From the IMG/VR virus record IMGVR_UViG_3300027749_000039, positions 126,603 to 190,602 of that record: a stretch of DNA of 64,000 nucleotides; one strand, given 5' to 3'. Both the position numbers and the translations under genes were made by a program. This document shows positions 1-64,000 of the stretch, piece by piece (positions within the stretch are counted from its first letter, which is position 1; the number at the start of each line of letters is the position of its first letter). This DNA comes from a virus. The notes under the pieces were generated by a model. The model saw nothing but the letters and a program-made list of their open reading frames with translations, had not been told where the DNA came from and ran no database searches.

Positions 1-2
1 GT

Positions 3-443
3 GTAGTTTCAGAAGAAGAACCTTTTCGGAAGTGCATCCATCAGGGAATGATTCTAAACGAAGGCGAGAAGATGTCCAAATCAAAGGGCAATACTATTAA
101 TCCAGATTCTTATGACCAGGACACCTTAAGATTCTATCTTATGTTTATCGGACATTACTTTGATGGTGGTTCATGGTCTGATCAGAATATAGCTGGTATT
201 AATCGCTTTATTAATCGTTTTAAAGAGTGGATGTCAAGAGAGGGTGATGATGTTATAGATGTGCCATCTTTTAAAACTAAAATATCTAATTATACAGAAT
301 CTTTTAAGTTTAATAAGGTTGTATCTGAATTTATGACATTGGTTAATAAAGAACGGATAAAAAACTTGACCGCAGATTCTAAAGAAGAGTTGATTTCCAT
401 CTTGGAGATTTACATGCCTGGCATAAGAAATAAATTAATTTAA
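3..443 (+). CDS. leuS: Leucyl-tRNA synthetase, C-terminal part (gene starts before the window)
   Basis: Frame open from position 3: EEPFRKCIHQGMIL..GEKMSKSKGN (class I KMSKS), then DTLRFYLMF and a short helical anticodon-binding domain. Confidence 0.85.
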   Translation, partial: VVSEEEPFRKCIHQGMILNEGEKMSKSKGNTINPDSYDQDTLRFYLMFIGHYFDGGSWSDQNIAGINRFINRFKEWMSREGDDVIDVPSFKTKISNYTESFKFNKVVSEFMTLVNKERIKNLTADSKEELISILEIYMPGIRNKLI

Positions 444-444
444 T

Positions 445-753
445 ATGAAACACAAAGCACATAGAGCGAACCCGCAATATTATTTTGGCGAAGAAACACC
501 TTGTCATAAATTAGCAAATGATCTTATGGCTAATTTAGAATATAGCGGAGTGCTATCTGATGCTTTTTTAAGCTATATTTACACTAGTTTATTTAATATG
601 ATATACTATCACGATCATAATGATTTAGCTAATGGTAAGCAGTTATATAGCGATATAAACGATTTTTTAGATAGGTATTCTCTATTCTCTGATAGTTATA
701 AATCAACTGTTAGACGTCCATTTTTATTAATATTAAATTCAATTGAAAATTGA
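445..753 (+). CDS. Hypothetical protein
   Basis: 102 aa ORF tightly packed after leuS; no motif recognised. Confidence 0.6.
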   Translation: MKHKAHRANPQYYFGEETPCHKLANDLMANLEYSGVLSDAFLSYIYTSLFNMIYYHDHNDLANGKQLYSDINDFLDRYSLFSDSYKSTVRRPFLLILNSIEN

Positions 754-956
754 GATTAGATAGAATGCGATGGTTTGGTCCAGCAAGACCCGAAGATAAA
801 CCAGGTGTAGAAGGTTGGCGACATAGCAGATTATTCAAAGTAGTTAGGCATCAGGGTGCTAAAGCTCTTCGTGCTATAAGCAAAAAATTATGTAAGGAAT
901 CTATATCAGATAATGATATAGATTTTCCTACGTCTAAATATACAAGAAATCACTAA
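750..956 (+). CDS. Hypothetical basic protein
   Basis: Overlapping start/stop with neighbours. Confidence 0.5.
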   Translation: MRLDRMRWFGPARPEDKPGVEGWRHSRLFKVVRHQGAKALRAISKKLCKESISDNDIDFPTSKYTRNH

Positions 957-1201
957 TGGATATAAAATTAATAGGCATTTGGAATGACTCAGCAAGTGAT
1001 AAACCATTTTTTTGCGGATTACCACTAATTGGTCAAATATATGAAGGACATTTAGATCCTGATACAAACAATTCTTGGCTTGTAGTGACTACCAGTAATA
1101 AAATTGGATATCGAATATTTCCAAAAGAATTTCTCATGCCACTTGCTGAATGGCGAGATAAACAAATAGATTCAATTTTACAAGATGACGAAGAAAAATA
1201 A
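956..1201 (+). CDS. Small protein with C-terminal LAEWRDKQIDSIL motif
   Basis: Motif shared with several other ORFs in the window. Confidence 0.7.
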   Translation: MDIKLIGIWNDSASDKPFFCGLPLIGQIYEGHLDPDTNNSWLVVTTSNKIGYRIFPKEFLMPLAEWRDKQIDSILQDDEEK

Positions 1202-1361
1202 AAAACCACGAGATATAGTTAAAGAAACTGAAGAATATTTAGTTTTCCTCAAAAAACGCTTAGATTCGGCTAATTATAAAGCGAATGTTTCAAAAGAAGA
1301 ATATGATGAAACAAAGGCAAAATATGATAAGGTTAAATTAAGATTAAAATTATTAAAATAG
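1185..1361 (+). CDS. Hypothetical 58 aa protein (MTKKNKKPRDIVKETEEY...), below the ORF-track cutoff
   Basis: ATG 1185 to TAG 1361 fills the gap between genes. Confidence 0.55.
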   Translation: MTKKNKKPRDIVKETEEYLVFLKKRLDSANYKANVSKEEYDETKAKYDKVKLRLKLLK

Positions 1362-1395
1362 TAGTATTATATATATCATGATGTTGACGATCTTT
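1360..1395 (+). repeat. 36-bp exact direct repeat, copy 1
   Basis: AGTAGTATTATATATATCATGATGTTGACGATCTTT. Confidence 0.85.
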
Positions 1396-1656
1396 AATAA
1401 AAAAACTATGCTGGACATTACCAATAAAGAGGAAATACACATTTCATTTTTAAAAGAATTATTAGAAATGAATGGTTATAAAAAAGATGAATTAGATTTG
1501 ACAACTGACGATATTGAAATCGAAGGTAGATATATCAATCTAAACGTAGATAATACAGATTTTTCTATATCACTAGATGAGTATATTGAATATAGAAATT
1601 GGTGGATTGCATTAGAAAGAGAAGAAAAAATTAATTCTATATTAAATGAAGACTAA
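1378..1656 (+). CDS. Small protein ending REEKINSILNED (motif family)
   Basis: Variant of the shared C-terminal motif. Confidence 0.6.
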   Translation: MMLTIFNKKTMLDITNKEEIHISFLKELLEMNGYKKDELDLTTDDIEIEGRYINLNVDNTDFSISLDEYIEYRNWWIALEREEKINSILNED

Positions 1657-2191
1657 AATGGACTTACAAAAACAAATAGAAGCATTAAAATTGCAGCGCA
1701 TCCAAGAAATAATGGATGACAATAATGTATCAAAGATACAGAAAATAAAATTGTTTGAAAAAGAGCAATTGTTTAACTGTGCGCCTTATATACAACATGA
1801 ATTTCCTGATTGGGAAATAGAAGCTGTTGAATTGGAAAAATTGGAAGCTGAACGTATTTTAAAAGAAGGTTGCGATAATCCGAATGAAATATGTGCTAAA
1901 CAATTTTATCAATCAAAAATGACTGATACTATATTCGACCCATCTACTTTTTATTATGAGAAATATGAAACAGTTTCTTATTCCGATTCTTTACAAAATT
2001 GTTTAGAAAATGCGTTAGAAGATATTTCTGAGGAAGAATATGATGCAGTTGATAAAGATAATCCAATTATTACGGTTATAACAACAAGACATCCACATAC
2101 AGAGTTGAAAAAACCTTATAATGAAATCATAGATAAGGTTTATGAATTTTGTATAACAAATAAAATATGGGGTTTCAAAAATGATTGGTAA
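1646..2191 (+). CDS. Hypothetical acidic protein
   Basis: 181 aa ORF coupled to the upstream gene. Confidence 0.6.
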   Translation: MKTKMDLQKQIEALKLQRIQEIMDDNNVSKIQKIKLFEKEQLFNCAPYIQHEFPDWEIEAVELEKLEAERILKEGCDNPNEICAKQFYQSKMTDTIFDPSTFYYEKYETVSYSDSLQNCLENALEDISEEEYDAVDKDNPIITVITTRHPHTELKKPYNEIIDKVYEFCITNKIWGFKNDW

Positions 2192-2405
2192 AGCTATTTT
2201 CAAATTTAACAGTGGTCTTGCCGCTATTTTATGCTCTAAATGTAGAGTTATTATCAAAATTGGTAAAAATTTTACCGATGAAGAAACCATGGCATTTAAA
2301 GGTGAAATAGAATTAGAAGCGCAATTTTGTAAAAAATGTAAATTACAAAAATAAATATACAATAAAATTTTGTTTATTGAATACTTTTTCGTAATTTTGT
2401 ATCAT

Positions 2406-2630
2406 ATGAATAAAGAGAAATTAGGGCTGATGTTAGCCGAGTCACTAGAATTAAAATATAAAGCTGATAGAGCCGATGCTTTGGCAAGGTTTGCAGTTTA
2501 TATGAATAATCCAGTAGCAATTGGTGAACATCCACAGCATACGGAAGAAATGGATAAATTGGTTAGCCAATTTACAGATGCTAACGATAAATTATCGGCA
2601 TTAAAAGAAATGGTTGAAGCAATCAAATAA
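2406..2630 (+). CDS. Hypothetical phage protein with NPVAIGEHP motif
   Basis: Likely ATG at 2406, downstream of a TAnnTTTG promoter; the motif resembles a small T4-like phage protein from memory. Confidence 0.6.
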   Translation: MNKEKLGLMLAESLELKYKADRADALARFAVYMNNPVAIGEHPQHTEEMDKLVSQFTDANDKLSALKEMVEAIK

Positions 2631-2767
2631 AAAATATACGAAAAAGTTTTTAAAAACTTTGAAAATTAAAAACTTTTTCGTATTTTTGCTTAAAATAATA
2701 ACAAAAAGAAAAAAAAGCACTTTTAGAATATAATATATATAATTATACGAAAAAAACAAAAATAATT

Positions 2768-2798
2768 TTTGTAAATAAAAAACTTTTTCGTATCTTTG
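2768..2798 (+). promoter_or_regulatory. Bacteroidota sigma70-type promoter (TTTG-N19-TATCTTTG) for the Met/His/Trp/Phe/Ser/Lys tRNA-serS unit
   Basis: Matches the -33 TTTG / -7 TAnnTTTG consensus with a 19 nt spacer. Confidence 0.8.
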
Positions 2799-2831
2799 TT
2801 GTATAATAACAAACAATAAGAAATTAAATAT

Positions 2832-2903
2832 AGCGGGATAGAGCAGTGGTAGCTCGCAAGGCTCATAACCTTGAGGTCATTGGTTCGAATCCAGTTCCTG
2901 CTT
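2832..2903 (+). tRNA. tRNA-Met(CAT), initiator-like body
   Basis: Cloverleaf, anticodon arm CAAGG-CTCATAA-CCTTG, fMet-like GAGCAG..GGTAGCTCG D arm; A1:U72 paired. Confidence 0.9.
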
Positions 2904-2918
2904 CAAAAAAAGACATAT

Positions 2919-2990
2919 TGCGGAGTAGAGCAGTGGTAGCTCGCAAGGCTCATAACCTTGAGGTCGTTGGTTCGAATCCAGCCTCCGTTA
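2919..2990 (+). tRNA. tRNA-fMet(CAT), second copy
   Basis: Same D/anticodon arms as copy 1; U1xU72 mismatch, A73. Confidence 0.9.
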
Positions 2991-3029
2991 CTAAAAAATT
3001 AAAAACAATAACAACTTAAAAATTATTTT

Positions 3030-3119
3030 ATGAAACATTTCAGCTCACATAAACATTCGTTTAAATTCTGGTTTAGCAATCAGGGTTCGGTAGAGTTTTG
3101 TTTCAAAAATGCTTCATAA
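3030..3119 (+). CDS. Attenuator leader peptide L1: MKHFSSHKHSFKFWFSNQGSVEFCFKNAS
   Basis: 3 His, 6 Phe, 1 Trp, 6 Ser; directly upstream of a terminator and His/Trp/Phe/Ser tRNAs. Confidence 0.85.
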   Translation: MKHFSSHKHSFKFWFSNQGSVEFCFKNAS

Positions 3120-3138
3120 GAAGTTATTGAAATGAACT

Positions 3139-3179
3139 AAAAATCTCCGAACTTTATATAAAGTTCGGAGATTTTTTTT
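3139..3179 (+). terminator. Intrinsic terminator of attenuator L1
   Basis: AAAAATCTCCGAACTT-TATATA-AAGTTCGGAGATTTTTTTT. Confidence 0.9.
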
Positions 3180-3183
3180 ATAT

Positions 3184-3257
3184 GGTGATATTGGTGTTAG
3201 CGGTTAGCATGGGACCCTGTGAAGGTCTAGGGACGGATTCGAATTCCGTATATCACC
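3184..3257 (+). tRNA. tRNA-His(GTG)
   Basis: GGACC-CTGTGAA-GGTCT; encoded G-1 opposite C73. Confidence 0.9.
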
Positions 3258-3327
3258 CAAGAAAAGGTAGATTAAACAAAGAAATTATTTAATTGAAACT
3301 AGTATAGATTAAATAATCGTATTGATG

Positions 3328-3379
3328 GTAAAGGTAAGCGGTTAAGCGGAAGATAGTGGTTCGAATCCACTCCTTTTCA
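3328..3379 (+). ncRNA. tRNA-like unit lacking an anticodon arm
   Basis: Acceptor GTAAAGG/CCTTTTC, perfect T arm AGTGG-TTCGAAT-CCACT, only 20 nt between them. Confidence 0.5.
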
Positions 3380-3390
3380 CGAAATAATAT

Positions 3391-3464
3391 GGTGATTGTA
3401 GCTCAATTGGTAGAGCGCAGGTTTGTGGAACCTGAGGTAGCGGGGTCGGAGCTCGTCAATCACC
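3391..3464 (+). tRNA. tRNA-His(GTG), second copy
   Basis: CAGGT-TTGTGGA-ACCTG; G-1:C73; atypical T loop GTCGGAG. Confidence 0.85.
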
Positions 3465-3469
3465 CAATA

Positions 3470-3542
3470 AGGTAATCAAGCTAACTTGGTAACGTGGGAG
3501 ATTCCAACCCTCCAGTCGTCGGATCGTAACCGGCTGTTCGTG
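3470..3542 (+). pseudogene. Degenerate tRNA-Trp(CCA)-like unit
   Basis: Anticodon loop TTCCAAC, intact T arm and G73, but the 5' acceptor strand does not pair. Confidence 0.45.
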
Positions 3543-3553
3543 CAAAATAAAAT

Positions 3554-3626
3554 ACGGGTATGGTGAAAATGGCTATCATTTTTGTCTCCAAAACAAAAGT
3601 TCCGGATTCGAATTCTGGTGCCCGTG
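3554..3626 (+). tRNA. tRNA-Trp(CCA)
   Basis: TTTGT-CTCCAAA-ACAAA; ACGGGTA/TGCCCGT; G73. Confidence 0.9.
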
Positions 3627-3633
3627 CTAAAAT

Positions 3634-3705
3634 GGTGTTGTAACATAGAGGTTTATGTGTTGATCTGAAAAATCAAAAATGCCAGATCGTTACTGGCCGA
3701 CACCA
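3634..3705 (+). tRNA. tRNA-Phe(GAA)
   Basis: TTGAT-CTGAAAA-ATCAA; A73; T loop ATCGTTA. Confidence 0.85.
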
Positions 3706-3768
3706 CAAAAATAAATTAAAAAAGGAAGACGCACCCATTTTATATATAAGTAAATAACAAATATAAAA

Positions 3769-4647
3769 ATGGGTGCGAATTCAAAAGAATGGACAGAAAA
3801 GGAAAAAGAAATACTTTTTAAATATTTTCCGAGTATGGGTAGTAATTATTGTTCAGAATTAACAGGAAGAACAAAAAGAGCTTGTCAAGAAATGGCAAAA
3901 AAATTAAAATTGAAGAGAGATTTAGATAAGTATGAAGATAAAGAAAAATTAGAGGAGTTAGTTAAAGGTTGTAAATCATATACAGAATGTGTAATAAAAT
4001 TGGGGTTATCTCCCAGATGTTCTGGTAATTTTCAGACTATCAAAAAATATATCACAATATATAATATAGATATTTCACATTTTGAAAATGGATTTCAAAT
4101 AGGCAACAAACCTCAAAATAAGAAAGAATTATCAGAAGTTTTAATAGAAAACTCTTTTTTTAGCAGAACTCATCTTAAAGAGAGACTATATAAAGAGGAA
4201 TTAAAAAAGAAAGAATGTGAGATATGTGGAATTGGTGAAGATTGGTTTAATGGAACTAAAATAGTCCATATTTTAGACCATATAAATGGTGAGCCTTATG
4301 ATAATCGTCTTGAAAATTTAAGAATCGTTTGTCCTAATTGTAATTCAACATTAGAAACAAATTGTGTTGGGAATAAAGTTAATAAAATATATGATTCTAA
4401 AAAAGATGAATATAAAAGTGAAAAAACACATAAAAAATGTAATTGTGGTAAAATAATTTTGAAAGAAAGTAAATTTTGTTCAGAATGCAATGCCAAAAGT
4501 AAAAGAAAAATTATTAATAGACCAACATTTGAAGAATTAGTTAAGTTAATAGAAGAAAATGGTAATACTGGAACAGGTAAAATATACGGCGTTAGCGAAG
4601 CTGTCATAAGAAAATGGTTAAAACAATATAAAAATAAATTAGTATAG
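3769..4647 (+). mobile_element. HNH homing endonuclease inside tRNA cluster 1
   Basis: CEICG...LDHINGEPYDNRLENLRIVCPNCNS; C-terminal RPTFEEL..YGVSEAVIRKW HTH; N-terminal Myb-like repeat. Confidence 0.9.
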
Positions 4648-4660
4648 AATATACTAAAAT

Positions 4661-4735
4661 ACAGACTAGTCTATGGTAGTCGGCGGAACTCCAAATCCCG
4701 TGTGACTCGAGTCAGTTCAATTCTGGCAGTCTGTG
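4661..4735 (+). tRNA. tRNA-Trp(CCA), second
   Basis: Loop CTCCAAA, acceptor ACAGACT/AGTCTGT, G73; one mismatch in the anticodon stem. Confidence 0.7.
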
Positions 4736-4745
4736 CTAATAAATT

Positions 4746-4829
4746 GGAAAGTCCTAATTAGGAGTAGTTAGCCGTTTTGAAAACGGTGAAGGTGTAATAG
4801 CCGTGGGGGTTCGAGTCCGTCACTTTCCG
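4746..4829 (+). tRNA. tRNA-Ser(TGA)
   Basis: GCCGT-TTTGAAA-ACGGT, long variable arm, G73. Confidence 0.8.
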
Positions 4830-4840
4830 CAAAATAAAAT

Positions 4841-4918
4841 ACGGGTTTCGTCTAATATTTAAGACACCTCCCGGCAAGGGAGTTAATGTTGTAAGGGTGA
4901 AAATCCTACAACCCGTGC
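4841..4918 (+). pseudogene. tRNA-like unit with unassignable anticodon loop
   Basis: Acceptor ACGGGTT/AACCCGT plus G73 (Trp-like), D stem GTCT/AGAC, loop GGCAAG (6 nt), T loop GTGAAAA. Confidence 0.45.
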
Positions 4919-4933
4919 AAAAAGATTAAAATT

Positions 4934-4969
4934 ATGAAACAATATAAACAGATTAAACAAAAACAATAA
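4934..4969 (+). CDS. Lys-rich mini leader peptide MKQYKQIKQKQ
   Basis: 4 AAA codons in 11, directly upstream of three tRNA-Lys genes; followed by two mutually exclusive hairpins. Confidence 0.6.
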   Translation: MKQYKQIKQKQ

Positions 4970-5001
4970 GTTAGGCTCCTATGGATGCTTAACAAATATA
5001 A

Positions 5002-5076
5002 GCATTCGTAACTCAGAGGCAGAGTATTCGGCTTTTAACCGAAGTGGCGAGATTTCAAAATTCTCCGGATGCACCA
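5002..5076 (+). tRNA. tRNA-Lys(TTT), CCA encoded
   Basis: TTCGG-CTTTTAA-CCGAA. Confidence 0.9.
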
Positions 5077-5079
5077 AAA

Positions 5080-5151
5080 CCGCTTGTAGCAAACTGGTGT
5101 AGGCAAGAGTCTTTTAAACTCTGGGGCTGGGTTCGACTCCCGGCAGGCGGA
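5080..5151 (+). tRNA. tRNA-Lys(TTT), second
   Basis: AGAGT-CTTTTAA-ACTCT. Confidence 0.9.
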
Positions 5152-5156
5152 CAATA

Positions 5157-5228
5157 GATTTTATATGTCAATGGTTAGACTAGCAGACTCTTAATCTGCG
5201 GATCTGAGTTCGAGTCTCAGTGAAATCA
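5157..5228 (+). tRNA. tRNA-Lys(CTT)
   Basis: GCAGA-CTCTTAA-TCTGC. Confidence 0.9.
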
Positions 5229-5244
5229 CAAAAAATTTTTAAAA

Positions 5245-6513
5245 ATGTTAGAAATAAAATTATTTAGGCAAAATAAGGACCTAATTATAGAAGGACTTAA
5301 AAAGAAAAATTTTAAGCAACTTAATTTAGTTGATGAAATTATTAAATTGGATGAAGATTTAAGAAAATTAAAACAGGAAACTGAAAATTTAACTTCTGTT
5401 ATTAATAAAAATAATAGCGAAATTGCAAGATATATTAAAACAGATGCAGTTAAGGTAGAAAATATTAAAACTCATAATATTATTTTAAATGAAAAAATTG
5501 AGGAATTAACTAATATACTAAATCAAACTGAAAACGAGTTATTGGATAATTTAATTCAATTACCAAATCTTCCAAATCAAATTGTAGAAATAGACAATGG
5601 TAATGAAGCAACTAATGGTAATGTTATTATAAGAGAAAACTTAACTCAGTGTACACAAGGTAAACCTCATTGGGAAGTAATTAAAGATTTAAATATAGTT
5701 AGTTTTGAACTAGGAACTAAAATTACTGGTGCTGGGTTTCCTGTTTATATCGGAAAAGGCGCAAGATTACAAAGAGCTTTAATTCAATATTTTTTAGATT
5801 ATAATACTAATGCTGGTTATACAGAATATAATATACCATTAATGGTTAATTATGATTCTGCATATGGTACAGGACAACTCCCTGATAAAGAAGGTCAAAT
5901 GTATTATGCTGAAAAGGATAATTTATACTTAATTCCAACAGCAGAAGTTCCTTTAACTAATATCTTTAGAGATGAAATAGTTAATTTGCCCATAAAAATG
6001 ACAGGACATAGTGCTTGTTTTAGAAGAGAAGCTGGCGCACATGGTAAAGAAGTAAGAGGGTTAAATCGAGTTCATCAATTTGAAAAAGTTGAAATAGTTC
6101 AATTAGTTCAACCTGATAAAAGTTATGAAGTATTGGAAGAAATGGTTTTACATGTTGAGAACTTGATAAAAAGCTTAGAATTACCATATAGAATACTTAA
6201 ATTAAGTGGCACAGATATGAGTTTTGCATCTGCTTTAACTTATGACTTTGAAGTATATAGTGCGGCTCAAGACAGATGGTTAGAAGTAAGTTCTGTGAGT
6301 AATTTTGAAACTTTCCAATCTAATCGTATGAAAATTAGATTTAAAGAAGATAAAAAGAACAAATTAGTTCATACTTTAAATGGAAGTTCTTTAGCATTAC
6401 CAAGAATAATGGCTTGCTTATTAGAAAATAATCAAACACATGAAGGTATAAAAATACCAGAAGTATTAATACCGTATTACGGTGACAAATTTTTAACAAA
6501 TGGAAAATTATAA
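5245..6513 (+). CDS. serS: Seryl-tRNA synthetase
   Basis: N-terminal coiled coil, LIPTAEVPL, CFRREAG..RGLNRVHQFEKVE, HTLNGSSLALPR. Confidence 0.97.
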   Translation: MLEIKLFRQNKDLIIEGLKKKNFKQLNLVDEIIKLDEDLRKLKQETENLTSVINKNNSEIARYIKTDAVKVENIKTHNIILNEKIEELTNILNQTENELLDNLIQLPNLPNQIVEIDNGNEATNGNVIIRENLTQCTQGKPHWEVIKDLNIVSFELGTKITGAGFPVYIGKGARLQRALIQYFLDYNTNAGYTEYNIPLMVNYDSAYGTGQLPDKEGQMYYAEKDNLYLIPTAEVPLTNIFRDEIVNLPIKMTGHSACFRREAGAHGKEVRGLNRVHQFEKVEIVQLVQPDKSYEVLEEMVLHVENLIKSLELPYRILKLSGTDMSFASALTYDFEVYSAAQDRWLEVSSVSNFETFQSNRMKIRFKEDKKNKLVHTLNGSSLALPRIMACLLENNQTHEGIKIPEVLIPYYGDKFLTNGKL

Positions 6514-6745
6514 AAAATTAATAGAGAAATATAAAGTTGAAATAGTAGATTATATTATTTCTTCAAAAGACCAATTAGAAGAATACCGTAAAAAGTATTT
6601 AGGCGCAAATGGAATTATAAAACAAGTTTATAATCAATTAAAACAAGTTCCTGCTGAAAAAAGAAAACAAGCAGGAGAATTGTTAAGAGGATTAAAAGAT
6701 TGTGCTGAAAATAAATATGAAAATTCTTTTGTTAATTCAAAATAA
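6500..6745 (+). CDS. Stand-alone PheRS alpha-subunit N-terminal coiled-coil domain
   Basis: LEEYRKKYLGANGIIKQVYNQLKQVPAEKRKQAGELL matches the PheS N-terminal pattern (..RvkYLGkkG..l..lp.eeR..aG..lN); no catalytic domain follows. Confidence 0.7.
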   Translation: MENYKKLIEKYKVEIVDYIISSKDQLEEYRKKYLGANGIIKQVYNQLKQVPAEKRKQAGELLRGLKDCAENKYENSFVNSK

Positions 6746-6758
6746 TTTCGTATCTTTG
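6728..6758 (+). promoter_or_regulatory. Bacteroidota-type promoter for the Ser/Arg tRNA cluster
   Basis: TTTG-N19-TATCTTTG. Confidence 0.8.
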
Positions 6759-6807
6759 TAAAAGAAAATAAACAAAAAAGCATTTTAACAATATAATATA
6801 TACAATT

Positions 6808-6864
6808 ATGAAAACAATATCATCGTCTAGTCGCAGTAGTTTAACTTTGGAAATCCAGAGATGA
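6808..6864 (+). CDS. Attenuator leader peptide L2: MKTISSSSRSSLTLEIQR
   Basis: TCA TCG TCT AGT CGC AGT AGT run upstream of Ser(GCT), Arg(ACG), a Ser-like unit and Ser(GGA). Confidence 0.85.
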   Translation: MKTISSSSRSSLTLEIQR

Positions 6865-6883
6865 TAGTGTATGTATATACTTG

Positions 6884-6915
6884 AAGCCTTGGATTGTAAA
6901 ATTCAAGGCTTTTTT
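6884..6915 (+). terminator. Intrinsic terminator of attenuator L2
   Basis: AAGCCTTGGATT-GTAA-AATTCAAGGCTT-TTTT. Confidence 0.85.
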
Positions 6916-6921
6916 AATTTT

Positions 6922-7012
6922 GGTGAGTTACTCAAGTGGTCAAAGAGGCTTGTTTGCTAAACAAGTAGGACGGTAAAACGTTGCGTGGGTTCGAACCCCA
7001 CACTCACCGCCA
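6922..7012 (+). tRNA. tRNA-Ser(GCT), CCA encoded
   Basis: CTTGT-TTGCTAA-ACAAG, long variable arm, G73. Confidence 0.92.
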
Positions 7013-7062
7013 AAATATACAGATAATTGCGGGTTCGAGACCCGTTCTGGATACAAAAATAT

Positions 7063-7136
7063 GGTCTCATCGTTCAATGGATTTAGGATACTTGGCTACG
7101 AACTAAGAGATTGGGGTTCGAATCCCTATGAGACTA
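7063..7136 (+). tRNA. tRNA-Arg(ACG)
   Basis: CTTGG-CTACGAA-CTAAG. Confidence 0.9.
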
Positions 7137-7142
7137 CTAATA

Positions 7143-7230
7143 GGAAAGTTGGCAGAGCGGTTTAATGCGCTGGCACTGAAGCCGGTGACTGGCAAAAGCC
7201 GGTCCGTGAGTTCGAATCTCATACTTTCTT
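7143..7230 (+). pseudogene. Ser-type tRNA with a 6-nt anticodon loop (ACTGAA) and U73
   Basis: Ser-like body with long variable arm; the loop is one nt short of canonical CTTGAAA. Confidence 0.6.
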
Positions 7231-7234
7231 ATAT

Positions 7235-7324
7235 GGAGAAGTAAAACGAAATTGGTATCGTCCCTGATTGGAAATCAGGTTATCGGGTCAAACTGGTATG
7301 TAGGTTCGAGTCCTATTTTCTCCG
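7235..7324 (+). tRNA. tRNA-Ser(GGA)
   Basis: CCTGA-TTGGAAA-TCAGG, long variable arm, G73. Confidence 0.9.
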
Positions 7325-7368
7325 CAATGTTTCAAAAAAAGAAATATACTTAATAATACACAATTAAA

Positions 7369-8200
7369 ATGGCGAATATAAATGATTACATGATTATAAT
7401 AAAAGAAATTAATAAGGCTTATGATAGTCTTTCGCCTCTTATTGGTCCAAATATCAATGAGGATATACAGACGATTAATAAAAGTATTAAAGCTTTTAAG
7501 TATAATATATTATATGTTAAGTCTAATATACATAAAACGAATAGGATTTTGCGATTAAAAAGGCATAATCGAAAAAAGAAAAATTTTGCAAAGTCAAAAA
7601 AATAGTGTATATTTGCACAATGAGTAAAGTTCAATCATATATAATAACAAATAAAATAAAACTAATCCGTAGAGTTATTGACCACGGATATGATAAAGCT
7701 TTTGGTTATGCTAATGTTGGTGATGATGAAGATTACACTAAATCATTGCAAAATAAACCCAAAGAAGAATTACTAGCAGTAATTAAAGAATTAAAAGATT
7801 CGTTATATACACCTGAAACTTCTAATAGAAAAAAATCTCCTTATGAGCCTAAGTTTTGTATAGGTAAATGTCAAAGAGAATTTATACCAAAAGATTCTAA
7901 TTTAGAAATATATTGTGCATCATGTGATAGAGTAATAGCGGTTAGACCTATTAAACAAGATTTTAAAGACATATGAGTAAGAGAAAAGAATTTGACATAG
8001 AAAGAACGGAATATGATGATAAAGTGGAAGAAATCCGCAAACAAAAAAGAGAATTACGTCATATTCAAGAACCTGGTCTTGTAAAAAAAATTAAAAAAGA
8101 TCTTAAACGTGAGCAAAGAGCTGCTAAACGTGGTGATAAAAATAATTTGAAAAAATACATCAAGGATGAGATAGATAATTACGGTGAGGAAGATGATTAA
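7369..8200 (+). CDS. Run of three hypothetical proteins (7369-7605, 7605-7976 with a CxxxC..CxxC Zn ribbon, 7973-8200)
   Basis: Coupled ORFs from the track. Confidence 0.55.
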
Positions 8201-8429
8201 ATATATTTGTATAATATCGGAATTATTAGATACAAATGACTTTTGTGATGAAATTAATATAATAACGGGTAAAGTATATTTAATTGAATATGTAAATAAA
8301 TATGTATATTATTTATATGATATACATGAGAAATATTTAGGCGAAATATGGGGAACTATAAGCGACCATTTTATAACATTAGCCGATTGGCGTGATCAGC
8401 AAATAGATTCAATTTTAAATAATAAATAA
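8184..8429 (+). CDS. Small protein with C-terminal LADWRDQQIDSILN motif
   Basis: Motif family member. Confidence 0.7.
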   Translation: MRKMIKYICIISELLDTNDFCDEINIITGKVYLIEYVNKYVYYLYDIHEKYLGEIWGTISDHFITLADWRDQQIDSILNNK

Positions 8430-8461
8430 CTCTTTATTATAAATAGGACAAATTTTCATTT

Positions 8462-8472
8462 TAATATATAAT
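8462..8472 (+). promoter_or_regulatory. Example of the recurrent TAATATATA motif (putative phage late promoter)
   Basis: Similar motifs occur within ~10-40 nt upstream of starts at 8490, 12868, 14803, 20518, 20988, 31678, 34698, 45038, 53353 and of minus-strand genes 11643, 12773, 30768, 41067, 53292, 61495. Confidence 0.6.
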
Positions 8473-8489
8473 ATAAAGTATTTAATTAA

Positions 8490-9365
8490 ATGAAATGGAC
8501 AAAAGAAAAATGTAAGGAGATTTCAAATTTATTTGATAATATAAGTGACTTTGAGAAAGAGTATAGAGGGTCTTATATGTCTGCTAGAAGAAATGGTTGG
8601 TTAGAAGAAATAACCAAACATATGAAAAAAAGAGAGACCTTGACCGAGAAAAGGTGTCATGAGATTTCATCAAAATTTGAAACTAAAACAAAATTATGTG
8701 AACATAATAGTTCTGTTTATAAAAAAATTATGAAGAACAAATGGCTATATATGTTTTCTCATATGGAAAATAATAATAGTAGTGAAGATGATAGATGTAT
8801 ATACGCATACGAATTTAATGATAACAGTGTTTATGTAGGATTAACAAAAAATGTTAAAACTAGAAATAATTTGCATATGAAACATGGTAGTGTTTTTGAA
8901 CATATAAGAATATGCAATGATTTTAAGTTAATAATCTTAACAGATTATTTACCAGTTTATGAATCAAAATTAAAGGAAGATGAATATCTTAATTATTATA
9001 AAAATAATGGATGGAAAGTCTTAAACAAGATAAAAACTGGTGGTATAGGTAGTTGCGGATATTTGAATAGGACATCATATTGGATAAAAGAAAAATGTAT
9101 TGAAGAAGCATTAAAATATACAAATAGAAGCGAATTTCAATATAATTCGGGAAGTGCATATCGCTCTGCTCAAAAAAATAAATGGTTAGATGAAATATGT
9201 TCGCATATGCAACCACTCCGAAATTACAAGGGATATTGGACAAAGAAAAAATGTGAAGAAGAATCTTTGAAATATAAAAATAAAAATCAATTTCAAAAAA
9301 ATAATAGTGCCGCATATATGTGTTCATACAAAAATGGTTGGCTAAATGAATTTTATAAAAGTTAA
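8490..9365 (+). mobile_element. GIY-YIG-type homing endonuclease with repeated W(T/I)KEKC...AY..A.KNGWL modules
   Basis: CIYAYEFNDNSVYVGLT core flanked by four ~47 aa repeats. Confidence 0.7.
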
Positions 9366-9371
9366 AGTGAA

Positions 9372-10028
9372 ATGAAAAAATACGATAAGATTCCATATTG
9401 GAATAAAGGATTATTTGACTCTGATTGTATCGGGTTTAATAAAGAAGATGGTTCAAATATGAGATTTGAGTGGTCAAAAAAACGTGGGTTTTATAAGTTT
9501 GGAACTCGTAATGTAATGATTAATGAGAAAGATGAAAACTTTGGAAAAGCTATTCCTTTATTTTTAGAAAAATACGGCGAAGATTTACCAAGAGTATTTG
9601 TTAATAAATATAAAAAAGTAGAAAACTTTGTTGTATTTGGTGAATATGTTGGTGAAAATTCCTTCGCTGGATGGCATGACCCAAATGATAAAATGGATAT
9701 TATTTTATTTGATGTTAATCAATATAAAAAGGGGTTCATTTCTCCATATGAGTTTTTAGATAATTTTGGACATTTATCAATTCCTTCTGTTATTTATCAA
9801 GGTAAATATACACAAGAATTAATAGACAATGTTAGAAAGAATGTTTTTAACTTAAAAGAAGGTTTAATTACTAAAGGAATTACTTATACTAAAAAAGAAG
9901 GTGAAGCAATTTGGCAAGTAAAAGTTAAGACTAACGACTGGCTTAAAAAAGTAAAAGAAAAGCTAGGTGATAAAGCTTTAGCTGATGAATTAAATGGAGA
10001 TAAATCATTAATAGCAGAATACATATAA
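9372..10028 (+). CDS. RNA ligase-like nucleotidyltransferase
   Basis: KEDG motif I, FGTRN, VFGEY, LFDV, EGLI and VKVK motifs. Confidence 0.75.
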   Translation: MKKYDKIPYWNKGLFDSDCIGFNKEDGSNMRFEWSKKRGFYKFGTRNVMINEKDENFGKAIPLFLEKYGEDLPRVFVNKYKKVENFVVFGEYVGENSFAGWHDPNDKMDIILFDVNQYKKGFISPYEFLDNFGHLSIPSVIYQGKYTQELIDNVRKNVFNLKEGLITKGITYTKKEGEAIWQVKVKTNDWLKKVKEKLGDKALADELNGDKSLIAEYI

Positions 10029-10031
10029 CTT

Positions 10032-10736
10032 ATGGAAAGAGAATATAAAAGAACTGATTGGGATATTATATCCTTCAAAACAAAAGAAGGTGAAATAATT
10101 GATGAAACACATGCTGAATTTGAAAAACTATGTAAAATGCATGAAGATTGGGAATTTAGTTGTGATACGGTTTCTGATTGTAGAAACCAATTTTATAAAG
10201 AACAAGTCAAGAGCAATGGATTTCCGGTAATATACTCTGTTAGAAATAATGTATTTTGTCCTACTGGAATTGGTTATCAATCCGAGATACTAACAATCGG
10301 TGATGAATATGGAACAACTTTTCGTGGTTCAAATCCAAAAGAAAGAAGTTGGGGTAAAATACTTGCGTTTTATCAAATAAACGAACAAATGTGTATAGAA
10401 GAAAAAAGAGGTGGTCAGCCAGTATCAAATATGATAGCTAAAATTGATCCCAACATACCATGGAAATATAAAACAATTTTTGAAAAATCACTAACTGATG
10501 ATGTTTTACATGAAATAGCTAAATTATCTGGTGTATTTGAAAATGATGAATACTTTTTTGATACATATGATGGTGGCATTAGAGTTATTGATTCTTTGAG
10601 TGAAGTAGGATATAGATTACAAATGTATCCAAATGGTGCGGTAAATTGTATATCAAAACATGATATGTGCCCGGACGAATATAAAGCTAAAGAACTTTAT
10701 AAATTTATTTTAAAAATTTTTGATGAAAAAAATTAG
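10032..10736 (+). CDS. Hypothetical protein
   Basis: 234 aa ORF between the two ligases. Confidence 0.6.
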   Translation: MEREYKRTDWDIISFKTKEGEIIDETHAEFEKLCKMHEDWEFSCDTVSDCRNQFYKEQVKSNGFPVIYSVRNNVFCPTGIGYQSEILTIGDEYGTTFRGSNPKERSWGKILAFYQINEQMCIEEKRGGQPVSNMIAKIDPNIPWKYKTIFEKSLTDDVLHEIAKLSGVFENDEYFFDTYDGGIRVIDSLSEVGYRLQMYPNGAVNCISKHDMCPDEYKAKELYKFILKIFDEKN

Positions 10737-11424
10737 TAAAAGGCAGGTAGCCCCAGACTACCATAGAATACCACACTTTAATAAGGAAATTTCCAACATG
10801 ACGCACGATGACATCATATTGGAAACAGATATACAATTTCCTATTGAGTGTTGGATTCAAGAAAAACTCGATGGTGCTAATACTGGAATTGGATGGCTAA
10901 ATGATGGTCCTATATTAAGGAATAAAGAACATATTTTAAAGAAAGGATATTCTAAAATTAAAACACCGGCAAAAAAGCAATTTACATCTGCTTGGAATTG
11001 GGTGCATAAACATAAAGAAGATATTGAGTTTATCCAAGAAATGTGTTATTCACAAATTACTATATTTGGTGAGTGGTTATATGCGCAACATTCGTTGCAT
11101 TATGATAAATTACCTGATTTATTTATAGCATATGATATATGGTCAGTAGAGGATAATTCTTATTTAAGTCCAGAAATAGTGGATACATTATTATCACAAA
11201 CTGATATAAAATATATTAAACCTATAAAAACTACTCTTAATTCAATACAAGATATAATTGAATTATCCGAAAAAGAATCAGATTATAGAACTGGCATAAG
11301 AGAAGGTATAGTTATTAAACATGCTGAGGGTAGATTATGTACTCAGATGTATAAAGTGGTAAATAATAAGTTTATTCGCAGAGAAGATTTTAATAAAGAA
11401 TTAATAAAAAACACCGTTAAATAA
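10720..11424 (+). CDS. RNA ligase (Rnl2-like)
   Basis: QEKLDGAN, FGEWL, FIAYDI, REGIVIK, YKVV. Confidence 0.85.
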   Translation: MMKKISKRQVAPDYHRIPHFNKEISNMTHDDIILETDIQFPIECWIQEKLDGANTGIGWLNDGPILRNKEHILKKGYSKIKTPAKKQFTSAWNWVHKHKEDIEFIQEMCYSQITIFGEWLYAQHSLHYDKLPDLFIAYDIWSVEDNSYLSPEIVDTLLSQTDIKYIKPIKTTLNSIQDIIELSEKESDYRTGIREGIVIKHAEGRLCTQMYKVVNNKFIRREDFNKELIKNTVK

Positions 11425-11435
11425 CGGTGTTTTTT
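11408..11435. terminator. Bidirectional terminator between convergent genes
   Basis: AAAAACACCGTTA-AA-TAACGGTGTTTTT. Confidence 0.75.
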
Positions 11436-11643
11436 ATTCGTCTTTATCATTGTCATCATTTTCTTTAGTACATTTTTCCACTTTGTCAAAATATTCTTCT
11501 TGTTTCTTTTTGATGATTTCTTTTTGTTCTTTACTTTGTTTTGATTTGTAATCCTTCACAACTTCAATATCAGTTCCGCTATCTAGTAATTTATTCATAG
11601 CTGATTTTTTAGAATGATCTTCAAATAATTTTATGTATTTCAT
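11434..11643 (-). CDS. Small protein starting MKYIKLFE (capsid-targeting-like N-terminus)
   Basis: N-terminal motif shared with other late-promoter genes. Confidence 0.6.
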   Translation of the reverse strand: MKYIKLFEDHSKKSAMNKLLDSGTDIEVVKDYKSKQSKEQKEIIKKKQEEYFDKVEKCTKENDDNDKDE

Positions 11644-11653
11644 AGTTTATATA

Positions 11654-12382
11654 TTATTTAATAAAATCAGCAAATTTTATTACCGATTCTTTTAGCATCA
11701 TATTAAACTCTTTATCGAAATCTTTTGGATCTTGTTTATATCCAGATTTAGATTCATCTAATGCATCATCAGTCCATTGATAAGACCAGAATAAATCATC
11801 AGGTATTTTGAAGCCAAAAAAAGTTAAAACTTTCTTTTCTAATTTAACTGCTTCTTCGCCATTCCAGTTATGTCCTACTGATATAACACCTACTTCTATA
11901 TCTTTAATTATATTTTTTTCACCAAGAGTAGCCCATCTATTTTCAAGCCAAGTTAATCTCTCAACTAATTTAGCATAAACAGCATTCATTTTACCCCATC
12001 TAATTGAACCAAAAAATATAACAGCATCAGATGTTAATAACTCATTAACTACTTTATATAATTCATCATCTTTATTATTAAAAGAAGCCCAACATCTTAA
12101 TTCTCCTGTTTTATCTTTACCATCTTTTAGTAATGCTTCTTTAACTCCACAATTATTTCCTGTTTTAGAGCTAACATTTCCTTCACATTGATAGATATTT
12201 AATTTAGATACGTCTATTATAGTCACAACACTTTTACCTAATTCTTCTTGCATTTTATAAGCTAGTGCGGAAGATTTAGGTGTTTCATCATGTCCTTCCC
12301 AACGATTAGATGTTAAAAGGAAAAGTATTTTTTCTTTTACTTTTAGCTGTTCTATTGTTTTATCATATTTAACTTTTGACAT
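11654..12382 (-). CDS. Flavodoxin-fold NAD(P)H-dependent FMN reductase family protein
   Basis: LTSNR..PKSSALA, CEGNVS..C, SDAVIFFGSIRWG, GVISVGHNWNG. Confidence 0.75.
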   Translation of the reverse strand: MSKVKYDKTIEQLKVKEKILFLLTSNRWEGHDETPKSSALAYKMQEELGKSVVTIIDVSKLNIYQCEGNVSSKTGNNCGVKEALLKDGKDKTGELRCWASFNNKDDELYKVVNELLTSDAVIFFGSIRWGKMNAVYAKLVERLTWLENRWATLGEKNIIKDIEVGVISVGHNWNGEEAVKLEKKVLTFFGFKIPDDLFWSYQWTDDALDESKSGYKQDPKDFDKEFNMMLKESVIKFADFIK

Positions 12383-12383
12383 A

Positions 12384-12773
12384 TTAATAACCGTAACCTT
12401 TATTTATTGGCATATCTGATACAACTTTAACTTCAAACCCGAAACCAGTGTCATCTAATTGTCTATAATTATTATCATAGTGTCTAACATTTCCTCTATC
12501 AAAAGAATAAGGAGTTGGTTTATTTATTTCTCTCATCCTTTCGAATTCTCTTTGTTGTCTTTCAGCTTTTAATTTATTTTCTTCCATAGCCATCATTTCG
12601 TCAAATGTTAATTCAGCATTTGGATTAACATAAGCAGGTTGTGGTGGAGGTGTATTGTTTGTATTAATTCCGTATTTAAGCATTAGATTATATGCTTCAC
12701 TAGAAGAAATATTTACTTCTTGTGGTTCGGAATATTCTTGTGCCTGTAGGATTCTAACTTCTGGTCTTATCAT
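12384..12773 (-). CDS. Hypothetical protein
   Basis: 129 aa, downstream of a TAATATATA motif on the minus strand. Confidence 0.6.
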   Translation of the reverse strand: MIRPEVRILQAQEYSEPQEVNISSSEAYNLMLKYGINTNNTPPPQPAYVNPNAELTFDEMMAMEENKLKAERQQREFERMREINKPTPYSFDRGNVRHYDNNYRQLDDTGFGFEVKVVSDMPINKGYGY

Positions 12774-12867
12774 AAAAATTAGTATTTTAAGTATATATTA
12801 ACATTTAGATTTTGCTTTTCTAACAAAAATAACGTAATTTTGTCTTTAGAAATTAATATATAATCTT

Positions 12868-13377
12868 ATGAGACTAACAAGAATATCAGAATCTATTGGA
12901 ATGATTCCAAGACAAGAGGATTATCCTTCTAAAGCAGAATTGCTTAAAAAATATGGCTATGACGAAAATAGCAAAAATATGGAAGATTATTTTGACGCTA
13001 AGAGACAATTTGAAGAAGAGTGGTTAAGAAAGTATAGAAAAGAAGAATCAGATAGAAGAAGACAAACTGAGGAAGAAATAGAAACTAAAACTCTTACACA
13101 AGCTGAAAAGTTAGAGAAAGAAAAAGAAGATTTGGAAACTAGGAATAAGCGTCAGCAAGAATTACAATTTTCGGAAGAAGAGGTAAATAAATTGCACATT
13201 GCAGCTAATAGTAAAGCAGTTTCTAGAGTTTCTCAAATATTAGGAAATGCATTAGCGGAAAAAGATGATAGTTTTTTAAGTGATTTAGTTGAATTAATTA
13301 ACAAATATCCTCAATATCATTCCGGATCTTTATTTGAAAAAAATTCTATTGAAAAGTTTTCAGATTTTAGAAAATAA
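12868..13377 (+). CDS. Hypothetical coiled-coil protein
   Basis: Preceded by TAATATATA; charged helical composition. Confidence 0.6.
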   Translation: MRLTRISESIGMIPRQEDYPSKAELLKKYGYDENSKNMEDYFDAKRQFEEEWLRKYRKEESDRRRQTEEEIETKTLTQAEKLEKEKEDLETRNKRQQELQFSEEEVNKLHIAANSKAVSRVSQILGNALAEKDDSFLSDLVELINKYPQYHSGSLFEKNSIEKFSDFRK

Positions 13378-13418
13378 TATTTGTTGCTTTCGATTAATAA
13401 TCGTATATTTGTAAACAA

Positions 13419-14012
13419 ATGAGATTATACAAGACAGCAATTAATAATAATAACGAAGTTTTATCATATGTGATGCCAGAGCAGGTTGAAAAAATATATT
13501 CAATCCGAACTGATGAAACATATGATATTTCATTAGAAGCCTTACTTGAATATATTGAACTAACAGGATATGTTATATTTCCATATTTAAATCCTGTTAA
13601 TGATATAACATCTATTGTATATGTAGATATAGATTACCAATTTACACCTTGGGATAAACAAGCTATATCATATGTCACTGACCAAATACATAAATGCATT
13701 AGACAAAAACTTATAGATGTATTCTTTGAAGATTATGAAGAACCGTTTTTAGGTAAATCTGATTTAGAGCAACATGATTTACTTGGTATAACAGGTGAGG
13801 AAAAGATTTTCAAAAATGAAATAACTTATTTATACCATAAATACAAAGGTGGTATTTGGGAATCCTCAAATAAACACGCTGTAGAAATAGATAGATATAG
13901 TGGTATAATTTCTGGTAATAATATAGGTGAATCCACTATAACGTATCAAGTAGATACTGGAGCTGGAATATTAACATGTTTTAAAACAATAGAAGTAATA
14001 TATGATAAATAA
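13419..14012 (+). CDS. Protein with a C-terminal Ig-like (Big_2-type) domain
   Basis: GGIWESSNKHAVEID..SGIISG..IGESTITY pattern. Confidence 0.55.
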   Translation: MRLYKTAINNNNEVLSYVMPEQVEKIYSIRTDETYDISLEALLEYIELTGYVIFPYLNPVNDITSIVYVDIDYQFTPWDKQAISYVTDQIHKCIRQKLIDVFFEDYEEPFLGKSDLEQHDLLGITGEEKIFKNEITYLYHKYKGGIWESSNKHAVEIDRYSGIISGNNIGESTITYQVDTGAGILTCFKTIEVIYDK

Positions 14013-14155
14013 AAAATGTAAAATATGCGACAATCAGTTTGTCGCATTAACGGAAGAAAAAGTATTCTGTTCTCCGGAATGCCTTATTACATATGTCAAA
14101 TCAGATGAATTTGATAAAGAGATGGAAGACTATTTTAATTCTTCAAATAAGATAG

Positions 14156-14743
14156 ATGAAAAAGGCAATAATATTTGATTTATATGATACTCTGCTAAAA
14201 ATAGAGAAAAAATCAAAACCATATTTGTATTTATTAAATCATGTAGTTCCAATGGATGTATCTCAAAAAGATATTATAAATCATCTTATGACTAATGATT
14301 TACCGGCTATACGCTTTATAACACAAATACAGGATATAGGTTTATTAGATGAACAATTTGAACAACACACATTTTTAAAATATCTTGATGCTGAAGTCGA
14401 GTCTACTAGTGTCATATCCGGAACTTTTAGAGTATTAGATAAATTAAAAAATGCCGGTTATAGATTATTCATTTTATCTAATTTAGCAACTCCATATAAA
14501 TATCCGTATTATAAATACAACCTGGATAAGTGGATTGAAAAAGCTTTTTTCTCTTGTGATTGTAAGGATAAAAAACCAAATGCTTCTTTTTTTCAACAAG
14601 TAGTAGATTATTCTGGGTTAAATAAAGAAGATTTTATAATGATAGGTGATAATCCTATATCAGATGTAAAAGGAGCTGTTGATTTTGGAATGGAAGCTTT
14701 ATTGAAAAATAAAGATTTGTATGTCCTAACCCAATACTTATGA
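14156..14743 (+). CDS. HAD-superfamily hydrolase
   Basis: IFDLYDTL, ILSN, KKPN, MIGDNPISDVKGA. Confidence 0.9.
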   Translation: MKKAIIFDLYDTLLKIEKKSKPYLYLLNHVVPMDVSQKDIINHLMTNDLPAIRFITQIQDIGLLDEQFEQHTFLKYLDAEVESTSVISGTFRVLDKLKNAGYRLFILSNLATPYKYPYYKYNLDKWIEKAFFSCDCKDKKPNASFFQQVVDYSGLNKEDFIMIGDNPISDVKGAVDFGMEALLKNKDLYVLTQYL

Positions 14744-14802
14744 CCGAATAAAAAGTATATATTAATTAATTAATATATACTTTATTAAATAACAAAATTA
14801 AT

Positions 14803-15267
14803 ATGAATTGGCACAAATTGCATGAAGAATCAAGAAATTTCGGACAAAAATTAGCAGATAAGGTTGCATCTGGTATGGGCTCTTGGAGATTTATTATAAT
14901 ACAATCTATTATTGTTATTATATGGATGATATTTAATGTATTGGGAATATGTTATCATTGGGATCCATATCCTTTTATATTACTTAATTTGTTATTCTCA
15001 ACACAAGCGGCTTATGCAGCACCAATAATTATGATGTCTCAAAATAGAGCGGCTGAGAGAGATAGGGCAGAAGCAGAGGCGGATTATAAGGTAAATATAG
15101 ATTCTAAAAAAGAAATAGAGCATATAATTATCCGCTTAAATGCCATTGAAATAGATAAGCTAAATAAAATGATGAAAATTGTTGAAGATATGCAAACACA
15201 TAACCACGAACATTTACATAGTTTAGCCGAAGATATGAAAGAGTTAAAAGAAAATTTAAAAAAATAA
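14803..15267 (+). CDS. DUF1003-type membrane protein
   Basis: GSWRFII..WDPYPFILLNL..STQAAYAAPIIMMSQNR. Confidence 0.85.
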   Translation: MNWHKLHEESRNFGQKLADKVASGMGSWRFIIIQSIIVIIWMIFNVLGICYHWDPYPFILLNLLFSTQAAYAAPIIMMSQNRAAERDRAEAEADYKVNIDSKKEIEHIIIRLNAIEIDKLNKMMKIVEDMQTHNHEHLHSLAEDMKELKENLKK

Positions 15268-15300
15268 CCATCGTAAGATGGTTATTTTTTTATATAGTAT

Positions 15301-15933
15301 ATGAATAAAATAATTGATGAGTTTTTTGAGAATAATAAAACAACATATTTACAATGGCGTGAATATGATTCGGAAAAGTTAAAAACTGCTACTGAACAAA
15401 ATCCTATTTATTCAGATATACACGAAATTACAATAGATAAGAATAATAATACAATAGTATATTGTGTTCATGATATGAAGGGTTCTATAATTAGAAGGTC
15501 AATTGGAACTATTGAAAATTTATAAAAAATTTTTCTAAAAAAATTTTTTTATACAGATTTTTTTTGTATCTTTGTAAAAGAAAATAAAGATAATAAAATG
15601 AATTACGCAGAAATTAGAGCAATAATACAAGAAGTATTTGATGATATAAACCAAATTGGATATTATTTTCAATATCCAACTTATGGTGAAGAAGAAATTA
15701 TAAAAGAACTAACTGAAAAATTAGGTGAGCATGAAAACGTTCATAATGACGGGTTCTATGATGGATATGATTGTCAATCAGTTCTATATTTCAAAGATCA
15801 CGATGTTTATATTCAGGCTGACGGATTTTATACTTCTTATAATGGGACTGAATGGGACAGGATCAATGAAGTTTTTCCTTATCAAAAAACCATAACTTGT
15901 TATTCTCTTAAAAAAGAAGAAAAGGGAGAATAA
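15301..15933 (+). CDS. Two hypothetical proteins (15301-15525, 15598-15933)
   Basis: Track ORFs; the second follows a TATCTTTG promoter. Confidence 0.55.
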
Positions 15934-15981
15934 AAAATTAATATATACTTTATAAAAATACGAAAAAAGCTTAAAATAATT

Positions 15982-16012
15982 TTTGCTATTTCAAAACTTT
16001 ATCGTATATTTG
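15982..16012 (+). promoter_or_regulatory. Bacteroidota-type promoter for the Tyr/Glu/Ala/Gly cluster
   Basis: TTTG-N19-TATATTTG. Confidence 0.8.
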
Positions 16013-16059
16013 CAATACAATAATCAACAAACAAACAAAACATTTTAAATAAAAATTTT

Positions 16060-16158
16060 ATGAAAACTACAATAATCACAACACAAGTAATCGGCGCATA
16101 TGAAGCGGGTTATGCCTATGAGGGAACATCTCATGGAGTTGGTAAGTTATGTAGTTAA
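16060..16158 (+). CDS. Attenuator leader peptide L3: MKTTIITTQVIGAYEAGYAYEGTSHGVGKLCS
   Basis: GAYEAGYAYEG block is composed only of Gly/Ala/Tyr/Glu, the four amino acids of the downstream tRNAs. Confidence 0.88.
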   Translation: MKTTIITTQVIGAYEAGYAYEGTSHGVGKLCS

Positions 16159-16180
16159 TCATAAAAAGATATAATTACTT

Positions 16181-16215
16181 AAAGCATCCAACTCAAAAAG
16201 TTGGATGCTTTTTTT
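16181..16215 (+). terminator. Intrinsic terminator of attenuator L3
   Basis: AAAGCATCCAACT-CAAAA-AGTTGGATGCTTT-TTTT. Confidence 0.9.
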
Positions 16216-16225
16216 ATGTTAAATT

Positions 16226-16309
16226 GGGAGTGTTGGGCAATTGGCTGGCCCGCCTGACTGTAAATCAGGTTCTTCGGACATGGGGGTTCAAATCCCTCCA
16301 CTCTCACCA
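16226..16309 (+). tRNA. tRNA-Tyr(GTA), CCA encoded
   Basis: CCTGA-CTGTAAA-TCAGG, long variable arm, A73. Confidence 0.92.
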
Positions 16310-16313
16310 AATT

Positions 16314-16393
16314 CGTTCAGTTGTCTAGCGGCAATGACTGGGAGCTGTAACCTCCCCTCTTCGGATTCGTAGGTTCGAGTCCTACCTGAACGA
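16314..16393 (+). tRNA. tRNA-Tyr(GTA), second; C1:G72
   Basis: GGGAG-CTGTAAC-CTCCC. Confidence 0.85.
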
Positions 16394-16493
16394 CAAAAAT
16401 ATACTGGTATTATTAACAGCGGGATAGATTACCAAATAGGAGGTGAAAGTCCTTATGACCGTACAGAGAAAGGCTTTGTGTATATTTTTATCT

Positions 16494-16565
16494 GCTACCA
16501 TAGATTAATCGGTAAATCGTGGCTCTTTCACAGCCAAGTAGGGGGATCGTAACCCCTTGGTAGTA
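16494..16565 (+). tRNA. tRNA-Glu(TTC)
   Basis: TGGCT-CTTTCAC-AGCCA. Confidence 0.88.
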
Positions 16566-16572
16566 CAAACAA

Positions 16573-16644
16573 GGCCCAGTAGATTACTGGCTAAATCGTT
16601 GCACTTTCACTGCAAAGAAGACGGATCGAACCCGTTCTGGGCTG
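16573..16644 (+). tRNA. tRNA-Glu(TTC), second
   Basis: TTGCA-CTTTCAC-TGCAA. Confidence 0.88.
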
Positions 16645-16678
16645 CAAGGGTGTTAGTTATTCCGGAATAACTAACTTT

Positions 16679-16746
16679 AGTATAGTAGCTCAATTGGTAG
16701 AGCGGTGGTGATTCACAGGCAGTAGGTTCAAAACCTATCTATACAC
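16679..16746 (+). ncRNA. tRNA-like unit with shrunken anticodon arm
   Basis: Canonical D arm (GCTC-AATTGGTA-GAGC) and T arm; the anticodon arm is only 12 nt (GTGGTGATTCAC). Confidence 0.55.
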
Positions 16747-16757
16747 AAAATTAACAA

Positions 16758-16831
16758 GTCAGGTTTGACAAGCGGCTTAAGTCACCTTCCTCTCAAGAAG
16801 GACATCATGGGTTCGAATCCCATACTTGATT
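16758..16831 (+). tRNA. tRNA-Glu(CTC)
   Basis: CCTTC-CTCTCAA-GAAGG. Confidence 0.85.
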
Positions 16832-16890
16832 CACAGAAAAGGTTATCTGGGTGGATTTTTCAACAGAAAATGAAACTCCGAGCCTTAGAC

Positions 16891-16964
16891 GGGGCGGCAT
16901 GTACCAAGGCTGGCGAAGAACACTTGCAATGTTCCTGTGGTGAGTTCAATTCTCATCCGCTCCA
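16891..16964 (+). tRNA. tRNA-Ala(TGC)
   Basis: GAACA-CTTGCAA-TGTTC; G3:U70. Confidence 0.88.
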
Positions 16965-17013
16965 CGAAGTGAAGGAAAACACGATAAACCCGTCTGCTAG
17001 GACGTAAAATAAC

Positions 17014-17085
17014 GCAGAGATAGTATAACGGTTATTACACTGGCTTGCCAAGCCGGATATGGGAGTTCGATTCTCCTTCTCTGCT
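17014..17085 (+). tRNA. tRNA-Gly(GCC)
   Basis: CTGGC-TTGCCAA-GCCGG; U73. Confidence 0.92.
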
Positions 17086-17143
17086 CTAAAAATGGTTCGA
17101 CCGCTAAATCGAGTTAGTGAAAATCTACATTCGAACCATATGA

Positions 17144-17216
17144 GGGGGATTAGTTGTAATTGGCAAAACGTGGGCTTTGCAAGTCTGAGTTGCCGGATCG
17201 TTGCCGGCATCCTCCA
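17144..17216 (+). tRNA. tRNA-Ala(TGC), second
   Basis: Loop TTTGCAA; G3:U70; T loop ATCGTTG. Confidence 0.85.
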
Positions 17217-17272
17217 CAACAAAATAGTGATAGAGCGGCTTTGAACTTTTATATATAAAAATAAAAGTTCAA

Positions 17273-17908
17273 TTGCATCACACAATTTATAAAATAACCA
17301 ATTTAATAAATGGCAAAATTTATATTGGAAAACACTCAACAAATGATATTAAAGATAACTACTACGGTAGTGGGAAATTAATTAAAAGTGCTATAGAAAA
17401 ATATGGTATTATTAATTTCACAAAAGAAATTTTGTTTAATTTTCAATCAGAGGAAGAAGCTTATGCCAAGGAAAAGGAAATAGTAAATGAAAGTTTCATA
17501 AAAAGAAAAGATGTTTATAACCTTATAATAGGGGGTGATACATTTGAAGCTATTAATTCCAATTTAGAATTAAGAAAAGCTAAAAATAAGAAAGCTGCAT
17601 TAATTATGAATTCTGTAAATTGGAATAATCCAGAATTTAGAAAAAGGCAAACTGATAAAATGATATTACAAAATAAAAAATTGCATAAAGAAGGAATTCT
17701 TAAAAGTGTTGATTGGACCGGAAAGAAACATAAGGATGAAAGCAAAGAGAAAATGAGGGAAAAGGCAAAATTGAGAATAGGTGATAAAAACTCTTCATTT
17801 GGAACTTGTTGGATATATAATGAAAATGAAAGTAAGAAAATAAAAAAAGAAGATTTAGAAAACTACTTATCTATTGGATGGATAAAAGGTAGAAAAATTA
17901 AATTTTAA
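17273..17908 (+). mobile_element. GIY-YIG homing endonuclease (Seg-like, NUMOD3) in tRNA cluster 3; TTG start
   Basis: TIYKITNLINGKIYIGKH..YYGSGKLIKSAIEKYG; TGKKHKDESKEKM. Confidence 0.9.
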
Positions 17909-17911
17909 TAA

Positions 17912-17994
17912 GCGAGTATAGTATAACGGAGGCGAAAGCCGTATTATGCTGGTCTTCCAAACCGGATATGAGAGTTCGATTCTCTCTACTCGCT
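17912..17994 (+). tRNA. tRNA-Gly(TCC) with an extra hairpin inserted in the D loop
   Basis: CTGGT-CTTCCAA-ACCGG; D loop contains GGC-GAAA-GCC. Confidence 0.82.
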
Positions 17995-18001
17995 CTAAAA
18001 T

Positions 18002-18075
18002 GGGTTGTATATTTTAATGATAGAATGCTGCGGGATTATAAAGCGGCGGTGTGAGACCAATTCTCATTATAACCC
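18002..18075 (+). pseudogene. tRNA-like unit with His-type G-1:C73 acceptor and an 11-nt anticodon loop
   Basis: GGTTGTA/TATAACC, GCTGC-GGGATTATAAA-GCGGC, T loop ACCAATT. Confidence 0.45.
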
Positions 18076-18117
18076 CAAATGAAGGAAATTCTTCATTATA
18101 AAAATAAAAATTAAAGT

Positions 18118-18417
18118 ATGTCGGATCGAAGATATTATGTCTTTATGAAAAGCGGTAGAAAGTTCTGCGTAGAAGAATATGGTAAGACATATACTGATTG
18201 GGGTAATTATAACCCAGCTACGAAGAAGATTGAAAAGGTTGCATCTAAATCAAGTGAGATTATTGATGAACATAACACTAAAATAACGAAAGAAAACGGA
18301 TATAAGAATATCTGTATGTTAGAAACTGGTACATCACCAATGGCTTATATTGAAGCTATTGATACAAGTGGTGTAGAAAGATTTGAAGGTGTAGATTTTG
18401 TTACATACGAAGATTAA
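18118..18417 (+). CDS. Hypothetical protein
   Basis: 99 aa ORF within tRNA cluster 3. Confidence 0.65.
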   Translation: MSDRRYYVFMKSGRKFCVEEYGKTYTDWGNYNPATKKIEKVASKSSEIIDEHNTKITKENGYKNICMLETGTSPMAYIEAIDTSGVERFEGVDFVTYED

Positions 18418-18663
18418 TATGGAATTAAATATTCTAATAGAAAAGATTAAATCTAAAATTGATTTAACAGAAGAGGAAGAAATATATTATTTAGTTAATG
18501 GCTTAAAAATGAGCGAAAAAGAAGCTAAAAGAATTGTATACCGACCTAAACCTGTAATAGGAAAATTAATAGATTAATTAGAAATATATTTGTAAAAAGA
18601 TATATTTCTACTACATGCCGGTTCAAGGAACGCACACCCTGGCGAGGGTGCCTACCGGCTCCA

Positions 18664-18736
18664 GGGGGATTAGCTCATTTGGTAGAGCATTTGTATGGCA
18701 TACAAAAGGCGACCGGTTCGATTCCGGTATCCTCCA
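18664..18736 (+). tRNA. tRNA-Ala(GGC)
   Basis: TTTGT-ATGGCAT-ACAAA; G3:U70. Confidence 0.9.
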
Positions 18737-18858
18737 CTAAAAAATATAAAACAAATAAATAGAATGAAAACTAAAAACATGGGCGGAAAGACGCTGGACG
18801 CATTAATGTCGTAGAAGAGTATAAAACTTTCTGCGACGGTAAACAAATAAACTTCAAA

Positions 18859-19638
18859 ATGGACGATAACGTCCGCTCCTATGACGAAACAACTCTGTTT
18901 TGTCCTGCAGGAATGTCCCAATACAAATCCTTATTTAAGGATATTAACCACAAGGGAACAATAAGTAATATACAATCTTGCCTTCGTTTAAACGATATGG
19001 AAGAAATAGGTGATGGGAGCCACCTATTGTATTTTAACATGATTGGATTATTCTCGTTTAGAGAAATGACTATACAAGAAGCTATTGACTTTTGGATGGA
19101 ATTTCTCTATAAAATCAATTGTATTCCTGATTACATTACTATTCATCCTGATAAACCTGAATGGCGAGATTTCTATTCTAATTATAATGTTGAAATACGT
19201 TATGATGAAGGGTGTATATGGAGTGACGGAGGTATCGGTGGCTACTGCACTGAATTTTACAAGGATGATATTGAAATAGGTAATATAGTTAATCCGTTAG
19301 GTACTTGTATTGACGCAGGGTGGGGTTTGGAACGTATAGAAATGGTTTTATATAATGAGAGAAAAACAAAAGAAGAAACCTTAATTAATACAATTATGAA
19401 AATGATTGAAAGCGGATTTACACCTACTTACAATAAACAAGGTTCTCTTTTGCGAAAACTTTTAAGAATTTGTTATTTAGAAAAAATAGAAGTTCCGCAT
19501 CAATTTTACCAAGATGAAATTTTGAGACAACAAAAAATTATAGAAAAATATAATAGAATGAAAGAGAAACCTAAGTTTAAAAATATGTCTAAGGAGTTTT
19601 GGTTTAATACTCTTGGTATTGATATAGATTTAATGTGA
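18859..19638 (+). CDS. alaS: Minimal alanyl-tRNA synthetase (catalytic domain only); true start may lie up to ~28 codons upstream
   Basis: DETTLFCPAGMSQYK, QSCLRLND.EEIGDGSHL.YFNMIGLFSF, IEIGNIV, IDAGWGLERI; no editing or C-Ala domain. Confidence 0.85.
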   Translation: MDDNVRSYDETTLFCPAGMSQYKSLFKDINHKGTISNIQSCLRLNDMEEIGDGSHLLYFNMIGLFSFREMTIQEAIDFWMEFLYKINCIPDYITIHPDKPEWRDFYSNYNVEIRYDEGCIWSDGGIGGYCTEFYKDDIEIGNIVNPLGTCIDAGWGLERIEMVLYNERKTKEETLINTIMKMIESGFTPTYNKQGSLLRKLLRICYLEKIEVPHQFYQDEILRQQKIIEKYNRMKEKPKFKNMSKEFWFNTLGIDIDLM

Positions 19639-19720
19639 TTTAACTGACTTAGATTTATTATTAGATAGTTCAAACTTACTTCTTTTCTCTTATATAAAAA
19701 AGAAAAGAAAAGAATAAATT

Positions 19721-20449
19721 ATGAAAGAAAAAGAGTTATACAAAACCATTGATATAATTGATGATTCTCGTTTGGAAATAATAATTGAAGTTAAAAATGG
19801 TATAGAAGGTATGGTGATACATCCTGATTTGGCTATACATAAGTGTATAGAAATGATATCTAAATATGCCATAATCAAAGTTTTGTCCGGAAAAAATGGA
19901 ATAAAACTTATAGATGGTGAGGAAAATAGATATCCTGATATACCAATAATTGTGGATTTATTTAATAATAAAATTGCTATTGATGTTAAGTCAAGCAATT
20001 CCACTAGTGGTAAAGGATTATCAGGTAATGATGCTTTTTCGTTTATTAATTTCGAAACTTCTAGATATAATATATTTGGAGAAGAATTTATTATAGGTGT
20101 TGTTTATGAAGTTATAAATGGTAGATTATATCCACAAGATGTGATTTTTGATAAATTACATTTTTTAGTGGCTAAAAGGAAAAAAGATGGATTTATGTCT
20201 CATGGTGGTGATAAATTTAATTCTAGGATGTTATCTATTAATAGGTATAATAATGGTGATTATGATTATTTAAGTAGAGAAGAATTATTAGAAGGATGTA
20301 AAAAAACTTACAAATTCTTATTAGAAAATCCTAAATTTCGTAATTTAGTTAATGATGTTAAGATTAAAAAACCAAAGAAAAATAGTAATATATATGATCC
20401 AGTTGGTGATTATACGAAATTGCTATTAGAAAAATTAGAAATGTTATAA
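19721..20449 (+). CDS. PD-(D/E)XK nuclease, restriction-endonuclease-like
   Basis: YPD....IAIDVKS motif. Confidence 0.5.
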   Translation: MKEKELYKTIDIIDDSRLEIIIEVKNGIEGMVIHPDLAIHKCIEMISKYAIIKVLSGKNGIKLIDGEENRYPDIPIIVDLFNNKIAIDVKSSNSTSGKGLSGNDAFSFINFETSRYNIFGEEFIIGVVYEVINGRLYPQDVIFDKLHFLVAKRKKDGFMSHGGDKFNSRMLSINRYNNGDYDYLSREELLEGCKKTYKFLLENPKFRNLVNDVKIKKPKKNSNIYDPVGDYTKLLLEKLEML

Positions 20450-20517
20450 TTTAAATTAGAAACGGAATAGTTATCCGTTTCTTTTTTTTTTATATATAAT
20501 AAAAAATATATATTTTA

Positions 20518-20958
20518 ATGAAATTTGTGAAAACATTTGAAACCTTTAATTATACTCCAAATAATTATGAATATGATTATACCGAAGCTAATGAAGATGA
20601 TATAGAAATTGCGGAACGTGAAGGATATTTAAAATCAATGAGTAATGATTTATTTAAAAGATTAGTAAATGTAGTTTCTTCTAATTCTGGTGATACTGAA
20701 ACTAATAATTATAAATTGGAACATGACGGGTATTATTCATATTTTAATTATAATTTTAGAAAAGATGATATAACTGGTCAAGGTAAAATAAATGATTGGT
20801 ATTTTTCAATCTATCTTATAATGGATGATTCATTTATTTTATCTTATAAAGACGAAGAAACCGATGAAATTAAATGTTTTCACTGCTCTAATTATTTAAG
20901 CTTAATTAAGTGTATGAAGGATAAACAAGATGAAACAAGAGGTATTTATATTAAATAA
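20518..20958 (+). CDS. Protein starting MKFVKTFETF (capsid-targeting-like)
   Basis: Follows a terminator and a TATATAAT motif. Confidence 0.6.
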   Translation: MKFVKTFETFNYTPNNYEYDYTEANEDDIEIAEREGYLKSMSNDLFKRLVNVVSSNSGDTETNNYKLEHDGYYSYFNYNFRKDDITGQGKINDWYFSIYLIMDDSFILSYKDEETDEIKCFHCSNYLSLIKCMKDKQDETRGIYIK

Positions 20959-20987
20959 TTAATATATAATAAAAAATATAATATATT

Positions 20988-21371
20988 ATGAAAAATATAA
21001 AAAACTTTGGTGATTTTGTAAATGAATCTTATTCTATTTTAGAAGGAAAAGACCATAAATTTGCGGATGAAGCATTTAGTAGAAAAATTACTGATAAATT
21101 TTTATCTGATTCTTATGATGTAAGTGATGAATTTTATAATAAAATTATAACATTAGCACATGCTTATTTTAAGAAAAATAGCGATGGAGATGTTGATAAA
21201 TTTATATCTTCGGAAAAAGATAAATTAGATAAATTAATAGCAGGTGAAAAAAAGAAAGGTGAAAAACAAAAAAATAAAGAATTAAAATCATCTAAAAAGA
21301 AGGATTATGAAAATGAAGAAATAACTGATGATGATATGAAAGATTTAGAAGATGACGAAGAAGAAGATTAA
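20988..21371 (+). CDS. Protein starting MKNIKNFGDFVNES (capsid-targeting-like), charged tail
   Basis: Follows a TAATATATA motif. Confidence 0.6.
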   Translation: MKNIKNFGDFVNESYSILEGKDHKFADEAFSRKITDKFLSDSYDVSDEFYNKIITLAHAYFKKNSDGDVDKFISSEKDKLDKLIAGEKKKGEKQKNKELKSSKKKDYENEEITDDDMKDLEDDEEED

Positions 21372-21592
21372 TAAAAAGCGGATAAAATTATCCGCTTTTT
21401 TTATTAAACTTTTTATTTTTTATTCATAAATAACTTATGACTAAAACAATAAGATTAGATTACGATGATAATCCAAATGATGTAGCTGACAAATTTGCTT
21501 ATATATTAGAAAAATTTGGCATCTCGGTTGAATATATTGATAATGATGGTTATCAAGATTATGTAGAATTAGAAATAAAAAAAATATAAAAT

Positions 21593-22814
21593 ATGGGCTG
21601 GAAATCAACAATAGCGGTATCAAGACAACACGCACTTCACTTAATTTATGAACGAGCGGTTAGAGCTTCTAATCAAGAATTAGAAGAATTATTAGAATCA
21701 GTAGGGTATGGTGACGATACTAGTTTATCTTTATACGGTCATAATTTTACCGTTTTGGATTCAAATGATGAAGTAGAAGAGTATAATAAATCGGATTACG
21801 AAGAAGAAGATGAAGAAGATTGTTAAGTTAATTAATTTACACCGTAGGTTAATTAACATTTATAAGTATGATAAATCAGTTGCCATACTTAATACCATAA
21901 TTAGATTAGAAGATAAATTATCTTTACCTTTATTAATAATTTTAGTTTTATTAAATGGAACCGAAAATCGTTATTGGTTAATAGATATGCAGAAAAACAT
22001 AAGTGTGAGCAACCTGAAAGATTCTAAAAAGAATATAAAATTATTCACTTATGACATAGTGGCTGACCCAGGATGAAAGTTAAAGATTTAATAGCTATGC
22101 TTCAAAAACTTAATCCAGAAGCGGAAATTATACTTGAGCCAACTGATGGTATGAAACTAAAACAACAATTTAATTATTATGATGAGGGTTGGAAAGAAGA
22201 AGATATAACAGAAAATGGTGATATAATCTAAACTTTAAAAAAAATATTACTATATAAATTATGAATTTATATGAAGCACAAAAGTTTTTTTGGAATGAAT
22301 TGAAAGATGTTATTAAAAATAATAATATGGAATCTATATATGTAAATGTGTATATAGGAACAGCAATACAAGATTGTTATGATTATGTATGGGAAAAAAG
22401 AACAGAGACAATAAGATTGTCCGACGGACCATTTTTAGACGGCACTTTTGATGGTGCAAAAGTTTTTATTGATGCGAATAAAAAATATAGCGATCAAAAA
22501 TTATATGATAAAGAAGGTAATATAATTCATGATTTCAGTATAAATTTTGGTCATTTATGTTTAATATGAGATGGCAAGAAATAGAAAATGATTTTGATAG
22601 GTTTGATTTAGATAGATCTTTCATTAGCAAAAATCTTTTATCAAGAGAAAAAGTAAGAATAGTCAAATATCCACATTTGGATATTCCAATAGTATATTAC
22701 ATAAAGATGTATAAAATATTTTCTTTTAAAAGTGATTTTAAACCAAAATATCCTATATTAAGTAGATTTTTTACACTACTTGGTATTAGAGATATAAATT
22801 ATAATGAAAAATGA
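21593..22814 (+). CDS. Run of small hypothetical proteins (21593-21826, 21810-22076, 22261-22569, 22557-22814)
   Basis: Track ORFs with coupled stops and starts. Confidence 0.5.
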
Positions 22815-22858
22815 ATATAGAATTTTTTGAGAAAAAATTTAATATAAAATTATAGTTA

Positions 22859-22932
22859 GCAAGATTCGCCTAGTTGGTATGGCATCACACTTCCAATGTG
22901 AAATAGGGCCGGTTCGAGACCGGCATCTTGCT
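22859..22932 (+). tRNA. tRNA-Gly(TCC), isolated copy
   Basis: TCACA-CTTCCAA-TGTGA; U73. Confidence 0.9.
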
Positions 22933-23006
22933 CAACACATATAATACGAAAATCTATTTGTTAATTCAAATAGATTTTCGTATTTTTGCTTATTAAAAGA
23001 AATTCT

Positions 23007-24080
23007 ATGAAATTTAACACATTTCCCGAAAATATAAATCCTTTCCAGAAAAAAGGTATAGTAAAGTTTGGTATCGATCCAACTGGCTCTGAGATGCATT
23101 TAGGACACCTCTTACCTTTGAGAATTGTGAAAAAATTCAAAGCCGAAGGTTTCCCTATACATATTATACTAGGCACATTTACAGCTCAAATTGGAGACGC
23201 TACTGGTAGAGATGCTACCCGTCCAATCTTAACAGAGCTAGAAACTATTGAAAATGGTGAAAAATTACTTCAACAAGTAAAAAGAATACTTGGTGATGAT
23301 ATAATAATTCACAAAAATACAACTTGGCATAATGCAATGCAACTACCAGAGTTTATGAAGGTTATATCTAATTTTTCAGTTCAAAAGCTATTAAATAGAG
23401 ATAATTTTGCTAAACGTATGGAAGCTCATGTGCCTATCGCTATGCACGAGTTGATGGGTCCAATACTACAAGGTATAGATTCATTTCAGTTAAATACTAC
23501 CGTAGAAGTTGGTGGTTCTGATCAATTATTTAATTTTGTAATTACAAGAGAAGTACAAGAATTATTGGGACAAACACCAGAAGTTTGTGTGCTATCTCCT
23601 GTTATTAACGGATTAGATGGACGTAAAATGTCTAAATCATTTGGTAATTGTATTTTTATTAATGATACCCCAGAAGATGTATTTGGTAAAGTTATGTCTA
23701 TTTCAGATGAAACTATGAGAGAGTGGCTTCCTATATTTTTTGACGAAATAGATGCTACAAAACATCCAATGGTTCAAAAGAAAGAATTAGCATTTCGAAT
23801 AACACAGGAAATATGGAGTTTAGAAGCGGCGGAAACGGGTAAAGCACACTTCCAATCTGTTATACAAAGTAGGGAACTACCTGAAAATATGCCTGAATTT
23901 GAAATAGGTAATTTAACTGAAATAGTTAGTAAAATTATTAATGGTTCTAAAACAGAAGCAAGAAGATTATTAACTTCAAATGCTGTTAAAATTAATGGTG
24001 AAAAAGTAGCAGAAGGGTTTGAAGTAAAGTCTGGTGATATAGTTAAAGTAGGTAAAAGAAATTTCGCAAAAATTATATGA
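23007..24080 (+). CDS. tyrS: Tyrosyl-tRNA synthetase
   Basis: GIDPTGSEMHLGH, EVGGSDQLFN, GRKMSKS, C-terminal S4 domain (VKVGKR). Confidence 0.95.
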   Translation: MKFNTFPENINPFQKKGIVKFGIDPTGSEMHLGHLLPLRIVKKFKAEGFPIHIILGTFTAQIGDATGRDATRPILTELETIENGEKLLQQVKRILGDDIIIHKNTTWHNAMQLPEFMKVISNFSVQKLLNRDNFAKRMEAHVPIAMHELMGPILQGIDSFQLNTTVEVGGSDQLFNFVITREVQELLGQTPEVCVLSPVINGLDGRKMSKSFGNCIFINDTPEDVFGKVMSISDETMREWLPIFFDEIDATKHPMVQKKELAFRITQEIWSLEAAETGKAHFQSVIQSRELPENMPEFEIGNLTEIVSKIINGSKTEARRLLTSNAVKINGEKVAEGFEVKSGDIVKVGKRNFAKII

Positions 24081-26991
24081 TGTTAATAAATATAGGAATT
24101 GAAAAAATTGGCACTTTTGAAGTAAAATACTCTTTATACCAAAAAAATTTTGAAGGACATAAACTTTATGACGTTATTGTAGACGATATTTTAGTTGGTG
24201 ATATAAGTGTTAAAGATGATTTAAATAATTGTTTTAATACCTATAAATCTTCTTTTTGTCGCACATTGCAATATGCAATACAAAAGAAGGAAAATATATA
24301 TTTAAATATAACAGGTGGATTAAATGGATATTATGAATAAGAAAATATGAATTTAACAGACTTAATTAAGCAACGAAAAAAGAAGGAAACTCTAAAAGAT
24401 AAATTAGGGCATTGGTGGAGTTATACCAAAACATATAAGATAGAAATACCTTATTATGAGTTTAAGAAAGGTATTTTTAATGTGATTAAATGGGCTAAAG
24501 TTATTTGGAAAGATACTGATTATGGTTATCACGATATAATGAAAATATGGCAATTTAAGCTTGATAAAATAGCTGATAATTTTGATAAAAAATACCAAAA
24601 AGCTAATAAAAATGGTAATTGCTATTATAATGATTTACCAGAACAAGTTAAATATATGCGTATAGCAAGCCGTTTAATTGATAGATTATATGGAGAAGGT
24701 GAATTTTATGACAATACATATGAAGAAGAGTGGCGTAAATATCATAAGAAAGAATATGTATGGAAACCAAGTGAAAAAGATTTAGAAGAAGTTAGAAAAA
24801 TAGCTATTGCTATAAATCGTGAGCGAAGGATTGATTCTATATTAGGAGATACTGATATAGAAGAAATAGATTTAGACGATGATGTAGAATTAGATTTTCT
24901 TGATATAGAGGCAAATAAACCTTATCATTTAGAGGCAAAAATTATTAATGAAAATTTTGACGAGTATTTTATTAAAAATAAATTATCTTTGAAAAAAGCA
25001 ATTAAAAAAACTGGCTCAACTGATAAAGAATTATTAGCACAAGCTATTAGCGAAATGAAACATAAAAAGGCTAAAAAGTTATTTTTTAAAATAATAAAAG
25101 ACAAGTTAGAGACTTGGATTGACTAATATGGCACGAACATCTAAAAAAATTGCCTCAAAGGCATCAAAATTACTAAAAGAATCTACTAGTAAAATAATAA
25201 AGGCTGTTGCCGCATCAGCTTTAAGACAAAGAAAAAAAGGTAAATAATGAAAGCAGTAAAATTAATAAAATTACTACAAGAACAAATAGATAAACACGGT
25301 GAAGATATTGAAGTTTTCATCGAAGCACCAGGTTTTAATAGTGAAGAAACTTTTTCGACAGAAGATTATATCAATGACGAGATTTCCATCGATGAAGATT
25401 TAGATACTTATCCAAAACATCTAATCATGGAAAAACATGGTGATAATAGAGGCATTATTTATGGTGTAGAAATAATTGGTAGTTCTTCTGTTAATTTTAG
25501 CGGATAAAAATAGATAGATGAAAATTAGAAAAAATTATATACTTTTTATGAATCCTATGCTAAAAACTGCTTATTATGGTGGGTATAAATTTAGTAAAAG
25601 GATTTCAAAAGCAACATTAGGGCATATTTATGATTGCTCTTTTAGTGAATTAAAACATAATATTAAAATCCTTGAAAATAGAGGATATACAATATCAAAA
25701 AGAAATTATTAAATATGAGTATAAATGTAAATATAGATATAGATGATATTTTATATTCTATGGGTAGGCGTGATATGGAAAGATTGCTATCCGAATTATT
25801 AGAAGATATGGATTCCTCTTCCATAAGAGCAGCAATAGACCGTATGAAAGATGAGAATAAAAAACTTATTTGTGTTGGTTTAGTTAATACAAAAAATACA
25901 ACTTTTTTGGAGGAAGATTTTAATGATAGTTTAGCAAAATTATCGGCAAATTACATCTCTCTTAAAAAAGAGGATCAAGAAATAATTGAAGCAATAGCAG
26001 AAAAATACTAAATGACAACATTAAAAGAAATAAAAATACATATGATTAATTATCTATCCGAATTTGGATTAGATGATGATGACTATTATGATGAAGATGG
26101 ACATTGTGGTGGACAGCTTTTAGTAGAAATAAAAAGTTTTTGGAAACATTTTTCCACTGATACAGATAAAGATTTTATCTATGTTGTTAGTGGTAAGTAT
26201 ATGAGTGATGATATAGATTTAGATGGTGCTCGTGATTATTTTTTTAGTAGTTCAGGAGTTATTCCTATGTTATTTGATTATCTTACTAATACACTCAAAT
26301 ACTCTTTAGAGGAATATAGAAGTTGTATATGGAATAGTGTTGGATTAACAGATGACATATGGTCAATGTATGATGAACTTGAAGCTAAAGATGAACCAAA
26401 TGTAGAAGATAATACTACTATTAACACTGAAAGTTTTTCTATACTTAAATATCCTAAACATATGAAAGCAGAATTAGACGCTAATCCTCTGTTAAAATTT
26501 GTGGGGTTATCTAAAGTAGATGGTGAAAGTCCTATTTATTCAATTAATATACCACAAGGTTATACAATTGTTCCAGAATTTAAAGAAGCATTAAAATGAT
26601 AGTAAAAAGTAAAATAGAAAAAAAATATACCAATCCTGATTGGAGTCATTTTCCAGAATATAGAATAGATTTTATTTATTCTTCAAATACATATTCTGGA
26701 TATTTAGAAGGTATGCCGTCTATTGAAAATAGACACAATGAAAGGGTCACAGATAGGATGATTAAACAAGCCAAATTATTATATCCACACTTAGAACCTT
26801 TTGTTTATACAGGTAATTTAGATATAACTAAAGTTTATCCATATAGATGTAATATAGCATGGATTAATAATCTGGAAAATCATATGTTAGTTATATGGTT
26901 TGATGAAGGTAAAACGGATATTATAGCAAGTTTAGAAACTATAATTGATGATATAAATTTTGATAAAAATTCCGAAGATTTTGGATTTTAA
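24077..26991 (+). CDS. Run of hypothetical proteins (24077-24340, 24347-25126, 25247-25507, 25518-25712, 25715-26011, 26012-26599, 26596-26991)
   Basis: Tightly packed track ORFs; 24347 carries an internal RERRIDSILG motif. Confidence 0.55.
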
Positions 26992-27000
26992 AAATATAAA

Positions 27001-27480
27001 ATGATAGTAAGAGTATTAAGTAAAGGACATTTTGATACGCTTCTTCCTAGAATGCGTATAGACAATTCCAATGTTGAAGAACATGTGGATAAAGCTTTTA
27101 TTTCTATTACTGATGGTGATAGAGAAGATGCTCATTACTTTGATAAGGATTATTCAAATGTTCTTAACTTAGAATTTGATGATGCTACTGACGAAGAAAA
27201 TGAACGTAGACGAAAATTTGGACAAATAGAATATATTCTATTCACAAAAGAACAAGGTGAAAAAATACTCGAATTTATTGAACAAAATAAACATGTTGAA
27301 ACTTTTTATGTTCATTGTTTAGCAGGCGTTTCTAGAAGCGGAGCTGTAGGTCTCTTTATAAATGATCTACATGGTGAAGAATCTTATTTTGAATTTGCTA
27401 ATAGCAATCCAATAATAAAGCCAAATTATTTTATTTTGGCTATGTTGAGAAGATTACAAAATGGTTTAATAGAAGAATAA
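27001..27480 (+). CDS. Cys-dependent protein tyrosine/dual-specificity phosphatase-like
   Basis: VHCLAGVSRSGAV (CX5R) loop; LEFDD acid loop. Confidence 0.85.
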   Translation: MIVRVLSKGHFDTLLPRMRIDNSNVEEHVDKAFISITDGDREDAHYFDKDYSNVLNLEFDDATDEENERRRKFGQIEYILFTKEQGEKILEFIEQNKHVETFYVHCLAGVSRSGAVGLFINDLHGEESYFEFANSNPIIKPNYFILAMLRRLQNGLIEE

Positions 27481-27507
27481 ATTAAAATTATCTATAATAT
27501 ATAGATA

Positions 27508-27693
27508 ATGGAAAATATATTTAACTTTGAAGAATTTTTAACAGAAGCTTATAATAAGCCAAGAGGTAAGATGAAATCTCGCTGGTCTGTTAAGTATAAA
27601 AAATCTATTAACTGCTCGAATCCCAAAGGTTTTTCTCAAAAGAATTATTGTAAGAGGAAAAAAAGAGGTGGGAAATATAAAACTAAAAGTTAA
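27508..27693 (+). CDS. Small basic protein MENIFNFEEFLTEA...WSVKYKKSINCSNPKGFSQK
   Basis: Capsid-targeting-like N-terminus; late motif upstream. Confidence 0.6.
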   Translation: MENIFNFEEFLTEAYNKPRGKMKSRWSVKYKKSINCSNPKGFSQKNYCKRKKRGGKYKTKS

Positions 27694-27805
27694 TTAACTT
27701 TTAGTTTTATATTTCATATGAAAAAAATAATATGCTTTCTCTACTAACTTTTTTTGTTTTTGTTAGATTATTTTCGTAATTTTGTATAAATTGAAAGATA
27801 AAAAT

Positions 27806-28744
27806 ATGAAAGATTCATTAGGTGATAGGATAAAAGAATACGAATCACAAACATGTGGAACTCGTTTAATGGGCAGACTGCCCGTGATATGCCGGCTCGA
27901 CGGAAAGAATTTTAGCCGCTTTACTAAAGGTTTAAAGCGTCCATATGATGAACGTTTATCTAATCTTATGGTTGAAACTACTAAGTATTTAGTTAAAGAA
28001 ACTAATGCTAATTGTGGCTATCATCAATCAGATGAAATTACTTTAGTATGGTATTCTGACTCATATGAATCTAAAATTTATTTTGATGGACGCTTATTCA
28101 AAATGATTTCTGATTTAGCCGCCATGGCTTCTGTATTTTTCAATAGAGAATTACCAAGCTATTTACCAGAAAAAGCACACTTGATGCCTCGTTTTGATTG
28201 TAGAGTATTTAGCATACCTACAATTCACGAAGCTGCTAACTGCTTTCTGTGGCGCGAATTAGATGCTACTAAGAACTCAATTAGTATGGCTGCACAACAC
28301 TATTATTCTCACAAAGAATTAGAAGGTAAAAATGGTTCGGAAAAACAAGAAATGCTTTTCCAAAAAGGCGTAAATTGGAATGACTACCCAGCCTCATTTA
28401 AAAGAGGAACCTATATTCAAAGGAAAAGAGTTCTAACAAAGTTTTCTACTGAAGAATTAGAGAATTTACCTGTTAAACACCAAGCTAGGCAAAATCCTGA
28501 CTTGATGATTGAGAGATGGGTAATAGATAGGATAGATTTACCGCCTTTGATGACTATACAGAATAGAGAAGAAGTAATTCTTTTTGGAGCTGAGCCAAAT
28601 GACGTGCGTGTAGTAGGTTATACTATTGAAGATATGTTAGAAGCTTTCTATGCAAAAGGTGATAAAGTTGATATGACAGAATTTAAATTCTGGGTAGATT
28701 CAGTATTACCTTTGCTAAAAACAAAAGAAAAAGAATTAATATGA
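27806..28744 (+). CDS. thg1: tRNA(His) guanylyltransferase Thg1 / Thg1-like protein
   Basis: CRLDGKNFSRFT, YHQSDEITL, FDCRVF, WRELDATKNS, GVNWNDYP..KRGT. Confidence 0.95.
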   Translation: MKDSLGDRIKEYESQTCGTRLMGRLPVICRLDGKNFSRFTKGLKRPYDERLSNLMVETTKYLVKETNANCGYHQSDEITLVWYSDSYESKIYFDGRLFKMISDLAAMASVFFNRELPSYLPEKAHLMPRFDCRVFSIPTIHEAANCFLWRELDATKNSISMAAQHYYSHKELEGKNGSEKQEMLFQKGVNWNDYPASFKRGTYIQRKRVLTKFSTEELENLPVKHQARQNPDLMIERWVIDRIDLPPLMTIQNREEVILFGAEPNDVRVVGYTIEDMLEAFYAKGDKVDMTEFKFWVDSVLPLLKTKEKELI

Positions 28745-29243
28745 GTTTAAATTGGTTTCCTAGTTTTGATTACGCAACATTATATTCACCACGTAAATTT
28801 GATTTAGATTTATTTCAAATGAATTGTATATGCATATATATGCCTTTAGGCGGTAGCCAATTTAAAGAAAATGATTTGTGTCATTTTTACTTAGATGGTG
28901 AATGGGTTAGAGTAACTAAAGTAGGTAATAAAAAAATGAGTGCGCCGGAAGTATCTACATATGCATTTTCCGAATTTAAAAAATATTTCAAAGTTAATTA
29001 ATTATGAAAATGATAGTTGAAGAGTGGGGAGACGGGTATGAAAATAGTGGCGTATCTGTAACACTTATTAAATCAGATGGCAAAGAAATGAACGTTACAT
29101 TTAGAGATGGCGAACGTGAGGATATGGTTATAGCTAGGGATTTAAGCGATGCAACATATATAGCATCGCTTATTAAAACTGCATATGATGCTGGTAAAAC
29201 AGGTGAAGAATTGATAATTGAATATAAAGATATAGAAGAATAA
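28741..29243 (+). CDS. Two hypothetical proteins (28741-29001, 29004-29243)
   Basis: Coupled ORFs. Confidence 0.55.
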
Positions 29244-29989
29244 TGAAACAAGTTGTGTATCTAGGCGATATTCACGGCAACTTTGATTGGTTGAAACGTG
29301 AGATAAAAAGAGTTGGCATAGGTGAAAATGAAGAAGTAGCTTATATAATCCAAGTTGGAGATTTTGGAATCGGATTTAATAATAAATCCGATTTAGATAC
29401 TTTAAACTTATTAAATGAGTTTCTTAAATTGAGGAATATAATAATGATTGCTATTCGTGGTAATCATGACGACCCTTCATTTTTTCAAGGTAATCATATT
29501 TATTCTAATTTGATGTTAGTGCCTGATTATACTACTATGGAAATAGATGGTAGAAACCATTTATTCGTGGGTGGTGCTATATCAATAGATAGAAAGTATA
29601 GGCTACATAAAGATCAGATAGCTGCATCTTATGGCTCTTCACAGAAGTCATATTGGTATGATGAACTATTCTTATTAAATGAAGAAAAGTTAAAAGATAT
29701 AACTGGTATTGATGTAGTTATATCACATACTGCTCCTGAGTGGTGCTATCCTGATAATAGAAATGGGTTTGGTCCATTTGTTGATGAATTTGCTTATGAT
29801 GATGATAAGTTATACACTGATTTGGATAAAGAACGTAAAGATGTGACTAAAATGTTCCAAATTTTAGAAAAAAATGGTAATACTATTCAGTATCATGCAT
29901 ATGGTCATTTTCATTCAAGTCAAATAACTATGAATAGATATTGCAATCATTATTTATTAGGTATAAATGAGTTTAGGGAATTATATTAA
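29243..29989 (+). CDS. Calcineurin-like metallophosphoesterase
   Basis: GDIHG, QVGDFG, RGNHD, SHTAP, GHFH. Confidence 0.92.
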   Translation: MKQVVYLGDIHGNFDWLKREIKRVGIGENEEVAYIIQVGDFGIGFNNKSDLDTLNLLNEFLKLRNIIMIAIRGNHDDPSFFQGNHIYSNLMLVPDYTTMEIDGRNHLFVGGAISIDRKYRLHKDQIAASYGSSQKSYWYDELFLLNEEKLKDITGIDVVISHTAPEWCYPDNRNGFGPFVDEFAYDDDKLYTDLDKERKDVTKMFQILEKNGNTIQYHAYGHFHSSQITMNRYCNHYLLGINEFRELY

Positions 29990-30768
29990 TTCCCTAAACT
30001 CATTTTTATTTCTATATATTTGTTATACTTTCTTTTAAGACCAAAAGTAAAGTCGGAATATAACCAATTTAAAAATTTAATAGAATTTTTTCTACCACCT
30101 ATATATAGAATAGAATGTTTATTATTACCATTTATAATTCTTCTGATAGAATATTTAATACCTAAATTAATAGATATATCTTCTAAATATTTCCAATCTT
30201 GTCCGTATGTGCTTGCAAAATATATTTGAGGTGATTTATTACTGAAGTTTATACACCCATCGCCGTCCATTATTCCTCTTAGAAAATATTTAATATCTTC
30301 CTGTTTAATCTTCATTAAATTAAAATCTGGCGAGGCTGTACTTTTATTTTCATAATTAAATGACCTAAATATATTTACAATATCTTTAGAACAGTATTGG
30401 ATACACGCAGATGTTTTTGTTCTGCCCTTTCTTAATCTTTCATTATAATAAAAATTTCCTAATTTTTCAAATATTGGTTTGATATCGTCTAAATCTTCTT
30501 TTAGTATTTCTATACCTATATTATTACCGACTAAATATCCATCAGACCATAATAATCCCATTATATAGGACACATAAGGATTATCAACTTTTTCAAATGT
30601 ATCTAAACTTGGGTAAATATATTTTTTATTATAACTCAATTTTAATTTTTTAGCTTTGTTTTTAACCATATCAATAGTAAAATTACTCAATATTTCATTT
30701 ATTTTAGTTGGTCCAATTTTGTGGTAGTTTTCTACCATGAATTTTATTTCGTGTTCTTTCCATTCCAT
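29986..30768 (-). mobile_element. LAGLIDADG homing endonuclease
   Basis: YIMGLLWSDG and YFLRGIMDGDG double motif. Confidence 0.88.
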
Positions 30769-30879
30769 AATTTATATATTATTTATGATATAGCCCCTAA
30801 TAATGTTTACACGCAAATAAAATAAATATGAAAATAATTTTGTCAATTCAAAACTTTTTCGTACTTTTGTAATCTAATT

Positions 30880-31075
30880 AAGAACATAGAAACTAGCATA
30901 GTGTAATAAACTATGTAAAAACTTTACATGCTCACAGAACGTTAAAATTTTATCATTATAACAGGTTACTTAATCGAAAGAAGATAATTGGTATAATGTA
31001 TATCTATAAGATATAATAAAATTATAACCTTTCAATCCGAAAGGCATAGACTTAGAGTGTAAAGAGTTTCAAAAA
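30880..31075 (+). ncRNA. Candidate structured ncRNA (~190 nt) with its own host-type promoter
   Basis: No ORF; nested helices AAACTTTACA/TGTAAAG-AGTTT, AGGTTA/TAACCT, CATAGT/ACTATG; two GAAA tetraloop hairpins. Confidence 0.45.
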
Positions 31076-31091
31076 TAAATCTGAAAATAAT

Positions 31092-31122
31092 TTTGCAAAT
31101 TAAAAACTTTATTGTATCTTTG
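31092..31122 (+). promoter_or_regulatory. Bacteroidota-type promoter for tRNA cluster 4
   Basis: TTTG-N19-TATCTTTG. Confidence 0.8.
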
Positions 31123-31206
31123 CAATACAATAATCAATAAAGAAACAAATAACGATAAAAAGTCCATAGAGGAAAAAAGTAGTTTAAAAATTAAATATAT
31201 AATATA

Positions 31207-31308
31207 ATGAAAAACATTAATAGAAATAATAATACCATAAATTTAGTCATAAATAACGTGAATACGTTATGCGTGATTAGAGGAGTTATGGGGTTAAGTC
31301 TATTATGA
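31207..31308 (+). CDS. Attenuator leader peptide L4: MKNINRNNNTINLVINNVNTLCVIRGVMGLSLL
   Basis: Residues 3-25 are all N/I/R/T/L/V/C, exactly the downstream tRNA set. Confidence 0.88.
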   Translation: MKNINRNNNTINLVINNVNTLCVIRGVMGLSLL

Positions 31309-31335
31309 TAATATTTCAAATATATTATAATATTT

Positions 31336-31369
31336 AATCTCAAACTCAAAAAGTTTGAGATTTTTTTTT
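31336..31369 (+). terminator. Intrinsic terminator of attenuator L4
   Basis: AATCTCAAACT-CAAAA-AGTTTGAGATT-TTTTTTT. Confidence 0.9.
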
Positions 31370-31379
31370 ATGTTAAAAT

Positions 31380-31467
31380 GGCGCAGTGATGAAACTGGTT
31401 AGTACATGCAGGACTTAAAATCCTGTGGACAGAAATGTCCGTGTCGGTTCGACTCCGACCTGCGCTA
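31380..31467 (+). tRNA. tRNA-Leu(TAA), long variable arm
   Basis: CAGGA-CTTAAAA-TCCTG; A73. Confidence 0.92.
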
Positions 31468-31474
31468 CAAAACT

Positions 31475-31548
31475 CGGCGGGTAGCTTAGACGGTAAAAGC
31501 ACGAATCTTATAAATTCGAGATAGTGGGATCGTTACCCACCCCTCCGA
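31475..31548 (+). tRNA. tRNA-Ile(TAT)
   Basis: CGAAT-CTTATAA-ATTCG. Confidence 0.85.
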
Positions 31549-31553
31549 CAAAT

Positions 31554-31626
31554 GGTTCTATCGTACAATGGATTAGTACAAGGCTCTTCTAAAGCCTTTA
31601 TGTGGGTTCGAATCCCGCTGGAACTA
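31554..31626 (+). tRNA. tRNA-Arg(TCT)
   Basis: AGGCT-CTTCTAA-AGCCT. Confidence 0.9.
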
Positions 31627-31677
31627 CAATCGTTATTAATTTTTATTAGGGAGTTCGGTTTATATAATATATAATTT

Positions 31678-32484
31678 ATGAGACATAAACAAACAGAACA
31701 AACTAAAAAGAAGTTATCAGAAATAAGAAAAAAATGGTTAGCAGATAATCCAGAAAAACATCCATGGAAAAGAAAAGATAAATTCTTATCTAAGCCTTGT
31801 GAATTTTTCAAAAAGAAATTATTGGAAAATAATTTAACTTTTTCGGAAGAACAAAACTTACTTGAAGGAAGAGCATATTCGGTAGATGTAGTTTTTTATG
31901 ATAAAATGATTGGATTTAAAATAAATGGAAATCAACATTATAATTCAGATAAAACTCTTAAAGATTATTATAAAAAAAGGAAAGAAGAGATTGAAATTTT
32001 AGGATGGAAATTATATGATATACATTATACAAAAGTTTATAATGAAAAATTTATAGAGGAAATAATAAAATTCATAAAAGAGCAAAAGGAAATTCCAAAT
32101 TTTAATTTTGAATTTTTTATAAAAAAGGTTAAAAAAATATGTAAAGATTGTGGTAAAGAAATATCATATAATAGCATAGAAAGATGTTTAAAATGTCATA
32201 ATATATCCAGAAGAACAGAAAAATATGAAGTTAATTTAAAATATAAAATAGGTGCTAATAAAAAAGAAAAATTTATAAAAAATTGTAATTGTGGTGAAAT
32301 AATATCCATAAATTCAAATAATTGTAAGGAATGTTTTGATAAAATACAAAGAAAAATAGTTGATAGACCAAGTTTAGAAATTTTATTAGAAGAGGTTAAA
32401 GATATAGGATATAGTGCGGTTGGTAGAAAATATGGAGTTAGTGATAATTCTATAAGAAAGTGGATAAAAAATTATCAAAAATAA
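31678..32484 (+). mobile_element. DUF559/Vsr-like homing endonuclease with C-terminal HTH, in tRNA cluster 4
   Basis: YSVDVVF..IGFKINGNQHY..R....EILGW; RPSLEILLEEV..VGRKYGVSDNSIRKW. Confidence 0.7.
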
Positions 32485-32488
32485 AAAT

Positions 32489-32560
32489 TGTCGTATAGCT
32501 TAGTGGGGAAGCGTCAGCAGAAGTAGCTGAAGGGCATAGGTTCAATTCCTGTTGCGACTA
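32489..32560 (+). pseudogene. tRNA-like unit, anticodon loop AGAAGTA (AAG, G33)
   Basis: TCAGC/GCTGA stem, normal D and T arms, U1xU72. Confidence 0.5.
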
Positions 32561-32567
32561 CAAATAA

Positions 32568-32639
32568 GGTTCCTTAACTCAGAGGCAGAGTGCTACTTTT
32601 ACATGGTAGAAGTCGGGATTTCAAAATTCCCAGGAACCA
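32568..32639 (+). tRNA. tRNA-Val(TAC)
   Basis: CTACT-TTTACAT-GGTAG. Confidence 0.88.
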
Positions 32640-32646
32640 CAAAAAT

Positions 32647-32718
32647 TGGAATGTAGCTCAGAGGCAGAGCAGGATCCTGTTAAGATCAAGGTCGAGATAT
32701 CGTAATTCTCCATTCCAG
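32647..32718 (+). tRNA. tRNA-Asn(GTT)
   Basis: GATC-CTGTTAA-GATC; G73. Confidence 0.85.
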
Positions 32719-32723
32719 CAAAT

Positions 32724-32795
32724 AGTCTTATAGCTCAAAGGCAGAGTGCCTGTTCGACATACAGGAGGTTGCGATATCGTAATTCGCTAAGACTA
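32724..32795 (+). tRNA. tRNA-Val(GAC), C33
   Basis: CCTGT-TCGACAT-ACAGG. Confidence 0.82.
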
Positions 32796-32804
32796 CAAAT
32801 AAAG

Positions 32805-32878
32805 GGGCGTATGGTGAAATTGGTTTATCACGTCTGACTGTTAATCAGTTATTATAGGTTCGAGTCCTATTGTGCCCG
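32805..32878 (+). tRNA. tRNA-Asn(GTT), second
   Basis: CTGA-CTGTTAA-TCAG; G73. Confidence 0.88.
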
Positions 32879-32905
32879 CTAATTAAATAAAAAAAGTAAA
32901 TAATA

Positions 32906-32984
32906 CGGAACGTACCGAGTCACACTGATAATGTGGATATTCGTAAAGGTGTTGAAAATGAGATTTCAAGATTCTCCGTTCCGA
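32906..32984 (+). ncRNA. D-armless tRNA-Ile(GAT)-like RNA with long variable region
   Basis: Perfect acceptor CGGAACG/CGTTCCG, A73, TCACA-CTGATAA-TGTGG, only 7 nt where the D arm should be. Confidence 0.6.
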
Positions 32985-32990
32985 CAAAAT

Positions 32991-33066
32991 GCCAAATTAG
33001 TATAGCGGCGATTATACCAACCTTGTAAGTTGCGAGACACCAGTTCGAGTCTGGTATTTGGCTCCA
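32991..33066 (+). tRNA. tRNA-Thr(TGT), CCA encoded
   Basis: CAAC-CTTGTAA-GTTG; GCC/GGC acceptor. Confidence 0.88.
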
Positions 33067-33100
33067 CTACTGATCAGAATCCAGTGATTCAGATCTAAAA

Positions 33101-33176
33101 CGGACTATAGCTCATTATTGGTTAGAGCGTCACGCTGATAACGTGAAGGTGGTTGGATCGAAGCCAGCTAGTCCGA
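33101..33176 (+). tRNA. tRNA-Ile(GAT)
   Basis: TCACG-CTGATAA-CGTGA. Confidence 0.9.
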
Positions 33177-33182
33177 CAAAAT

Positions 33183-33255
33183 GCTAAAGTGTCTGAATGG
33201 TTGAGGAACTTTCTTGGTATGAAAGATAATATCGGTTCGAATCCGTTCTTTAGCT
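33183..33255 (+). tRNA. tRNA-Thr(GGT)
   Basis: CTTTC-TTGGTAT-GAAAG. Confidence 0.9.
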
Positions 33256-33261
33256 CTTAAT

Positions 33262-33334
33262 GGCGCCTTGGTCGAGTGGTTATAGGCGCAGGTCTGCAAA
33301 ACCTGATACATTGGTTCAATTCCAGTAGGCGCCT
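33262..33334 (+). tRNA. tRNA-Cys(GCA)
   Basis: CAGGT-CTGCAAA-ACCTG; U73. Confidence 0.92.
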
Positions 33335-33347
33335 CAAATTAAATAAA

Positions 33348-33623
33348 ATGAAACCGATTAAAAAAACATTTCTCTTTCTTCGCCAATTAACAAAAAATAA
33401 AGGCTTAGAGATACAACTAACTTTAGGTAAATTTATGTTTGGTGGAAGACCAAACTGGTTTGTAGTAGCATTTGAAACACGTTCAAAATGTGACCATGCT
33501 GGTGTTGAGTTTCGTTTAGAATTATTAAAAATATTTTATTTTCATATTAATATCTACGATTTTAGACATTGGAATTATACAACAGATACTTATTGTGATC
33601 ACGGTGATATATCCTATAGTTAG
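33348..33623 (+). CDS. Hypothetical protein (start at 33348; the track start overlaps tRNA-Cys)
   Basis: In-frame ATG after the tRNA. Confidence 0.6.
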   Translation: MKPIKKTFLFLRQLTKNKGLEIQLTLGKFMFGGRPNWFVVAFETRSKCDHAGVEFRLELLKIFYFHINIYDFRHWNYTTDTYCDHGDISYS

Positions 33624-33640
33624 TATTTAATATATACTAA

Positions 33641-34342
33641 ATGAAATGGATAAAATCATTTAGTGAAAGTTCAAAATATAAAGAGAAGGAAAGAACTGAT
33701 TACGCTTATAAATTAAAGAAAAAATTATTACAATTTAATTTAAATTGGCAAGAACTTATTTTCTTTTTGGAAGATAATGGATTTGATACATCAAAATTAG
33801 AAGAACTAAATGTTCCATCAAATTCATTTTTAAATAAAGGTTCATTTGGTATGGTTTTTTCTTATGGTAATGATAAAGTAATTAAAGTTAGTTTTAATAA
33901 ATTTGATTATGAATTTGCTAGAAAATTAATTGGGAAAGATAATGAACACTTACCAAATGTTTATGATATAAAAAGTATTTCTAATAATGTTTTAACTATG
34001 TTTATTATAGTTATGGAAAAATGTAAACCATTGCCTCAAAGTATAAAGACATATATAAATATCGAATATAAAAATATAGGTGAGTTTTTTAGAACACAAG
34101 ATCCAGAGTATCTAATACCTACAGAAGAAGAAGATTTGGAAACTTATAGAAAATATGATTTAGGAAATCAATTTTTAAGTATGATGGAGGAGATAAGAGA
34201 ATTATTTGGATTAAATAAAGACTTAGATATACATTCAGCAAATTTTATGATGAAAGAAAATAACCTTTGTTTTATAGATATTTTTGTTCCAAAGTATCTT
34301 ACAAAATTAGAACTTTCTAAAAGAAAATCAAAAACAAAATAA
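33641..34342 (+). CDS. Protein-kinase-like fold protein with capsid-targeting-like N-terminus
   Basis: KGSFGMVF..KVIK, DLDIHSANFM catalytic loop, FID; starts MKWIKSFSES. Confidence 0.7.
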   Translation: MKWIKSFSESSKYKEKERTDYAYKLKKKLLQFNLNWQELIFFLEDNGFDTSKLEELNVPSNSFLNKGSFGMVFSYGNDKVIKVSFNKFDYEFARKLIGKDNEHLPNVYDIKSISNNVLTMFIIVMEKCKPLPQSIKTYINIEYKNIGEFFRTQDPEYLIPTEEEDLETYRKYDLGNQFLSMMEEIRELFGLNKDLDIHSANFMMKENNLCFIDIFVPKYLTKLELSKRKSKTK

Positions 34343-34348
34343 ATATTT

Positions 34349-34379
34349 TTTGTAGTTTCAAAACTTTATTGTATCTTTG
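34349..34379 (+). promoter_or_regulatory. Bacteroidota-type promoter for the Leu/Met tRNA-asnS unit
   Basis: TTTG-N19-TATCTTTG. Confidence 0.8.
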
Positions 34380-34431
34380 TGTTATAATTAAAAATAGAAA
34401 ACAGACAAACAGAATTTAATATATAAATAAT

Positions 34432-34500
34432 ATGAAAAACATCAATCTAAATATGAATTTGCTTAATCTAATGGAAACATTGGACAGGATTCTTATATAG
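34432..34500 (+). CDS. Attenuator leader peptide L5: MKNINLNMNLLNLMETLDRILI
   Basis: Leu codons CTA x2, TTG x2, CTT x2; Met x3; Asn x5. Confidence 0.88.
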   Translation: MKNINLNMNLLNLMETLDRILI

Positions 34501-34524
34501 ATAACTTTATCATAAAGTTTTTAT

Positions 34525-34558
34525 AAAATCCTGTTCACAATCTGAACAGGATTTTTTT
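34525..34558 (+). terminator. Intrinsic terminator of attenuator L5
   Basis: AAAATCCTGTTCA-CAATC-TGAACAGGATTTT-TTT. Confidence 0.9.
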
Positions 34559-34561
34559 ATT

Positions 34562-34637
34562 GGCACTCTATCCCAACAAGAGCAGAGGACTCAGCTTTAG
34601 AACCTGAGAGTTGTGGGTTCAAATCCCACGAGTGTCA
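34562..34637 (+). tRNA. tRNA-Leu(TAG) with short variable arm
   Basis: TCAGC-TTTAGAA-CCTGA (C31xC39), 5-nt variable loop, A73. Confidence 0.7.
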
Positions 34638-34697
34638 CACAACTCGAACTCTGGTAGATAAAAAATAAGGGACTGTTATGTATATAATATATACATA

Positions 34698-35531
34698 ATG
34701 GAAAATAAAAAATTTATTGAAATATGCCAAACAGCCGTAAGTATGGCTGAGGCAGCTAGAATTATAGGAATTGGATTTAATTCTTTTAAGAAAAAAGCAT
34801 TAATATTAAATTGTTATAAAACTAATCAAAATTGGAGAAAAGGTAAAACTGTTTTAAATGATGATAGAATAGAAAGTAAACATACTTTATTTTGTGAAAA
34901 TTCTTCCGCAAGAAGAGAATATATTAAAGGTTTAATTATTAAACATAATTTAATTGAATATAAATGTTTTGATTGTGGATTAAAAAATGAATGGAATGGG
35001 AAAATTTTAAACTTACAGTTAGACCATATAAATGGTGTAAAAAATGATAATAGACTTGAAAATTTAAGATTTATGTGCCCTAATTGTCATTCACAAACAG
35101 AAACATGGTGTAAAAGTAAAGGTAATTCAATAAATAATTTAGATATAGAAATCTTAATTAATACTATAAATAAGTCATTTTCTATGACTAAATTAATTGA
35201 TAAATTAGGAATCTATGATACACAAAATAATAGAAAGAAAATCAAAAAAATAATGATAGAAAATAATCTATCTTTTGAATTTGATAAACAGGAAAAGAAT
35301 AAAATAAATAGTTGTAAGTGTGGTAAATCTATTAAAAAATCAAGTAAAATGTGTTCTAAATGTTGGCAGATAGAACAAAGAAAAGTTAATAGACCTACAT
35401 ATGAGCAGTTAAAAAAAGAAGTAGAAGAAATTGGATATTCAGCAACAGGTAGAAAATATAATGTTTCTGATAATTGCATAAGAAAATGGTTAAAAGCATA
35501 TGTACCCCAATTGGCAGAGGGACACCGTTAA
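34698..35531 (+). mobile_element. HNH homing endonuclease in tRNA cluster 5
   Basis: LQLDHINGVKNDNRLENLRFMCPNCHSQT; C-terminal TGRKYNVSDNCIRKW HTH; 3' end overlaps tRNA-Leu(AAG). Confidence 0.9.
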
Positions 35532-35570
35532 GAGCGGTGATAGGTGTCGGATCGTTGCCGACTATATGCA
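35496..35570 (+). tRNA. tRNA-Leu(AAG) with short variable arm
   Basis: CACCG-TTAAGAG-CGGTG; GCATATG/TATATGC; A73. Confidence 0.75.
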
Positions 35571-35638
35571 CAAAGATTGCGCTGATGAGAATTGTAGGTG
35601 CAATTTCTAGTTGTAGAGTATTTCACAATACTCTCTCT

Positions 35639-35712
35639 ACCGAAGTGATGTAATTGGTAAACATCTTATTTTCAAAAAATAAGTTTTGAGGGATCGTAGC
35701 CCTTCTTCGGTA
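35639..35712 (+). tRNA. tRNA-Leu(CAA) with short variable arm
   Basis: TTATT-TTCAAAA-AATAA; ACCGAAG/CTTCGGT; A73. Confidence 0.75.
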
Positions 35713-35770
35713 CTATCATTGAAATAGTTGTATATTATGATAAATGGTATAGTTATGATATAATTAATAA

Positions 35771-35855
35771 GCCGCTATGAGCAGATGTGGTAATTGCGAC
35801 GGACTCATAATCCGTTTTCTGTAAGATAGTGTTGGTTCGAGTCCAACTAGCGGTA
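35771..35855 (+). tRNA. tRNA-Met(CAT), elongator-type, long variable arm (Ile2 not excluded)
   Basis: ACGGA-CTCATAA-TCCGT. Confidence 0.82.
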
Positions 35856-35910
35856 CAGACATAATAAATATAAAAAGTTATTATGATCACATAAAAGAAA
35901 ATTTATTAAA

Positions 35911-36171
35911 ATGGAAAATTTGAAAGATGTAAAGGTCGCAGACCTTGTTAGAAACGCTAAGGCAAAAATTGCTTATGTTCAAAGTGGTATAATTTATTAC
36001 CAAATTGAAAATGATACGCATGTAACTATGCTTCCGATTGATCTTAATAATGAAGATATTAAACAAGATATAGGAACTTCAAGATTAGATGCGGAATATA
36101 GTGGTATTACTTTAATGCGTTATATTAACAAAGCAATAAAATTAGGTACATTAGCGTATTATAAAAAGTAA
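35911..36171 (+). CDS. Hypothetical protein
   Basis: 86 aa track ORF. Confidence 0.6.
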   Translation: MENLKDVKVADLVRNAKAKIAYVQSGIIYYQIENDTHVTMLPIDLNNEDIKQDIGTSRLDAEYSGITLMRYINKAIKLGTLAYYKK

Positions 36172-36305
36172 ATAAAATGGAAACTATAAAAATAAAAACT
36201 GCGGGCGTCTATGGTGCAGTAATTGCACCATTCGCCTTCTATAATTAGTAATTTTTAATCGAATAAAAATTAAAAATACTAATTATAAAAATAAAAGCAG
36301 TTAAA

Positions 36306-37496
36306 ATGAAAAAAAAACAAGGATGGATTAAATCCATAAGACAATCCAAAGGATTAATATTTGTAGCAGTTACAGACGGAGCAAAAGATTTCCAAGTAAC
36401 AATAGTAGAAGCCGAATGTAAAATATACGGCGAACTAAAAGTAGGAGCTTCTTTTGAAGCACAAGGTAAAGATTCAACAACCCCAAAAGGATTATTTGAA
36501 TTTAAAGCATCTGAGTTTAAGATAATAGGTAGTTCCGATGACAGCTACCCTATACAGCCCAAGTCCCATGGTATGGATTTTCTACGTTCTATTTTAGAAT
36601 ATAGAGGAAAAACTAAACAATTTCAAGCAATTTGGAAAATTAGGCATCATTTAACACAGGCTATACATCAATTTTTTGATAGTGAAGGATTTTATCTCTA
36701 CCAAATTCCTATCATTATAGACAGCGATTGTGAGGGTGCCGGTGAAACTTTCCAAGTAAAAACTGAATGGTTAGATAGAGTTTTAACCGTATCAGGTCAG
36801 CTACATGGTGAAGTGGGTGCCATGAGTCTTGGTAAAATTTATTCATTTAGTCCATCTTTTAGAGCAGAAAAATCAGCCACCAAAAAACACTTAAGTGAGT
36901 TTTGGCATCTTGAACCAGAAATAGGATGGTATAGCATGGAAGATACTATGAGATTAGCAGAAAAATCTATAAAATTCTTTATCACATATGTATTAGAAAA
37001 ATGTGAATATGAATTTAAACAATTAGGTATAACTACTGAACATCTAACAGATGTTATAGAAAAAGAATGGAAAACTATTAAATACGAAGAAATAGTTAAA
37101 CTATTTGGTGTTAAATATGGTGAGGATATAAACTCGGAAACAGAACAGAAAATTGTAACACATTTTGGTTGCCCTGTGTTTATAACACATTATCCTGAAT
37201 CATTAAAGCCCTTTTACATGAAGAAAATAGGAGGTGTTGCTTTTTGTTTTGATTTGATTTTTGAATCAATAGGGGAATTAATTGGAGGTTCTGAGCGAGA
37301 AGATTCTTATGATAAATTAAAACAGTCTATGATAGATTCTGGTTTAGATTTAGATAAAATGGATTGGTATTTAAACACCAGAAAACACGGTTCAATTCCA
37401 CATAGTGGATATGGAATGGGATTTGAACGTCTGTTGATGTTTATTACAAAAGTTCCAAAAATACATGATGTTATACCTTTTCCTGTATCTTATTAA
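36306..37496 (+). CDS. asnS: Asparaginyl-tRNA synthetase
   Basis: OB fold, SDCEGAGETF, LTVSGQL, FRAEKS.T.KHLSEFWHLEPE, GGSERE, PHSGYGMGFER. Confidence 0.95.
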   Translation: MKKKQGWIKSIRQSKGLIFVAVTDGAKDFQVTIVEAECKIYGELKVGASFEAQGKDSTTPKGLFEFKASEFKIIGSSDDSYPIQPKSHGMDFLRSILEYRGKTKQFQAIWKIRHHLTQAIHQFFDSEGFYLYQIPIIIDSDCEGAGETFQVKTEWLDRVLTVSGQLHGEVGAMSLGKIYSFSPSFRAEKSATKKHLSEFWHLEPEIGWYSMEDTMRLAEKSIKFFITYVLEKCEYEFKQLGITTEHLTDVIEKEWKTIKYEEIVKLFGVKYGEDINSETEQKIVTHFGCPVFITHYPESLKPFYMKKIGGVAFCFDLIFESIGELIGGSEREDSYDKLKQSMIDSGLDLDKMDWYLNTRKHGSIPHSGYGMGFERLLMFITKVPKIHDVIPFPVSY

Positions 37497-37510
37497 AAAA
37501 TGGAGCGTAT

Positions 37511-38176
37511 TTAGATACGCTCCATTTTTTTTGCATATTTTTTTGTTATCAAATCAGATAAATTCCTATTTTTTAACCTCTTGGTTAAGGTAGTATAACA
37601 AATACCTAATTTTTTCGCAGTGGTTCCTATTGAATAATTATTACACATTTCAACTAATTTATCATTTTCGGGCCAATCTATTTTTGTATTTTTATCCATT
37701 AGAGTTTTATTACCATATCTATCATCTTTAAACTTATCTAACGACTTTGTTATCAATTTATGAGGACAAATACCATTATTTTGTGCTTTGCCACAATTAC
37801 AATTAAAACACATAACTTGTAAATCTTCTCTTATTGGATTTTTTCGTAAAACATAATAAAATGATTTGTTTTTATCTTCGTCTTTATAACCATCGTTGTT
37901 TATATGGTCTATGGTTAAAAACATAATTTCTTTTTCGCCGCAGCAAGAACATTGTCCACCATATTTTTTAATAACTTCGTGTTTAAGTGAAAATTGATAT
38001 TGACTTCTTTTTTCTTTTGCGAAAGGCATACTCTTATTATAATATTTCTTTTTATCTAAGCAAACACGACATCCTTTTTTATTTTCTTCTGGTTCTATAT
38101 TACCACAATAAATACATAAGCCATTTTCTTCTCTTATTTTCTTCTTTTTATTTCTTGTTTCGTTAGGGCTATACAT
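37511..38176 (-). mobile_element. HNH-type endonuclease
   Basis: CSCCG..FLTIDHINNDG..LQVMCFNCN. Confidence 0.82.
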
Positions 38177-38367
38177 AATTTCTTTTTTATTCTTTGTTTA
38201 TATTTTAATTCATTTCTTTTACACTTGATACAGCAGAACTTTTTGTTAGGTCGTCCTGTTATTTCATTTAAGCAGTTACGATAATTACATTTTCTCATAA
38301 GGTATATATTAAAAATCTGTCCTTCCTTTTAAAGATAATTTTGTAATGTCAAAACTTTATCGTATCT

Positions 38368-38793
38368 TTGTTCTATAAGTTTTTAATTATGATGTGTATA
38401 TGTTGCGATAAGAAGATTTCTCTATTATATCCAGAGATAGATTTACCTAATGGTAAATTAGAAGAAGATGTAGTTTTCAATACTAAAGAGAAAATACAAA
38501 TTGATGGCTCTCATGACGAAGAAATAACATTAGACGCTGGTTCAAAAATGTGGAATAACGGGATTGTTAATAAAGTATCAGCTGGATATGGTAGCTGTCA
38601 TGATGGTGATGAGTTTATTATCGCAATATGTGATGATTGTATTACTACAAAGAAGAGAACAGGCAATATAGCTTATATTAATAATTATATGGGTTACTCT
38701 TTACCAGGTGATGAAGATTATGAAAAATCAAGAATTGCTTGGAGACGATATAATAGGATAGACGATATATTAAATGATGAAGAAACCCAGTAA
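38368..38793 (+). CDS. Hypothetical protein ending RYNRIDDILND
   Basis: Motif family variant. Confidence 0.6.
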   Translation: MFYKFLIMMCICCDKKISLLYPEIDLPNGKLEEDVVFNTKEKIQIDGSHDEEITLDAGSKMWNNGIVNKVSAGYGSCHDGDEFIIAICDDCITTKKRTGNIAYINNYMGYSLPGDEDYEKSRIAWRRYNRIDDILNDEETQ

Positions 38794-38808
38794 AAACTGG
38801 GTTTCTTT

Positions 38809-41067
38809 TTATTTATCTAAACCGGTTCCTCTTCTAATTTTACTAAAATCTACTTTACTATCTGGATTAAATGGTAAATTAGCATCTTGATTTGCATTAT
38901 CAGTAAATATAATATATTTATAATCTGTTCCTATAATTGATAGGTTAAGTATTTTATTATGTTCTTTTTCAGGTATTATATTATTGAATAATCTAATATT
39001 AGTTATCTTAATATCTGAAGCAGGTATTGATGCATGTGTTTTTGGAGCTATATCAATAATAGTTGGTTGTATCGGTAATTCTATTTTGTATAACTGGTTT
39101 AATTTAGAAGATGTTAATTCTTCTGCATCTTCTTCGTATTCCACATTTCTCTTATAAAGATAAGCTGTTAATTTATGTAAGCGTTGATCAATATTTATAA
39201 CTAAACTATACCAAACATTTTCGGATAGAACATTTGATGTTTTGTTAGATAATTCTAATTGATATGTAGTTTCATTTATTATTGCAAATAAAGTATTACC
39301 TATCATATAAAAAACGAACCCATTATTAATATCATCAATATAATTAAAGAAAATATATGGTTCATTCATTGATATATTATTTATACTAAACCAACAATAA
39401 AATCCCATATTATCAGATGTTTTGTAGAAGAATTTAAAATTCCTATAAACAACACCTGGTGAATTAAATTGAACACTTGACATATCATAATGTGTTTTAG
39501 CTACCGTCACACTAGCATTTTCTATATTTTCTTTTTCTATATTAGCATATAATTCAACTCTTAGTGTTTCTTGTGCTTTATTAGCTACTCTTAATTGTTC
39601 TTGGTTAGCAGTAGATTTCTTATCTTGCATATTTTCAAGACCCATTAATTCTTCTAATGTAGTATTCTTAGTAAGATTATCAATAACATCTTGTATTTCT
39701 TGATTTGCGCCAATGATATTTGCTTTTTTGTTGAATTTCTTAAGTATTATTTTATAATAAACAGAATAGTTATTAAAATTTCTAATTGCCTGTGAATGCT
39801 CTATTGTATATAATTTATTTATATTACAAAACCAAATTACGTCATTTAAACCTGGTCTGCTTTGCACACCAAATGCTGATTTGAATGCATCTTTAGTTAT
39901 ATTAATTTCAAAAGATTCAAATAAGGTTAAGTCAAAATTATTTAATGAACCTGTATTATCTGGAAATTGATTATTATCCACACTAGCTTTTATTTTAGCA
40001 TCACATATATAATTTTGTACTTGATGTTCGTGGAATGTATAATCTATACCCTTTTGATCAGCGTCAGTTAATACATAAATAATATCATGTCCAAACAAAT
40101 TCGATACATCATTACTCATTTTATTAAATAAAGTTAAAGCTTGTGCTTGTTGATATGGTTGATAAAATTTAGCAATAGAATCGGCATTTGATATAGGTAA
40201 ATTAGTTGATTCAGTCGAATAATTTGGCATCAACATACTTGATTGTCCACCAGGTGGCATATTTTCTAAAGTTGTTGTATCTCCTATTATGTTTAACAAA
40301 AGGCAATTACAATTTTCTCTAACACCATATAAATTAGACTTTTGTCCATCTAATGATACATTTTGAAAATCACCAATTAAATTAATATCAAATATAGAAA
40401 CACCAGTTGACCCATTATATTTTACATAATATTCAATTTGGAAAAACCGAATTGGATTAATTCTTTCACCTATTACATTTGCTTTGGTAAATTCGGTCCA
40501 GTTATTAATTGTTCTACCATAATCTTGTGAATAACGATAGTAAATAGTTGTATTCTCAATATCGCCTTTACTTAATATTTCTATATCAGTTAATTTGAAT
40601 ACTTTATAAATATAAGGCGGTTTTATTACAACTTCGGTATTAGTTGACGATAATTTAATTGTGCTTAACCCATCGCTTATATTCCTATCTAAACTACCTT
40701 CTAGATTATAATCTAATAAAGTAATAACACCTGTATTTGAATCACCTTCTCTTATCCATTTTATATCAATGAACATTTTATATTTTGGATCAAACGGTAT
40801 AAAATTGTCAATTTCATTGTTAAGTTCTAACCAGTCTGTCCATTTTATAGCGTCTTTAGAAACTCTATATTGTGTTGTTAAATATCTATAATTATCAGAT
40901 CCGGTTATGCTGTAAGTAAATGATTTAAAGTATTTAACATTTTCCAAATTAATAAAAGATAATGAATATGAATCACCTATTTTATTAAATATAGGCGCAT
41001 TAGTTGTATTATAATTATCTGTTATGGTAATACTTCCAAGTATAGAATCTGATGATATAGTAAACAT
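38809..41067 (-). CDS. Virion protein: T4 gp14-like neck domain plus C-terminal LamG/ConA-like domain
   Basis: LFGHDIIY..FESFEINI..RPGLNDVIWF..NKLYTI resembles the neck-protein pattern; WYSLVINID..ITNIRLFN is LamG-like. Confidence 0.5.
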   Translation of the reverse strand: MFTISSDSILGSITITDNYNTTNAPIFNKIGDSYSLSFINLENVKYFKSFTYSITGSDNYRYLTTQYRVSKDAIKWTDWLELNNEIDNFIPFDPKYKMFIDIKWIREGDSNTGVITLLDYNLEGSLDRNISDGLSTIKLSSTNTEVVIKPPYIYKVFKLTDIEILSKGDIENTTIYYRYSQDYGRTINNWTEFTKANVIGERINPIRFFQIEYYVKYNGSTGVSIFDINLIGDFQNVSLDGQKSNLYGVRENCNCLLLNIIGDTTTLENMPPGGQSSMLMPNYSTESTNLPISNADSIAKFYQPYQQAQALTLFNKMSNDVSNLFGHDIIYVLTDADQKGIDYTFHEHQVQNYICDAKIKASVDNNQFPDNTGSLNNFDLTLFESFEINITKDAFKSAFGVQSRPGLNDVIWFCNINKLYTIEHSQAIRNFNNYSVYYKIILKKFNKKANIIGANQEIQDVIDNLTKNTTLEELMGLENMQDKKSTANQEQLRVANKAQETLRVELYANIEKENIENASVTVAKTHYDMSSVQFNSPGVVYRNFKFFYKTSDNMGFYCWFSINNISMNEPYIFFNYIDDINNGFVFYMIGNTLFAIINETTYQLELSNKTSNVLSENVWYSLVINIDQRLHKLTAYLYKRNVEYEEDAEELTSSKLNQLYKIELPIQPTIIDIAPKTHASIPASDIKITNIRLFNNIIPEKEHNKILNLSIIGTDYKYIIFTDNANQDANLPFNPDSKVDFSKIRRGTGLDK

Positions 41068-41158
41068 ATCATATATATTAAAAACTTATGTTTGAAACTT
41101 TTAACAAAAATTTTGCATTTTAACAAAAATTTAGTATCTTTGTATAAATAAAGTATAA

Positions 41159-42391
41159 ATGAACGTTAAAGAAAAATTCTTAGAACTTACAAGTAGAACC
41201 TATCCTCACGAAACAGAACATGAGTTATATCCTCTACTACCAGATAATTTATTGACAGATGATTTTGGTAATAAATATATCCAAATAGGTGATACAACTA
41301 CAATGTTTACATCACACCTAGATACCGCCACCAAAGCTAACACTAATATAACACACGTTATAGACGGTGATATTATTAAGACTGATGGTAAAACAATTCT
41401 CGGTGCCGATGACAAAGCAGGTGTTGTTATCATGCTTAACATGATTGAGAATAACGTTCCTGGTTTATATTACTTCTTTCTTGGTGAAGAAGTTGGATGT
41501 ATTGGTAGCTCAAAATTAGCAGAAAGCTTTAAAAAATCACAAAAATTAGAACACATAAACAAAGTTATATCTTTTGATAGGCGAGATACAGATTCTATAA
41601 TTACGCATCAATCTTCTGCTAGAAGTTGCTCTGACGCTTTTGCGGAAGCATTAGCTGAACAGTTAAATCGTTTCTCTAAAGAAGTATATGATAATGATAC
41701 AGTATTTGAATACAAGAAAGACCATACTGGTATATGCACTGACTCAATTCAATTTACTTCACTTTATTCGGAATGCACCAATATATCTGTTGGCTATTAT
41801 GAAGAACATACTTTTAGAGAAAGACAGAATATTAAACACTTAGATAAATTAGCTAAAACTTGTTGCTTACTTGATTGGGAGTCATTACCAGTTGAAAGAG
41901 ATTTTACTAAGAAAGAATATTATAGTTATGGGCAAAGCTATCAGAGTCACTATGGTAGTAGATGGAGTGAAGAAGATTATGAATATAGTAATAGAAGTTA
42001 TAGTAGATATGGAAGCTCTTATAACAACTACAGCACTGCGTTAAAAGATGAGAAAAAATATTTTATTGATAGATCATTTGGTTCAGCATATTCTTCTTCA
42101 ATAACTGTTGAAAATGGAAGTAATAAAGTAAAAGCAGTTAATTTATCTTATGATAGATTAAATTATGAAAAATCTTTAATAGAAGAATTATTCTATTATT
42201 TAGAAGTTCAATATAAAGCATTGACTTGGTCAGGTGAGAAAGCTATTGTATGTTATGATAATAGTCATGTATTTACTAATGTAAGTAGAGATGAGTTATC
42301 GGAATTTCTACCAGAATTAAACTTCTGGGAAATTGAATATGAAAGACAAATTCATGAAGACTTATGGGATTCTCCAGATTGGATGTGGTAA
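41159..42391 (+). CDS. M28-family zinc peptidase
   Basis: SHLDT, LGADDKAG, GEEVGCIGS, ISFDRR. Confidence 0.85.
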   Translation: MNVKEKFLELTSRTYPHETEHELYPLLPDNLLTDDFGNKYIQIGDTTTMFTSHLDTATKANTNITHVIDGDIIKTDGKTILGADDKAGVVIMLNMIENNVPGLYYFFLGEEVGCIGSSKLAESFKKSQKLEHINKVISFDRRDTDSIITHQSSARSCSDAFAEALAEQLNRFSKEVYDNDTVFEYKKDHTGICTDSIQFTSLYSECTNISVGYYEEHTFRERQNIKHLDKLAKTCCLLDWESLPVERDFTKKEYYSYGQSYQSHYGSRWSEEDYEYSNRSYSRYGSSYNNYSTALKDEKKYFIDRSFGSAYSSSITVENGSNKVKAVNLSYDRLNYEKSLIEELFYYLEVQYKALTWSGEKAIVCYDNSHVFTNVSRDELSEFLPELNFWEIEYERQIHEDLWDSPDWMW

Positions 42392-42406
42392 TAAAAATAA
42401 ATAATT

Positions 42407-42871
42407 ATGAAACAAAAAATAGGTATTTTTGCAGGATCTTTTAATCCATTTACAATTGCACATAAAAACATTTTAGAAAAAGCCGAAAGAATACTTGGTA
42501 TTGGAAACGTTGTAGTTGCGATTGGTTGTAATCCAGCCAAAGGTTCTATTGCCGATAAAAGTCGGGAAGCTAATTCGTTAGCTTCCCGACTAGAAACACC
42601 AGTTATATCTTATACAACTTTTCTACATGAATTGATTCTTCAAAAAGAAGAAGAAGGTTATGATGTTGTATTAGTTCGTGGATTAAGAAATGGCGAAGAT
42701 TTAGCTTATGAAGAAAATCAATTAAAATTCATAAGAGAGTTCTTACCAGAAGACTATTTACTTAATACAATATTCTTAATTTCAGATGAAGAATATAAAC
42801 ATATTAGTTCATCAGCGGTAAGACAATTAGAATCATTCAGAGAGGGTAGTGCTAAACAATATGTAATATGA
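42407..42871 (+). CDS. coaD: Phosphopantetheine adenylyltransferase
   Basis: FAGSFNPFTIAH, VRGLRN..DLAYE, HISSSAVR. Confidence 0.85.
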   Translation: MKQKIGIFAGSFNPFTIAHKNILEKAERILGIGNVVVAIGCNPAKGSIADKSREANSLASRLETPVISYTTFLHELILQKEEEGYDVVLVRGLRNGEDLAYEENQLKFIREFLPEDYLLNTIFLISDEEYKHISSSAVRQLESFREGSAKQYVI

Positions 42872-42962
42872 TTATAATAGATAAGCGTTATACAATAAAA
42901 TTCAGTAAAAATGGTATACTTCAATATGCCGACTTTAGTGAGAAAGATGGTGAAGAAATCCA

Positions 42963-44007
42963 ATGACAAATATGAAAAATTTTACACAAAAAAAGACTAA
43001 CTTAAATACCAAAGTGGATTTTAGTAAAGAAAAATTAGAAGAACCATTTATAGCAATGGAACCAAAACATGTGCCTGTTGATAACCAAACAACTTTTGAA
43101 AAAATGTTTAATCGCACCATTGACCAGAAGTATATCTGCACCTGCGAGTATTATGGTTCCTATTTTGTAGGCTCAATTAAAGAAATTGAACTATGGATAC
43201 ATCAAGAAGGTATCAAACCCGATGAGGATACTATAGAAATATATGAATTGAAGTCAGATAAACCATTGTCGTTCAACATAAAAACTACTATTGAGATAAT
43301 CTAATGAAAGCAAATTTTAATTTTAATTTATCAGATATTGATGGTAATCAAATAATTGATTATCTTAATAAAAACTATGATGGCAGCATCGAACTTGTAA
43401 GACAAGAAATTATCAAAAAGCCAAACGGTACATTTTATCGTTTATTCTTTTCAAGAGAATGGTATCGTGGTGATATTTACTATGAAAATTATCTAGCAAT
43501 AGATAAGGATGGTATTAATGTATATTCTGATGAGCCATGGGAGGGCAATGAAGATGACGAGGAAATGGAAACTTTATTATCTGAATGGTTAAAAACTTAT
43601 ACTTTTGAAAAAATTGATTATAAATCAAAATTTTATCTTTTAATGTTAGATGTTGAGGCTGATATTTCTGGAATCATTAATGAACCTAAACAGGAAACTA
43701 TTGATGCTATGATTGAAAAGCTAAAATTAGCTAAAACTTATTTATGAGAAAATTAAAAAGAACTCATAAAAATTTAATGATAATTGAAGCAGGATTTATT
43801 TATTGCAAACGGAATAATATAGAATTTGATGCGGATTATTTTATAGATAATATCTTTATGACGGATGAATTTCATGACGACAACAATAATAAATTTGATT
43901 CTATTTGTGAAGATTTAAGATGCTACCGCTATTATGAGAAGTATAAATTAAAAGAAATTACCGAAGAAGAATACGAAACATGTGTTGATATGTTCGGTGA
44001 GATATAA
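42963..44007 (+). CDS. Three hypothetical proteins (42963-43304, 43304-43747, 43744-44007)
   Basis: Coupled ORFs. Confidence 0.55.
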
Positions 44008-44036
44008 ACTTTAATCCAATTTATCATATAAGTTAT

Positions 44037-44360
44037 ATGATAAATTGGATTAAAAAATTATTTAAGAAAAAAGAAGAAATCCCTGCTTCTGTGTCGTCCA
44101 TCACAGAATGGGTCGATGAAAAAGGTGTTCCGCACAAAAAATTTGTAATAGCAGTTGGTAATTCTTCAAAAGAAAAAGCCGAAGAACAAATTGGAAAATT
44201 AATTGCTTCTTATAAAGAAGATGTAGAATGGGATGATTCTATAGGCGAACTAAAAATCAATGGTGAAAAAAACTTACCTTATAACAAAACTATTTGGTTT
44301 CCTTCACCTGATACCGATAGTGGTGTAAAAATTGAAGAAATTAAATCAGATAAAAAATAA
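44037..44360 (+). CDS. Small protein resembling an internal segment of T4 gp20-like portal proteins
   Basis: KKFVIAVGNSSKEKAEEQIGKLIASYKEDVEWDDSIGELKINGEKNLPYNKTIWFPS parallels the gp20 F.IDVGNLPK.KAEQYL..IM..Y...YD..TGE...FWLP segment (recalled). Confidence 0.55.
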   Translation: MINWIKKLFKKKEEIPASVSSITEWVDEKGVPHKKFVIAVGNSSKEKAEEQIGKLIASYKEDVEWDDSIGELKINGEKNLPYNKTIWFPSPDTDSGVKIEEIKSDKK

Positions 44361-44378
44361 AAATATCTGTAAAATTAT

Positions 44379-44409
44379 TTTGTATAATCACAAATACTTC
44401 GTATCTTTG
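44379..44409 (+). promoter_or_regulatory. Bacteroidota-type promoter for the Asp/Pro/Gln tRNA-glnS unit
   Basis: TTTG-N19-TATCTTTG. Confidence 0.8.
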
Positions 44410-44483
44410 TGTAACAAAAGCAAAGAATAAATACTTAATTAAAGACAACAAAAAAGCATTTTTAAAATACAATATATACTATT

Positions 44484-44579
44484 ATGAAAAACATTCTAAA
44501 CATACAAAACCCTCAACAACCGCAAGTTGATGTCGATCAGGATCCTGATACGATGAGGACTAACCATGTTAGAATGTAA
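44484..44579 (+). CDS. Attenuator leader peptide L6: MKNILNIQNPQQPQVDVDQDPDTMRTNHVRM
   Basis: 5 Gln, 3 Pro, 4 Asp in codons 8-22. Confidence 0.88.
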   Translation: MKNILNIQNPQQPQVDVDQDPDTMRTNHVRM

Positions 44580-44602
44580 ATGAATTATATTACATTTTTA
44601 AT

Positions 44603-44635
44603 AGCCAGTTAGTCGAAAGATTAACTGGTTTTTTT
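44603..44635 (+). terminator. Intrinsic terminator of attenuator L6
   Basis: AGCCAGTTAGTC-GAAA-GATTAACTGGTT-TTTTT. Confidence 0.9.
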
Positions 44636-44659
44636 GTTTTATATAGCGAGAATTAGTAA

Positions 44660-44748
44660 GGTTACGGCGAATAATGGCTGGTTCGCTACTCTGTCACAGT
44701 AGTAAGTAGGTTAAAACCGAAAAGAGGGTTCGATTCCCTTCGTAACCG
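44660..44748 (+). tRNA. tRNA-Asp(GTC) with long variable arm
   Basis: CTACT-CTGTCAC-AGTAG; G73. Confidence 0.75.
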
Positions 44749-44753
44749 CAAAA

Positions 44754-44827
44754 GGCACCATATATCAATTGGTTAGATTTTCCGCCTGTCACATGGAAGG
44801 CTACGGGTTCGAGCCCCGTTGGTGTCG
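44754..44827 (+). tRNA. tRNA-Asp(GTC), second
   Basis: Loop CTGTCAC, imperfect stem; G73. Confidence 0.8.
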
Positions 44828-44832
44828 CAAAA

Positions 44833-44906
44833 GGTCTGTTAGTAGAAATGGATACAATATCTCCCTGTCACGGAGAAGGTTGCCGGATCGTACCCGGTAC
44901 AGACCG
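44833..44906 (+). tRNA. tRNA-Asp(GTC), third
   Basis: TCTCC-CTGTCAC-GGAGA; G73. Confidence 0.9.
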
Positions 44907-44911
44907 CTAAA

Positions 44912-44984
44912 CGAGTATGAAGTGTAACCAGGTTGCACACGAATTTTGGGAATTCGTAGAGACGTTCGAATCGTACATGCTCGA
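44912..44984 (+). tRNA. tRNA-Pro(TGG)
   Basis: CGAAT-TTTGGGA-ATTCG; C1:G72, A73; weak T stem. Confidence 0.8.
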
Positions 44985-45037
44985 CAAAAAATCACTGCTT
45001 CGATTAAACTTTCTCCGACAATTTTAATATATATCTT

Positions 45038-45967
45038 ATGGATATAATTAAAATTATAAATGAAAGTTTTTCCATTAATGATTTAGCCAAAAAATTATAT
45101 GGTTATTCTAATGGCAAGAGCAATAAAAAAGCAATAGAAGTTTTAAAACAAAACGGATTTGATATATCTTTTTTTGACGGAAAAAGTAAAAATAGAAAAT
45201 ATCAAAAAATAAAAATTATTTGTCCTATTTGTTTTGTGGAATTTGAAACAACTGAAAATGGTAAAAAAACATGTTCTTCTTCATGTTCTAATTCTTATTT
45301 TCAACACGGGAAAAATAATCCTGATTTTGATCAAGAAAAATATGAGGAAAGATATAAAAAAGTATCTAATACATTAAAAACTAATATTCCTTGGAATAAA
45401 GGCAAAAATGATAAGGCAAAAATAAAAACATGTCTAAATTGTAAAATTGAATTTGAACCTAAAACACACACACAGAAATATTGTTGCAAAAAATGCCAAT
45501 TTTCATGTAAAGAGTATAGAAAATTATTAAGTGACAATGTTAAAGAAAGAATAAAAAATGGAACACATAAAGGTTGGCAATCAAGAAATATTGAGAGTTA
45601 TCCTGAAAAATTCTTTAAAAAAGTATTAAAAAATAATGGTATTGAATATATACCAAATAAAACAATAATAAAAAAAGACTATAATATAGAAGGCAATGGT
45701 AATTATTTTTTAGATTTTTATATAAAAGAAGGAAATATAGATTTAGAAATAGACGGCAAGCAACATGATTATAGGGTCGAACATGATAATGAACGAGATA
45801 ACAATTTATCAAAGCATTTCAACATTTATAGAATAAAATGGCAGTCAATAAATAGCGAAACAGGAAAACAATATATAAAAAAAGAAATTAAAAAATTTAT
45901 AAAATATTATAACAAAATGAAAAACTTAACTTTACAACAACAGCAACAAATGATTAAACTAGATTGA
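45038..45967 (+). mobile_element. DUF559/Vsr-like homing endonuclease with Zn fingers; last 16 codons are the Gln leader
   Basis: YFLDFY...LEIDGKQHD..R....YRIKW; CPIC, CxxxC motifs. Confidence 0.8.
45917..45967 (+). CDS. Attenuator leader peptide L7: MKNLTLQQQQQMIKLD (in frame with the endonuclease ORF)
   Basis: CAA CAA CAG CAA CAA run, typical MKN start; terminator and three tRNA-Gln follow. Confidence 0.85.
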   Translation: MKNLTLQQQQQMIKLD

Positions 45968-45988
45968 TGGTATTGTATAGTTATGTAT

Positions 45989-46020
45989 AAACCTATCAGT
46001 CTAAACTGATAGGTTTTTTT
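45989..46020 (+). terminator. Intrinsic terminator of attenuator L7
   Basis: AAACCTATCAGT-CTAA-ACTGATAGGTTT-TTTT. Confidence 0.9.
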
Positions 46021-46022
46021 AT

Positions 46023-46108
46023 GCTCCTCTGGTGTAATTGGTTAACATACTTGATTTTGAGTCAAGGGACAGGTAATGCAAGTCAGGGTTCGAATCCTTG
46101 GAGGAGTA
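46023..46108 (+). tRNA. tRNA-Gln(TTG) with long variable arm
   Basis: CTTGA-TTTTGAG-TCAAG; A73. Confidence 0.75.
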
Positions 46109-46113
46109 CAAAT

Positions 46114-46185
46114 AGTCCAATAGTGTAACGGTTAGCACAACTCTCTTTGACAGAGTTAGTCTTGGTTCGAATCCAGGTTGAACTA
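46114..46185 (+). tRNA. tRNA-Gln(TTG), second
   Basis: ACTCT-CTTTGAC-AGAGT. Confidence 0.85.
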
Positions 46186-46191
46186 CTACAA

Positions 46192-46262
46192 TGTTCTATG
46201 ATGTAATGGTAGCATAAGAGCTTCTGATTCTCTTTGTATTGGTTCGAGTCCAATTAGAACAA
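46192..46262 (+). tRNA. tRNA-Gln(CTG)
   Basis: AGAG-C-TTCTGAT-T-CTCT. Confidence 0.82.
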
Positions 46263-46279
46263 CTAAAAATAATAATTTT

Positions 46280-47869
46280 ATGAATTTTATAGAAGAAAAA
46301 ATTATTGAAAAAGTAAATCGTGGAATTAAGCCGGTGCTTCGCTTTCCGCCCGAACCAAACGGAAAATCATTGCACTTGGGGCATGCCAAGTCAATGTGTT
46401 TAAATTTTGGATTGGCAGAGAAATATAATGGTGAATGTAATTTAAGGTTTGATGATACAAATCCTTCTGCTGAAAAAGCGGAATATGTAGATGCAATCAT
46501 TAATGATATAAAGTGGCTTGGATTTACTCCAACACGTATAGAACACACATCTAATTATTTTGAAATAATATTTGAATATGCGGTTAGATTAATTGAAAAA
46601 GGGTTAGCATATGTTGATGATTCTACATCAGAAGAAATTGCTAGTATGAAAGGAACTCTTAATGCACCTGGTATTGATTCACCATATAAATCAAGAACTA
46701 TTTCCGAAAACTTAGATTTATTTTATCGTATGAGAAATGGTGAATTTAATAATGGTAAAAAAACATTAAGATTAAATATTGACATGACTTCACCTAATAT
46801 GATATTAAGAGATCCAGTTATATATCGGATTATGCATGAAACACATCATAATACAGGTGATAAATGGTGTATATATCCTTTATATGATTTTGCGCATCCG
46901 ATATCTGATTATATTGAAAGTATATCTGATTCATTATGTACCTTGGAGTTTGAAGTTCATAGACCATTGTATAATTGGATATTAGAAAATTTAGATTTAA
47001 AATATCCGTTACCTGAGGAAACTGAGTTTGCTCGTTTAAATGTTTCTTATAATGTAATGAGTAAGAGGAAGTTAAAAACATTAGTAGATGAAAATTATGT
47101 AACAGATTGGGATGATCCAAGATTATTAACATTATCTGGATTAAGAAGAAAAGGATATACACCGACATCAATTAAATCATTTTGTGAAACAGTTGGTTAC
47201 ACTAAAAGAGATTCTTTGATTGATTTTAGACTATTAGAAGAGTGTTTACGTTCTGACTTAAATAAGTTAGCATTAAGATATATGGTCGTTTTAAATCCAC
47301 TTAAAATTACTATTATTAATTATAGTGGTGAAGAAAAATGTGTTATTGAAAATAATCCTGAAAATGTAGAAGATGGAATAAGAGAAGTTATTTTTACTAA
47401 GGAATTATTTATTGAAGCAGATGATTTTAGAGAAATCGCTAATAACAAATATCATAGATTAAAAATAGGTGGTGAAGTTAGATTAAAGGGAGCTTATATT
47501 ATAAAAGCAGAAGAAGTAGTAAAAGATGAATTAGGTAATATAATTGAAGTTAAATGTATTTATGATCCTACTACTAAATCAGGTGAATCTGATAGAAAAG
47601 TAAAGGGCACTATACATTGGGTATCTACTTCTTATAATAAAGAAATTATTGTAAATGAGTATGAAAATTTATTTACAGAAGAAATACCAGAAACTTTTGA
47701 TATTATCAAAAGTTTAATAATAAGTAAACCTGCAATAGCAGAATTAGCAATAGAAAATACTGTTATTAACAAAGCAGTTCAATTTATGAGGAATGGCTAC
47801 TTTACTTTAGATAAAGATGGTAGTTTTATAAAAACAGTGTCATTAAAAGATGGATTTAAAGAAAAATAA
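46280..47869 (+). CDS. glnS: Glutaminyl-tRNA synthetase
   Basis: RFPPEPNG.SLHLGHAKS, LRFDDTNP, SLCTLEF, VMSKRKL, beta-barrel KVKGTIHWVS. Confidence 0.96.
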   Translation: MNFIEEKIIEKVNRGIKPVLRFPPEPNGKSLHLGHAKSMCLNFGLAEKYNGECNLRFDDTNPSAEKAEYVDAIINDIKWLGFTPTRIEHTSNYFEIIFEYAVRLIEKGLAYVDDSTSEEIASMKGTLNAPGIDSPYKSRTISENLDLFYRMRNGEFNNGKKTLRLNIDMTSPNMILRDPVIYRIMHETHHNTGDKWCIYPLYDFAHPISDYIESISDSLCTLEFEVHRPLYNWILENLDLKYPLPEETEFARLNVSYNVMSKRKLKTLVDENYVTDWDDPRLLTLSGLRRKGYTPTSIKSFCETVGYTKRDSLIDFRLLEECLRSDLNKLALRYMVVLNPLKITIINYSGEEKCVIENNPENVEDGIREVIFTKELFIEADDFREIANNKYHRLKIGGEVRLKGAYIIKAEEVVKDELGNIIEVKCIYDPTTKSGESDRKVKGTIHWVSTSYNKEIIVNEYENLFTEEIPETFDIIKSLIISKPAIAELAIENTVINKAVQFMRNGYFTLDKDGSFIKTVSLKDGFKEK

Positions 47870-47881
47870 AACAATTAAATT

Positions 47882-48509
47882 ATGAGAGAGTATAGAAATG
47901 GAAATGTATATAAGTTGCACGATTCTATGTTTATAATAACTGGAGAAAGAACTATTAATGGTAAAAAAATAACTGATTGGGTTTCATTTGAACATGAAGC
48001 TATGAGTGGATGCACACCAAATGAAACAGAATTAGTAAGTGAAATGTGTTGGGAGTGTGATACTAACGATTCTGAATATCCTGATTATGAGTGTGAGAAT
48101 TGTAAAGGCACTGGATATTATAAGAAAGAGAGATTGGGAATGGATAGGGCAACTTATTTAGCATCTAGTGTTAAAAAGTATATTATAGATAAGATGTTGG
48201 GTAATTTTGACTTTAATGTATATTTGTCTATGTAATATATACATTATGGCAAGAAAGAAAAAAATACCGGCAAAAAATGATAAAAAACTTAGAGTAGGTA
48301 TGAGAGTTCTTTTGAAAAAAAACTATAAATTAGCTGTAGTAGAAAAAATTCATCCAAAATATTCGGATGAATTTGTTGTTTCTTATTATGGTGATCATAA
48401 TAGATTATGTTATGATATAATTACTGAACGTGATGTATTACCTGCCGCTGATTATGAGATAATAAAAAATCGAAATAATCGGATTAATGATATTTTTAGA
48501 GACGATTAA
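47882..48509 (+). CDS. Two hypothetical proteins (47882-48235 with CxxC Zn ribbon; 48207-48509 KOW-like, ending RNNRINDIF)
   Basis: Track ORFs. Confidence 0.55.
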
Positions 48510-48814
48510 TCGTCATAACCATAATTATCATCTTCATGTGGTAAAAATGCTAAAGGTATAATATCATCTCTCATTTCTTCTCTACGTTTAAATATATCTT
48601 CTCCAGGAAATTTTTGTTTCATATATGCAAAATACTGACCTTCTGTTATTTCTTGTAATGTTGATTTCCCACATGCTAGACACGCATCAGCAGTTCCAAC
48701 AACTGGGAATGCTTCTTTACAACTTTTACATACATAATATTTTGCGAATAAATGTGCTGGTGCTAACGGTGCGGTTGGTCCGGCAAAAGCTTCAAAATGT
48801 TTTAGATATTTCAT
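48506..48814 (-). CDS. Zn-ribbon protein starting MKYLKHFEAF (capsid-targeting-like)
   Basis: Internal ATG after a TATATA motif; CKSC/CLAC. Confidence 0.6.
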   Translation of the reverse strand: MKYLKHFEAFAGPTAPLAPAHLFAKYYVCKSCKEAFPVVGTADACLACGKSTLQEITEGQYFAYMKQKFPGEDIFKRREEMRDDIIPLAFLPHEDDNYGYDD

Positions 48815-48866
48815 AAAGTATATATTTAAATATATAAACAAAATTTTACTTTAGAATAAAAAGTCT

Positions 48867-49025
48867 ATGACTGATTTTATATTTATACAAATTGAAGCAT
48901 TAAAATATAATAGCAAAACAGAATTTAGAAAAAATTGTGGTGGTGCTTATATGGCATCGTTAAGAAATGGATGGCTAAATGAAATAACAAACCATATGAA
49001 AAAATATTCAAAAAATGAAGATTAA
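48867..49025 (+). pseudogene. Remnant of the repeat module of the 8490 endonuclease
   Basis: EALKYNSKTEFRKNCGGAYMASLRNGWLNEITNHM aligns with EALKYTNRSEFQYNSGSAYRSAQKNKWLDEICSHM. Confidence 0.65.
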
Positions 49026-50121
49026 TAAATCGGGAGCAAAATTTAGCTCTATAGTTAGTATAGGTGAGAAAATTAAGAAAATAGAAAAAGAAACAGGTGA
49101 AGAATACCTCTATTTGAATAGAGGCGTTACTGATGTTTGTCAAATGGATTTAACAAATATTGTATCTAAAATTGATTTTAATAGCAAAGAAATACAACAT
49201 TATCCACCTAATTTAGGTATTAATTCGTTAAGGGAAAATATATCAAAAGAATATTTCCCTAATATAATTGATGTAGAAAAAAATATAAGTATAATTAACG
49301 GTGGTATGCCATCATTAGATTTATGTATCCAAATTTTGGATACTAAAAAAATATGGTTTCCAAAATTTTACTGGGGTAGCTATCAAAAAATGGCTCAGAT
49401 TCGTAAAAAATCTTATGATTTTTATGAATCATTATCCGATTTTAATTTATCCTTATTGAGTGAAGATGATTGTATATTCATTTGCTCACCATCAAATCCA
49501 ACAGGGTTATTAATAGAAAATGATTATTTATTAGAGATGATTAAAAAAATAACTGATACTGGTGCTATAATAATTTTTGATTCACCATACTATAAGTTAT
49601 TTTACAATGATAATTTTTTTGAAAGAGCATTACAAACAGGTGGCGATAATATTATATTATGTGAAAGTTTTTCTAAATGTTATGGATTAAGTGGTATTAG
49701 ATTAGGATTTATATGTTCTTTGCATAAGGAATTTAATGAGGAATTAAATATAAGGATGTTATATGAATTTAATGGGATATCAACAATACCACAATTATTA
49801 ATTAATAATTTAATTTCTACTGATGAAGGTAAAAAAATAATTAATAATTTTCAATCAGAAACAAAAAAACACATATTTGAAAATATAAATTATTTAAAAG
49901 AAAATAATTTATTAGCAGATGAAATATATAATGGTGAAATTCCGGTTGGTATATTTGCTATTATAAATAAAACGGAATTAGAACTTCTAAATAAAAAAAT
50001 AGGCTCCATTGGATTAGACAAGTTCGTTTATCACGACAAAGATACATGGTCATCTTATAGTAGAATATGTGTATCGGTAAATCATGATAGATTCGTAGCA
50101 TTTATGTTAGGTATTTTATAA
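49015..50121 (+). CDS. PLP-dependent aminotransferase class I/II
   Basis: CSPSNPTG, IFDSPY, SFSKCYGLSGIRLG. Confidence 0.9.
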   Translation: MKINKSGAKFSSIVSIGEKIKKIEKETGEEYLYLNRGVTDVCQMDLTNIVSKIDFNSKEIQHYPPNLGINSLRENISKEYFPNIIDVEKNISIINGGMPSLDLCIQILDTKKIWFPKFYWGSYQKMAQIRKKSYDFYESLSDFNLSLLSEDDCIFICSPSNPTGLLIENDYLLEMIKKITDTGAIIIFDSPYYKLFYNDNFFERALQTGGDNIILCESFSKCYGLSGIRLGFICSLHKEFNEELNIRMLYEFNGISTIPQLLINNLISTDEGKKIINNFQSETKKHIFENINYLKENNLLADEIYNGEIPVGIFAIINKTELELLNKKIGSIGLDKFVYHDKDTWSSYSRICVSVNHDRFVAFMLGIL

Positions 50122-50838
50122 TGAAAGTAGTTTGTATTAAAGAATATAAAGTAGCTGGTGAAATAAAAATTAATAAAGAAAATGTTTATACTTTGAAATA
50201 TAGTGTAAACACAGTAGCCGGAACCATCTATAGAATAGAAGGTGTTTGGTTTACTGAAGAAAATGATGGAAGTAATGAATACTTCTATGATTATTTTATA
50301 CCATTATCCGAATGGAGAGATAAACAGATAGATAGTATATTAAATGAGTAAAATGATGGTGTGTATAAGGAGTTTACGTTCCGAAGAACATAAAATAATT
50401 TATGAAGAAACCCATTTTTATAAAGAAGATGAGATATTGTTTGTAACTACTCGTCTTGAAAATGGTTCTGGTATATTCACCGCACAGTATTTTAATGAAA
50501 GTTTTATTTCATTATCGGAATGGAGAGAAAGACAAATTGATGATATACTAAATTAAACATTATTGGATTTCATATCTAAAATAGATATGAAATTAGTATT
50601 TGTTAATCCTGTATGGACAGATAGTGAAAAAAAATTCACATTAAATAAAATATATGATATATTTCTCGAAGGTAATGTTTGGAAAATAACTTGCGATAAT
50701 GGTGAAACAGCTATATATGGCGTCAATAAAACAATTGAAGATATTATACAACGAATAAGAACAAAAAAAAATCCACCATTTATTACACTTGCGGAATGGA
50801 GAGAAAAACAAATAGATAATATATTAAGCGATGAGTAA
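50121..50838 (+). CDS. Three tandem small proteins with the L(A/S)EWR(D/E)xQID motif (50121-50351, 50344-50556, 50563-50838)
   Basis: Shared C-terminal motif. Confidence 0.7.
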
Positions 50839-51670
50839 TTTAATTAAATGGTCGGGAAGCAAAAGTTCACAAGCTAAAAATATAATCAGTTTTTTTCCAA
50901 AAGAATTTAAAGTATATTACGAGCCTTTTGCTGGTGGTGGTTCTATTTTTATGGAATTATTACAAAGTGATATAAAGATAGAGCGTTATATTATTAGTGA
51001 TGTGAATAAAGAGTTAATTGAGGTTTATTTAACGATAAAGGAAAACCCTTATTATCTTATTCATACTTATAAGAAACACTACGATAATTTCAATAGTGGT
51101 GATATTCAGTATAGGAAAGATTACTTTGACAAAGTAAGAAATGAGTTTAATATATCAAAAAAACCAGAAGACTTTTATTGGATAATGAGAACTACCACAA
51201 ATGGTATGCCACGTTATAATAAAAAAGGTGAATTTAATAATTCTTGCCATTTTTCAAGACCTGGTATGAATCCAACTGAAGTTGAAAATAATGTAATGAA
51301 GTGGAGTCAAATTTTTTTTGAAAAAAGTGTTGAGTTTTATAACATAAGTTATGAACTATTATCATCTGGATTTTTAGTTGATAATGAAATTAGACAAGAT
51401 GATTTAATATATTGCGATCCACCATATGAAAATACCAAAGGTATGTATTTTGGTAATTTTAATAATCAAGACTTTATAAAATGGTTAAATACTATAAAAT
51501 CTAAATGGATATTATCTTATGATGGTAAAGTAAATGAAGATAAGGTAAACCATATAGCACCAAATTACAAAAGACATGAGTATTTAATATCGGGTAATTC
51601 TTCATTTAGAAGAGTTATTGGTAATAGTAATGATTCGATAATAAGTGAATCATTATATTTAAATTTCTAA
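50831..51670 (+). CDS. Dam-like (D12 class) DNA adenine methyltransferase
   Basis: IKWSGSKS, YEPFAGGGS, YCDPPY. Confidence 0.92.
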   Translation: MSNLIKWSGSKSSQAKNIISFFPKEFKVYYEPFAGGGSIFMELLQSDIKIERYIISDVNKELIEVYLTIKENPYYLIHTYKKHYDNFNSGDIQYRKDYFDKVRNEFNISKKPEDFYWIMRTTTNGMPRYNKKGEFNNSCHFSRPGMNPTEVENNVMKWSQIFFEKSVEFYNISYELLSSGFLVDNEIRQDDLIYCDPPYENTKGMYFGNFNNQDFIKWLNTIKSKWILSYDGKVNEDKVNHIAPNYKRHEYLISGNSSFRRVIGNSNDSIISESLYLNF

Positions 51671-51672
51671 CT

Positions 51673-51981
51673 ATGAAAAAAGGACAAAAAGTTATAGCTA
51701 AAACTAATATAGATATTAAAAATTGTTGGTTCATGGAAGATTGTTTAATCAAAAAAGATAACTTCTACATAATAGAAAATATATATTCTTCTGATATCTT
51801 AGATAAAGGTGAAGGTATTTTTTATTTAGGTAAAAAAATGGATATAATTAGAATTAATGGTTGTAATTTTCCACATGGAAAGAAACAAATAAATGAAAAG
51901 GATATTACAATTTTTTTTGAAGATTATTTTATATCATTAGCCGAGTGGCGTGATATACAAATAAACTCTATATTAGATTAA
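51673..51981 (+). CDS. Small protein with LAEWRDIQINSILD motif
   Basis: Motif family member. Confidence 0.7.
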   Translation: MKKGQKVIAKTNIDIKNCWFMEDCLIKKDNFYIIENIYSSDILDKGEGIFYLGKKMDIIRINGCNFPHGKKQINEKDITIFFEDYFISLAEWRDIQINSILD

Positions 51982-52129
51982 TTTGTTAATTTCAATTTTT
52001 ATTCTTATCTTTACAAAAAAATATTATGAAATTAATTTTCTTCATTTTAGTTGCTATATTTGCTGGTATTAAAACAGCTCTTATTTGTTTATTTATTTAT
52101 TGGATTTTGCGTTTTTTTAGAATTATCTA

Positions 52130-52684
52130 ATGATTTTATATACCTTACAAGAGGAATTTAAGTTTCTTGAGTTTCAAGAAACAGGTGTGTTAAAAGCACA
52201 TCCTGACATTATATGCGATGATAGTTTCAATAGAGCCTATGAGTGGATAGAAAGTAAGATGAATACATTACTACCTGTATCTGACATGTTATGTAAACAT
52301 CCTATGTGGGCATGGTATAAATATGGTGGTAAAAGAAAACCAGATTTACGAAAAAAACACCTTAACAAATGTGATATATTCTATCGAATTGAGATTGAAA
52401 TTGATGATAGCAAAGTTCTTTTAACAGATTTTGATAATTGGCATTTAGTTTTAAATGCTGATAAAAGGGATATTAAAGAAGAACATACTATATTTGATAT
52501 AGAAGAAGGTGATGATATATCATCTTATATTAAGGAAGGTTTCTTTGTCGAAGACAATAAATTAAAGTATGATTGGAATAATATAATTTTAGATAAAAAT
52601 TCTAATAAGAAATATATTCAAGCTACATTTTGGTATGTTACATTTGATCAAGTAAAATCTTATACAAAACATAAAAGCCGCTAA
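52130..52684 (+). CDS. DUF3841-like protein
   Basis: AYEW..KM...HPMWAW..KPDLR..VLLTDFDNWHLVLN..IQATFW. Confidence 0.7.
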   Translation: MILYTLQEEFKFLEFQETGVLKAHPDIICDDSFNRAYEWIESKMNTLLPVSDMLCKHPMWAWYKYGGKRKPDLRKKHLNKCDIFYRIEIEIDDSKVLLTDFDNWHLVLNADKRDIKEEHTIFDIEEGDDISSYIKEGFFVEDNKLKYDWNNIILDKNSNKKYIQATFWYVTFDQVKSYTKHKSR

Positions 52685-52701
52685 AATTAGCGGCTTTTAT
52701 G

Positions 52702-53292
52702 TTATATTCTAACGTTTGCTGTGACTGTTGAACTAACACCTACTCCATTTGAAGCATTAACGCTTACTGAGTAAGTTGAACCGGGTGAACAGTTTGCTAA
52801 TGTTAATGTATATGTGTTATTTAAAGTTCTTATATTAGTATTTTGATAAGGATTATATTGATTACTTCCAGCATCTTGCGTATTATATATTGGTGAACTA
52901 TCTTTAGTAGACGTTACGTTATATCTCGAAGAACCAGTAGCTGCTGTCCATGTGTAAGTTATATTAAAAGAACCAACTCCATTCGATGCTGATATGCCTG
53001 TAATTGTTATATTGGAAGGTGTTGCAAAATAAAAACTTCTATTAGTCCAAGAAGATTCAAATGCACCCGGTATGTTATTTGACCAATCAACATATTGGAC
53101 ATTACCTATATAATACTGTTTTTTTATTGAAAAAGCATTTGTAGTATCGGAAGTTCCGGGTGTAGAATATCCATAATACGATATTGTAGTTCCGATTCCC
53201 AATGAACCACCAGCACCTGCGGCAGTACCAGACGCATCGTATCTGGTATATAGTGTATTTAAATCAAAATAAATTTGTGTTTGTGAAGGCAT
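52702..53292 (-). CDS. Putative virion protein with C-terminal fibronectin type III-like domain
   Basis: Ser/Thr-rich; TPSNIT..TWT..YNV..PGSTYSVSVNASNGVG. Confidence 0.6.
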   Translation of the reverse strand: MPSQTQIYFDLNTLYTRYDASGTAAGAGGSLGIGTTISYYGYSTPGTSDTTNAFSIKKQYYIGNVQYVDWSNNIPGAFESSWTNRSFYFATPSNITITGISASNGVGSFNITYTWTAATGSSRYNVTSTKDSSPIYNTQDAGSNQYNPYQNTNIRTLNNTYTLTLANCSPGSTYSVSVNASNGVGVSSTVTANVRI

Positions 53293-53352
53293 ATATAATA
53301 TGTTTTTATTATATATTAAATTGTTATAAATAATTTTTTTAATATATAATTT

Positions 53353-53799
53353 ATGCTAAATAACTCCTTATCTGTTTACAAAATATCTTTTAAAAATTCA
53401 TACCAAGTAGTTTCGGATTTAGACCTAGACAAGATTTCTAATTTAGATATAGAATCATCCTTTGATTATAAAGTGGGTGATTCTTTCTATTTTTATGTAA
53501 TTACTACAAAAATAGAAATTAATAAATATATAAAAATACTAGAAAAAAACTTAATAGCTTTTACCTTTGAGGATTTGTCAGATTCTATTATTAATTACCA
53601 ACATGATTTATCTTATAGTAAACAATATCTAGATGACGAGAATACATATATTTACGAAATATTCATGGAAGATTTAAATAGATGGATTTATAGTAAGTTA
53701 GATTTAGATATAGTATTAGATATAATTTCTACAAAAGGTATTGAATCATTAAGAGAGGTTGATAAAAAATTCTTAAAGGACAATTATGAAACAAAATAA
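53353..53799 (+). CDS. Hypothetical protein
   Basis: Follows an AATATATAAT motif. Confidence 0.6.
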   Translation: MLNNSLSVYKISFKNSYQVVSDLDLDKISNLDIESSFDYKVGDSFYFYVITTKIEINKYIKILEKNLIAFTFEDLSDSIINYQHDLSYSKQYLDDENTYIYEIFMEDLNRWIYSKLDLDIVLDIISTKGIESLREVDKKFLKDNYETK

Positions 53800-53853
53800 A
53801 AAATATACGCTATTATTTTGTAAATTCGCTGATAAGTCGTATATTTGTAGTGT

Positions 53854-54369
53854 ATGAAAAACAAATTCCTTTTAAAAACACTTAAAGAACCTTTTGTATT
53901 ATTAATGGTTGGTCCACCATTGACTGGGAAATCCACTGCTATTAAATCTTGGTTAGAAAACTATAATGGTAAAGTTGAAGTTATTTCACGTGATGCAATT
54001 TTATTAGAAGAACATGGTTCGGATGACTATTCAGCGGCGTTTAATGCGCCTGGTATACAGAAAAAAGCTGATAAGATACTTATTTCTAAATTAGAAGATG
54101 CAAATGCCAACAGAAGTAATGTAATAATTGATATGACTAATCTTAATCCAAAAAGAAGAGGGTATAACTTATCTTTTTTTGATGAAGATTATTATAAAGT
54201 TGCGGTTTTATTTCCTATATTATCTTGGGATGAATTTTCCGCTAGAAATGAAAAAAGAAAAATAGAAGAAAATAAGTTTATACCTGAGCATGTTATAAAA
54301 AATATGGTTAATTCTTATTCCTCTATAAAAGATGACGAAGAAATTGATAAGGTTATAAGTTATGATTGA
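53854..54369 (+). CDS. P-loop kinase (polynucleotide-kinase-like, AAA_33 type)
   Basis: MVGPPLTGKST, ISRD, IIDMTNL...RR. Confidence 0.8.
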   Translation: MKNKFLLKTLKEPFVLLMVGPPLTGKSTAIKSWLENYNGKVEVISRDAILLEEHGSDDYSAAFNAPGIQKKADKILISKLEDANANRSNVIIDMTNLNPKRRGYNLSFFDEDYYKVAVLFPILSWDEFSARNEKRKIEENKFIPEHVIKNMVNSYSSIKDDEEIDKVISYD

Positions 54370-54583
54370 TAATTTTCCATTCCCATTTAAGGGATTATGC
54401 AAAAGTTTAGCAATAAAACGGTTTAGTCAGCAACATTTCAAAACTGCTATTAGATTGAGTGCTAAATTATCCGCAAAAGAATTTGCCACTAAAGAAGAAA
54501 GAACTAGAGTAGAGCATCTTATATTTGTGCATCTTAATGCCGCTAGAAGAGCTTTTAAATTAAAAAAGAAAAAGAAAAAATGA
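54362..54583 (+). CDS. Hypothetical basic protein
   Basis: Coupled ORF. Confidence 0.5.
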   Translation: MIDNFPFPFKGLCKSLAIKRFSQQHFKTAIRLSAKLSAKEFATKEERTRVEHLIFVHLNAARRAFKLKKKKKK

Positions 54584-55116
54584 TAACACTAATAGCTGCC
54601 TGTTCTAAAAATAGAGTTATAGGCAAAGATAATACTTTAATTTGGAAAGTCCCAGGTGACTTAAAAAGATTCAAAGAAATAACTACCGGACATACCGTTC
54701 TTATGGGTAGAAAGACTTTTGAATCTATAGGTAAACCTTTACCTAATAGAAGAAATGTGATCTTATCAAGAGTTCATAATCTTAAAATAGAAGGATGTTT
54801 AGTGTATTCCAATCTAAAAGAAGTATTAGAATTATTTGGTAATGACCTATTTATAATAGGTGGTGAGGAAATCTATAGGCAAACTATAGGCTATGCTGAT
54901 TATATTGATTTAACTTTTATTCATAAAGAATATGAAGGTGACGCTTATTTTCCAGAAATACCTTCCCATTTTTTGGAGATTAAATCAAAGAGACAAAATT
55001 TGGAATGCGAGGATTTTAAGTATTCATTTATTACTTATGAACACATTAAGCACCTAAACCACAGACTAAATACAATAGATTTAACACATTTTCCAGATAC
55101 GTTATTTGACAATTAA
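54580..55116 (+). CDS. folA: Dihydrofolate reductase
   Basis: IAACSKNRVIG..LIW..DLKRFK..MGRKTFESIGKPLPNRRN, IIGGEEIY. Confidence 0.95.
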   Translation: MITLIAACSKNRVIGKDNTLIWKVPGDLKRFKEITTGHTVLMGRKTFESIGKPLPNRRNVILSRVHNLKIEGCLVYSNLKEVLELFGNDLFIIGGEEIYRQTIGYADYIDLTFIHKEYEGDAYFPEIPSHFLEIKSKRQNLECEDFKYSFITYEHIKHLNHRLNTIDLTHFPDTLFDN

Positions 55117-55131
55117 TAATTATAGTATATA

Positions 55132-55167
55132 AGTAGTATTATATATATCATGATGTTGACGATCTTT
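55132..55167 (+). repeat. 36-bp exact direct repeat, copy 2
   Basis: Identical to 1360-1395. Confidence 0.85.
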
Positions 55168-55210
55168 TAGAATATCTAGTTATAATCAACCTAACGATAG
55201 ATTCTTCTTA

Positions 55211-55263
55211 AAAAAGAACCTTTATTAACGAAACACTTGTTAATAAAGGTTCTTTTGTTTTTT
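55211..55263. terminator. Long inverted repeat / terminator
   Basis: AAAAGAACCTTTATTAAC..GTTAATAAAGGTTCTTTT. Confidence 0.75.
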
Positions 55264-55448
55264 CTTACTACCACTAAAAATATTTTAAAAATATTTTAAA
55301 AATATGTAAACTTTTGCATAAAAACTGCTTAAAAGATATATCAATATGAATTACAGAAGATTTTAAGAATAAAAAAATCTTAAAATTTTTGAAAAAACTT
55401 TAAAACTTTTGATTTAGATTGAATATAAATTAAAAAAGAAAAAATCGT

Positions 55449-55739
55449 ATGAACAAAGCAGATTTAATCAACCACGTATCCGCTAAGGTGGATTTAACAA
55501 AAACAAAGACTTCCGAAGTAATTGACGCTATCGTTGAAGCAGTAAAAGCATCTTTGAATGCAGGTGAAAAAGTAACTCTTGTAGGTTTTGGTACATTCCA
55601 AACTGCACAAAGAGCTGAAAGAAAGGGTCGTAACCCAAAGAACGGTGCTGAAATACTTATCCCAGCTAAGACTGTTGCTAAGTTTAAGCCAGGTTCTTCT
55701 TTACAAGCTTCTGTAAATGGTGAAACTGAAAACGCTTAA
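55449..55739 (+). CDS. hup: HU family DNA-binding protein
   Basis: MNKADLI..GEKVTLVGFGTF..RKGRNPKNG..IPAKTV.KFKPG. Confidence 0.96.
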   Translation: MNKADLINHVSAKVDLTKTKTSEVIDAIVEAVKASLNAGEKVTLVGFGTFQTAQRAERKGRNPKNGAEILIPAKTVAKFKPGSSLQASVNGETENA

Positions 55740-55879
55740 TTCACTTTAAGTTTTTAAACTATAAGACTTACTAAGAAATTAGTAAGTCTTTTTTTATTAA
55801 CCATATGTTATTATTTATAATGTGTTAATTTTTTTAACAAAATTTTTGTTTTGTTAAAATTTTGTTGTATCTTTATAAC

Positions 55880-56404
55880 ATGAAAAAAGAGATAGAAAGA
55901 AGATTTTTACTACGAGATATTCCTATTGTAACTGAAGGTTATTCTTTATTAGAAATAGAAAATATTAATCAATACTATTATCTAGTAGATGGTGTTTGGA
56001 AAAGAATTAGAAAGATTGAATCTAATTTATTTGGCGAACAATATTTACATACAATTAAAACTTATAAAGACGGTATAACTTATGAAGATGAAAAATTCTT
56101 ATCATTTGAAGAGTTTAAAACATTAATTGATGATATACATGGTGGTAAATACGAAACAAAGTATATTTCAAAAACGAGATATAAGTTTCCGACAGGAGAA
56201 GATGCTGACTTTGAAGGTGAAATAAGAAATATAAAATGGGAGGTAGATGTATTTAACTTTCATCTTATTATTGCTGAAATAGAAATACCTGATTTAAAAT
56301 ACGAATTTGAAATACCTGACTTTATAAAAACTCAAATAATTTGTGAAGTCACAAATATACAAGAATTATCAAACCGTAGTTTAGCAAGACCATTACCATT
56401 TTAA
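55880..56404 (+). CDS. CYTH-domain protein
   Basis: EIERRFL, KTRY, WEVDVF..IAEIE. Confidence 0.85.
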   Translation: MKKEIERRFLLRDIPIVTEGYSLLEIENINQYYYLVDGVWKRIRKIESNLFGEQYLHTIKTYKDGITYEDEKFLSFEEFKTLIDDIHGGKYETKYISKTRYKFPTGEDADFEGEIRNIKWEVDVFNFHLIIAEIEIPDLKYEFEIPDFIKTQIICEVTNIQELSNRSLARPLPF

Positions 56405-56459
56405 ATATTTTTAAACTTTCAATTTTTTAAAACTATATTAATTATTAAAACAAATAAAT

Positions 56460-58625
56460 ATGAATAAAAACCCAAACATTGATTCTGCTACGCAGGTAAA
56501 AGTAATGGCATCATTAGATGATTACGATGATGATGAGGATTCAAAGCCTTTCAAAGGGAAGAAAGAAAATAAGTCTTCTAGAACACCAGTTTTAGACTCT
56601 TTTAGTAAAGATTTAACTAAAATGGCTGAAGAAGGTAAGATTGATCCTATTGTTGGACGTGAAAAAGAAATACTCCGTGTATCTCAAATCCTTTCTCGTA
56701 GAAAGAAGAATAATCCTATCTTAATTGGTGAGCCTGGTGTTGGTAAATCTTCTATTGCTGAAGGTCTTGCATTGCGTATAGTTCAGAGGAAAGTTAGTCG
56801 TGTTCTTTTTAATAAAAGAATTGTTACTTTAGATTTAGCTTCTATGGTTGCCGGTACAAAGTACCGTGGACAATTTGAAGAAAGAATCAAAGCTTTAATG
56901 GCTGAACTTGAAAAAGAACCAAATGTAATTCTTTTCATCGATGAAATACATACTATGATTGGTGCTGGTGGTGCTTCTGGTTCATTAGACGCTTCTAATA
57001 TGTTTAAACCCGCTTTATCAAGAGGTGAATTGCAAATTATAGGTGCAACAACATTAGACGAATATCGTAAGCATATTGAAAAAGATGGTGCATTAGAAAG
57101 AAGATTCCAAAAAGTATTGGTTGAACCAGCTACCGAAGAAGAATCTATACAAATCCTTAATAATATTAAGGATAACTATGAAAATCACCACTCGGTTACA
57201 TATACACCAGAAGCTATTAAAGCTTGTGTTGAATTGACGGCTAGATATGTTCAGGACAGGTTTTTGCCTGACAAGGCTATTGATGCATTAGACGAAGCTG
57301 GTTCTTACGTGCATATATCTAACATTAATGTTCCAAAAGAAATATTGGACATAGAAGCTGAGATTGCTAAGGTTAAGGAAGAAAAACAATCAGTAGTAAA
57401 GAGCCAGCGTTATGAAGATGCAGCTAAACTTAGAGATAAGGAAAAGCAACTTAATGATGCTTTAGATAAAGCTAGATTGATTTGGGAAGCTGATCAGAAA
57501 AAACATAGACAAACTGTGACAGAAGAAAATATTGCACAAGTTGTATCTATGATAACTGGTATTCCTTTACAAAAGATAAATACTAATGAAAATTCTAAAT
57601 TGGCTAAAATGGGTCCTGCATTAAAAGGTTCTGTTATAGGTCAAGACGAAGCAGTAAATAAAGTAGTTCGTTCTATACAAAGAAGTCGTATTGGCTTAGC
57701 AGATCCAAATAAGCCAATATTTGTAGGTATGTTAATTGGTAATTCTGGTGTTGGTAAAACAGAATTTGCTAAACAATTAACGAAGTATATGTTTGAGTCC
57801 GAAGATTCACTTATTCGTTTGGATATGAGTGAGTATATGGATAAAATATCTTCTACTAAATTAATTGGTTCTTCTGCTGGTTATGTTGGTTACGAAGAAG
57901 GTTCTGCTTTCTTAAATAAAGTAAGAACAAAGCCATATTCTGTTATACTTTTAGATGAAATAGAAAAAGCACACGCAGATATATATAATATGTTCTTACA
58001 AGTATTTGATGATGGACATATGACTGATTCTCATGGTAGAAAAGTGAGCTTTAAGAATACGGTTATTCTAATGACATCTAATGTTGGTACTAAAGAAGTA
58101 AAAGATTTTGGTTCTGGTGTTGGATTTAATACAAAGAATAAAGAAGATAAGAAAGCTGATAATATCAAGGATAAACTTGAAAAGGAATTAAAGAAGAAAT
58201 TTCCACCAGAATTCATCAACCGTATTGACGATATTATCTACTTCAAGGATTTGGGCAAAGAAGAAATCTTACAAATCATCGATTTGGAATTAGTTAAAAT
58301 TATCGGTAGAGTTAAGACTATTGGCTTTGAAATTACTGTTGATAGTAAATTGAAAGAACATTTAGTAACAGTTGGATACGATCCTCAATATGGCGCAAGA
58401 CCTATGAAGAGAGCTATTCAAAGATGGATTGATGATTATTTAACAGATTACATTTTGGAAAATGCACCTGTGGAAGGTACAAAACTTGATTTAAGTTATG
58501 ATTCGGATAAAGAAGTAACGACAATTAGTGATACTAAACCAGAGGTTACGACTGAAATTAAAACAGATATTGAAATTGAGGTTGAAGAAAAACCAAAAAA
58601 ATCAAGAAAGAAAAAATCAGAATAA
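56460..58625 (+). CDS. clpC: ClpC-type AAA+ chaperone lacking the N-terminal Clp repeat domain
   Basis: Two Walker A motifs ([16 protein letters not shown]), UVR-like M domain [17 protein letters not shown]. Confidence 0.9.
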
Positions 58626-58655
58626 AAAAAAGCCACTCATTGAGTGGCTTTTTTT
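58625..58655. terminator. Bidirectional terminator
   Basis: AAAAAAGCCACTCA-T-TGAGTGGCTTTTTT. Confidence 0.8.
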
Positions 58656-61495
58656 TATTGTATATAACTTAATGACCAGTCAGTTACATTTATAAATCCG
58701 GTATTACCATCGCAATCTAAATAAACTTCCCAAGTATCATTATTTACTGCGGTTATTGTTGTGCCTGTTATTTTCTCCCATGCTCCATTTGAAGCTGAAG
58801 TAGTAGTTGTAAGCACAGTATCTGAAGTTATATTTAATGATGAATTTTGTGCTAATATTAATCTAATTTCAGCACCGTTATAAGTTGCTGAATCACCTGT
58901 GCTAGATTTTCTAACCCATACGGATATAATGGTTCTTTTGCCAATTGCTGCTGGTATATATTTATACATACCAGCAAATTTTGTTGTTGGAAATAATGAA
59001 TATGTTATAACTTGTGGAACGATAGCTGTTGAATAACTAGCGGATAAATAATAATTACTATCACGATATGTATATCCATTTTTATAATAGCTACTATAAG
59101 TTAATCCATTTAAATAGTTAAACTTAATAGCCGAATCTAATGTTAATCTATTAGCACCAGATATTAAATTTAGATTATTTGTTTTACAATTGTTAAAATT
59201 CCAATTACAAAAATAATTTAGATATTGAGAAGTACCACCTGATAATAAAAAACTATCAAATGGAATTAAGCTATAAGTGCTATTATTAATAAAATTAACA
59301 TTATCAAAAATAATATGACTATAATCTGCGGGTGATGCACTAAGCATAGTTTCATATGAATAAAAAATTGGCGATAAAGCAGTATTTGATATAGTTGAAT
59401 TTATTATTTTAATGTTAAATGTTTTATTAATGATAAGTGTATTACCAGTGCTACTACTCGTAGCACTTTTGCCGGTATTATAAATATTTAAATTTTCAAA
59501 TACGCTGTCATACGAAGTTATTGATAATCCAACATTATTATTCCATATGTTTATATTTTTAAATGTTTTGCCGTTTTTAAATTGTTTTCCTCTAAAATTC
59601 ACTCCATCAACGCCTGAAGAATAACATGAGTGAAATATTAAATTATTTATATCACCTATTATATAATTTGATGTGTTAATATTAAATCCAAAATAAGGAC
59701 TACCATAAAGACCCGCAAAATTATTATTAATAAATGCAAAGTTGGATAAAAAGAAATCGGAACTATTAGAACAATAAACAAATAAACTATTGGAAAATGT
59801 TCCACTATTTGAGGTATAAGAATATGGTTGATAAACCGGCCAGCTATTATTTGTAAATCCAGGTTCAAATAATTGAACAGGTGAAGCTAATGGTACATTA
59901 AATATAACATTATTGTCCATCAATATATTATTTAATTGATGCGCAGTATATGCGCCATAACCTGACGTACTTCTAAGGGCGGTCAGCTTATTATTAAAAT
60001 AATTATTAATTTTATTAAAACTACAACCAATAAAACTTCTACTTTTACTATATGTAAGTCCAGTACTACCCGGATTAATTGCACAAATTGTATTTGTTTC
60101 TAATCCAGAACTGAATTCGGTGTTTAATCCTATACCATATGGGTTTATCCAATTTCCATTTGACGAAAGCACAGGACCACTGCCGGGATTTGAATTGGCA
60201 CCTATATTTTTAAACTCTACATATTGTATATTTGCCTGCCCACCACGCATTTCGATATACATATTATTAGTTGGATCACCAATTATTTTAATATTTCTAC
60301 TTAAATTGGCAATTTCTCCAATATAAGGACTATCACCCGAATGCAAATAAGTTAAAGGTGTTGTTGCGGTTATATTAGTGCCAGAAATAGAAGAAATAGT
60401 AGCTAAATCATATTCCGAATATGAAAATCCAGTTGGTGTTAATAATATAGAATCACCACTTTTCCAACCAGTAGCTATTGATGTTGTGATAGAAATTGAT
60501 CCAGTAGCACTTGTGTTTGATAAATAAGTCCAAGGTGTCACAGTTGCACCAATTATTTCAATAACTCCATATGAATTTACAAAAATTCCAGAGCCAACAC
60601 TGATAGAAGCTCCAAAAGCTAATGTGGCTGTTGAACTAGTTGCAAATCTATTTGCTAAACTACCTATTGAAAAATATCCACCACTATTAACAACTAGATC
60701 GCCTGATAGTTTAAGATAATAATCAGTATTAGAAGCTGTACCAAAGACTAAAGAACCACCATATGATATTTCTATACCATTAGAAGCTGTCGCTGATGAA
60801 GTTCCAAGCATAGATATAGTGCATGAATTATATGTATTTTGGCTCCATACTCCTGCTTGATTTACTATTTCACCTTGAATAAATATTTGATCATTTGATG
60901 TTGCTGTTTGTGTTGCGGATGTAATAAATGCTTTCATTATATTAGAAAGTGCATATTGGGAGCTAGATACCGTAAAAATATTACTATCATAATTGCTACT
61001 TGAACAAATATAAGCAACGGCACCGCTAACATTTGAAGCTTTTAAAGATACCGCATATGTAGCTGTTGTTGAAAATGTAACTGGATTAACAAACTTGAAA
61101 AACTCCCAACTATAGTGTTGTGAATAATATGTGCTGCCCGCAACATCAACTGGATATAAATTATATGAACCTGCTGTACTAAATGTTATGGTTGTACCAG
61201 CAACATCCATTGAATTTGTAATATCACTAATTTTTATAGATATGGTTGCTGTTTGTAGCCAACGATTAACTTTTAATCCAATATGTGTAATTGAGCCTGT
61301 TGTACCAAAATTAAATCCAGCTGATGTTGTTGATAATACGGTTCCAACTGCGGTTGGAAACCATAACCTACTAGCTATATTATTAAATAGATTATATCCA
61401 TTAAGACCAGTATGATATAACGAAGCAGATTGATAATCTATTATATTATAGGTTTGTGAAAAATTACCTGAAGTTATTGTTGCTAAATATGCCAT
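58655..61495 (-). CDS. Large Ser/Asn-rich virion fibre/spike protein with G8-like and beta-helix regions
   Basis: GEIANLSRNIKI motif; repetitive N/S/I beta-helix pattern. Confidence 0.6.
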   Translation of the reverse strand: MAYLATITSGNFSQTYNIIDYQSASLYHTGLNGYNLFNNIASRLWFPTAVGTVLSTTSAGFNFGTTGSITHIGLKVNRWLQTATISIKISDITNSMDVAGTTITFSTAGSYNLYPVDVAGSTYYSQHYSWEFFKFVNPVTFSTTATYAVSLKASNVSGAVAYICSSSNYDSNIFTVSSSQYALSNIMKAFITSATQTATSNDQIFIQGEIVNQAGVWSQNTYNSCTISMLGTSSATASNGIEISYGGSLVFGTASNTDYYLKLSGDLVVNSGGYFSIGSLANRFATSSTATLAFGASISVGSGIFVNSYGVIEIIGATVTPWTYLSNTSATGSISITTSIATGWKSGDSILLTPTGFSYSEYDLATISSISGTNITATTPLTYLHSGDSPYIGEIANLSRNIKIIGDPTNNMYIEMRGGQANIQYVEFKNIGANSNPGSGPVLSSNGNWINPYGIGLNTEFSSGLETNTICAINPGSTGLTYSKSRSFIGCSFNKINNYFNNKLTALRSTSGYGAYTAHQLNNILMDNNVIFNVPLASPVQLFEPGFTNNSWPVYQPYSYTSNSGTFSNSLFVYCSNSSDFFLSNFAFINNNFAGLYGSPYFGFNINTSNYIIGDINNLIFHSCYSSGVDGVNFRGKQFKNGKTFKNINIWNNNVGLSITSYDSVFENLNIYNTGKSATSSSTGNTLIINKTFNIKIINSTISNTALSPIFYSYETMLSASPADYSHIIFDNVNFINNSTYSLIPFDSFLLSGGTSQYLNYFCNWNFNNCKTNNLNLISGANRLTLDSAIKFNYLNGLTYSSYYKNGYTYRDSNYYLSASYSTAIVPQVITYSLFPTTKFAGMYKYIPAAIGKRTIISVWVRKSSTGDSATYNGAEIRLILAQNSSLNITSDTVLTTTTSASNGAWEKITGTTITAVNNDTWEVYLDCDGNTGFINVTDWSLSYIQ

Positions 61496-61498
61496 ATA

Positions 61499-64000
61499 CT
61501 ATATATAATTTATAGCCCACTCATTAACATTAATCCATCCTGTTGTGCCATTACATTCAATCCATACTTCTGCTACACCATCATTTATAAATGAATATGT
61601 TGCTGATATAAACTCAAATATACCATTATTTAAGTTTCCAGTTGTTAATAATGTATCATAAGTTATACCTATCATACTATTTGCGCCAATCATTAAACGT
61701 GGTTGTGTTCCATTATAATTAGCACCATCGGATGTTTTTGATTTTCTAACATATACACCAACTTGTAAAACTTTATTTTGTAAAACTGGTATTATTTTTC
61801 TAGAAGCTTCTAAATATACACCTGATGATGTTGAACTAATAGGTAGTGTTCCGACATTAACATAAGTCACTAATTGTGTAGAAGGAGACGCCTTTATGCT
61901 ATTTACCCCAAATGATGTATCCTTTTCAACTATACCACTTCCATACCATGATTTAAAACTACCTGTTACACCATTTAGATTTTTTGTTTTAATATATGAG
62001 TGACTATTGAACATATAACTATGTGTTAAAAATACACCAGAAGTAGATTTACAGTTATCTAAAAATATTCTAAATGTTGAACTATTTGGAGAGACAAAAT
62101 TCGTTGAATATGCATTAGCAGCATTCTTTTGAAATGCAAAGTCACCAGATGTTGAATTAAAAAAGCAATTTATAAATTTTAAATTAATTAAATCCTGTGT
62201 TAAATTAAAATTAAAATTAGTATTACTAAATGTACTATTAATAAATTTAATAGGACCAGAATTATTAAATATTTGTGTGGCAATAATTTGCTGACTTCCT
62301 AAATCAACATTAGCTAAGGTACTACTATTACTAGTATTGTTATACAGTAAATTAAAATTATATAAAGTTATATCACTACCACGTATAGTTGTAATACCCG
62401 GTAAATATGTTTTAATAATATTAAAATTTGATATTTGATATTTTGATAGACTAGAAGCGGCACCATTATTAAGAGCTAATCCACTATAATTAGCTCTTAA
62501 TGTGTTATTATCTATTGTATTTTGGTAAGCTATATATTCTAATGAACTCCCTACTTCCATTATTAGTACGCTAGACTTAGGGCTGCTACATCCTAGCATT
62601 CCGGTAAATAAATTATTTGTTAGTAATATATCTTGTTGAAGAATTCCTATTGTCGCACCTGAACCATTAATTGCGGCTGCCGCAACATTAGTGCCCCCAA
62701 CTATTATATTATTAGTAAAGCTATTAACTATATTACTAGTATAACCATTTATTGACCAATAAGATTTAGCGGTGGTTAGTGAGCTAGGGGCAACTTGTTC
62801 TCCAATAATCATAGGAAAGCGCAATTTATAAACTATTGTATTATTAATTGTAAAATTACATACGTTATAACCTTTATCTGTTGGTATATATGAGCCGCCT
62901 ATACTACTCACGTAATTTGAAGAAATTCCAGTAGTAGTATTTTTAACAGAACAATTATCTATATTAGTTGAGCTATAACTAGCTGATATATTTGATGTAA
63001 AAAATATACCACCTCTTAAAGTTGAATAAGTAAATGTTGTAGCAGTTGTAATAACATCTGGCGCTCTAAAACCTAAGCTATATAATTCTGTTGAATTTAA
63101 ATTTAATATGCCATATAAATTAAGTATATAAGAACCATAATTATCATCAATTGAGCCTATTTTTATATTACGACTCAAATTAACAATTTCGCCGGTATAT
63201 GAAGCTGTCGAGCTATGTGTATAGCTAGCGGCACTTGGTAATGAAACGGTTAAACCAGATGAGTTTTGAGTTAATGTGAAAACTTCATCATAATTATAAG
63301 TTTCTGTTGGAGGTAAAGCTACTATATCACCTGTACTCCAATTTATCGGAGTTGCCAATGAAGCAGTTTTTGAACCTACATTTACCGTTTTACTTAAATT
63401 AGCTTTATAAGATATTGTTGCACCACTATATGAATTTAGCTGACCACCCATTCTTATAATTATACCATCACTTAATCTAACATAATTAGACGAATCCCAA
63501 TAAGAATATGTAGAACTAAAATCAATTCTAGCAGTTGAGTTATATGGAATTGGACTACCAGATAATCCTATATTTACTATAGCATTTGCTCCTATATCTA
63601 ACATACCTCTTAATTTTAAATATGGATTATATGCGGATTGTGTTACAAATGTTAAAATACCATTTGAGCCTATAAACATATTAGAAAATGTTGCAGCAGA
63701 AGCAGTTGCATCCATAGTCATAGTCCAAGTATTAGATGACGTTCTGCCATAATATTCACCAGCTATTATAGCATTATCATTATAATTTCTACTTTGAGTT
63801 GCTGTAGTTACTAATAATGAATTTAATGCATATGAACCAGTATTATATGTAGAAACTAGTTGCATATAATACGGTGAGTTTAATGTTGATCCAGTGTATG
63901 TGTATAATATTGTATATACAGAACTAGCATTTAGTGCCGCTACTTGTGGTAATTTAAATATTAACCAAGTATTATAACTATAATAAGTAAATCTATCACC
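61499..64000 (-). CDS. Paralogous G8/beta-helix virion protein (5' end beyond the window)
   Basis: GEIVNLSRNIKI and a C-terminal domain shared with 58655; the frame stays open from 64000 into the track ATG at 63865. Confidence 0.65.
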   Translation of the reverse strand, partial: GDRFTYYSYNTWLIFKLPQVAALNASSVYTILYTYTGSTLNSPYYMQLVSTYNTGSYALNSLLVTTATQSRNYNDNAIIAGEYYGRTSSNTWTMTMDATASAATFSNMFIGSNGILTFVTQSAYNPYLKLRGMLDIGANAIVNIGLSGSPIPYNSTARIDFSSTYSYWDSSNYVRLSDGIIIRMGGQLNSYSGATISYKANLSKTVNVGSKTASLATPINWSTGDIVALPPTETYNYDEVFTLTQNSSGLTVSLPSAASYTHSSTASYTGEIVNLSRNIKIGSIDDNYGSYILNLYGILNLNSTELYSLGFRAPDVITTATTFTYSTLRGGIFFTSNISASYSSTNIDNCSVKNTTTGISSNYVSSIGGSYIPTDKGYNVCNFTINNTIVYKLRFPMIIGEQVAPSSLTTAKSYWSINGYTSNIVNSFTNNIIVGGTNVAAAAINGSGATIGILQQDILLTNNLFTGMLGCSSPKSSVLIMEVGSSLEYIAYQNTIDNNTLRANYSGLALNNGAASSLSKYQISNFNIIKTYLPGITTIRGSDITLYNFNLLYNNTSNSSTLANVDLGSQQIIATQIFNNSGPIKFINSTFSNTNFNFNLTQDLINLKFINCFFNSTSGDFAFQKNAANAYSTNFVSPNSSTFRIFLDNCKSTSGVFLTHSYMFNSHSYIKTKNLNGVTGSFKSWYGSGIVEKDTSFGVNSIKASPSTQLVTYVNVGTLPISSTSSGVYLEASRKIIPVLQNKVLQVGVYVRKSKTSDGANYNGTQPRLMIGANSMIGITYDTLLTTGNLNNGIFEFISATYSFINDGVAEVWIECNGTTGWINVNEWAINYI

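Follow-up and report, generated by a model that had tools for sequence, protein, structure and literature searches.

A long variable arm is characteristic of tRNA-Leu, yet it is no identity element for the leucyl-tRNA synthetase (LeuRS) of Escherichia coli. As reviewed in PMC9976931, this enzyme charges an arm-less minimal tRNA-Leu and requires A73, A15-U48 and G18G19, not the arm. Leucine isoacceptors with a short variable loop occur in mitochondria and in Streptomyces coelicolor, whose natural type I tRNA-Leu(CAA) is charged by the single, normal LeuRS of the organism and is not charged by E. coli LeuRS (PMC6614811). In S. coelicolor, type I and long-arm isoacceptors share one compartment and are both charged by one full-length enzyme, the Leu-specific domain of which is needed for type I. 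A73 is no identity element there, and the elbow of the type I tRNA reportedly matters less (PMC6614811).

LeuRS is a modular enzyme. Its C-terminal domain (CTD) contacts the G19:C56 elbow of the tRNA (PMC3561953) and its deletion reportedly abolishes aminoacylation by the E. coli and Thermus thermophilus enzymes. These deletion mutants and the split alpha-beta LeuRS of Aquifex aeolicus illustrate that the tRNA-binding CTD is separable (PMC3561953, PMC2377443); in Aquifex, the beta subunit provides it in trans. The closest structure to the enzyme described below is that of Mycoplasma mobile LeuRS (3ziu), the sole LeuRS of its cell. This 637-aa protein is devoid of CP1, and a tetrapeptide, GKDG, replaces the Leu-specific domain (PMC3643597), while a 52-aa insertion and the C-terminal elbow domain are kept. 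Sets of aminoacyl-tRNA synthetases (aaRSs) as well as of tRNAs in huge phages, including the genomes LR745206, LR756502 and LR756504, were reported by Al-Shayeb et al. 2020 (PMC7162821). They concern the same clade and the same general idea; a half-size LeuRS, arm-less tRNA-Leu, long arms on tRNAs such as those for Lys, Asn and Thr, and avoidance of the cognate amino acid are not described in the portion of its text that was searched.

The window analysed here comprises 64,000 nucleotides of a 190-kb IMG/VR record (G000), a fragment representing only 31% of the genome of a huge, Mahaphage-type phage, whose host is probably a member of the Bacteroidota. It begins with the 3' end of a minimal LeuRS gene (3..443, +), namely the last 146 codons plus stop. 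KMSKS occupies residues 23-27 of this piece and is followed by 119 aa, in accordance with the approximately 120 aa counted in a first-pass annotation of the window. The missing upstream portion was recovered from the same record, and the complete ORF (G000:125777-127045, equivalent to L001:673-1941) encodes 422 aa. The HIGH/KMSKS core and the top similarity place the product among the class Ia, bacterial-type LeuRSs. Its best NCBIfam match is TIGR00396 leuS_bact (E 6e-122), followed by ValRS (1.9e-45); the leuS_bact score of 408.4 bits lies below the equivalog cut-off of 548.4, about half of the 843-position model being covered. LeuRSs in the PDB are matched with E-values down to 1.5e-86. An AF2 model (pLDDT 93.8) superimposes on LeuRS structures with a TMq of 0.90-0.92, the top hit being M. 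mobile LeuRS (TMq 0.92, E 1e-36).

The 422-aa protein (mini-LeuRS) is made up of the Rossmann core, the Zn1 domain and KMSKS, together with the greater part of the helical anticodon-binding domain. It retains LHIGH (residues 17-21), KMSKS (299-303), the cysteines of Zn1 and the motifs of the Leu pocket, as well as all ATP, leucine and KMSKS-loop residues and the RQRxWG acceptor-end motif (R200, Q201, R202, W204, G205). Conservation in the LeuRS alignment is complete or almost complete at HIGH H18/H21, KMSKS M300/K302, D49, E256 and H257. Compared with 21 LeuRSs of 725-835 aa, the phage enzyme is missing about 190 aa of CP1, the 52-aa insertion and some 86 C-terminal residues including the CTD, so that the earlier observation of an absent elbow domain holds. 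The segments aligned to T. thermophilus LeuRS are 35-223, 418-436, 487-578 and 637-702; CP1 and the Leu-specific domain (579-636) are skipped. Like M. mobile LeuRS, the phage protein has no CP1, and four residues, NEGE ahead of KMSKS, occupy the place of the Leu-specific domain; unlike it, the phage protein retains neither the 52-aa insertion nor the elbow domain, and it is an accessory enzyme. No CP1 editing domain (PF13603) was found within the 422 aa, and no separate gene for one in G000 and five near-complete relatives. A CTD profile run over G000 and all loci retrieved gave a best E-value of 0.35; in contrast to Aquifex, no CTD acting in trans is detectable. Likewise, a conserved neighbour of the mini-LeuRS gene was not found.

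Mini-LeuRSs form a strongly conserved family (412-440 aa, 70-92% identity) that counts more than 100 clusters and 31 IMG/VR contigs, and the phage contigs that carry them are as long as 780 kb. In L005, L009, L011, L027/28 and L029, arrays of Leu tRNAs precede the gene on the same strand at a distance of 100-2000 bp. Leu tRNA arrays with long-arm or mixed shapes are located directly upstream of it at six loci, and in L005 and L029 long-arm tRNA-Leu genes immediately precede it. The order in L029 is a leader, MKTTLSLSLSLSLSLS, followed by a Leu/Ser tRNA array and then LeuRS.

The tRNA genes of the window were called with ARAGORN and Rfam RF00005 (cut-off 29 bits). tRNA-Leu(UAA) (31380..31468, +; 50.9 bits) is a canonical class II tRNA with A73, 89 nt in length, whose extra arm spans 5 bp, as had been annotated. 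Both programs also support the three short-loop tRNAs with Leu anticodons reported previously, in each of which the variable loop measures 4-6 nt and A73 is present: tRNA-Leu(UAG) (34562..34638, +; 41.4 bits), tRNA-Leu(AAG) (35496..35571, +; T-loop AUCGUUG; 32.1 bits) and tRNA-Leu(CAA) (35639..35713, +; 45.5 bits). A14 and the A15:U48 Levitt pair are present in all three, and G3:U70 in none. G18G19 is found in 35496 and 35639 and is absent from 34562, the D-loop of which reads AACAAGAGCAG. tRNA-Leu(CAA) has a tRNA-Leu-like D-arm, UG-AUGU-AAUUGGUAA-ACAU, and is the sole UUG-specific tRNA of the record. As in S. coelicolor, both shapes share one compartment; the phage differs in having several arm-less isoacceptors (UAG, AAG and CAA, with UAA added in relatives), and its mini-LeuRS lacks the Leu-specific domain on which charging of type I tRNA depends in that organism.

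Compensatory changes affect 16 of 19 cloverleaf pairs in a comparison of 21 tRNA copies drawn from 8 phages. A15:U48 occurs in 18 of 19 arm-less tRNA-Leu copies (37% of other short tRNAs), and A15:U48 together with A73 in 17 of 19 (28%). A73 by itself is kept in 95% of the 19 copies, in contrast to its dispensability in S. coelicolor, and G18G19 is missing from six, 34562 among them. G1:U72 is common in tRNA-Leu of either shape, with 70% for the arm-less and 85% for the long-arm copies, and is seen in 17% of other tRNAs (Fisher P 1.7e-7); the arm-less copies of the window deviate from this clade-typical pair with G1-C72 or A1-U72. The anticodons UAG, AAG and CAA are borne by ordinary long-arm tRNA-Leu in relatives. 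Remodelling of the arm, both gain and loss, is clade-wide and extends beyond Leu to nearly all tRNA families, with long arms on Lys, Asn, Thr, Met, Glu, Gln, His and Trp tRNAs.

Upstream of the arm-less tRNAs lies a 22-codon leader ORF (34432..34500, +; MKNINLNMNLLNLMETLDRILI). As first noted in the earlier annotation, its Leu codons are exactly CTA, CTT and TTG. Each occurs twice and TTA is absent, an exact match to the three anticodons that fits the arm-less tRNAs acting as decoders. TTA accounts for 67% of Leu codons genome-wide, which gives six non-TTA codons a probability of 0.0014; UUA alone makes up 5.4% of all phage codons. A terminator-like hairpin with a 10-bp stem and T-run (34527..34559, +), recognised by eye, separates this leader from the first tRNA. 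A second leader ORF of 33 codons, four of them TTA (31207..31308, +), precedes the Leu(UAA)-Ile(UAU)-Arg(UCU) array, and a hairpin with T-run can be read 3' of it at about 31340-31370.

Two features have been newly seen here: the Leu codons of the LeuRS gene are almost all TTG rather than TTA, and the phage aaRSs each show avoidance of the cognate amino acid. The Leu content of LeuRS is 40% below that of cellular LeuRSs over the same alignment columns. The full-length, bona fide SerRS, TyrRS, AsnRS and GlnRS of the window display the same pattern of avoidance and codon use. TTG is also the dominant Leu codon of the mini-LeuRS genes in most relatives; CTG takes its place in one, the sole carrier of tRNA-Leu(CAG). 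CTA, CTT and TTG codons of the LeuRS gene face Leu in 94% of alignment cells within the family and in 61% of cellular LeuRS cells.

The distribution of both components indicates that they are separable. Mini-LeuRS and arm-less tRNA-Leu occur together in G000, LR745206, G001, G002, G003 and the records of L011 and L027. G004 and G005 (100% complete) encode a mini-LeuRS of 65-74% identity, and their tRNA-Leu are exclusively long-arm. Conversely, the complete phages LR756502 and LR756504 (636-642 kb) contain arm-less tRNA-Leu, one copy being without G18G19, and no LeuRS of any kind was found in these two genomes. An obligate co-occurrence of enzyme and arm-less tRNA is thus broken both ways.

The favoured reading, to which a probability of roughly 60% is assigned, is that true leucine isoacceptors and an editing-free accessory LeuRS both belong to the translation kit of this huge phage but are separable from each other. 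The arm-less tRNAs would descend from long-arm tRNA-Leu through loss of the extra arm, while the bacterial leucine identity set (A73, A14, A15:U48 and a D-arm of the Leu type) was kept. CUA, CUU and UUG, the minor codons for Leu, would be decoded by them from a position behind a putative leader-peptide attenuator built of exactly the corresponding codons. As arm-less tRNA-Leu exist in complete phages devoid of LeuRS, host LeuRS must presumably be able to charge them. The mini-LeuRS would probably not be specialised for them, and may instead add leucylation capacity for phage tRNA-Leu of either shape in a UUA-rich genome. Its gene, with few Leu codons and nearly all of them TTG, appears built for translation under Leu-tRNA scarcity. 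The six arm-less copies without G18G19 count against this reading, given the requirement of E. coli LeuRS for these residues, as do the G1-C72 or A1-U72 ends of the window copies and the fragmentary state of G000; furthermore, host charging is not guaranteed, since the type I tRNA of S. coelicolor was not charged by E. coli LeuRS. Engineered removal of the CTD abolishes charging, in contrast to the predicted activity of the naturally CTD-less phage enzyme, and an active enzyme of this kind would therefore need compensation.

A more tentative possibility is that of a natural, active LeuRS core, devoid of editing domain, Leu-specific domain and CTD, which is blind to the elbow and reads phage tRNA-Leu only by the acceptor end, with G1:U72/A73, and the D-arm core. 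The presence of this enzyme could have relaxed the constraints on tRNA shape, so that tRNA-Leu could lose their extra arms. The LeuRS mRNA may be wired into the system by its reliance on one rare Leu codon, either TTG or, where tRNA-Leu(CAG) is available, CTG. If this is true, LeuRS would be made independently of limiting UUA decoding, or only after one particular tRNA-Leu becomes available.

It is unlikely that the 422-aa protein is a non-charging LeuRS paralogue, forming leucyl-adenylate only or binding leucine or tRNA for regulation, modification or as an inhibitor decoy. GluQRS and MshC are precedents of truncated synthetases with new roles. The leuS_bact score under the equivalog cut-off (408 vs 548 bits) and the lack of a partner domain in the editing, CTD and neighbour searches would suit such a role, as would the loss of aminoacylation on CTD deletion in E. 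coli and T. thermophilus LeuRS (PMC3561953). Against it stand the intact catalytic and RQRxWG residues, the recurrent position of the gene downstream of arrays of Leu tRNAs and of leaders with Leu codons, and a Leu avoidance and TTG-only usage that follow the pattern of the four full-length synthetases of the window.

A role of the arm-less tRNAs other than as leucine donors is very unlikely. They might carry another amino acid as a result of codon reassignment, or serve as decoys or spares against host anticodon nucleases. Some phages are known to use tRNAs against defences that cleave tRNA, and D-loops without GG as well as A54/U58 T-loops are odd. CUN codons have been reassigned by odd tRNAs in yeast mitochondria (PMC7609411). 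However, the leucine identity set is present, the arrays are Leu-only, G3:U70 is lacking, CTA/CTT/TTG codons fall on Leu in conserved LeuRS columns, and relatives use the same anticodons on ordinary tRNA-Leu.

Least probable of all is the orthogonal pair proposed in the first-pass annotation, a CTD-less LeuRS co-evolved with arm-less tRNA-Leu that charges only these while host LeuRS cannot: co-occurrence in G000 and several relatives, the elbow contact of the CTD (PMC3561953) set beside the third of arm-less copies without G18G19, and the inability of E. coli LeuRS to charge a naturally occurring type I tRNA-Leu (PMC6614811) speak for it, but each partner occurs alone in complete related phages, in L005 and L029 the enzyme gene directly follows long-arm tRNA-Leu genes, and arm remodelling is not confined to Leu. 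The premise that bacterial LeuRS depends on the long arm is not established either (PMC9976931, PMC6614811). Thus, CTD loss, arm-less A73 tRNAs and leader codons stand from that annotation, whereas mutual dependence does not; enzyme and tRNAs are real and conserved, but are not supported as a private matched pair.

The same region includes an atypical tRNA called as Leu(aag) (32489..32561, +; 47.8 bits) that was absent from the earlier list. With G15/C48 and without U33, it does not resemble tRNA-Leu. A long-arm tRNA with the anticodon CAU (35771..35856, +; 86 nt, A73; 50.0 bits) illustrates remodelling in the opposite direction, in which an extra arm was added to a class I family. The tRNA array is also interrupted by an HNH-type, homing-endonuclease-like ORF (34698..35531, +; HNH_3 E 3.8e-5 and HNH E 3.9e-4, neither quite reaching the cut-off), the 3' end of which overlaps tRNA-Leu(AAG).

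The window (G000:126603-190602) covers the rightmost third of an IMG/VR virus record of 190.6 kb (G000; CheckV completeness 31%, GC 28.7%) and contains 45 tRNA genes according to ARAGORN. At its start (3-443, + strand), the 3' end of a leucyl-tRNA synthetase (LeuRS) gene encodes 146 residues, of which 23-27 are KMSKS. The first-pass annotation described this enzyme as ending soon after KMSKS, without the C-terminal tRNA-elbow-binding domain (CTD). This description holds, as the full gene, recovered upstream of the window from the same record (G000:125777-127045; ORF L001:673-1941), encodes a product of only 422 aa. This mini-LeuRS aligns with the LeuRS of T. thermophilus (Tt) in four blocks, namely residues 3-191 with Tt 35-223, residues 192-210 with Tt 418-436, residues 206-294 with Tt 487-578, and residues 299-360 with Tt 637-702. 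Tt 224-417 and Tt 579-636 have no counterpart in these blocks; we take them to be the CP1 editing domain and the Leu-specific domain, respectively. Directly ahead of KMSKS stand the four residues NEGE. In an alignment of the mini-LeuRS with 44 relatives, the deletion sizes were measured against 21 LeuRSs of 725-835 aa. The N-terminal extension of 25-48 aa is absent, 141-226 aa are missing after residue 190 and ~52 aa after residue 210, and the C-terminus is short by ~86 aa. Invariant or nearly so in this alignment are the HIGH histidines, M300 and K302 of KMSKS, D49, E256, H257, and the RQRxWG motif.

The AlphaFold2 model of the mini-LeuRS has a pLDDT of 93.8 and a pTM of 0.91. In Foldseek, the TMq is 0.92 to the CP1-less LeuRS of Mycoplasma mobile (3ziu), ~0.90 to the LeuRSs of T. 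thermophilus, Neisseria gonorrhoeae, and Agrobacterium radiobacter K84, and 0.87 to that of E. coli. The corresponding TMt of ~0.45-0.5 indicates that the mini-LeuRS amounts to about half of a normal LeuRS. The top NCBIfam model is leuS_bact (E 6e-122), with a score under the full-length cut-off. Alignment and predicted fold mark the phage enzyme as a genuine CTD-less LeuRS and as a new, extreme variant of this synthetase.

With few exceptions, the best 120 matches of a word-index search (90% identity clusters) measure 412-442 aa and share 71-100% identity with the query; they lie on contigs of up to 780 kb. At 50% clustering the family is reduced to one representative, beside which intermediates of 503-706 aa are found that are devoid of CP1, of the C-terminus, or of both. 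The mini-LeuRS is encoded on 31 IMG/VR contigs, five of which measure 452-519 kb and are 97-100% complete. A copy with 83% identity is present in LR745206. By megablast against phage records, the start of the window matches this genome, LR756504, and LR756502 in tRNA pieces only; all three are 'uncultured phage' genomes of 634-642 kb. Al-Shayeb et al. assign their five genomes of >634 kb to the Mahaphage clade and predict Bacteroidetes as the hosts in which these phages replicate (PMC7162821).

Profile searches revealed no trans-acting substitute for the missing editing domain or CTD. The PF13603 editing domain was absent from G000 and five near-complete relatives, where the one weak match lay in a 749-aa Val/Ile-type frame, and PF08264 had no match in G000. 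The search for a stand-alone CTD in G000 and all fetched loci, with a profile built from 26 LeuRS C-terminal extensions, gave no significant match (best E 0.35). A conserved partner gene is likewise rejected, as no neighbouring ORF recurs among the 31 loci. A literature search for the mini-LeuRS, for phage tRNA-Leu without the long variable arm, and for cognate-residue avoidance in phage synthetases returned no description. To our knowledge, minimal LeuRS versions ('urzymes') have so far been engineered ones only. A half-size LeuRS that persists at 70-92% identity on hundreds of giant-phage contigs would allow a natural test of the minimum needed for tRNA-Leu recognition, and its lack of editing would also reveal how a translation system behaves without leucine proofreading.

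The window also encodes three Leu-anticodon tRNAs with short variable loops, termed arm-less here, on which ARAGORN and the Rfam tRNA model concur. They start at 34562 (tag, 41.4 bits), 35496 (aag, 32.1 bits), and 35639 (caa, 45.5 bits). Their short variable loops (4-6 nt) and A73, as well as the normal long arm of the 89-nt tRNA-Leu(taa) at 31380, agree with the initial reading. In a comparison set drawn from eight related phages, the arm-less Leu-anticodon tRNAs (n=21) share a cloverleaf with compensatory changes at 16 of 19 pairs. A15:U48 and A73 occur together in 17/19 of them, versus 28% of other short tRNAs, and G1:U72 is found in 70% of the arm-less and 85% of the long-arm tRNA-Leu, versus 17% of all other tRNAs (P 1.7e-7). 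Many also retain the D-arm of tRNA-Leu (UG-GYG-AAUUGGUAGA-CRC). The window copies carry G1-C72 or A1-U72, and G18G19 is absent from 6/19 arm-less copies, including 34562. Together, the covarying cloverleaf, A15:U48 with A73, G1:U72, and the D-arm indicate that these molecules are tRNA-Leu after loss of the arm, as opposed to other tRNAs whose anticodon mutated. Reassignment to Ala is dismissed because none of the tRNAs has G3:U70. On these sequence features, the arm-less tRNAs are predicted to be real Leu decoders and new examples of the rare type I tRNA-Leu.

Several other features of the tRNA genes were recorded. The gene at 32489-32561 (Rfam 47.8 bits), called Leu(aag) by ARAGORN, has the anticodon loop AGAAGUA without U33; it is not Leu-like (G15/C48) and most closely resembles Ile/Val tRNAs. 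A subset, e.g., 31475, 32647, 32724, 35496, and 35639, has a T-loop of AUCGUAA, AUCGUUA, or similar (U54/A58 replaced by A54/U58), and the remaining phage tRNAs have the usual UUCGAAU. In nearly all phage tRNA genes the discriminator is followed by C or CA, the full CCA being rare. The homing-endonuclease-like ORFs 34698-35531 and 31678-32484 lie between tRNA genes and both have a zinc-ribbon and HTH tail; the former has HNH matches slightly below the cut-off and shares 36 nt with the 5' end of tRNA 35496. A Ser-like tRNA of 90 nt at 7142-7231 has a four-base anticodon, 'ctga', according to ARAGORN. Rfam matches at 16679-16746, 17912-17994, and 18003-18075 are tRNA-like and have no ARAGORN call.

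The leader ORF at 34432-34500 was noted at first reading to carry exactly CTA, CTT, and TTG codons. Its six Leu codons are indeed two of each, and TTA is absent despite a TTA share of 67% among the Leu codons of the record. The leader is followed by a hairpin with a T-run and then by tRNA 34562. The two leaders checked in relatives follow the same matching-codon logic. At locus L029, the leader MKTTLSLSLSLSLSLS precedes a Leu/Ser tRNA array ending in the mini-LeuRS, and at L011 a leader reading ...NLYYLYLYLY... precedes a Tyr/Leu array.

The first-pass annotation had proposed that the truncated LeuRS and the arm-less tRNA-Leu may form an orthogonal pair. Both components are confirmed, and the proposal is partly supported; an obligate pair is contradicted by their distribution. 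The genomes G004 (519 kb, terminal repeats) and G005 (482 kb), both 100% complete, encode the mini-LeuRS, and all their Leu-anticodon tRNAs measure 80-88 nt when every Rfam tRNA match is considered, including those missed by ARAGORN. Conversely, arm-less tRNA-Leu occurs in LR756502 as a 74-nt tag and a 76-nt taa species, the taa species lacking GG, and in LR756504 as a 75-nt caa and a 76-nt aag species. Neither the mini-LeuRS nor leuS_bact found a match in LR756502, and only a weak class I frame with 25% identity was found in LR756504; the positive controls G004 and G005 gave 231-266 bits in this search. At six loci, 100-2000 bp separate the mini-LeuRS from Leu tRNA arrays upstream of it; among these arrays, that of L029 holds long-arm tRNAs alone and those of L011 and L027 hold both shapes with the same anticodon. 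A narrower proposal, in which arm-less tRNA-Leu without G18G19 specifically needs the CTD-less enzyme, fails as well, since LR756502, which lacks a LeuRS, encodes such a tRNA (taa, D-loop AAUAGAGUUAG).

The premise that the CTD contacts the tRNA elbow is correct, and CTD removal from the laboratory LeuRSs of E. coli and T. thermophilus is reported to abolish charging (PMC3561953). The E. coli enzyme requires A73, A15-U48, and G18G19, not the arm, and charges an arm-less minimal tRNA-Leu (PMC9976931). The type I tRNA-Leu of S. coelicolor is charged by the sole LeuRS of that organism (PMC6614811). These findings remove the requirement for a long arm on which the orthogonal pair was premised. As E. 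coli LeuRS fails on the S. coelicolor tRNA (PMC6614811), we infer probable charging of arm-less tRNA-Leu by the host LeuRS from the LeuRS-less phages. After mitochondria and Streptomyces, arm-less phage tRNA-Leu is a third natural case that bears on why tRNA-Leu carries a long arm at all. The occurrence of both shapes with the same anticodon in one array makes a direct comparison possible. Among the tRNA-model matches in G005 that ARAGORN missed (81-146 nt; L053 ~3396-5326 and L049 ~3775-3880), one of 146 nt has a long insertion and several odd ones of 81-90 nt have normal T-arms.

Remodelling of the arm is a general trait of the clade, with tRNA-Leu as one case among many. Long-arm tRNAs of 82-92 nt occur for amino acids whose tRNAs are usually short-armed, namely Lys, Asn, Thr, Met, Glu, Gln, His, Trp, Ile, Gly, Arg, Pro, Asp, and Cys. 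Examples in the window are 35771-35856 (cat, 86 nt), 44660-44749 (gtc, 90 nt), and 46023-46109 (ttg, 87 nt), and many further non-Leu examples occur in L002, L003, L005, L035, L039-L042, L047-L053, and L061-L063. The added arm stems covary between phages, and each long-arm type forms a family that is conserved throughout the clade. The discriminators of these tRNAs are G73 in Asn, Asp, and Trp, C73 in His, U73 in Thr, and A73 in Lys and Met. A role of long-arm Asp, Gln, Met, and similar tRNAs as mistranslators accepting Leu, Ser, or Tyr is rejected, because the discriminators suit the anticodons and the families are conserved. One arm-less tRNA-Tyr was found, in L011.

The synthetase genes themselves show unusual codon and residue use. 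In the LeuRS gene of G000, 16 of 21 Leu codons are TTG, compared with 10% genome-wide, the highest TTG share among 180 ORFs. General GC3 enrichment does not account for this bias, as AAA/AAG (27/8) and GAA/GAG (27/6) in the gene still favour A-ending codons. Within the orthologue set (L004-L034 and L003), TTG accounts for 19/19 Leu codons in L004, 19/19 in L005, and 20/20 in L006; it accounts for 18/18 in LR745206 and for 24-26 of 26-27 in nine others, and a few orthologues are unbiased. The L011 gene uses CTG for 19/20, and its array is the only one with tRNA-Leu(CAG). In genes flanking the mini-LeuRS, TTA provides 50-67% of Leu codons. The use of a single rare Leu codon could reflect bootstrapping or tRNA gating. 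The enzyme also contains 21 Leu, versus 29-46 in the same columns of cellular LeuRSs.

Other synthetases in the window avoid their own residue. TyrRS (22986-24080) has no Tyr in 364 aa (20.6 expected, P 6e-10), AsnRS (36306-37496) has two Asn in 396 aa (P 1e-12), and GlnRS (46280-47869) has one Gln in 529 aa (P 7e-6). In content of its own residue, each ranks last among 135 ORFs, whereas its non-cognate residues are at normal levels. Depletion is milder in SerRS (5245-6513), LeuRS, and an AlaRS-like ORF (18859-19638). This avoidance is read as a design for synthesis under limiting cognate charged tRNA, and it supports a probable role of the mini-LeuRS as a functional part of the translation module to which the other synthetases belong. 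Several features are in agreement: arrays lie behind matching-codon leaders, synthetases lie behind arrays, and synthetase genes are purged of their own residue or its major codon. They suggest a translation module designed for start-up under shortage of exactly the charged tRNA that it supplies.

An amber-anticodon (CUA) tRNA lies outside the window at G000:54412-54485, with similar ones in the related records G002 and G005. The AlaRS-like ORF encodes 259 aa and adjoins tRNA-Ala(GGC). Its match to the AlaRS model of 847 positions is confined to 27-169 (E 3.9e-19), and it may be another drastically reduced synthetase.

Follow-up and report, generated by a model that had tools for sequence, protein, structure and literature searches.

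Seven blocks of tRNA genes in a giant-phage genome are preceded by units that, judged from their sequences, are best explained as leader-peptide (ribosome-mediated) transcription attenuators, an assignment that we consider likely; each tRNA block is probably made only when ribosomes read its codons slowly. The units lie within a window of 64,000 nt (positions 126,603 to 190,602 of IMGVR_UViG_3300027749_000039). The whole genome spans 190.6 kb and is AT-rich, with 28% G+C.

Layout of the leader–terminator units

The seven units share a common layout, in which a promoter (lacking only in unit 7) is followed by a short ORF, a U-tailed hairpin and then tRNA genes (Table 1). The seven ORFs reported by the sequence-only reading, starting at 3030, 6808, 16060, 31207, 34432, 44484 and 45917, were all present; each begins with MK and comprises 16–33 codons. 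A U-tailed hairpin had also been placed some 20–30 nt after each ORF, ahead of the tRNA genes, and this arrangement was borne out: in all seven units the leader stop is followed, 19–28 nt further on, by a strong hairpin (−11.6 to −19.4 kcal/mol) with its tract of 6–9 T, and the gap from terminator to first tRNA gene is 3–25 nt. Six of the seven units carry a Bacteroidota-type promoter, TTTG-N19-TAnnTTTG, 48–85 nt 5′ of the ATG (231 nt for the 3030 leader). Throughout the 190.6-kb genome, on both strands, such a promoter is followed by a strong terminator within 60–300 nt at five sites, all of which are these leaders. Scored with a matrix trained on the starts of long ORFs, the leader ATGs fell between the 94th and 99.6th percentile of genomic ATGs, and their start-site context is typical of this phage's genes.

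Two elements depart from this description. The Gln-rich ORF and terminator claimed for unit 7 were found; the leader is, however, the in-frame end of a longer ORF (45038–45967) encoding a DUF559 homing endonuclease, and, unlike the other six units, it has no TTTG-N19-TAnnTTTG promoter. Within the unit 1 block, the Lys leader claimed at 4934 exists as a mini-ORF that is kept in three relatives, but the U-tailed terminator is lacking: the adjoining hairpin is weak, has no T-tract and falls short of an intrinsic terminator, so that the element is not a canonical attenuator. The control block of the 3030 leader includes four Lys codons, and the Lys tRNAs appear to be under the control of that leader. 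The two tRNA-Met genes of this region lie between promoter and leader and are therefore outside attenuator control.

Among the remaining tRNA genes, the Ser-like tRNA of unit 2 has an 8-nt anticodon loop (ctga), and tRNA-Pro(tgg) of unit 6 (44913–44983), missed by default ARAGORN, scored 34.5 bits in Rfam. In four units, an aminoacyl-tRNA synthetase (aaRS) gene or fragment for a leader-encoded amino acid lies downstream. It is plausible that AsnRS and GlnRS belong to the units; no terminator-like site was found between the unit 5 tRNAs and AsnRS, and GlnRS lies downstream of the Gln tRNAs in all relatives.

Table 1. Positions of the features in the window.
Feature	Position	Strand	Details
Unit 1 promoter	2768..2798	+	TTTG-N19-TAnnTTTG
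tRNA-Met(cat) x2	2832-2991		Between unit 1 promoter and leader
Unit 1 leader ORF	3030..3119	+	29 codons; codons 2-16 K, H, F, S, W only
Unit 1 antiterminator strand	3081-3095		
Unit 1 intrinsic terminator	3141..3179	+	-19.4 kcal/mol, eight T
Unit 1 tRNA block	3185..5229	+	His x2, Trp, Phe, HNH ORF, Trp, Ser(tga), Lys x3
HNH endonuclease ORF, unit 1 block	3769-4647		
Ser(tga) tRNA, unit 1 block	4746-4830		Weakly supported
Lys mini-ORF and adjoining hairpin	4934..4993	+	11 codons, K-rich, just 5′ of Lys tRNAs
Unit 1 distal genes, probable	5245..6745	+	SerRS (5245-6513), PheRS N-terminal-domain ORF (6500-6745)
Unit 2 promoter	6728..6758	+	
Unit 2 leader ORF	6808..6864	+	18 codons
Unit 2 antiterminator strand	6851-6859		Weak
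Unit 2 terminator	6883..6915	+	
Unit 2 tRNAs	6922..7325	+	Ser(gct), Arg(acg), Ser-like, Ser(gga)
Unit 3 promoter	15982..16012	+	
Unit 3 leader ORF	16060..16158	+	32 codons
Unit 3 antiterminator strand	16136-16149		
Unit 3 terminator	16181..16215	+	
Unit 3 block	16226..19638	+	Tyr x2, Glu x3, Ala(tgc) x2, Gly(gcc), GIY-YIG ORF, Gly(tcc), Ala(ggc), AlaRS fragment
Gly(tcc) tRNA, unit 3 block	17912-17994		Read by eye
AlaRS fragment	18859-19638		Ends unit 3 block
Unit 4 promoter	31092..31122	+	
Unit 4 leader ORF	31207..31308	+	33 codons
Unit 4 antiterminator strand	31283-31296		
Unit 4 terminator	31336..31369	+	
Unit 4 tRNAs, 5′ part	31380..33335 (whole block)	+	Leu(taa), Ile(tat), Arg(tct), endonuclease-like ORF
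Unit 4 tRNAs, after endonuclease-like ORF			Leu(aag), Val x2, Asn x2, Thr x2, Ile(gat), Cys
Unit 5 promoter	34349..34379	+	
Unit 5 leader ORF	34432..34500	+	22 codons, stop TAG
Unit 5 antiterminator strand	34480-34492		11 bp
Unit 5 terminator	34526..34558	+	
Unit 5 block	34562..37496	+	Leu(tag), HNH ORF, Leu(aag), Leu(caa), Met(cat), small ORF, AsnRS
AsnRS, unit 5	36306-37496		
Unit 6 promoter	44379..44409	+	
Unit 6 leader ORF	44484..44579	+	31 codons; P/Q/D-rich block at 44511-44549
Unit 6 antiterminator strand	44557-44565		
Unit 6 terminator	44603..44635	+	
Unit 6 tRNAs	44660..44985	+	Asp(gtc) x3, Pro(tgg)
Unit 7 leader	45917..45967	+	16 codons, run of five Gln codons
Unit 7 antiterminator strand	45962-45972		Overlaps stop
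Unit 7 terminator	45989..46020	+	
Unit 7 block	46023..47869	+	Gln(ttg) x2, Gln(ctg), GlnRS (46280-47869)

Codon match between leaders and downstream tRNAs

The residues enriched in each leader had been proposed to match the tRNAs encoded behind it, and permutation analysis upheld this. True pairing of leaders with blocks in the window gave 84 matched codons, the best single result among all 40,320 permutations, which averaged 25.5 (sd 11.6). Across five genomes, the window and the relatives G001, G002, G003 and G004, the true pairing ranked first of 5040, 5040, 720, 120 and 720 permutations, respectively (pooled z = 11.2). For 16 of 19 amino acids in the window, the cognate tRNA is encoded in the block behind the leader with the highest content of that amino acid, compared with 3.0 expected by chance. 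The match is evident in individual leaders: that of unit 3 contains an 11-codon run (16093–16125) of G, A, Y and E only, and in unit 4, 28 of the 32 codons after the ATG can be read by tRNAs of the leader's own block. When tRNA gains and losses were followed within leader families, 8 changes were concordant with the leader and 4 discordant (p = 0.19), a comparison partly confounded by missed tRNA calls.

Leaders also appear to sample isoacceptors. In the window, 31 of 32 distinct anticodons are sampled by leader codons (P = 0.005 against synonymous shuffles), as are 29 of 29 in G001 (P < 0.0005). The six Ser codons of the unit 2 leader fall into three pairs, each pair matching a different Ser isoacceptor, alongside a CGC (Arg) codon. 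The unit 5 leader contains two each of CTA, TTG, CTT and ATG together with five Asn codons; TTA, which makes up 67% of Leu codons in the genome, accounts for none of its six Leu codons, just as the unit 5 block contains no tRNA-Leu(taa).

The T-boxes of Firmicutes are untranslated elements that bind uncharged tRNA directly and switch between terminator and antiterminator before aaRS genes. As proposed, the phage units would resemble them in sensing the state of specific tRNAs and in the form of the switch, and a translation-independent sensor of this kind, in which uncharged tRNAs pair with leader triplets and stabilise the antiterminator, could draw on triplets that are by definition complementary to the downstream anticodons, and on a terminator/antiterminator choice that exists. 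The matching triplets, however, strongly follow the reading frame set by a conserved ATG and stop codon: the codon match is 41% in that frame but 16% and 12% in the two alternatives, and the ATG lies in a context like that of genuine genes. This frame dependence argues for sensing by the ribosome, unlike a T-box. Up to 11 amino acids per leader would also be hard to accommodate in a single specifier loop. Searching the entire window against Rfam at gathering thresholds gave tRNA matches only, with no T-box or other riboswitch, and we consider a T-box-like sensor highly improbable.

Pairing between leaders and terminators

In every unit, a strand complementary to the 5′ arm of the terminator lies at the 3′ end of the leader, ending 3–22 nt 5′ of the stop codon or overlapping it. 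The claim that each leader carries complementarity to its own terminator thus stood as far as presence is concerned, while its strength varied. Compared with 1000 dinucleotide shuffles, the antiterminator was significant at 3030 (p = 0.005), 31207 (0.013) and 34432 (<0.001) and borderline at 45917 (0.06), whereas at 6808, 16060 and 44484 it was no better than the shuffled sequences. In all genomes, members of the Ser/Arg family have a weak antiterminator. Some pairings comprise just 7 bp. Over 31 units, the summed duplex energy between each upstream strand and its own terminator arm was −304.8, compared with −217.3 (sd 10.9) for permuted pairings, and 0 of 100,000 permutations reached the true value (P < 1e-5). 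A compensatory change distinguishes the window from G001 in the 34432 family. The minimum free energy fold of each full leader retains the terminator. In some units, the last few control codons lie 4–9 nt 5′ of the antiterminator strand, so that a ribosome stalled there might mask the strand.

These data also bear on whether the hairpin is a fixed partial insulator, which would keep tRNA transcription constantly low or shield the genes from upstream signals, the ORF serving just to load ribosomes (for example, blocking Rho or stabilising the RNA) with no sensing of tRNA supply. Such an arrangement would accommodate the three units with antiterminators at shuffled-sequence level, and also the 4934 mini-ORF, whose conservation with a hairpin without a T-tract indicates that some elements depart from the classical switch. 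It leaves unexplained, however, why leader codons track their own tRNAs in five genomes, why synonymous codons sample isoacceptors and why the upstream strand fits its own terminator arm, and we regard it as unlikely.

Conservation in related giant phages

Homologous leaders were found in at least 10 other giant-phage contigs, including the published LR745206.1 and LR756502.1, with 5–7 leader–terminator units per genome. The sequence-only reading had suggested looking in related jumbo phages for conserved codon content with diverged sequence; the design is conserved there while the sequence has diverged, and leaders still match their own blocks. Homologues of the Asp/Pro and Gln leaders were found in L001, L003, L004, L007, L008, L010, L011, L021 and L022, where the adjacent GlnRS is just 60–69% identical; LR745206.1 and LR756502.1, with GlnRS about 60% identical, both contain the same leader–terminator units. 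G003 splits its tRNAs into blocks differently, and every leader nonetheless fits the block behind it: a leader containing five consecutive Lys codons precedes five Lys tRNAs, and another of 46 codons stands ahead of 19 tRNAs.

Conservation of the leader peptides in related phages might instead reflect micropeptides with a function of their own, resembling the tRNA blocks for unrelated reasons. Conservation, however, concerns the codon content and where the ORF lies with respect to the terminator, not a peptide motif; the G003 leaders differ in sequence yet match their own blocks, and for the 45917 leader it makes no difference whether the ORF stands alone or forms the tail of an endonuclease ORF. 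We therefore think a micropeptide function very doubtful. Chance co-occurrence of tRNA genes with small ORFs and ordinary terminators was refuted computationally by the permutation and conservation tests. Short ORFs starting with MK are common at 28% G+C and a 7-bp pairing is short, but in each of five genomes every permutation falls short of the true pairing, the succession of promoter and terminator is confined to these sites and the design is kept across at least 10 contigs, leaving coincidence with a negligible probability.

Huge phages of the same clade as the window phage carry tRNA arrays; Al-Shayeb et al. (2020; PMC7162821) report maxima of 67 tRNAs and of 15 aaRS per genome. The main text of that paper contains no words beginning with 'attenuat', 'leader' or 'terminator', and the GenBank records LR745206.1 and LR756502.1 carry no annotation. 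Control in the style of the trp operon is itself already known; we found no publication describing leader-peptide attenuation of tRNA operons or genes.

Proposed mechanism and significance

Ribosome-mediated attenuation, as the sequence-only reading had it, fits the observed architecture, codon match and frame, the synonymous sampling, the complementarity, the start context and the conservation tests. A host-type RNA polymerase would initiate at the Bacteroidota-style promoter and transcribe the short ORF; we assume that transcription and translation are coupled on the leader transcripts. A ribosome would then translate the leader, whose central block consists of codons for the tRNAs encoded downstream. 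With fast decoding, the ribosome would reach the stop codon and cover the preceding strand, allowing the U-tailed hairpin to form and transcription to terminate before the tRNAs. If charged cognate tRNA were scarce, slow decoding of any control codon would stall the ribosome upstream, freeing the strand to pair with the terminator 5′ arm and permitting read-through into the tRNA block and, in four units, on to the aaRS gene or fragment for a leader amino acid.

Enterobacteria provide multivalent precedents: the ilvGMEDA leader senses Ile, Val and Leu, and the thr leader senses Thr and Ile. These share with the phage units a short ORF covering several amino acids, and the mutually exclusive antiterminator and terminator hairpins and read-through upon slow decoding would likewise be common to both. 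They regulate biosynthetic enzymes, however, whereas the phage units would regulate tRNA genes and some aaRS, sample up to 11 amino acids per leader with synonymous codons apparently chosen for isoacceptors, and are viral and present in 5–7 copies per genome. The pheST attenuator of E. coli, with its pheM leader, controls PheRS by charged tRNA-Phe. It too governs a component of the translation apparatus, as would units 5 and 7, which end in AsnRS and GlnRS and have Asn and Gln leader codons; pheM, in contrast, senses one amino acid and controls the synthetase alone, with no tRNA gene behind it.

Since the regulated genes are tRNA genes, the sensed molecule would be the product itself, and each unit would thus form a negative-feedback loop topping up its own tRNA set. 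A broader possibility, which we put forward tentatively and hold to be somewhat less probable than its opposite, is that giant Bacteroidota phages run a bank of closed-loop tRNA homeostats resolving isoacceptors, each transcribing its block and synthetase upon slow reading of its own codons and automatically replacing host tRNA that is scarce, mismatched or destroyed by nucleases. A role for the units in sensing starvation or anticodon nucleases is purely conjectural. Under the homeostat model, host tRNAs would be replaced when scarce, when ill-fitted to the AT-rich codon usage of the phage or when cut by anticodon nucleases, and the homeostat bank would constitute a built-in sensor of, and countermeasure against, tRNA-targeting defence.

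Anatomy of the leader units

All seven short ORFs proposed in the sequence-only reading were present, each starting with MK and 16-33 codons long, and each was followed, as claimed, by a strong hairpin 19-28 nt past the stop codon with a run of six to nine T. In the seven units the distance from the terminator to the next tRNA gene is 3-25 nt, and a promoter motif (TTTG-N19-TAnnTTTG, which we take to be of the Bacteroidota housekeeping type) lies upstream in six of them. An unbiased scan of the window, in which a strong terminator was required to have a tRNA no more than 120 nt downstream and any ATG-initiated ORF ending just upstream, recovered exactly these seven units. When a promoter followed by a strong terminator within 60-300 nt was sought over the whole genome on both strands, five cases were obtained, all of them these leaders. 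The genes of this phage lack a Shine-Dalgarno signal; their starts are marked by A at -11, -9, -7 and -5 and by an A-rich second codon. The leader ATGs ranked between the 94th and 99.6th percentile among all genomic ATGs under a scoring matrix built from 135 long ORFs.

The virus record (190.6 kb, of which the window is the final 64 kb) has 27.9% G+C. ARAGORN at default settings called 45 tRNA genes in the window, without exception on the + strand, and relaxed thresholds or Rfam added several more (Table). In one Ser-like class II tRNA, ARAGORN places an 8-nt anticodon loop with the four-base anticodon ctga; the gene is either tRNA-Ser(tga) with an unusual loop or a candidate for a tRNA that suppresses frameshifts. 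Rfam also gave a tRNA match to a 119-nt stretch, uncalled by ARAGORN, in which a long internal insertion separates the acceptor/D region from the T arm. The array spacers contain tRNA-like or tRNA-fragment elements (T-arm-like hairpins and acceptor-like stems), which could be decayed tRNAs or could act as signals for processing. Interspersed among the tRNA genes are homing-endonuclease-like ORFs (HNH, GIY-YIG, REase-like and DUF559 types) and translation genes: those for SerRS, AsnRS and GlnRS, an ORF for the PheRS N-domain, and a fragment of AlaRS. For each of these synthetase genes or fragments, the leader of its unit contains the corresponding amino acid. The PheRS N-terminal-domain ORF stands alone and the AlaRS piece matches only the first part of the catalytic domain; both could be trans-acting domains or remnants.

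Table. Positions of leaders and associated features (window coordinates unless stated; leaders by ATG; p, antiterminator pairing versus shuffles; aaRS, synthetase paired with the leader)
Feature	Position	Remark
Leader, unit 1	3030	p=0.005; aaRS Ser, Phe
Leader, unit 2	6808	p=0.42
Leader, unit 3	16060	p=0.35; aaRS Ala
Leader, unit 4	31207	p=0.013
Leader, unit 5	34432	p<0.001, 11 bp; aaRS Asn
Leader, unit 6	44484	p=0.20
Leader, unit 7	45917	p=0.06; aaRS Gln
34432 leader stop	34498-34500	TAG
Next in-frame stop	34513-34515	TAA
tRNA-Met(cat), two genes	2832-2991	first gene 2832-2904; second gene 2919-2991
tRNA-Pro(tgg)	44913-44983	Rfam, 34.5 bits; relaxed thresholds or Rfam
Second tRNA-Ala(tgc)	16891-16965	relaxed thresholds or Rfam
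Extra tRNA matches	16679-16746, 17912-17994, 18003-18075	relaxed thresholds or Rfam
Ser-like class II tRNA	7142-7231	
Insertion-bearing tRNA match	3261-3379	Rfam, 36.7 bits
tRNA-like spacer elements	3466-3553, 4842-4920, 18003-18075, 32905-32985, 7013-7062	
Endonuclease-like ORFs	3769-4647, 17273-17908, 31678-32484, 34698-35531, 45038-45967	
K-rich mini-ORF	4934-4993; L013 (reverse complement) 4329; L014 2223; L018 9779	L, loci of relatives
PheRS N-terminal-domain ORF	6500-6745	81 aa
AlaRS fragment ORF	18859-19638	259 aa
tRNA(cta)	G000:C1:54412-54485	outside window

Codon match between leaders and tRNA blocks

Enrichment of each leader in codons for the tRNAs downstream was assessed by permutation, with block anticodons decoded by strict wobble rules. 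The true leader-block pairing gave 84 matched codons, the best of 40,320 arrangements (mean 25.5, sd 11.6), and it was again the best, of 5,040, when blocks in the window were delimited automatically and the first two codons were left off. Taken one amino acid at a time, the leader with the most of a given residue stood before a block carrying the corresponding tRNA in 16 of 19 cases (3.0 expected by chance). Coincidence does not fit these data, and we give it practically no weight. The codon match was 41% in frame versus 16% and 12% in the other frames. A T-box-like sensor working independently of translation is contradicted by this frame dependence, had no Rfam match in the window, and is to our mind highly improbable.

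The leaders cover 31 of 32 distinct anticodons (P=0.005 when peptides were kept and synonymous codons redrawn from phage usage), an excess indicating that the match reaches below the amino-acid level. In the 34432 leader, CTA, TTG and CTT each occur twice, corresponding to tRNA-Leu tag, caa and aag, and there is no TTA, though TTA makes up 67% of genomic Leu codons; TTA is used in the 31207 leader, whose block contains tRNA-Leu(taa). Three Ser isoacceptors are encoded downstream of the 6808 leader, which has two codons for each of them. The main rival explanation, a fixed and unregulated partial terminator behind an ORF that merely loads ribosomes, leaves this codon and isoacceptor match unexplained, and we consider it unlikely. 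That the leaders function as micropeptides does not fit the data either and seems very doubtful.

A match to Leu, Met and Asn had been proposed for the 34432 leader; its Leu and Met codons correspond to the tRNAs downstream, and no Asn tRNA was found in the unit for its Asn codons. AsnRS closes the unit with no terminator-like site in between. The Asn codons may be inherited, since the homologous leader in two related giant-phage genomes (G002 and G004) heads a block that does hold Asn tRNAs, or may serve control of AsnRS, or both. The same leader ends in an amber codon, read-through of which would add four codons and bring the ribosome to a TAA nearer the terminator; a tRNA with the amber-suppressor anticodon cta is encoded elsewhere in the genome.

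Terminators, putative antiterminators and exceptional units

Folds of the full-length leaders retained the terminator in all seven units, consistent with termination being the default state. The best partner of the terminator 5' arm ends 3-22 nt before the leader stop or overlaps it, and a ribosome at the stop would, judging from these positions, cover the antiterminator strand. The earlier claim that each leader carries near its 3' end a complement to its own terminator was thus borne out for position in seven of seven; tested per unit against 1000 dinucleotide shuffles, the pairing exceeded expectation at 3030, 31207 and 34432 and was borderline at 45917, so that three units of the window have no individual proof of it. 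When own-arm pairing energies were summed for 31 units in five genomes, the total was -304.8 kcal/mol versus -217.3 (sd 10.9) for permuted arms, and none of 100,000 permutations came as low as the observed total; because homologous units inflate this statistic, we take it as collective support. In the 34432 family, a compensatory change distinguishes the window from the relative G001.

Two proposed leaders departed from the canonical arrangement. The hairpin following the Lys-rich mini-ORF at 4934 has no T-tract, and the element was rejected as an eighth canonical attenuator for want of a U-tailed terminator; the Lys tRNAs seem to be part of unit 3030, which has four Lys codons in its control block. 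K-rich ORFs of 9-12 codons (4-5 Lys) precede Lys tRNAs in the window and in G001, G002 and G004, with the stop codon adjoining or overlapping a G+C-rich hairpin devoid of a T-tract in the four genomes, and from this conservation the element probably has some function. The 45917 leader, described as a separate ORF, here forms the in-frame 3' end of a DUF559 endonuclease ORF, which enters it without an intervening stop in the window and in G001. The Gln leader is free-standing in most relatives; the fusion is therefore regarded as a by-product of endonuclease insertion.

Two tRNA-Met(cat) genes lie after the promoter of unit 1 and before its leader and terminator, a placement from which they would be made constitutively. 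The first was rejected as an initiator, as it has an A1-U72 pair and an anticodon stem without three G-C pairs; by eye it looks like an elongator.

Conservation and significance

A DNA-level search for close relatives among GenBank phages gave tRNA-level and endonuclease matches only, and relatives were sought instead through GlnRS, homologues of which, at 60-69% identity, were located at eleven IMG/VR loci and in two GenBank genomes. The virus is closest to IMG/VR contigs measuring 345-519 kb, one of which is complete and has terminal repeats; LR745206.1 and LR756502.1, both published huge-phage genomes, are likewise related. Predicted hosts of genomes in this size class are Bacteroidetes (PMC7162821). 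Asp/Pro tRNAs, Gln tRNAs and GlnRS occur in the same order in nearly all GlnRS-linked loci. In the relatives a P/Q/D-rich leader precedes the Asp/Pro tRNAs, and the leader ahead of the Gln tRNAs contains an unbroken run of four to seven Gln codons; each has its own terminator.

The same unbiased scan, applied to the tRNA regions of four relatives, yielded 24 further units. Homologous units had been expected to be codon-matched as well, and the true pairing was indeed the best permutation in each genome (rank 1 of 5040, 720, 120 and 720 for G001-G004; pooled z=11.2). G003 is the most informative because its tRNA partition differs: five Lys tRNAs stand behind a leader with a run of five Lys codons, Phe, Ser, Asn, His and Thr tRNAs behind one rich in N, T, S, H and F, and 19 tRNAs, covering eleven amino acids, behind one of 46 codons. 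Within families, leaders tracked tRNA gain or loss in 8 cases and failed to in 4; this difference is not significant (p=0.19), is confounded by missed tRNA calls, and is given no weight as support.

Ribosome-mediated attenuation of tRNA operons is the best explanation of these data, and we think it likely to be correct. The anatomy is like that of classical ribosome-mediated attenuation; here the regulated genes are tRNAs, so that the sensor receives feedback from its own output. Stalling might be triggered by a mismatch between host tRNAs and AT-rich phage codons, by host tRNA degradation, by anticodon nucleases or by starvation. Control of bacterial tRNA genes is generally placed at promoters, not at attenuation, and to our knowledge the regulation of the often large tRNA sets of phages is essentially unknown. 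As the sequence-only reading supposed, no account of tRNA genes controlled by leader-peptide attenuation, whether in phages or in cells, was found in full-text searches of a literature largely outside subscription journals, nor was one found in PMC7162821 or PMC3082878.

If attenuation is correct, these would be the first attenuators in which the sensed input is also the output (tRNA), giving direct feedback on decoding capacity, and they would show that one leader peptide can serve as a barcode for several amino acids, adjusted to the isoacceptors. It would then also be possible to use them as simple, portable reporters of how much of any chosen charged tRNA is available. The leaders could be used to predict transcription units of unannotated giant-phage genomes, and through them a connection of phage tRNA arrays with the depletion or cleavage of host tRNAs in infection can be put to the test.

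Follow-up and report, generated by a model that had tools for sequence, protein, structure and literature searches.

A putative multivalent leader-peptide attenuator ahead of a phage tRNA and synthetase operon

A short open reading frame and a hairpin followed by a run of U residues separate two tRNA-Met genes from a longer tRNA array in a phage genome. The question raised by this locus, termed here L1, is whether the reading frame and the hairpin together form a switch that determines when the tRNAs of the array are made. The DNA analysed, referred to below as the window, is the final 64 kb of a virus record (190,602 bp total, 27.9% G+C). It carries 45 of the 46 tRNA genes detected in the phage genome by ARAGORN, as well as genes or gene fragments of several aminoacyl-tRNA synthetases (LeuRS, SerRS, PheRS-N, AlaRS, TyrRS, Asn/AspRS and GlnRS). 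Homing-endonuclease genes, identified by Pfam, are dispersed among its tRNA arrays.

An initial sequence-only reading had proposed that L1 is an attenuator. Computational analysis supports this proposal by way of a conserved open reading frame, a matched codon block, a terminator, an antiterminator and covariation in both helices. Our interpretation, given a probability of about 0.78, is that L1 acts as a multivalent leader-peptide (ribosome-mediated) attenuator of transcription and thereby gates an operon of phage tRNA and synthetase genes. As the minigene and a switchable terminator precede the tRNA and SerRS genes, the phage probably makes the gated tRNAs and SerRS only upon slow decoding of the leader codons. 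There are no expression data, and both the response and the regulation are inferred.

The proposed gated unit and its leader

The anatomy of the unit is observed directly, and all of its features described here are on the plus strand. A putative promoter at 2768-2798 is made up of TTTG (2768-2771), 19 nt and TATCTTTG (2791-2798). It has the form of what we take to be the Bacteroidota-type -33/-7 consensus, as in Bacteroides and Flavobacterium promoters. The promoter motif TTNGTATNTTTG occurs 49 times, compared with 18.8 expected occurrences, and it also heads sister units at 6747, 16001, 31111, 34368 and 44398. Two tRNA-Met(CAU) genes are found at 2832-2904 and 2919-2991 (ARAGORN; Rfam tRNA scores of 66 and 63 bits). 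The pair lies 5′ of the attenuator on the transcript and is therefore not gated by L1. With respect to the question of initiator identity, inspection by eye showed a 1:72 mismatch in the second tRNA-Met, and the three anticodon-stem G:C pairs are missing in both.

The first gated gene is a tRNA-His(GUG) at 3185-3258. It is followed by a second tRNA-His(GUG) at 3392-3465, tRNA-Trp(CCA) at 3554-3627, tRNA-Phe(GAA) at 3634-3706 and a second tRNA-Trp(CCA) at 4661-4736, all detected by ARAGORN, and by a tRNA-Ser(UGA) at 4746-4830 that is detected only at a lowered ARAGORN threshold and has a weak Rfam match. The order His, His, Trp, Phe, Trp, Ser originally read from the DNA is thus recovered, with the Ser gene resting on the lowered threshold. 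Three further gated genes are present, two for tRNA-Lys(UUU) (5002-5076 and 5080-5152) and one for tRNA-Lys(CUU) (5157-5229). Next are a seryl-tRNA synthetase gene at 5245-6513 (Pfam tRNA-synt_2b, 1.2e-36; Seryl_tRNA_N, 9e-16) and an 81-amino-acid fragment at 6500-6745 that represents the N-terminal domain of PheRS (Pfam Phe_tRNA-synt_N, 3.5e-13). The L1 unit ends at ∼6745, ahead of the next promoter motif at 6747. The initial reading had confined the unit to 3030-3705. All features assigned to that span are present at the coordinates given, but the span does not mark the end of the unit, as the gated unit continues to ∼6745.

Two other elements interrupt the array. An open reading frame at 3769-4647 resembles an HNH homing endonuclease (Pfam HNH/HNH_3, sub-threshold) and is missing at the corresponding position in relatives. 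A tRNA-like relic is situated at 3261-3379, between the two tRNA-His genes. ARAGORN reads it as a Val-GAC tRNA with a 42-nt intron, a model that cannot be accepted for bacteria, and the relic is given no identity here.

The leader open reading frame (3030-3119) consists of 29 codons and a TAA stop, MKHFSSHKHSFKFWFSNQGSVEFCFKNAS, and homologous reading frames are present in 11 distinct sequences. Codons 2-16 (3033-3077) form a regulatory block in which no residues other than K, H, F, S and W are encoded; it is spelled AAA CAT TTC AGC TCA CAT AAA CAT TCG TTT AAA TTC TGG TTT AGC. The codons originally counted in the first 15 are all in place: three CAT (codons 3, 7 and 9), one TGG (codon 14), four Phe codons (TTC, TTT, TTC and TTT at codons 4, 11, 13 and 15), and the Ser codons TCA and TCG (codons 6 and 10). 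The block corresponds to the genes that follow. Its three Lys codons have a counterpart in the three Lys tRNAs farther downstream, and for its Ser codons the L1 unit provides tRNA-Ser(UGA) and the SerRS gene. No tRNA of the L1 unit reads the two AGC codons, and these therefore match through SerRS only; a tRNA-Ser(GCU) is found in the next unit.

Codon statistics were obtained from the long open reading frames of the phage genome. His and Trp make up 1.5% and 1.2% of the residues, in agreement with the earlier remark that both are rare, and K, H, F, S and W together account for 24%. With the set at this frequency, the probability of 15 consecutive K/H/F/S/W codons is 5e-10 per position. A scan of all 190,602 bases in six frames, in which K/H/F/S/W runs of at least 10 codons were counted, found the L1 block to be the longest such run in the genome apart from poly-Ser; the sole equally long run is a poly-Ser tract. 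The claim that the codon match is unlikely to have arisen by chance is borne out by these values.

A Shine-Dalgarno sequence is absent ahead of the leader open reading frame, and translation of the leader remains an inference. Absence of a Shine-Dalgarno sequence is usual in Bacteroidota-type hosts. A second small open reading frame, MKQYKQIKQKQ (4934-4969), is positioned just 5′ of the Lys tRNAs. It was considered as a second leader and rejected, as no terminator follows it.

Terminator, antiterminator and ribosome position

A strong intrinsic terminator is found at 3139-3179. It displays a 17-bp stem (3139-3155/3160-3176), an ATAT loop and a U8 tract (3172-3179), with a free energy of -21 kcal/mol. 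It ends 5 nt 5′ of tRNA-His (3185), and a promoter could not fit into the gap ahead of the first gated tRNA. The antiterminator 5′ strand, segment 2 (3082-3099), lies immediately 3′ of the codon block. It mimics the 3′ arm of the terminator and can pair with 3139-3155. The duplex between 3081-3100 and 3139-3155 has an energy of -14.2 kcal/mol (RNAduplex), a value that just 0.2% of 500 length-matched segments drawn at random from the genome attain (control p = 0.002). The pairing noticed at the outset, that of GGGTTCGGTAGAGTTTT (3083-3099) with the terminator 5′ arm AAAATCTCCGAACTT (3140-3154), is therefore confirmed by this duplex energy and its control.

Two additional hairpins are predicted. 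Hairpin 1:2 (3064-3087; 3064-3073/3078-3087, -6.3 kcal/mol) pairs the end of the regulatory block with the beginning of the antiterminator strand. It appears in the minimum free energy fold and in the RNAalifold consensus of 11 sequences, where it has one covarying pair; it is conserved but weak. Part of its 3′ strand belongs to the antiterminator strand as well, and a role as anti-antiterminator or pause hairpin is therefore conceivable. The other hairpin surrounds the stop codon (3097-3136, -9.9 kcal/mol) and is nested in the antiterminator in the fold with a stalled ribosome. A hairpin at 3094-3138 had been suggested as a competitor of the antiterminator. The hairpin exists, at 3097-3136, but its nesting inside the antiterminator means that it does not compete.

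The hairpin and its U8 tract might also be viewed as a constitutive terminator, or leaky insulator, of the tRNA-Met unit, with an incidental reading frame and with downstream tRNAs derived from unregulated read-through. The codon block is difficult to reconcile with such a view, being statistically extreme and in keeping with the downstream genes, although the terminator does come right after the tRNA-Met pair, terminator-like hairpins are frequent in the window (21 compared with 6 expected) and translation of the reading frame is without direct evidence. Additional data that bear on the constitutive terminator come from homologues and from other units of the same phage, described below.

For an attenuator, the outcome should depend on where the ribosome stands. 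Folds of the nascent transcript up to the terminator loop were computed with a ribosome footprint of 28 nt placed at successive codons of the leader. The folds depend on ribosome position: the terminator 5′ arm is sequestered at 0.7-0.8 when the A site is at codons 1-15, and at 0-0.2 when it is at codons 17-27. The same computation was made for L1 and its sister leaders, and each of the seven changes fold where its codon block ends. Equilibrium folds also favour the antiterminator in the absence of a ribosome (0.7) and with a ribosome on the stop codon (0.6-0.8). As the antiterminator is predicted even without a stall, termination in the unstalled state must be kinetic or steric, which is beyond the computation made here. 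Folding kinetics and the order of folding are thus inferred.

The latter folds are relevant to a second interpretation, in which L1 senses translation in general, i.e., ribosome availability or the global elongation rate, and any slowdown on the leader leads to read-through. At equilibrium, antitermination is indeed predicted whenever the ribosome is absent or is upstream of codon 16, whatever the codon. A general sensor would have no need of a block of five amino acids equal to those served by the downstream genes, nor would it need seven leaders that each spell the amino acids of their own array. It would likewise leave unexplained the drift in residue order among relatives with retention of the set. 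A general sensor is considered unlikely.

The attenuator interpretation leads to the following model, which rests on predicted structures. Host RNA polymerase would initiate near 2768-2798 and transcribe the two Met tRNAs, which would be produced unconditionally, and subsequently the leader. A ribosome would translate the leader while the polymerase advances; this coupling of transcription and translation is inferred. A limiting supply of charged tRNA for His, Phe, Trp, Lys or Ser would stall the ribosome within codons 2-16. The stall is predicted to melt hairpin 1:2, and segment 3082-3099 would then be free to capture the terminator 5′ arm (3139-3155) as it emerges. With the terminator blocked, read-through would proceed into the two tRNA-His, two tRNA-Trp, tRNA-Phe, tRNA-Ser(UGA) and three tRNA-Lys genes, SerRS and the PheRS fragment. 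With fast decoding, the ribosome would cover 3078-3110 and mask the antiterminator strand, the 3139-3176 hairpin could form, and the polymerase would be expected to stop in the U8 tract, short of tRNA-His by 5 nt. How the unit responds to tRNA shortage is inferred. Since the tRNA and synthetase output would relieve the stall, the model amounts to a direct negative-feedback loop on decoding capacity.

Homologues and putative sister attenuators

Homologues were gathered from contigs with the closest SerRS proteins and by an exact-pattern scan of viral and metagenome contigs. Eleven distinct L1 homologues were obtained, all from uncultured freshwater phages (metagenomic), with SerRS proteins 66-89% identical. 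The order of one or two Met tRNAs, leader, terminator and tRNA-His is observed in 11 of 11. One or two tRNA-Met genes are at the corresponding position in loci L005, L007, L012, L014, L015, L016 and L018. tRNA-His begins 3-10 nt past the terminator, and the distance from stop codon to terminator is 19-25 nt. The arrays of the homologues carry His, Phe, Trp, Ser(UGA) and Lys tRNAs, usually with SerRS next, and some have the full PheRS alpha subunit.

The leader reading frame is 29-30 codons long across the 11 homologues, and every difference in length is an in-frame indel of 3 nt. The first 75 nt of the leader show 99% identity where SerRS DNA shows 90%, and 75% where SerRS DNA shows 72%. The order of residues in the block is shuffled among relatives (KHSFKFWFS vs KHFSKSWFS; SFKF to FSKS) with retention of the K/H/F/S/W set. 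The peptide tail, GSV..CF, is fairly conserved.

These peptide sequences bear on a third interpretation, in which the hairpin serves the processing or stability of a long tRNA precursor, for example as a protective 3′ end or an RNase site, and the minigene encodes a functional peptide. Heavy processing is typical of tRNA precursors, and the conserved tail might be taken as a sign of peptide function. An exchange of SFKF for FSKS would not be expected in a functional peptide, and conservation of the GSV codons can be explained at the RNA level, as these codons coincide with the antiterminator strand. In addition, the 17-bp stem has a GC core and runs straight into a U8 tract, as is characteristic of intrinsic terminators. 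A processing element with a functional peptide is thus hardly tenable.

The two helices expected of an attenuator were assessed in the homologues. In the terminator helix, 98.7% of cells are paired and six pairs have compensatory changes, a level not reached in any of 500 shuffles. In the antiterminator helix, 95.5% of cells are paired, compared with 19-55% in slid-register controls. Compensatory changes of G:C to A:U are observed at two antiterminator pairs, 3089:3148 (in L012 and L014) and 3085:3152 (in L019). The antiterminator covariation score was reached in 8 of 500 shuffles, the covariation rests on approximately two independent events, and the core of the helix is just 7-8 bp in the closest relatives, L005 and L007. 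Conservation is much higher in the inner portion of the terminator 5′ arm (CCGAAC), which has to pair with the leader as well as with the 3′ arm, than in the outer stem, where compensated changes accumulate.

The comparison also speaks to the constitutive terminator introduced above. The reading frame, its phase and its amino-acid set are kept in 11 homologues though the outer terminator stem drifts, and changes in the leader strand are accompanied by compensating ones in the terminator 5′ arm. Six other units of the window show the same logic with different amino acids. Together with the codon block, these data render a constitutive terminator very unlikely.

The attenuator interpretation extends to these six sister attenuators, which with L1 make seven in the window. 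Minigenes at 16060 (G/A/Y/E), 31207 (N/I/R/T/L/V/C), 34432 (L/M/N) and 45917 (Q) hold the longest or only long runs of their respective sets in a six-frame scan. Each is followed by a terminator and then by tRNA arrays for exactly its amino acids. Two additional minigenes, at 6808 (Ser/Arg) and 44484 (Pro/Gln/Asp), have the same arrangement as the other sisters. The leader at 44484 retains Pro codons, yet a tRNA-Pro was not detected in this genome; relatives have two.

Correspondence between leaders and arrays was assessed by permutation. Each of the seven leaders scores highest against its own tRNA array, and no other among the 5040 permutations matches as many codons as the assignment of leaders to their own arrays (78 of 167, compared with a mean of 27). 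The 3′ part of each leader also prefers its own terminator arm; here, too, the actual assignment of the seven attenuators is the unique best of 5040 permutations. Sister leaders are conserved in relatives, where Ser/Arg leaders are found before Ser/Arg arrays and Pro/Gln/Asp leaders before Pro/Asp arrays. Leaders with QQQQQ in relatives precede Gln tRNAs and GlnRS and have unrelated terminator stems.

Comparison with known systems and a possible role

No Rfam family other than tRNA reaches its gathering score anywhere in the window. None of the Rfam leader families (His_leader, Trp_leader, Phe_leader, Leu_leader, Thr_leader) does so; Phe_leader scores 24 bits vs the 55 required, with E = 0.52. 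For the T-box there is no Rfam match at gathering or at E <= 1 within 2700-5300, and no riboswitch in Rfam matches at gathering or at E <= 1; weak matches of sRNA models over the terminator are attributable to chance.

L1 shares with the classical attenuators of E. coli and Salmonella (trpL, hisL, pheL, leuL and thrL) a short leader, translated in those systems, that is rich in regulatory codons, and an intrinsic terminator. By prediction it also has their four RNA segments, which pair as 2:3 and 3:4 and, through a weak candidate hairpin, as 1:2, and it would likewise read out the position of the stall. There is no homology to them in sequence or structure. Unlike them, L1 would control tRNA genes and a synthetase in place of biosynthetic enzymes, and five amino acids would be sensed together. 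It is also phage-borne, and two tRNA genes are upstream of its leader on the same transcript. Multivalent leaders are represented by ilvGMEDA (Ile/Val/Leu) and thr (Thr/Ile), where, as proposed for L1, codons are mixed and any one shortage relieves termination. The set sensed by L1 differs in that it is fixed by the downstream tRNA genes and not by a shared pathway, and it varies from unit to unit.

L1 is also close to the pheST attenuator with its pheM leader, where a leader peptide controls a gene of the decoding apparatus; SerRS and part of PheRS are encoded in the L1 unit too. Attenuators have been predicted for further operons of aminoacyl-tRNA synthetases (Lopatovskaya, Seliverstov and Lyubetsky 2010, cited in PMC4833913). 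pheST and the synthetase attenuators govern synthetase genes only, whereas tRNAs are the first and most numerous products of L1. The T-box has a purpose similar to that proposed for L1, i.e., to sense the supply of specific charged tRNAs and antiterminate the genes that restore it. It binds uncharged tRNA directly and needs no open reading frame, whereas the L1 leader has a conserved one. L1 is set apart from known attenuators by its target. The genes under control would be those of tRNAs and a synthetase, the carrier is a phage, and the array determines which amino acids are sensed. In the full-text literature searched, no description of leader-peptide attenuation of tRNA genes was found.

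tRNA genes are textbook cases of growth-rate and stringent control, not of attenuation. If the model is correct, a stalled ribosome would turn on transcription of the very tRNAs in short supply, a link from decoding speed to tRNA supply more direct than any feedback known. The model would also explain how tRNA sets are dosed in large phages with A + T-rich codon usage. The rule that leader composition equals array composition could be used to predict the boundaries and the regulation of phage tRNA operons, and elements of the L1 type offer compact, programmable sensors of several amino acids. The 11 L1 homologues and the sister leaders (Ser/Arg, Gly/Ala/Tyr/Glu, Asn/Ile/Arg/Thr/Leu/Val/Cys, Leu/Met/Asn, Pro/Gln/Asp and Gln) put the model within reach of direct tests.

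A broader hypothesis, and at present a doubtful one, is that the bank of codon-matched attenuators serves the phage in surveillance of decoding, with each unit reporting on the availability of a subset of tRNAs and switching on replacement tRNAs and synthetases. Among the triggers would be a loss of host tRNAs to anticodon-nuclease defences or to the host shut-off of the phage itself. Lys and His tRNAs are classic targets of anticodon nucleases. If this were true, tRNA transcription by the phage would represent a regulated circuit of counter-defence and homeostasis, not a constitutive patch for codon usage.

No close relative of the phage, by DNA or by SerRS protein (best 42%), was found among GenBank phages, and the GenBank search found no cultured phage close to it. 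A search based on SerRS for related loci among viral contigs found none. At L023, a bacterial serS locus, no Ser leader of the host type is evident, an uninformative result. Leader-peptide attenuation in a flavobacterium has been reported from transcriptome data (PMC9723704), and this is counted as host context for L1; for operons of amino acids and synthetases, attenuation is documented or predicted, Flavobacteria included. The nearest bacterial homologues of the phage SerRS and GlnRS are in Bacteroidota (Chitinophagaceae, Flavipsychrobacter), and the nearest contigs to the phage come from metagenomes of freshwater lakes.

Sister leaders and a possible start-codon pairing in L1

The Gln leader MKNLTLQQQQQMIKLD (window 45917-45967), one of six sister attenuators of the proposed leader-peptide attenuator L1, forms the in-frame C-terminal end of a 309-amino-acid DUF559 endonuclease-like open reading frame (45038-45967). 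In the related contig L001, the Gln leader is an open reading frame of its own, and its ATG overlaps the preceding stop codon (ATGA). Another sister, the Pro/Gln/Asp leader (44484-44907 region), retains three Pro codons and is followed by an array with three tRNA-Asp genes. No tRNA-Pro is found behind this leader and none was detected in the whole genome; tRNA-Pro(UGG) is present at the corresponding place in the relatives L001, L003 and L022.

Within the L1 leader itself, the start-codon region UGAAACAU is able to pair with AUGUUUCA / UUGUUUCA (3031-3038 with 3101-3108). In the RNAalifold consensus of 11 L1 homologues, a few sequences disrupt the two outermost of the eight pairs, and the remaining six do not vary. 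This pairing could shut off re-initiation after the full leader has been transcribed. There is almost no covariation by which to test it.

tRNA-like relics, homing-endonuclease-like genes and synthetase fragments

A tRNA-like element (3261-3379) lies between the two tRNA-His genes of the L1 array and scores 36.7 bits with the Rfam tRNA model. The acceptor stem (GAAAAGG/CCTTTTC) and T arm are both good, but the element carries an insertion of ~45 nt and lacks a clean anticodon arm. No counterpart is present at the equivalent place in the related contigs L005 and L007. A second tRNA-like relic was noticed by eye in the stretch that separates tRNA-Ser(UGA) from the Lys tRNAs (4841-4919). As read by eye, it displays an acceptor stem (ACGGGTT/AACCCGT), D and T arms, and an anticodon hairpin (CTCCC-GGCAA-GGGAG) with a loop of just 5 nt.

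Nearly every tRNA array in the window is broken by homing-endonuclease-like genes of the HNH, GIY-YIG-like and DUF559/REase-like kinds (3769-4647, 17273-17908, 31678-32484, 34698-35531 and 45038-45967). The endonucleases of the relatives differ from these in both kind and site. Synthetase fragments are also found: an 81-amino-acid PheRS N-terminal domain (6500-6745) and a 259-amino-acid AlaRS catalytic core (18859-19638). PheRS alpha-like genes of 364-388 amino acids are present in the relatives L007, L012 and L013.

Related contigs and the remaining genome

In relatives, the Met tRNAs that precede the L1-type leader are flanked by a repeated motif, GGATAAATATCTGG, often seen as ACAGGATAAATATCTGGACA (L005 2013-2061; L014 5532-5545; L015 2458; L017 123; L018 5236); it is not found in the window. 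For L014, the same SerRS is carried on contigs of up to 726,793 bp, as is a related GlnRS, and the L1-type leader together with phage-like gene content occurs on contigs of reported length up to 0.7 Mb. These long contigs either come from a phage of very large size or are the product of chimeric assembly. The sole tRNA outside the window (genome C1:54412-54485) has the amber-reading anticodon CUA.

Follow-up and report, generated by a model that had tools for sequence, protein, structure and literature searches.

The tRNA-Lys genes and their surroundings

Three tRNA-Lys genes lie one after the other at positions 5002–5229 of the window, which is the whole 64-kb stretch of DNA analysed here, and the next ORF after them is serS, starting at 5245. 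The first of the three is preceded by an 11-codon ORF and by two overlapping hairpins, A and B, the second of which extends into the tRNA gene itself; we refer to this arrangement as the Lys element. The features of the operon that are needed below are the following:

2768–3176, + strand: operon start, with a promoter motif (2768–2798), two tRNA-Met genes, leader 1 at 3030 and a terminator at 3139–3176 (motif and terminator scans)
4920–4933, + strand: A-rich stretch without structure, ahead of the start codon, AAAAAGATTAAAATT (start-context scoring)
4934–4969, + strand: mini-ORF of 11 codons, MKQYKQIKQKQ, with a TAA stop at 4967–4969 (sequence reading and homologous ORFs)
4970–4993, + strand: hairpin A, with its 5′ arm at 4970–4979 and its 3′ arm at 4983–4985 plus 4987–4993 (−10.6 kcal/mol, z −3.0)
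4980–4991, + strand: anti-tRNA segment, formed by the loop and 3′ arm of hairpin A and equal to the 5′ arm of hairpin B (folding)
4999–5010, + strand: 3′ arm of hairpin B, made up of three leader bases and nt 1–9 of tRNA-Lys (folding)
5002–5076, + strand: tRNA-Lys(UUU) no. 1, with CCA encoded; proposed gated gene (ARAGORN; Rfam tRNA, 54.6 bits)
5080–5152, + strand: tRNA-Lys(UUU) no. 2, outside hairpin B (ARAGORN; Rfam tRNA)
5157–5229, + strand: tRNA-Lys(CUU), outside hairpin B (ARAGORN; Rfam tRNA)

The window is the end of a 190.6-kb contig and has a GC content of 28%. It contains 45 tRNA genes according to ARAGORN, and also codes for aminoacyl-tRNA synthetases, homing endonucleases and RNA ligases. 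The nearest cellular homologues of its SerRS show ca. 60–63% identity and include MAG sequences labelled Chitinophagaceae, Flavipsychrobacter and Bacteroidota, and TTTG-N17-23-TAnnTTTG, the promoter motif of Bacteroidota, occurs more often than expected (24 matches versus 5.5). We read the contig as a large phage with a probable Bacteroidota host. A blastn search with positions 4600–5300 against deposited phage genomes matched only tRNA bodies and identified no cultured relative.

No Bacteroidota-type promoter motif was found between 2799 and 6727, so that the Lys element appears to be internal to the operon starting at 2768, and a promoter of its own was rejected. Both in this phage and in its relatives, described below, the element comes after tRNA or endonuclease genes within the operon. 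An intrinsic terminator in the element was also rejected: there is no terminator-like site in 4934–5230, the strong ones being situated at 3139–3176 and 6883–6912, and in the 12 elements compared here neither A nor B has a U tract behind it. The first-pass annotation, made from the letters of this DNA, was therefore right in describing a leader with no terminator and no U tract. A cmscan search (Rfam, E ≤ 1) returned only tRNA matches in 4660–5228, with 4921–5001 unmatched.

Leader ORFs of the other tRNA arrays

Elsewhere in the window, seven further tRNA arrays are each headed by a short leader ORF (at 3030, 6808, 16060, 31207, 34432, 44484 and 45917) and by a strong terminator adjoining the first tRNA gene. 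Six of them also have a Bacteroidota-type promoter motif, none having been found before the leader at 45917. Six of the seven leaders start with MK followed by N, T or H; the leader at 3030 has K, H. Leader residues and the tRNAs encoded downstream are:

leader 1 (3030), MKHFSSHKHSFKFWFS: His, His, Trp and Phe tRNAs
leader SSSSRSS: Ser, Arg, Ser and Ser tRNAs
leader GAYEAGYAYEG: Tyr, Tyr, three Glu, Gly and Ala tRNAs
leader NINRNNNTINLVINNVNTLCVIR: Leu, Ile, Arg, Leu, Val, Asn, Val, Asn, Thr, Ile, Thr and Cys tRNAs
leader LNMNLLNLM: three Leu and Met tRNAs
leader VDVDQDPD: three Asp tRNAs
leader QQQQQ: three Gln tRNAs

The amino acids of the leaders match the tRNAs located downstream: among 40,320 permutations, the true assignment of leaders to arrays outscored all the other 40,319, which argues that the sensors of the phage's tRNA arrays are translated leaders. 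In this matching, the Lys mini-ORF ranked its own array first, and leaders with no Lys tRNAs under their control contain few Lys residues, codon 2 aside. We found no description in the literature of leader-peptide control of tRNA genes.

Anatomy of the Lys element

A Shine-Dalgarno sequence is absent ahead of the start codon of the mini-ORF (4920–4933); Bacteroidota usually do without it. The start context ranks at the 92.5th percentile among all ATGs of the genome and at the 30th percentile among the starts of long ORFs, and is compatible with those of real starts. The sequence AAGATTAAAA is also found upstream of the ORF in two of the relatives (L173 and L097). Codons 2, 5, 8 and 10 of the mini-ORF are AAA, which accounts for 83% of the Lys codon usage genome-wide, and there is no other Lys codon in it. 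Lys thus takes up 4 of the 11 codons versus 8.7% of the proteome, an enrichment in the codon that would be sensed.

Hairpin A contains 10 bp and one bulge, and begins 1 nt past the stop codon. The anti-tRNA segment formed by its loop and 3′ arm holds the motif GGATGC, which has the letters of the own 3′ acceptor strand of tRNA-Lys no. 1, and its duplex with nt 1–9 of the tRNA reaches −10.2 kcal/mol versus a shuffle mean of −3.6 (p = 0.003). These nine nucleotides, comprising the acceptor 5′ strand, U8 and A9, are part of hairpin B (4980–4991 paired with 4999–5010), a structure of 12 bp with about −11.7 to −12.6 kcal/mol and a z of −2.2, as well as which 4 of 200 shuffles folded. Hairpins A and B overlap by 8 nt, in the 3′ arm of A, are mutually exclusive and lie close to each other in energy (−10.6 and −12.6 kcal/mol). 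The ORF, the arms of both hairpins and the tRNA-Lys(TTT) gene behind them had all been located correctly, to the letter, in the first-pass annotation; both hairpins are longer than it had written, and B, which it saw as sequestering the first four nucleotides of the tRNA, does hide the 5′ end of the molecule and does so for nt 1–9.

In the minimum-energy fold of the full-length sequence, hairpin A coexists with the tRNA cloverleaf (−29.1 kcal/mol, versus −24.9 kcal/mol for hairpin B plus a misfolded tRNA). Ribosome dependence of the choice between A and B was modeled by masking a ribosome footprint. With the footprint placed at the stop codon, the minimum-energy fold switched to hairpin B plus the misfold (−24.9 kcal/mol), and the acceptor 5′ strand paired with the spacer with a probability of 1.00 versus 0.45 in shuffles. 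The evidence from this single sequence is modest (z about −2 to −3), because short ORFs rich in Lys and Gln (K/Q) codons arise by chance in DNA with 28% GC, so the case beyond chance rests on the relatives.

Relatives of the element and conservation of its parts

Relatives were sought by two routes, through SerRS homologues, which is blind to the sequence of the ORF, and by scanning DNA for the pattern. The total amounts to 12 elements from at least seven phage lineages, at least six of the elements having been added by the pattern scans. The phage SerRS relatives show 66–89% identity and, in the contigs found through them, an 11-codon ORF again stands ahead of the first tRNA-Lys(TTT). The ORF products of the relatives, each followed by a stop codon, are:

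L001 and L003, SerRS route: MKQIKQKQKQV
L007 and L009, SerRS route: MKQIKRKQVKR
L012, SerRS route: MKQIKRKQGKR
L013, DNA pattern scan (IMG/VR): MKQIKQKQKQV
L014, DNA pattern scan (IMG/VR): MKQIKRKQKQVS
L097, DNA pattern scan: MKQIKRKQN
L111, DNA pattern scan: MKQYKQIKQKSKL
L157, DNA pattern scan: MKQIKRKQKQV
L173, DNA pattern scan: MKQIKRKQS

A search of viral contigs with a single SerRS protein gave no relative, and one with a SerRS alignment gave 51 loci, whose SerRS genes are all distant (≤55% identity) and which all lack the element. The broad pattern scan of IMG/VR identified 37 loci, of which only those in the viral contigs L013 and L014 are real elements; at the remaining loci the K/Q-rich ORF has arisen by chance, with no tRNA following, and these were used as a negative control. 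Of the IMG/VR pattern matches, 20 out of 42 were K/Q-rich ORFs of this kind. Among the matches listed, any tRNA situated closely behind the ORF pattern is tRNA-Lys(TTT). In the lineage of L010 and L011, tRNA-Lys(TTT) is located elsewhere, with neither the ORF nor the pairing.

The ORF occurs directly before the first tRNA-Lys(TTT) in all 12 elements, with 9–13 codons (30–42 nt) and a start coding for MKQ(I/Y)K. It contains three to five Lys codons, and all 47 of them in the 12 elements are AAA. In every element the stop codon ends close to where hairpin A starts, at −5 to +1 nt, whereas the first stops in the other two frames fall elsewhere in all but one case. None of the 12 elements lacks hairpin A (−9 to −17 kcal/mol, z −2.2 to −4.8), whose end is separated by 4–16 nt from position +1 of the tRNA in all lineages. 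The stems that can be aligned have seven consensus pairs, two of them with compensatory changes and none broken, and the stems of four lineages differ widely in sequence. At the level of sequence comparison, the relatives turn the evidence for the element strong. They also support the reading of the first-pass annotation, which had proposed a translation-controlled folding switch, in that the mini-ORF, the stop codon at the foot of A and both hairpins are kept in the 12 elements.

Covariation of the spacer with the tRNA

When the footprint was masked, the loop and 3′ arm of A paired with the tRNA from nt 1 onward in the 12 elements, with −7.5 to −21 kcal/mol, and this alternative pairing (B) takes up 5–9 nt of the 3′ arm of A. 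The length of B is 7–12 bp in several lineages and about 17–18 bp in L001; the spacer-tRNA duplex of L111 reaches −21.6 kcal/mol. Compared with dinucleotide-shuffled spacers, seven lineage representatives yielded a Fisher p of ~1e-6, for duplex energy and also for acceptor pairing probability, although such combined p-values overstate independence, because the lineages are related, and are not strict probabilities. The ORF-preceded Lys tRNAs showed pairing with p ≤ 0.05 in 9 of 11 cases, versus 1 of 71 among control tRNAs (Mann-Whitney p = 7e-7), the controls being other tRNAs from the same genomes with an upstream spacer of at least 40 nt. Lys tRNAs not preceded by the ORF had no such pairing. 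The duplex test with nt 1–9 is weak for L007 and for the L001 group; in the latter, the alternative pairing reaches into the D arm.

The acceptor 5′ strand differs among lineages (GCATTCG, GCATTCT, GCGCTTA, GCGCTAT, GTCCTCA, GACCTCA, CCTCACG and GGCCTTG). There are six acceptor-stem variants among the first tRNA-Lys genes, and each spacer fits its own tRNA best. For nt 1–22, the true assignment of spacers to tRNAs was the single best of 5,040 permutations, with B following the tRNA 5′ sequence of each lineage as a folding switch would predict; 3 of the 5,040 permutations were equal or better for nt 1–12, and 31 for nt 1–9. This covariation is the strongest argument for selection on pairing B.

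A putative ribosome-sensed folding switch

These parts could constitute a ribosome-sensed RNA folding switch within a phage tRNA operon, in which the speed of AAA decoding would set the maturation of the first tRNA-Lys(UUU); we judge the chances of this reading to be evenly balanced. The RNA would carry, after the preceding tRNA-like gene, the AAA-rich ORF, hairpin A at its stop codon, the anti-tRNA stretch and the tRNA. In an attenuator-like layout, the 5′ arm of A would act as segment 2, its 3′ arm (anti-tRNA) as segment 3, the tRNA 5′ strand as segment 4 and the own 3′ acceptor strand of the tRNA as segment 5.

Hairpin A would form first, during transcription. When Lys-tRNA is scarce, uncharged or damaged, a ribosome translating the ORF would stall at AAA codons 2, 5 or 8, leaving hairpin A intact and the tRNA 5′ strand free, so that the cloverleaf could fold and be processed. 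With fast reading of AAA, the ribosome would instead reach the stop codon and, with this codon in its A site, would lie over roughly 4970–4980, covering or melting the whole 5′ arm of A. The freed 3′ arm would then trap nt 1–9 of the emerging tRNA, forming hairpin B. The tRNA, with neither acceptor nor D stem, would probably be a poor substrate for RNase P and yield less mature tRNA-Lys. We thus envisage a negative feedback that operates with no terminator, in which slow AAA decoding would lead to more mature tRNA-Lys(UUU).

Several features of the element set bounds on this mechanism. Since A plus the cloverleaf is more stable at equilibrium, B would have to act through kinetic trapping, unless failed processing or decay of the RNA made it irreversible. 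With B reaching just one of the three Lys tRNAs, the first, it would seem to bring little regulatory gain if it had no further effects. The late Lys codons (codon 10 here) are near hairpin A, and a ribosome stalled there would cover part of A. Finally, Gln codons are enriched in the ORF as much as Lys codons, and in the relatives they are often the rare CAG; the switch model gives no account of this enrichment.

Alternative readings of the element

With the same sensor, the B conformation or the loss of A might decide the fate of the whole downstream transcript in place of the folding of one tRNA, either by RNA polymerase pausing with factor-dependent termination or by giving entry to an endonuclease that would degrade the Lys array together with the SerRS message. 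We consider this unlikely. It would suit the position of the element, in that two more Lys tRNAs and serS follow in the operon and B reaches only the first tRNA, and also the 4–16 nt between A and tRNA +1, a distance adequate for a hairpin-dependent pause, as well as the long B of some lineages, such as L001 (about 17–18 bp) and L111 (−21.6 kcal/mol). However, none of the 12 elements contains a U tract, the 7–12 bp of B in several lineages are short for RNase III, and the complementarity begins exactly at nt 1 of the tRNA, which points to the tRNA itself as the target, as in the folding switch.

The folding switch presupposes that the ORF is translated. The region might otherwise be an untranslated structured spacer, with hairpin A as a processing or stability signal and a fixed leader-tRNA pairing that sets the order or timing of 5′ processing; the ATG and the stop codon would then be by-products of a conserved A-rich RNA motif. 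In agreement with this, the 5′ part of the ORF is conserved in nucleotides and not in the peptide alone, its first 16 nt being near-invariant and synonymous changes (CAA/CAG, ATA/ATT) few; an 11-codon open frame is not improbable in A-rich DNA, which counts against the switch, and the openness of the ORF alone is not significant; and Gln codons equal Lys codons in enrichment. Against it, the in-frame stop follows the foot of A whether the ORF has 9, 11, 12 or 13 codons, while the stops of the other frames are found elsewhere, and the same genome contains seven translated-leader devices with the same MK start. Moreover, B cannot coexist with A, which is the first of the two to be made, and a fixed role for B would therefore need something that opens A. 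We regard an untranslated spacer as improbable.

It is very unlikely, in our opinion, that the element is a decayed, neutral relic, left over from a full leader-peptide attenuator or from a duplicated 3′ end of tRNA-Lys, which would have lost its terminator on fusion of the Lys array behind another array. The element has no promoter or terminator of its own, its MK start is like that of the full leaders, and the GGATGC of the anti-tRNA stretch equals the 3′ acceptor strand of the tRNA. Nevertheless, it has been kept, with compensatory changes in A, in seven lineages that differ in their tRNA-Lys genes and whose SerRS show only 66–89% identity, and no remnant of a U tract is left in any of the 12 elements. 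Covariation would not arise in a neutral relic, and the anti-tRNA stretch has been retuned to each tRNA, which disfavours this reading with respect to a pairing under selection. The upstream arm of B, tatGGATGCtta, was also considered as the decayed 3′ acceptor of a tandem tRNA-Lys, and rejected: apart from the 6-mer GGATGC there is no tRNA likeness in 4921–4993, and the arm belongs to a conserved hairpin that is adjusted to a different tRNA in each lineage.

A small basic peptide, rich in K/Q/R and acting in trans, for instance on ribosomes or tRNA, with the hairpin ending or stabilising its message, is the least credible reading, since the basic character is conserved across lineages but length and sequence vary past codon 5, and the complementarity to the downstream tRNA and the covariation would be left unexplained.

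Comparison with known regulatory systems

Ribosome-mediated attenuation is a textbook mechanism. The Lys element resembles the leader-peptide transcription attenuators (trpL, hisL, pheL, thrL, ilvL and pheST) in having a short ORF rich in the sensed codons and exclusive pairings, in which a ribosome at the stop codon frees the downstream arm and one stalled upstream does not, and also, as proposed here, in the coupling of the ribosome to the nascent transcript. These attenuators are promoter-proximal and end in a terminator, whereas the Lys element is internal to the operon, with no promoter of its own, and its last pairing uses the 5′ strand of the tRNA with no U tract. They regulate enzymes through transcription termination, while the product regulated by the Lys element would be a tRNA, with RNA folding and maturation as the proposed output. 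With the seven array leaders of this phage, the element has in common the MK start, the codons of the downstream tRNAs and a presumed logic of making the product when decoding is slow. The array leaders have a terminator next to the first tRNA and, in six of seven cases, a promoter motif; the Lys element has neither and, unlike them, pairs with the tRNA itself.

In the translational attenuation of ermC and cat, the position of the ribosome on a leader ORF also picks the hairpin, with no terminator involved. There, stalling is induced by a drug and the masked sequence is the ribosome-binding site of the downstream gene, whereas stalling in the Lys element would come from shortage of the cognate tRNA and the masked sequences are the acceptor and D strand of the tRNA, hairpin B covering tRNA nt 1–9 and serS starting only at 5245. 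T-box riboswitches likewise tie the translation apparatus to the status of tRNA and pair with its acceptor end, but they bind uncharged tRNA in trans, with no ribosome, by means of a specifier loop and the T-box sequence, and positions 4921–5001 have no Rfam match. It is known from the processing of RNase P precursors that pairing of the 5′ leader with the acceptor 5′ strand competes with formation of the acceptor stem. In the known examples the precursor always carries this pairing, whereas that of the Lys element is conserved, coupled to an ORF and predicted to be switchable.

Since it has no terminator, no promoter-proximal position, no masking of a ribosome-binding site and no Rfam match, the element lies outside every described family, and we class it as an undescribed form of ribosome-mediated attenuation. 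A search of the literature found no published account of terminator-free control of tRNA folding by a Lys mini-ORF. To our knowledge, the outputs of attenuation are transcription termination or the unmasking of a ribosome-binding site, and its targets are protein-coding genes; in the Lys element, sensing of this same kind seems to be directed at how a tRNA precursor folds.

Possible roles of the element

Tentatively, the element could be a self-sensing tRNA homeostat, in which maturation of the tRNA is gated by the decoding of its own codon, with no terminator, protein factor or ligand. If true, this would be the first case in which the rate at which a codon is decoded adjusts, through RNA maturation, the supply of the tRNA that reads it, and large phages would regulate their tRNA genes on demand instead of merely carrying them.

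The element also bears on why phages carry tRNA-Lys. It may serve in counter-defence, raising the phage tRNA-Lys exactly when that of the host is depleted or cut by anticodon nucleases. tRNA-Lys is known as a target of such host enzymes (background in PMC10264068). The more specific remark of the first-pass annotation, that tRNA-Lys(UUU) is the classic target of PrrC-type nucleases, gained no direct support from this DNA, where the only related sight is that of RNA-ligase genes 4 kb downstream.

At about 80 nt, the element is short; it is also modular and conserved, and natural variants of it carry compensatory changes. These properties make the proposed mechanism directly testable. An element of this size could also serve as a compact sensor of tRNA availability.

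Leader ORFs and codon usage

Seven tRNA arrays in the window are preceded by cassettes that combine a leader ORF with a terminator, situated at:

2768-3176
6728-6912
15982-16225
31092-31379
34349-34561
44379-44659
45917-46022

A promoter motif was present in six of these seven cassettes, and none was found before the leader at 45917. The amino acids encoded by the leaders matched the tRNAs situated downstream, the true assignment outscoring every other one of the 40,320 permutations. Leader 6, the leader ORF at 44484, additionally contains stretches of Pro and Gln codons, although the tRNAs downstream of it are only for Asp; tRNA-Pro was not among the tRNAs detected in the window.

Gln codons are also abundant in the mini-ORF (4934-4969) that precedes the first tRNA-Lys(UUU), where they make up 4 of the 11 codons, versus 2.7% in the proteome. 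This enrichment equals that of the Lys codons and is left unaccounted for by the Lys-sensing model, in which a ribosome-sensed folding switch would act on this tRNA. The homologous mini-ORFs from the relatives use the rare codons CAG and CGA.

Unusual tRNA-like sequences

Several additional sequences resembling tRNAs, together with a possible structured RNA, were found close to the Lys array (the tRNA-Lys genes at 5002-5229) or elsewhere in the phage:

4745-4829, long-arm tRNA with anticodon TGA (Ser)
4841-4920, tRNA-like cloverleaf of 80 nt, directly 5′ of the mini-ORF
3261-3379, stretch of 119 nt with a full-length match to the Rfam tRNA model (36.7 bits)
7142-7231, tRNA with a four-base anticodon (ctga) and an enlarged loop, inside the Ser/Arg array (ARAGORN)
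16833-17013, comparatively GC-rich spacer of 181 nt between tRNA-Glu and tRNA-Gly, with no gene called
G000:C1:54412-54485, tRNA with anticodon CTA, outside the window

The long-arm tRNA was not picked up by ARAGORN and gave a weak match to tRNA-Sec in Rfam (25 bits); its counterpart in the relative loci L001 and L003 was called as tRNA-Ser(TGA). The cloverleaf (-26.5 kcal/mol, z -3.1) was called by neither ARAGORN nor Rfam, and has an anticodon loop of 5 nt (GGCAA) and a 3′ end reading ...CCCGTGCA; a similar end, ...CGTGCAAAA, is found at 3540-3548 and in the relative locus L111. The 119-nt stretch, for which there was no ARAGORN call, looks like a tRNA carrying an insertion of ca. 45 nt. Since the tRNA with anticodon CTA would decode TAG, its presence suggests reassignment or suppression of this stop codon in part of the phage. 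The GC-rich spacer might be the site of another structured RNA.

Neighboring protein-coding genes

The first tRNA array is interrupted in the window by an HNH-like endonuclease gene (3769-4647); the relatives have instead a DUF559-type endonuclease gene, placed between the Lys array and serS (L001:3590-4444). The tRNA arrays appear to have been shuffled by homing endonucleases. Downstream of the Lys array, at a distance of about 4 kb, there is an RNA-ligase gene (PF09414, 9372-10028), and a second ORF (10720-11424) is a candidate RNA ligase; at the equivalent position the relatives contain either one PF09414 gene or two. These genes could represent a capacity for tRNA repair.

Downstream of serS, the window contains only the N-terminal arm of PheRS (PF02912; 81 aa, 6500-6745), and the same place in L003 (11374-12474) and in L004, a further relative, is occupied by a gene whose product, of 366 aa, contains the catalytic-core domain of PheRS (PF01409). 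The copy in the window may be either a truncation or a stand-alone arm.
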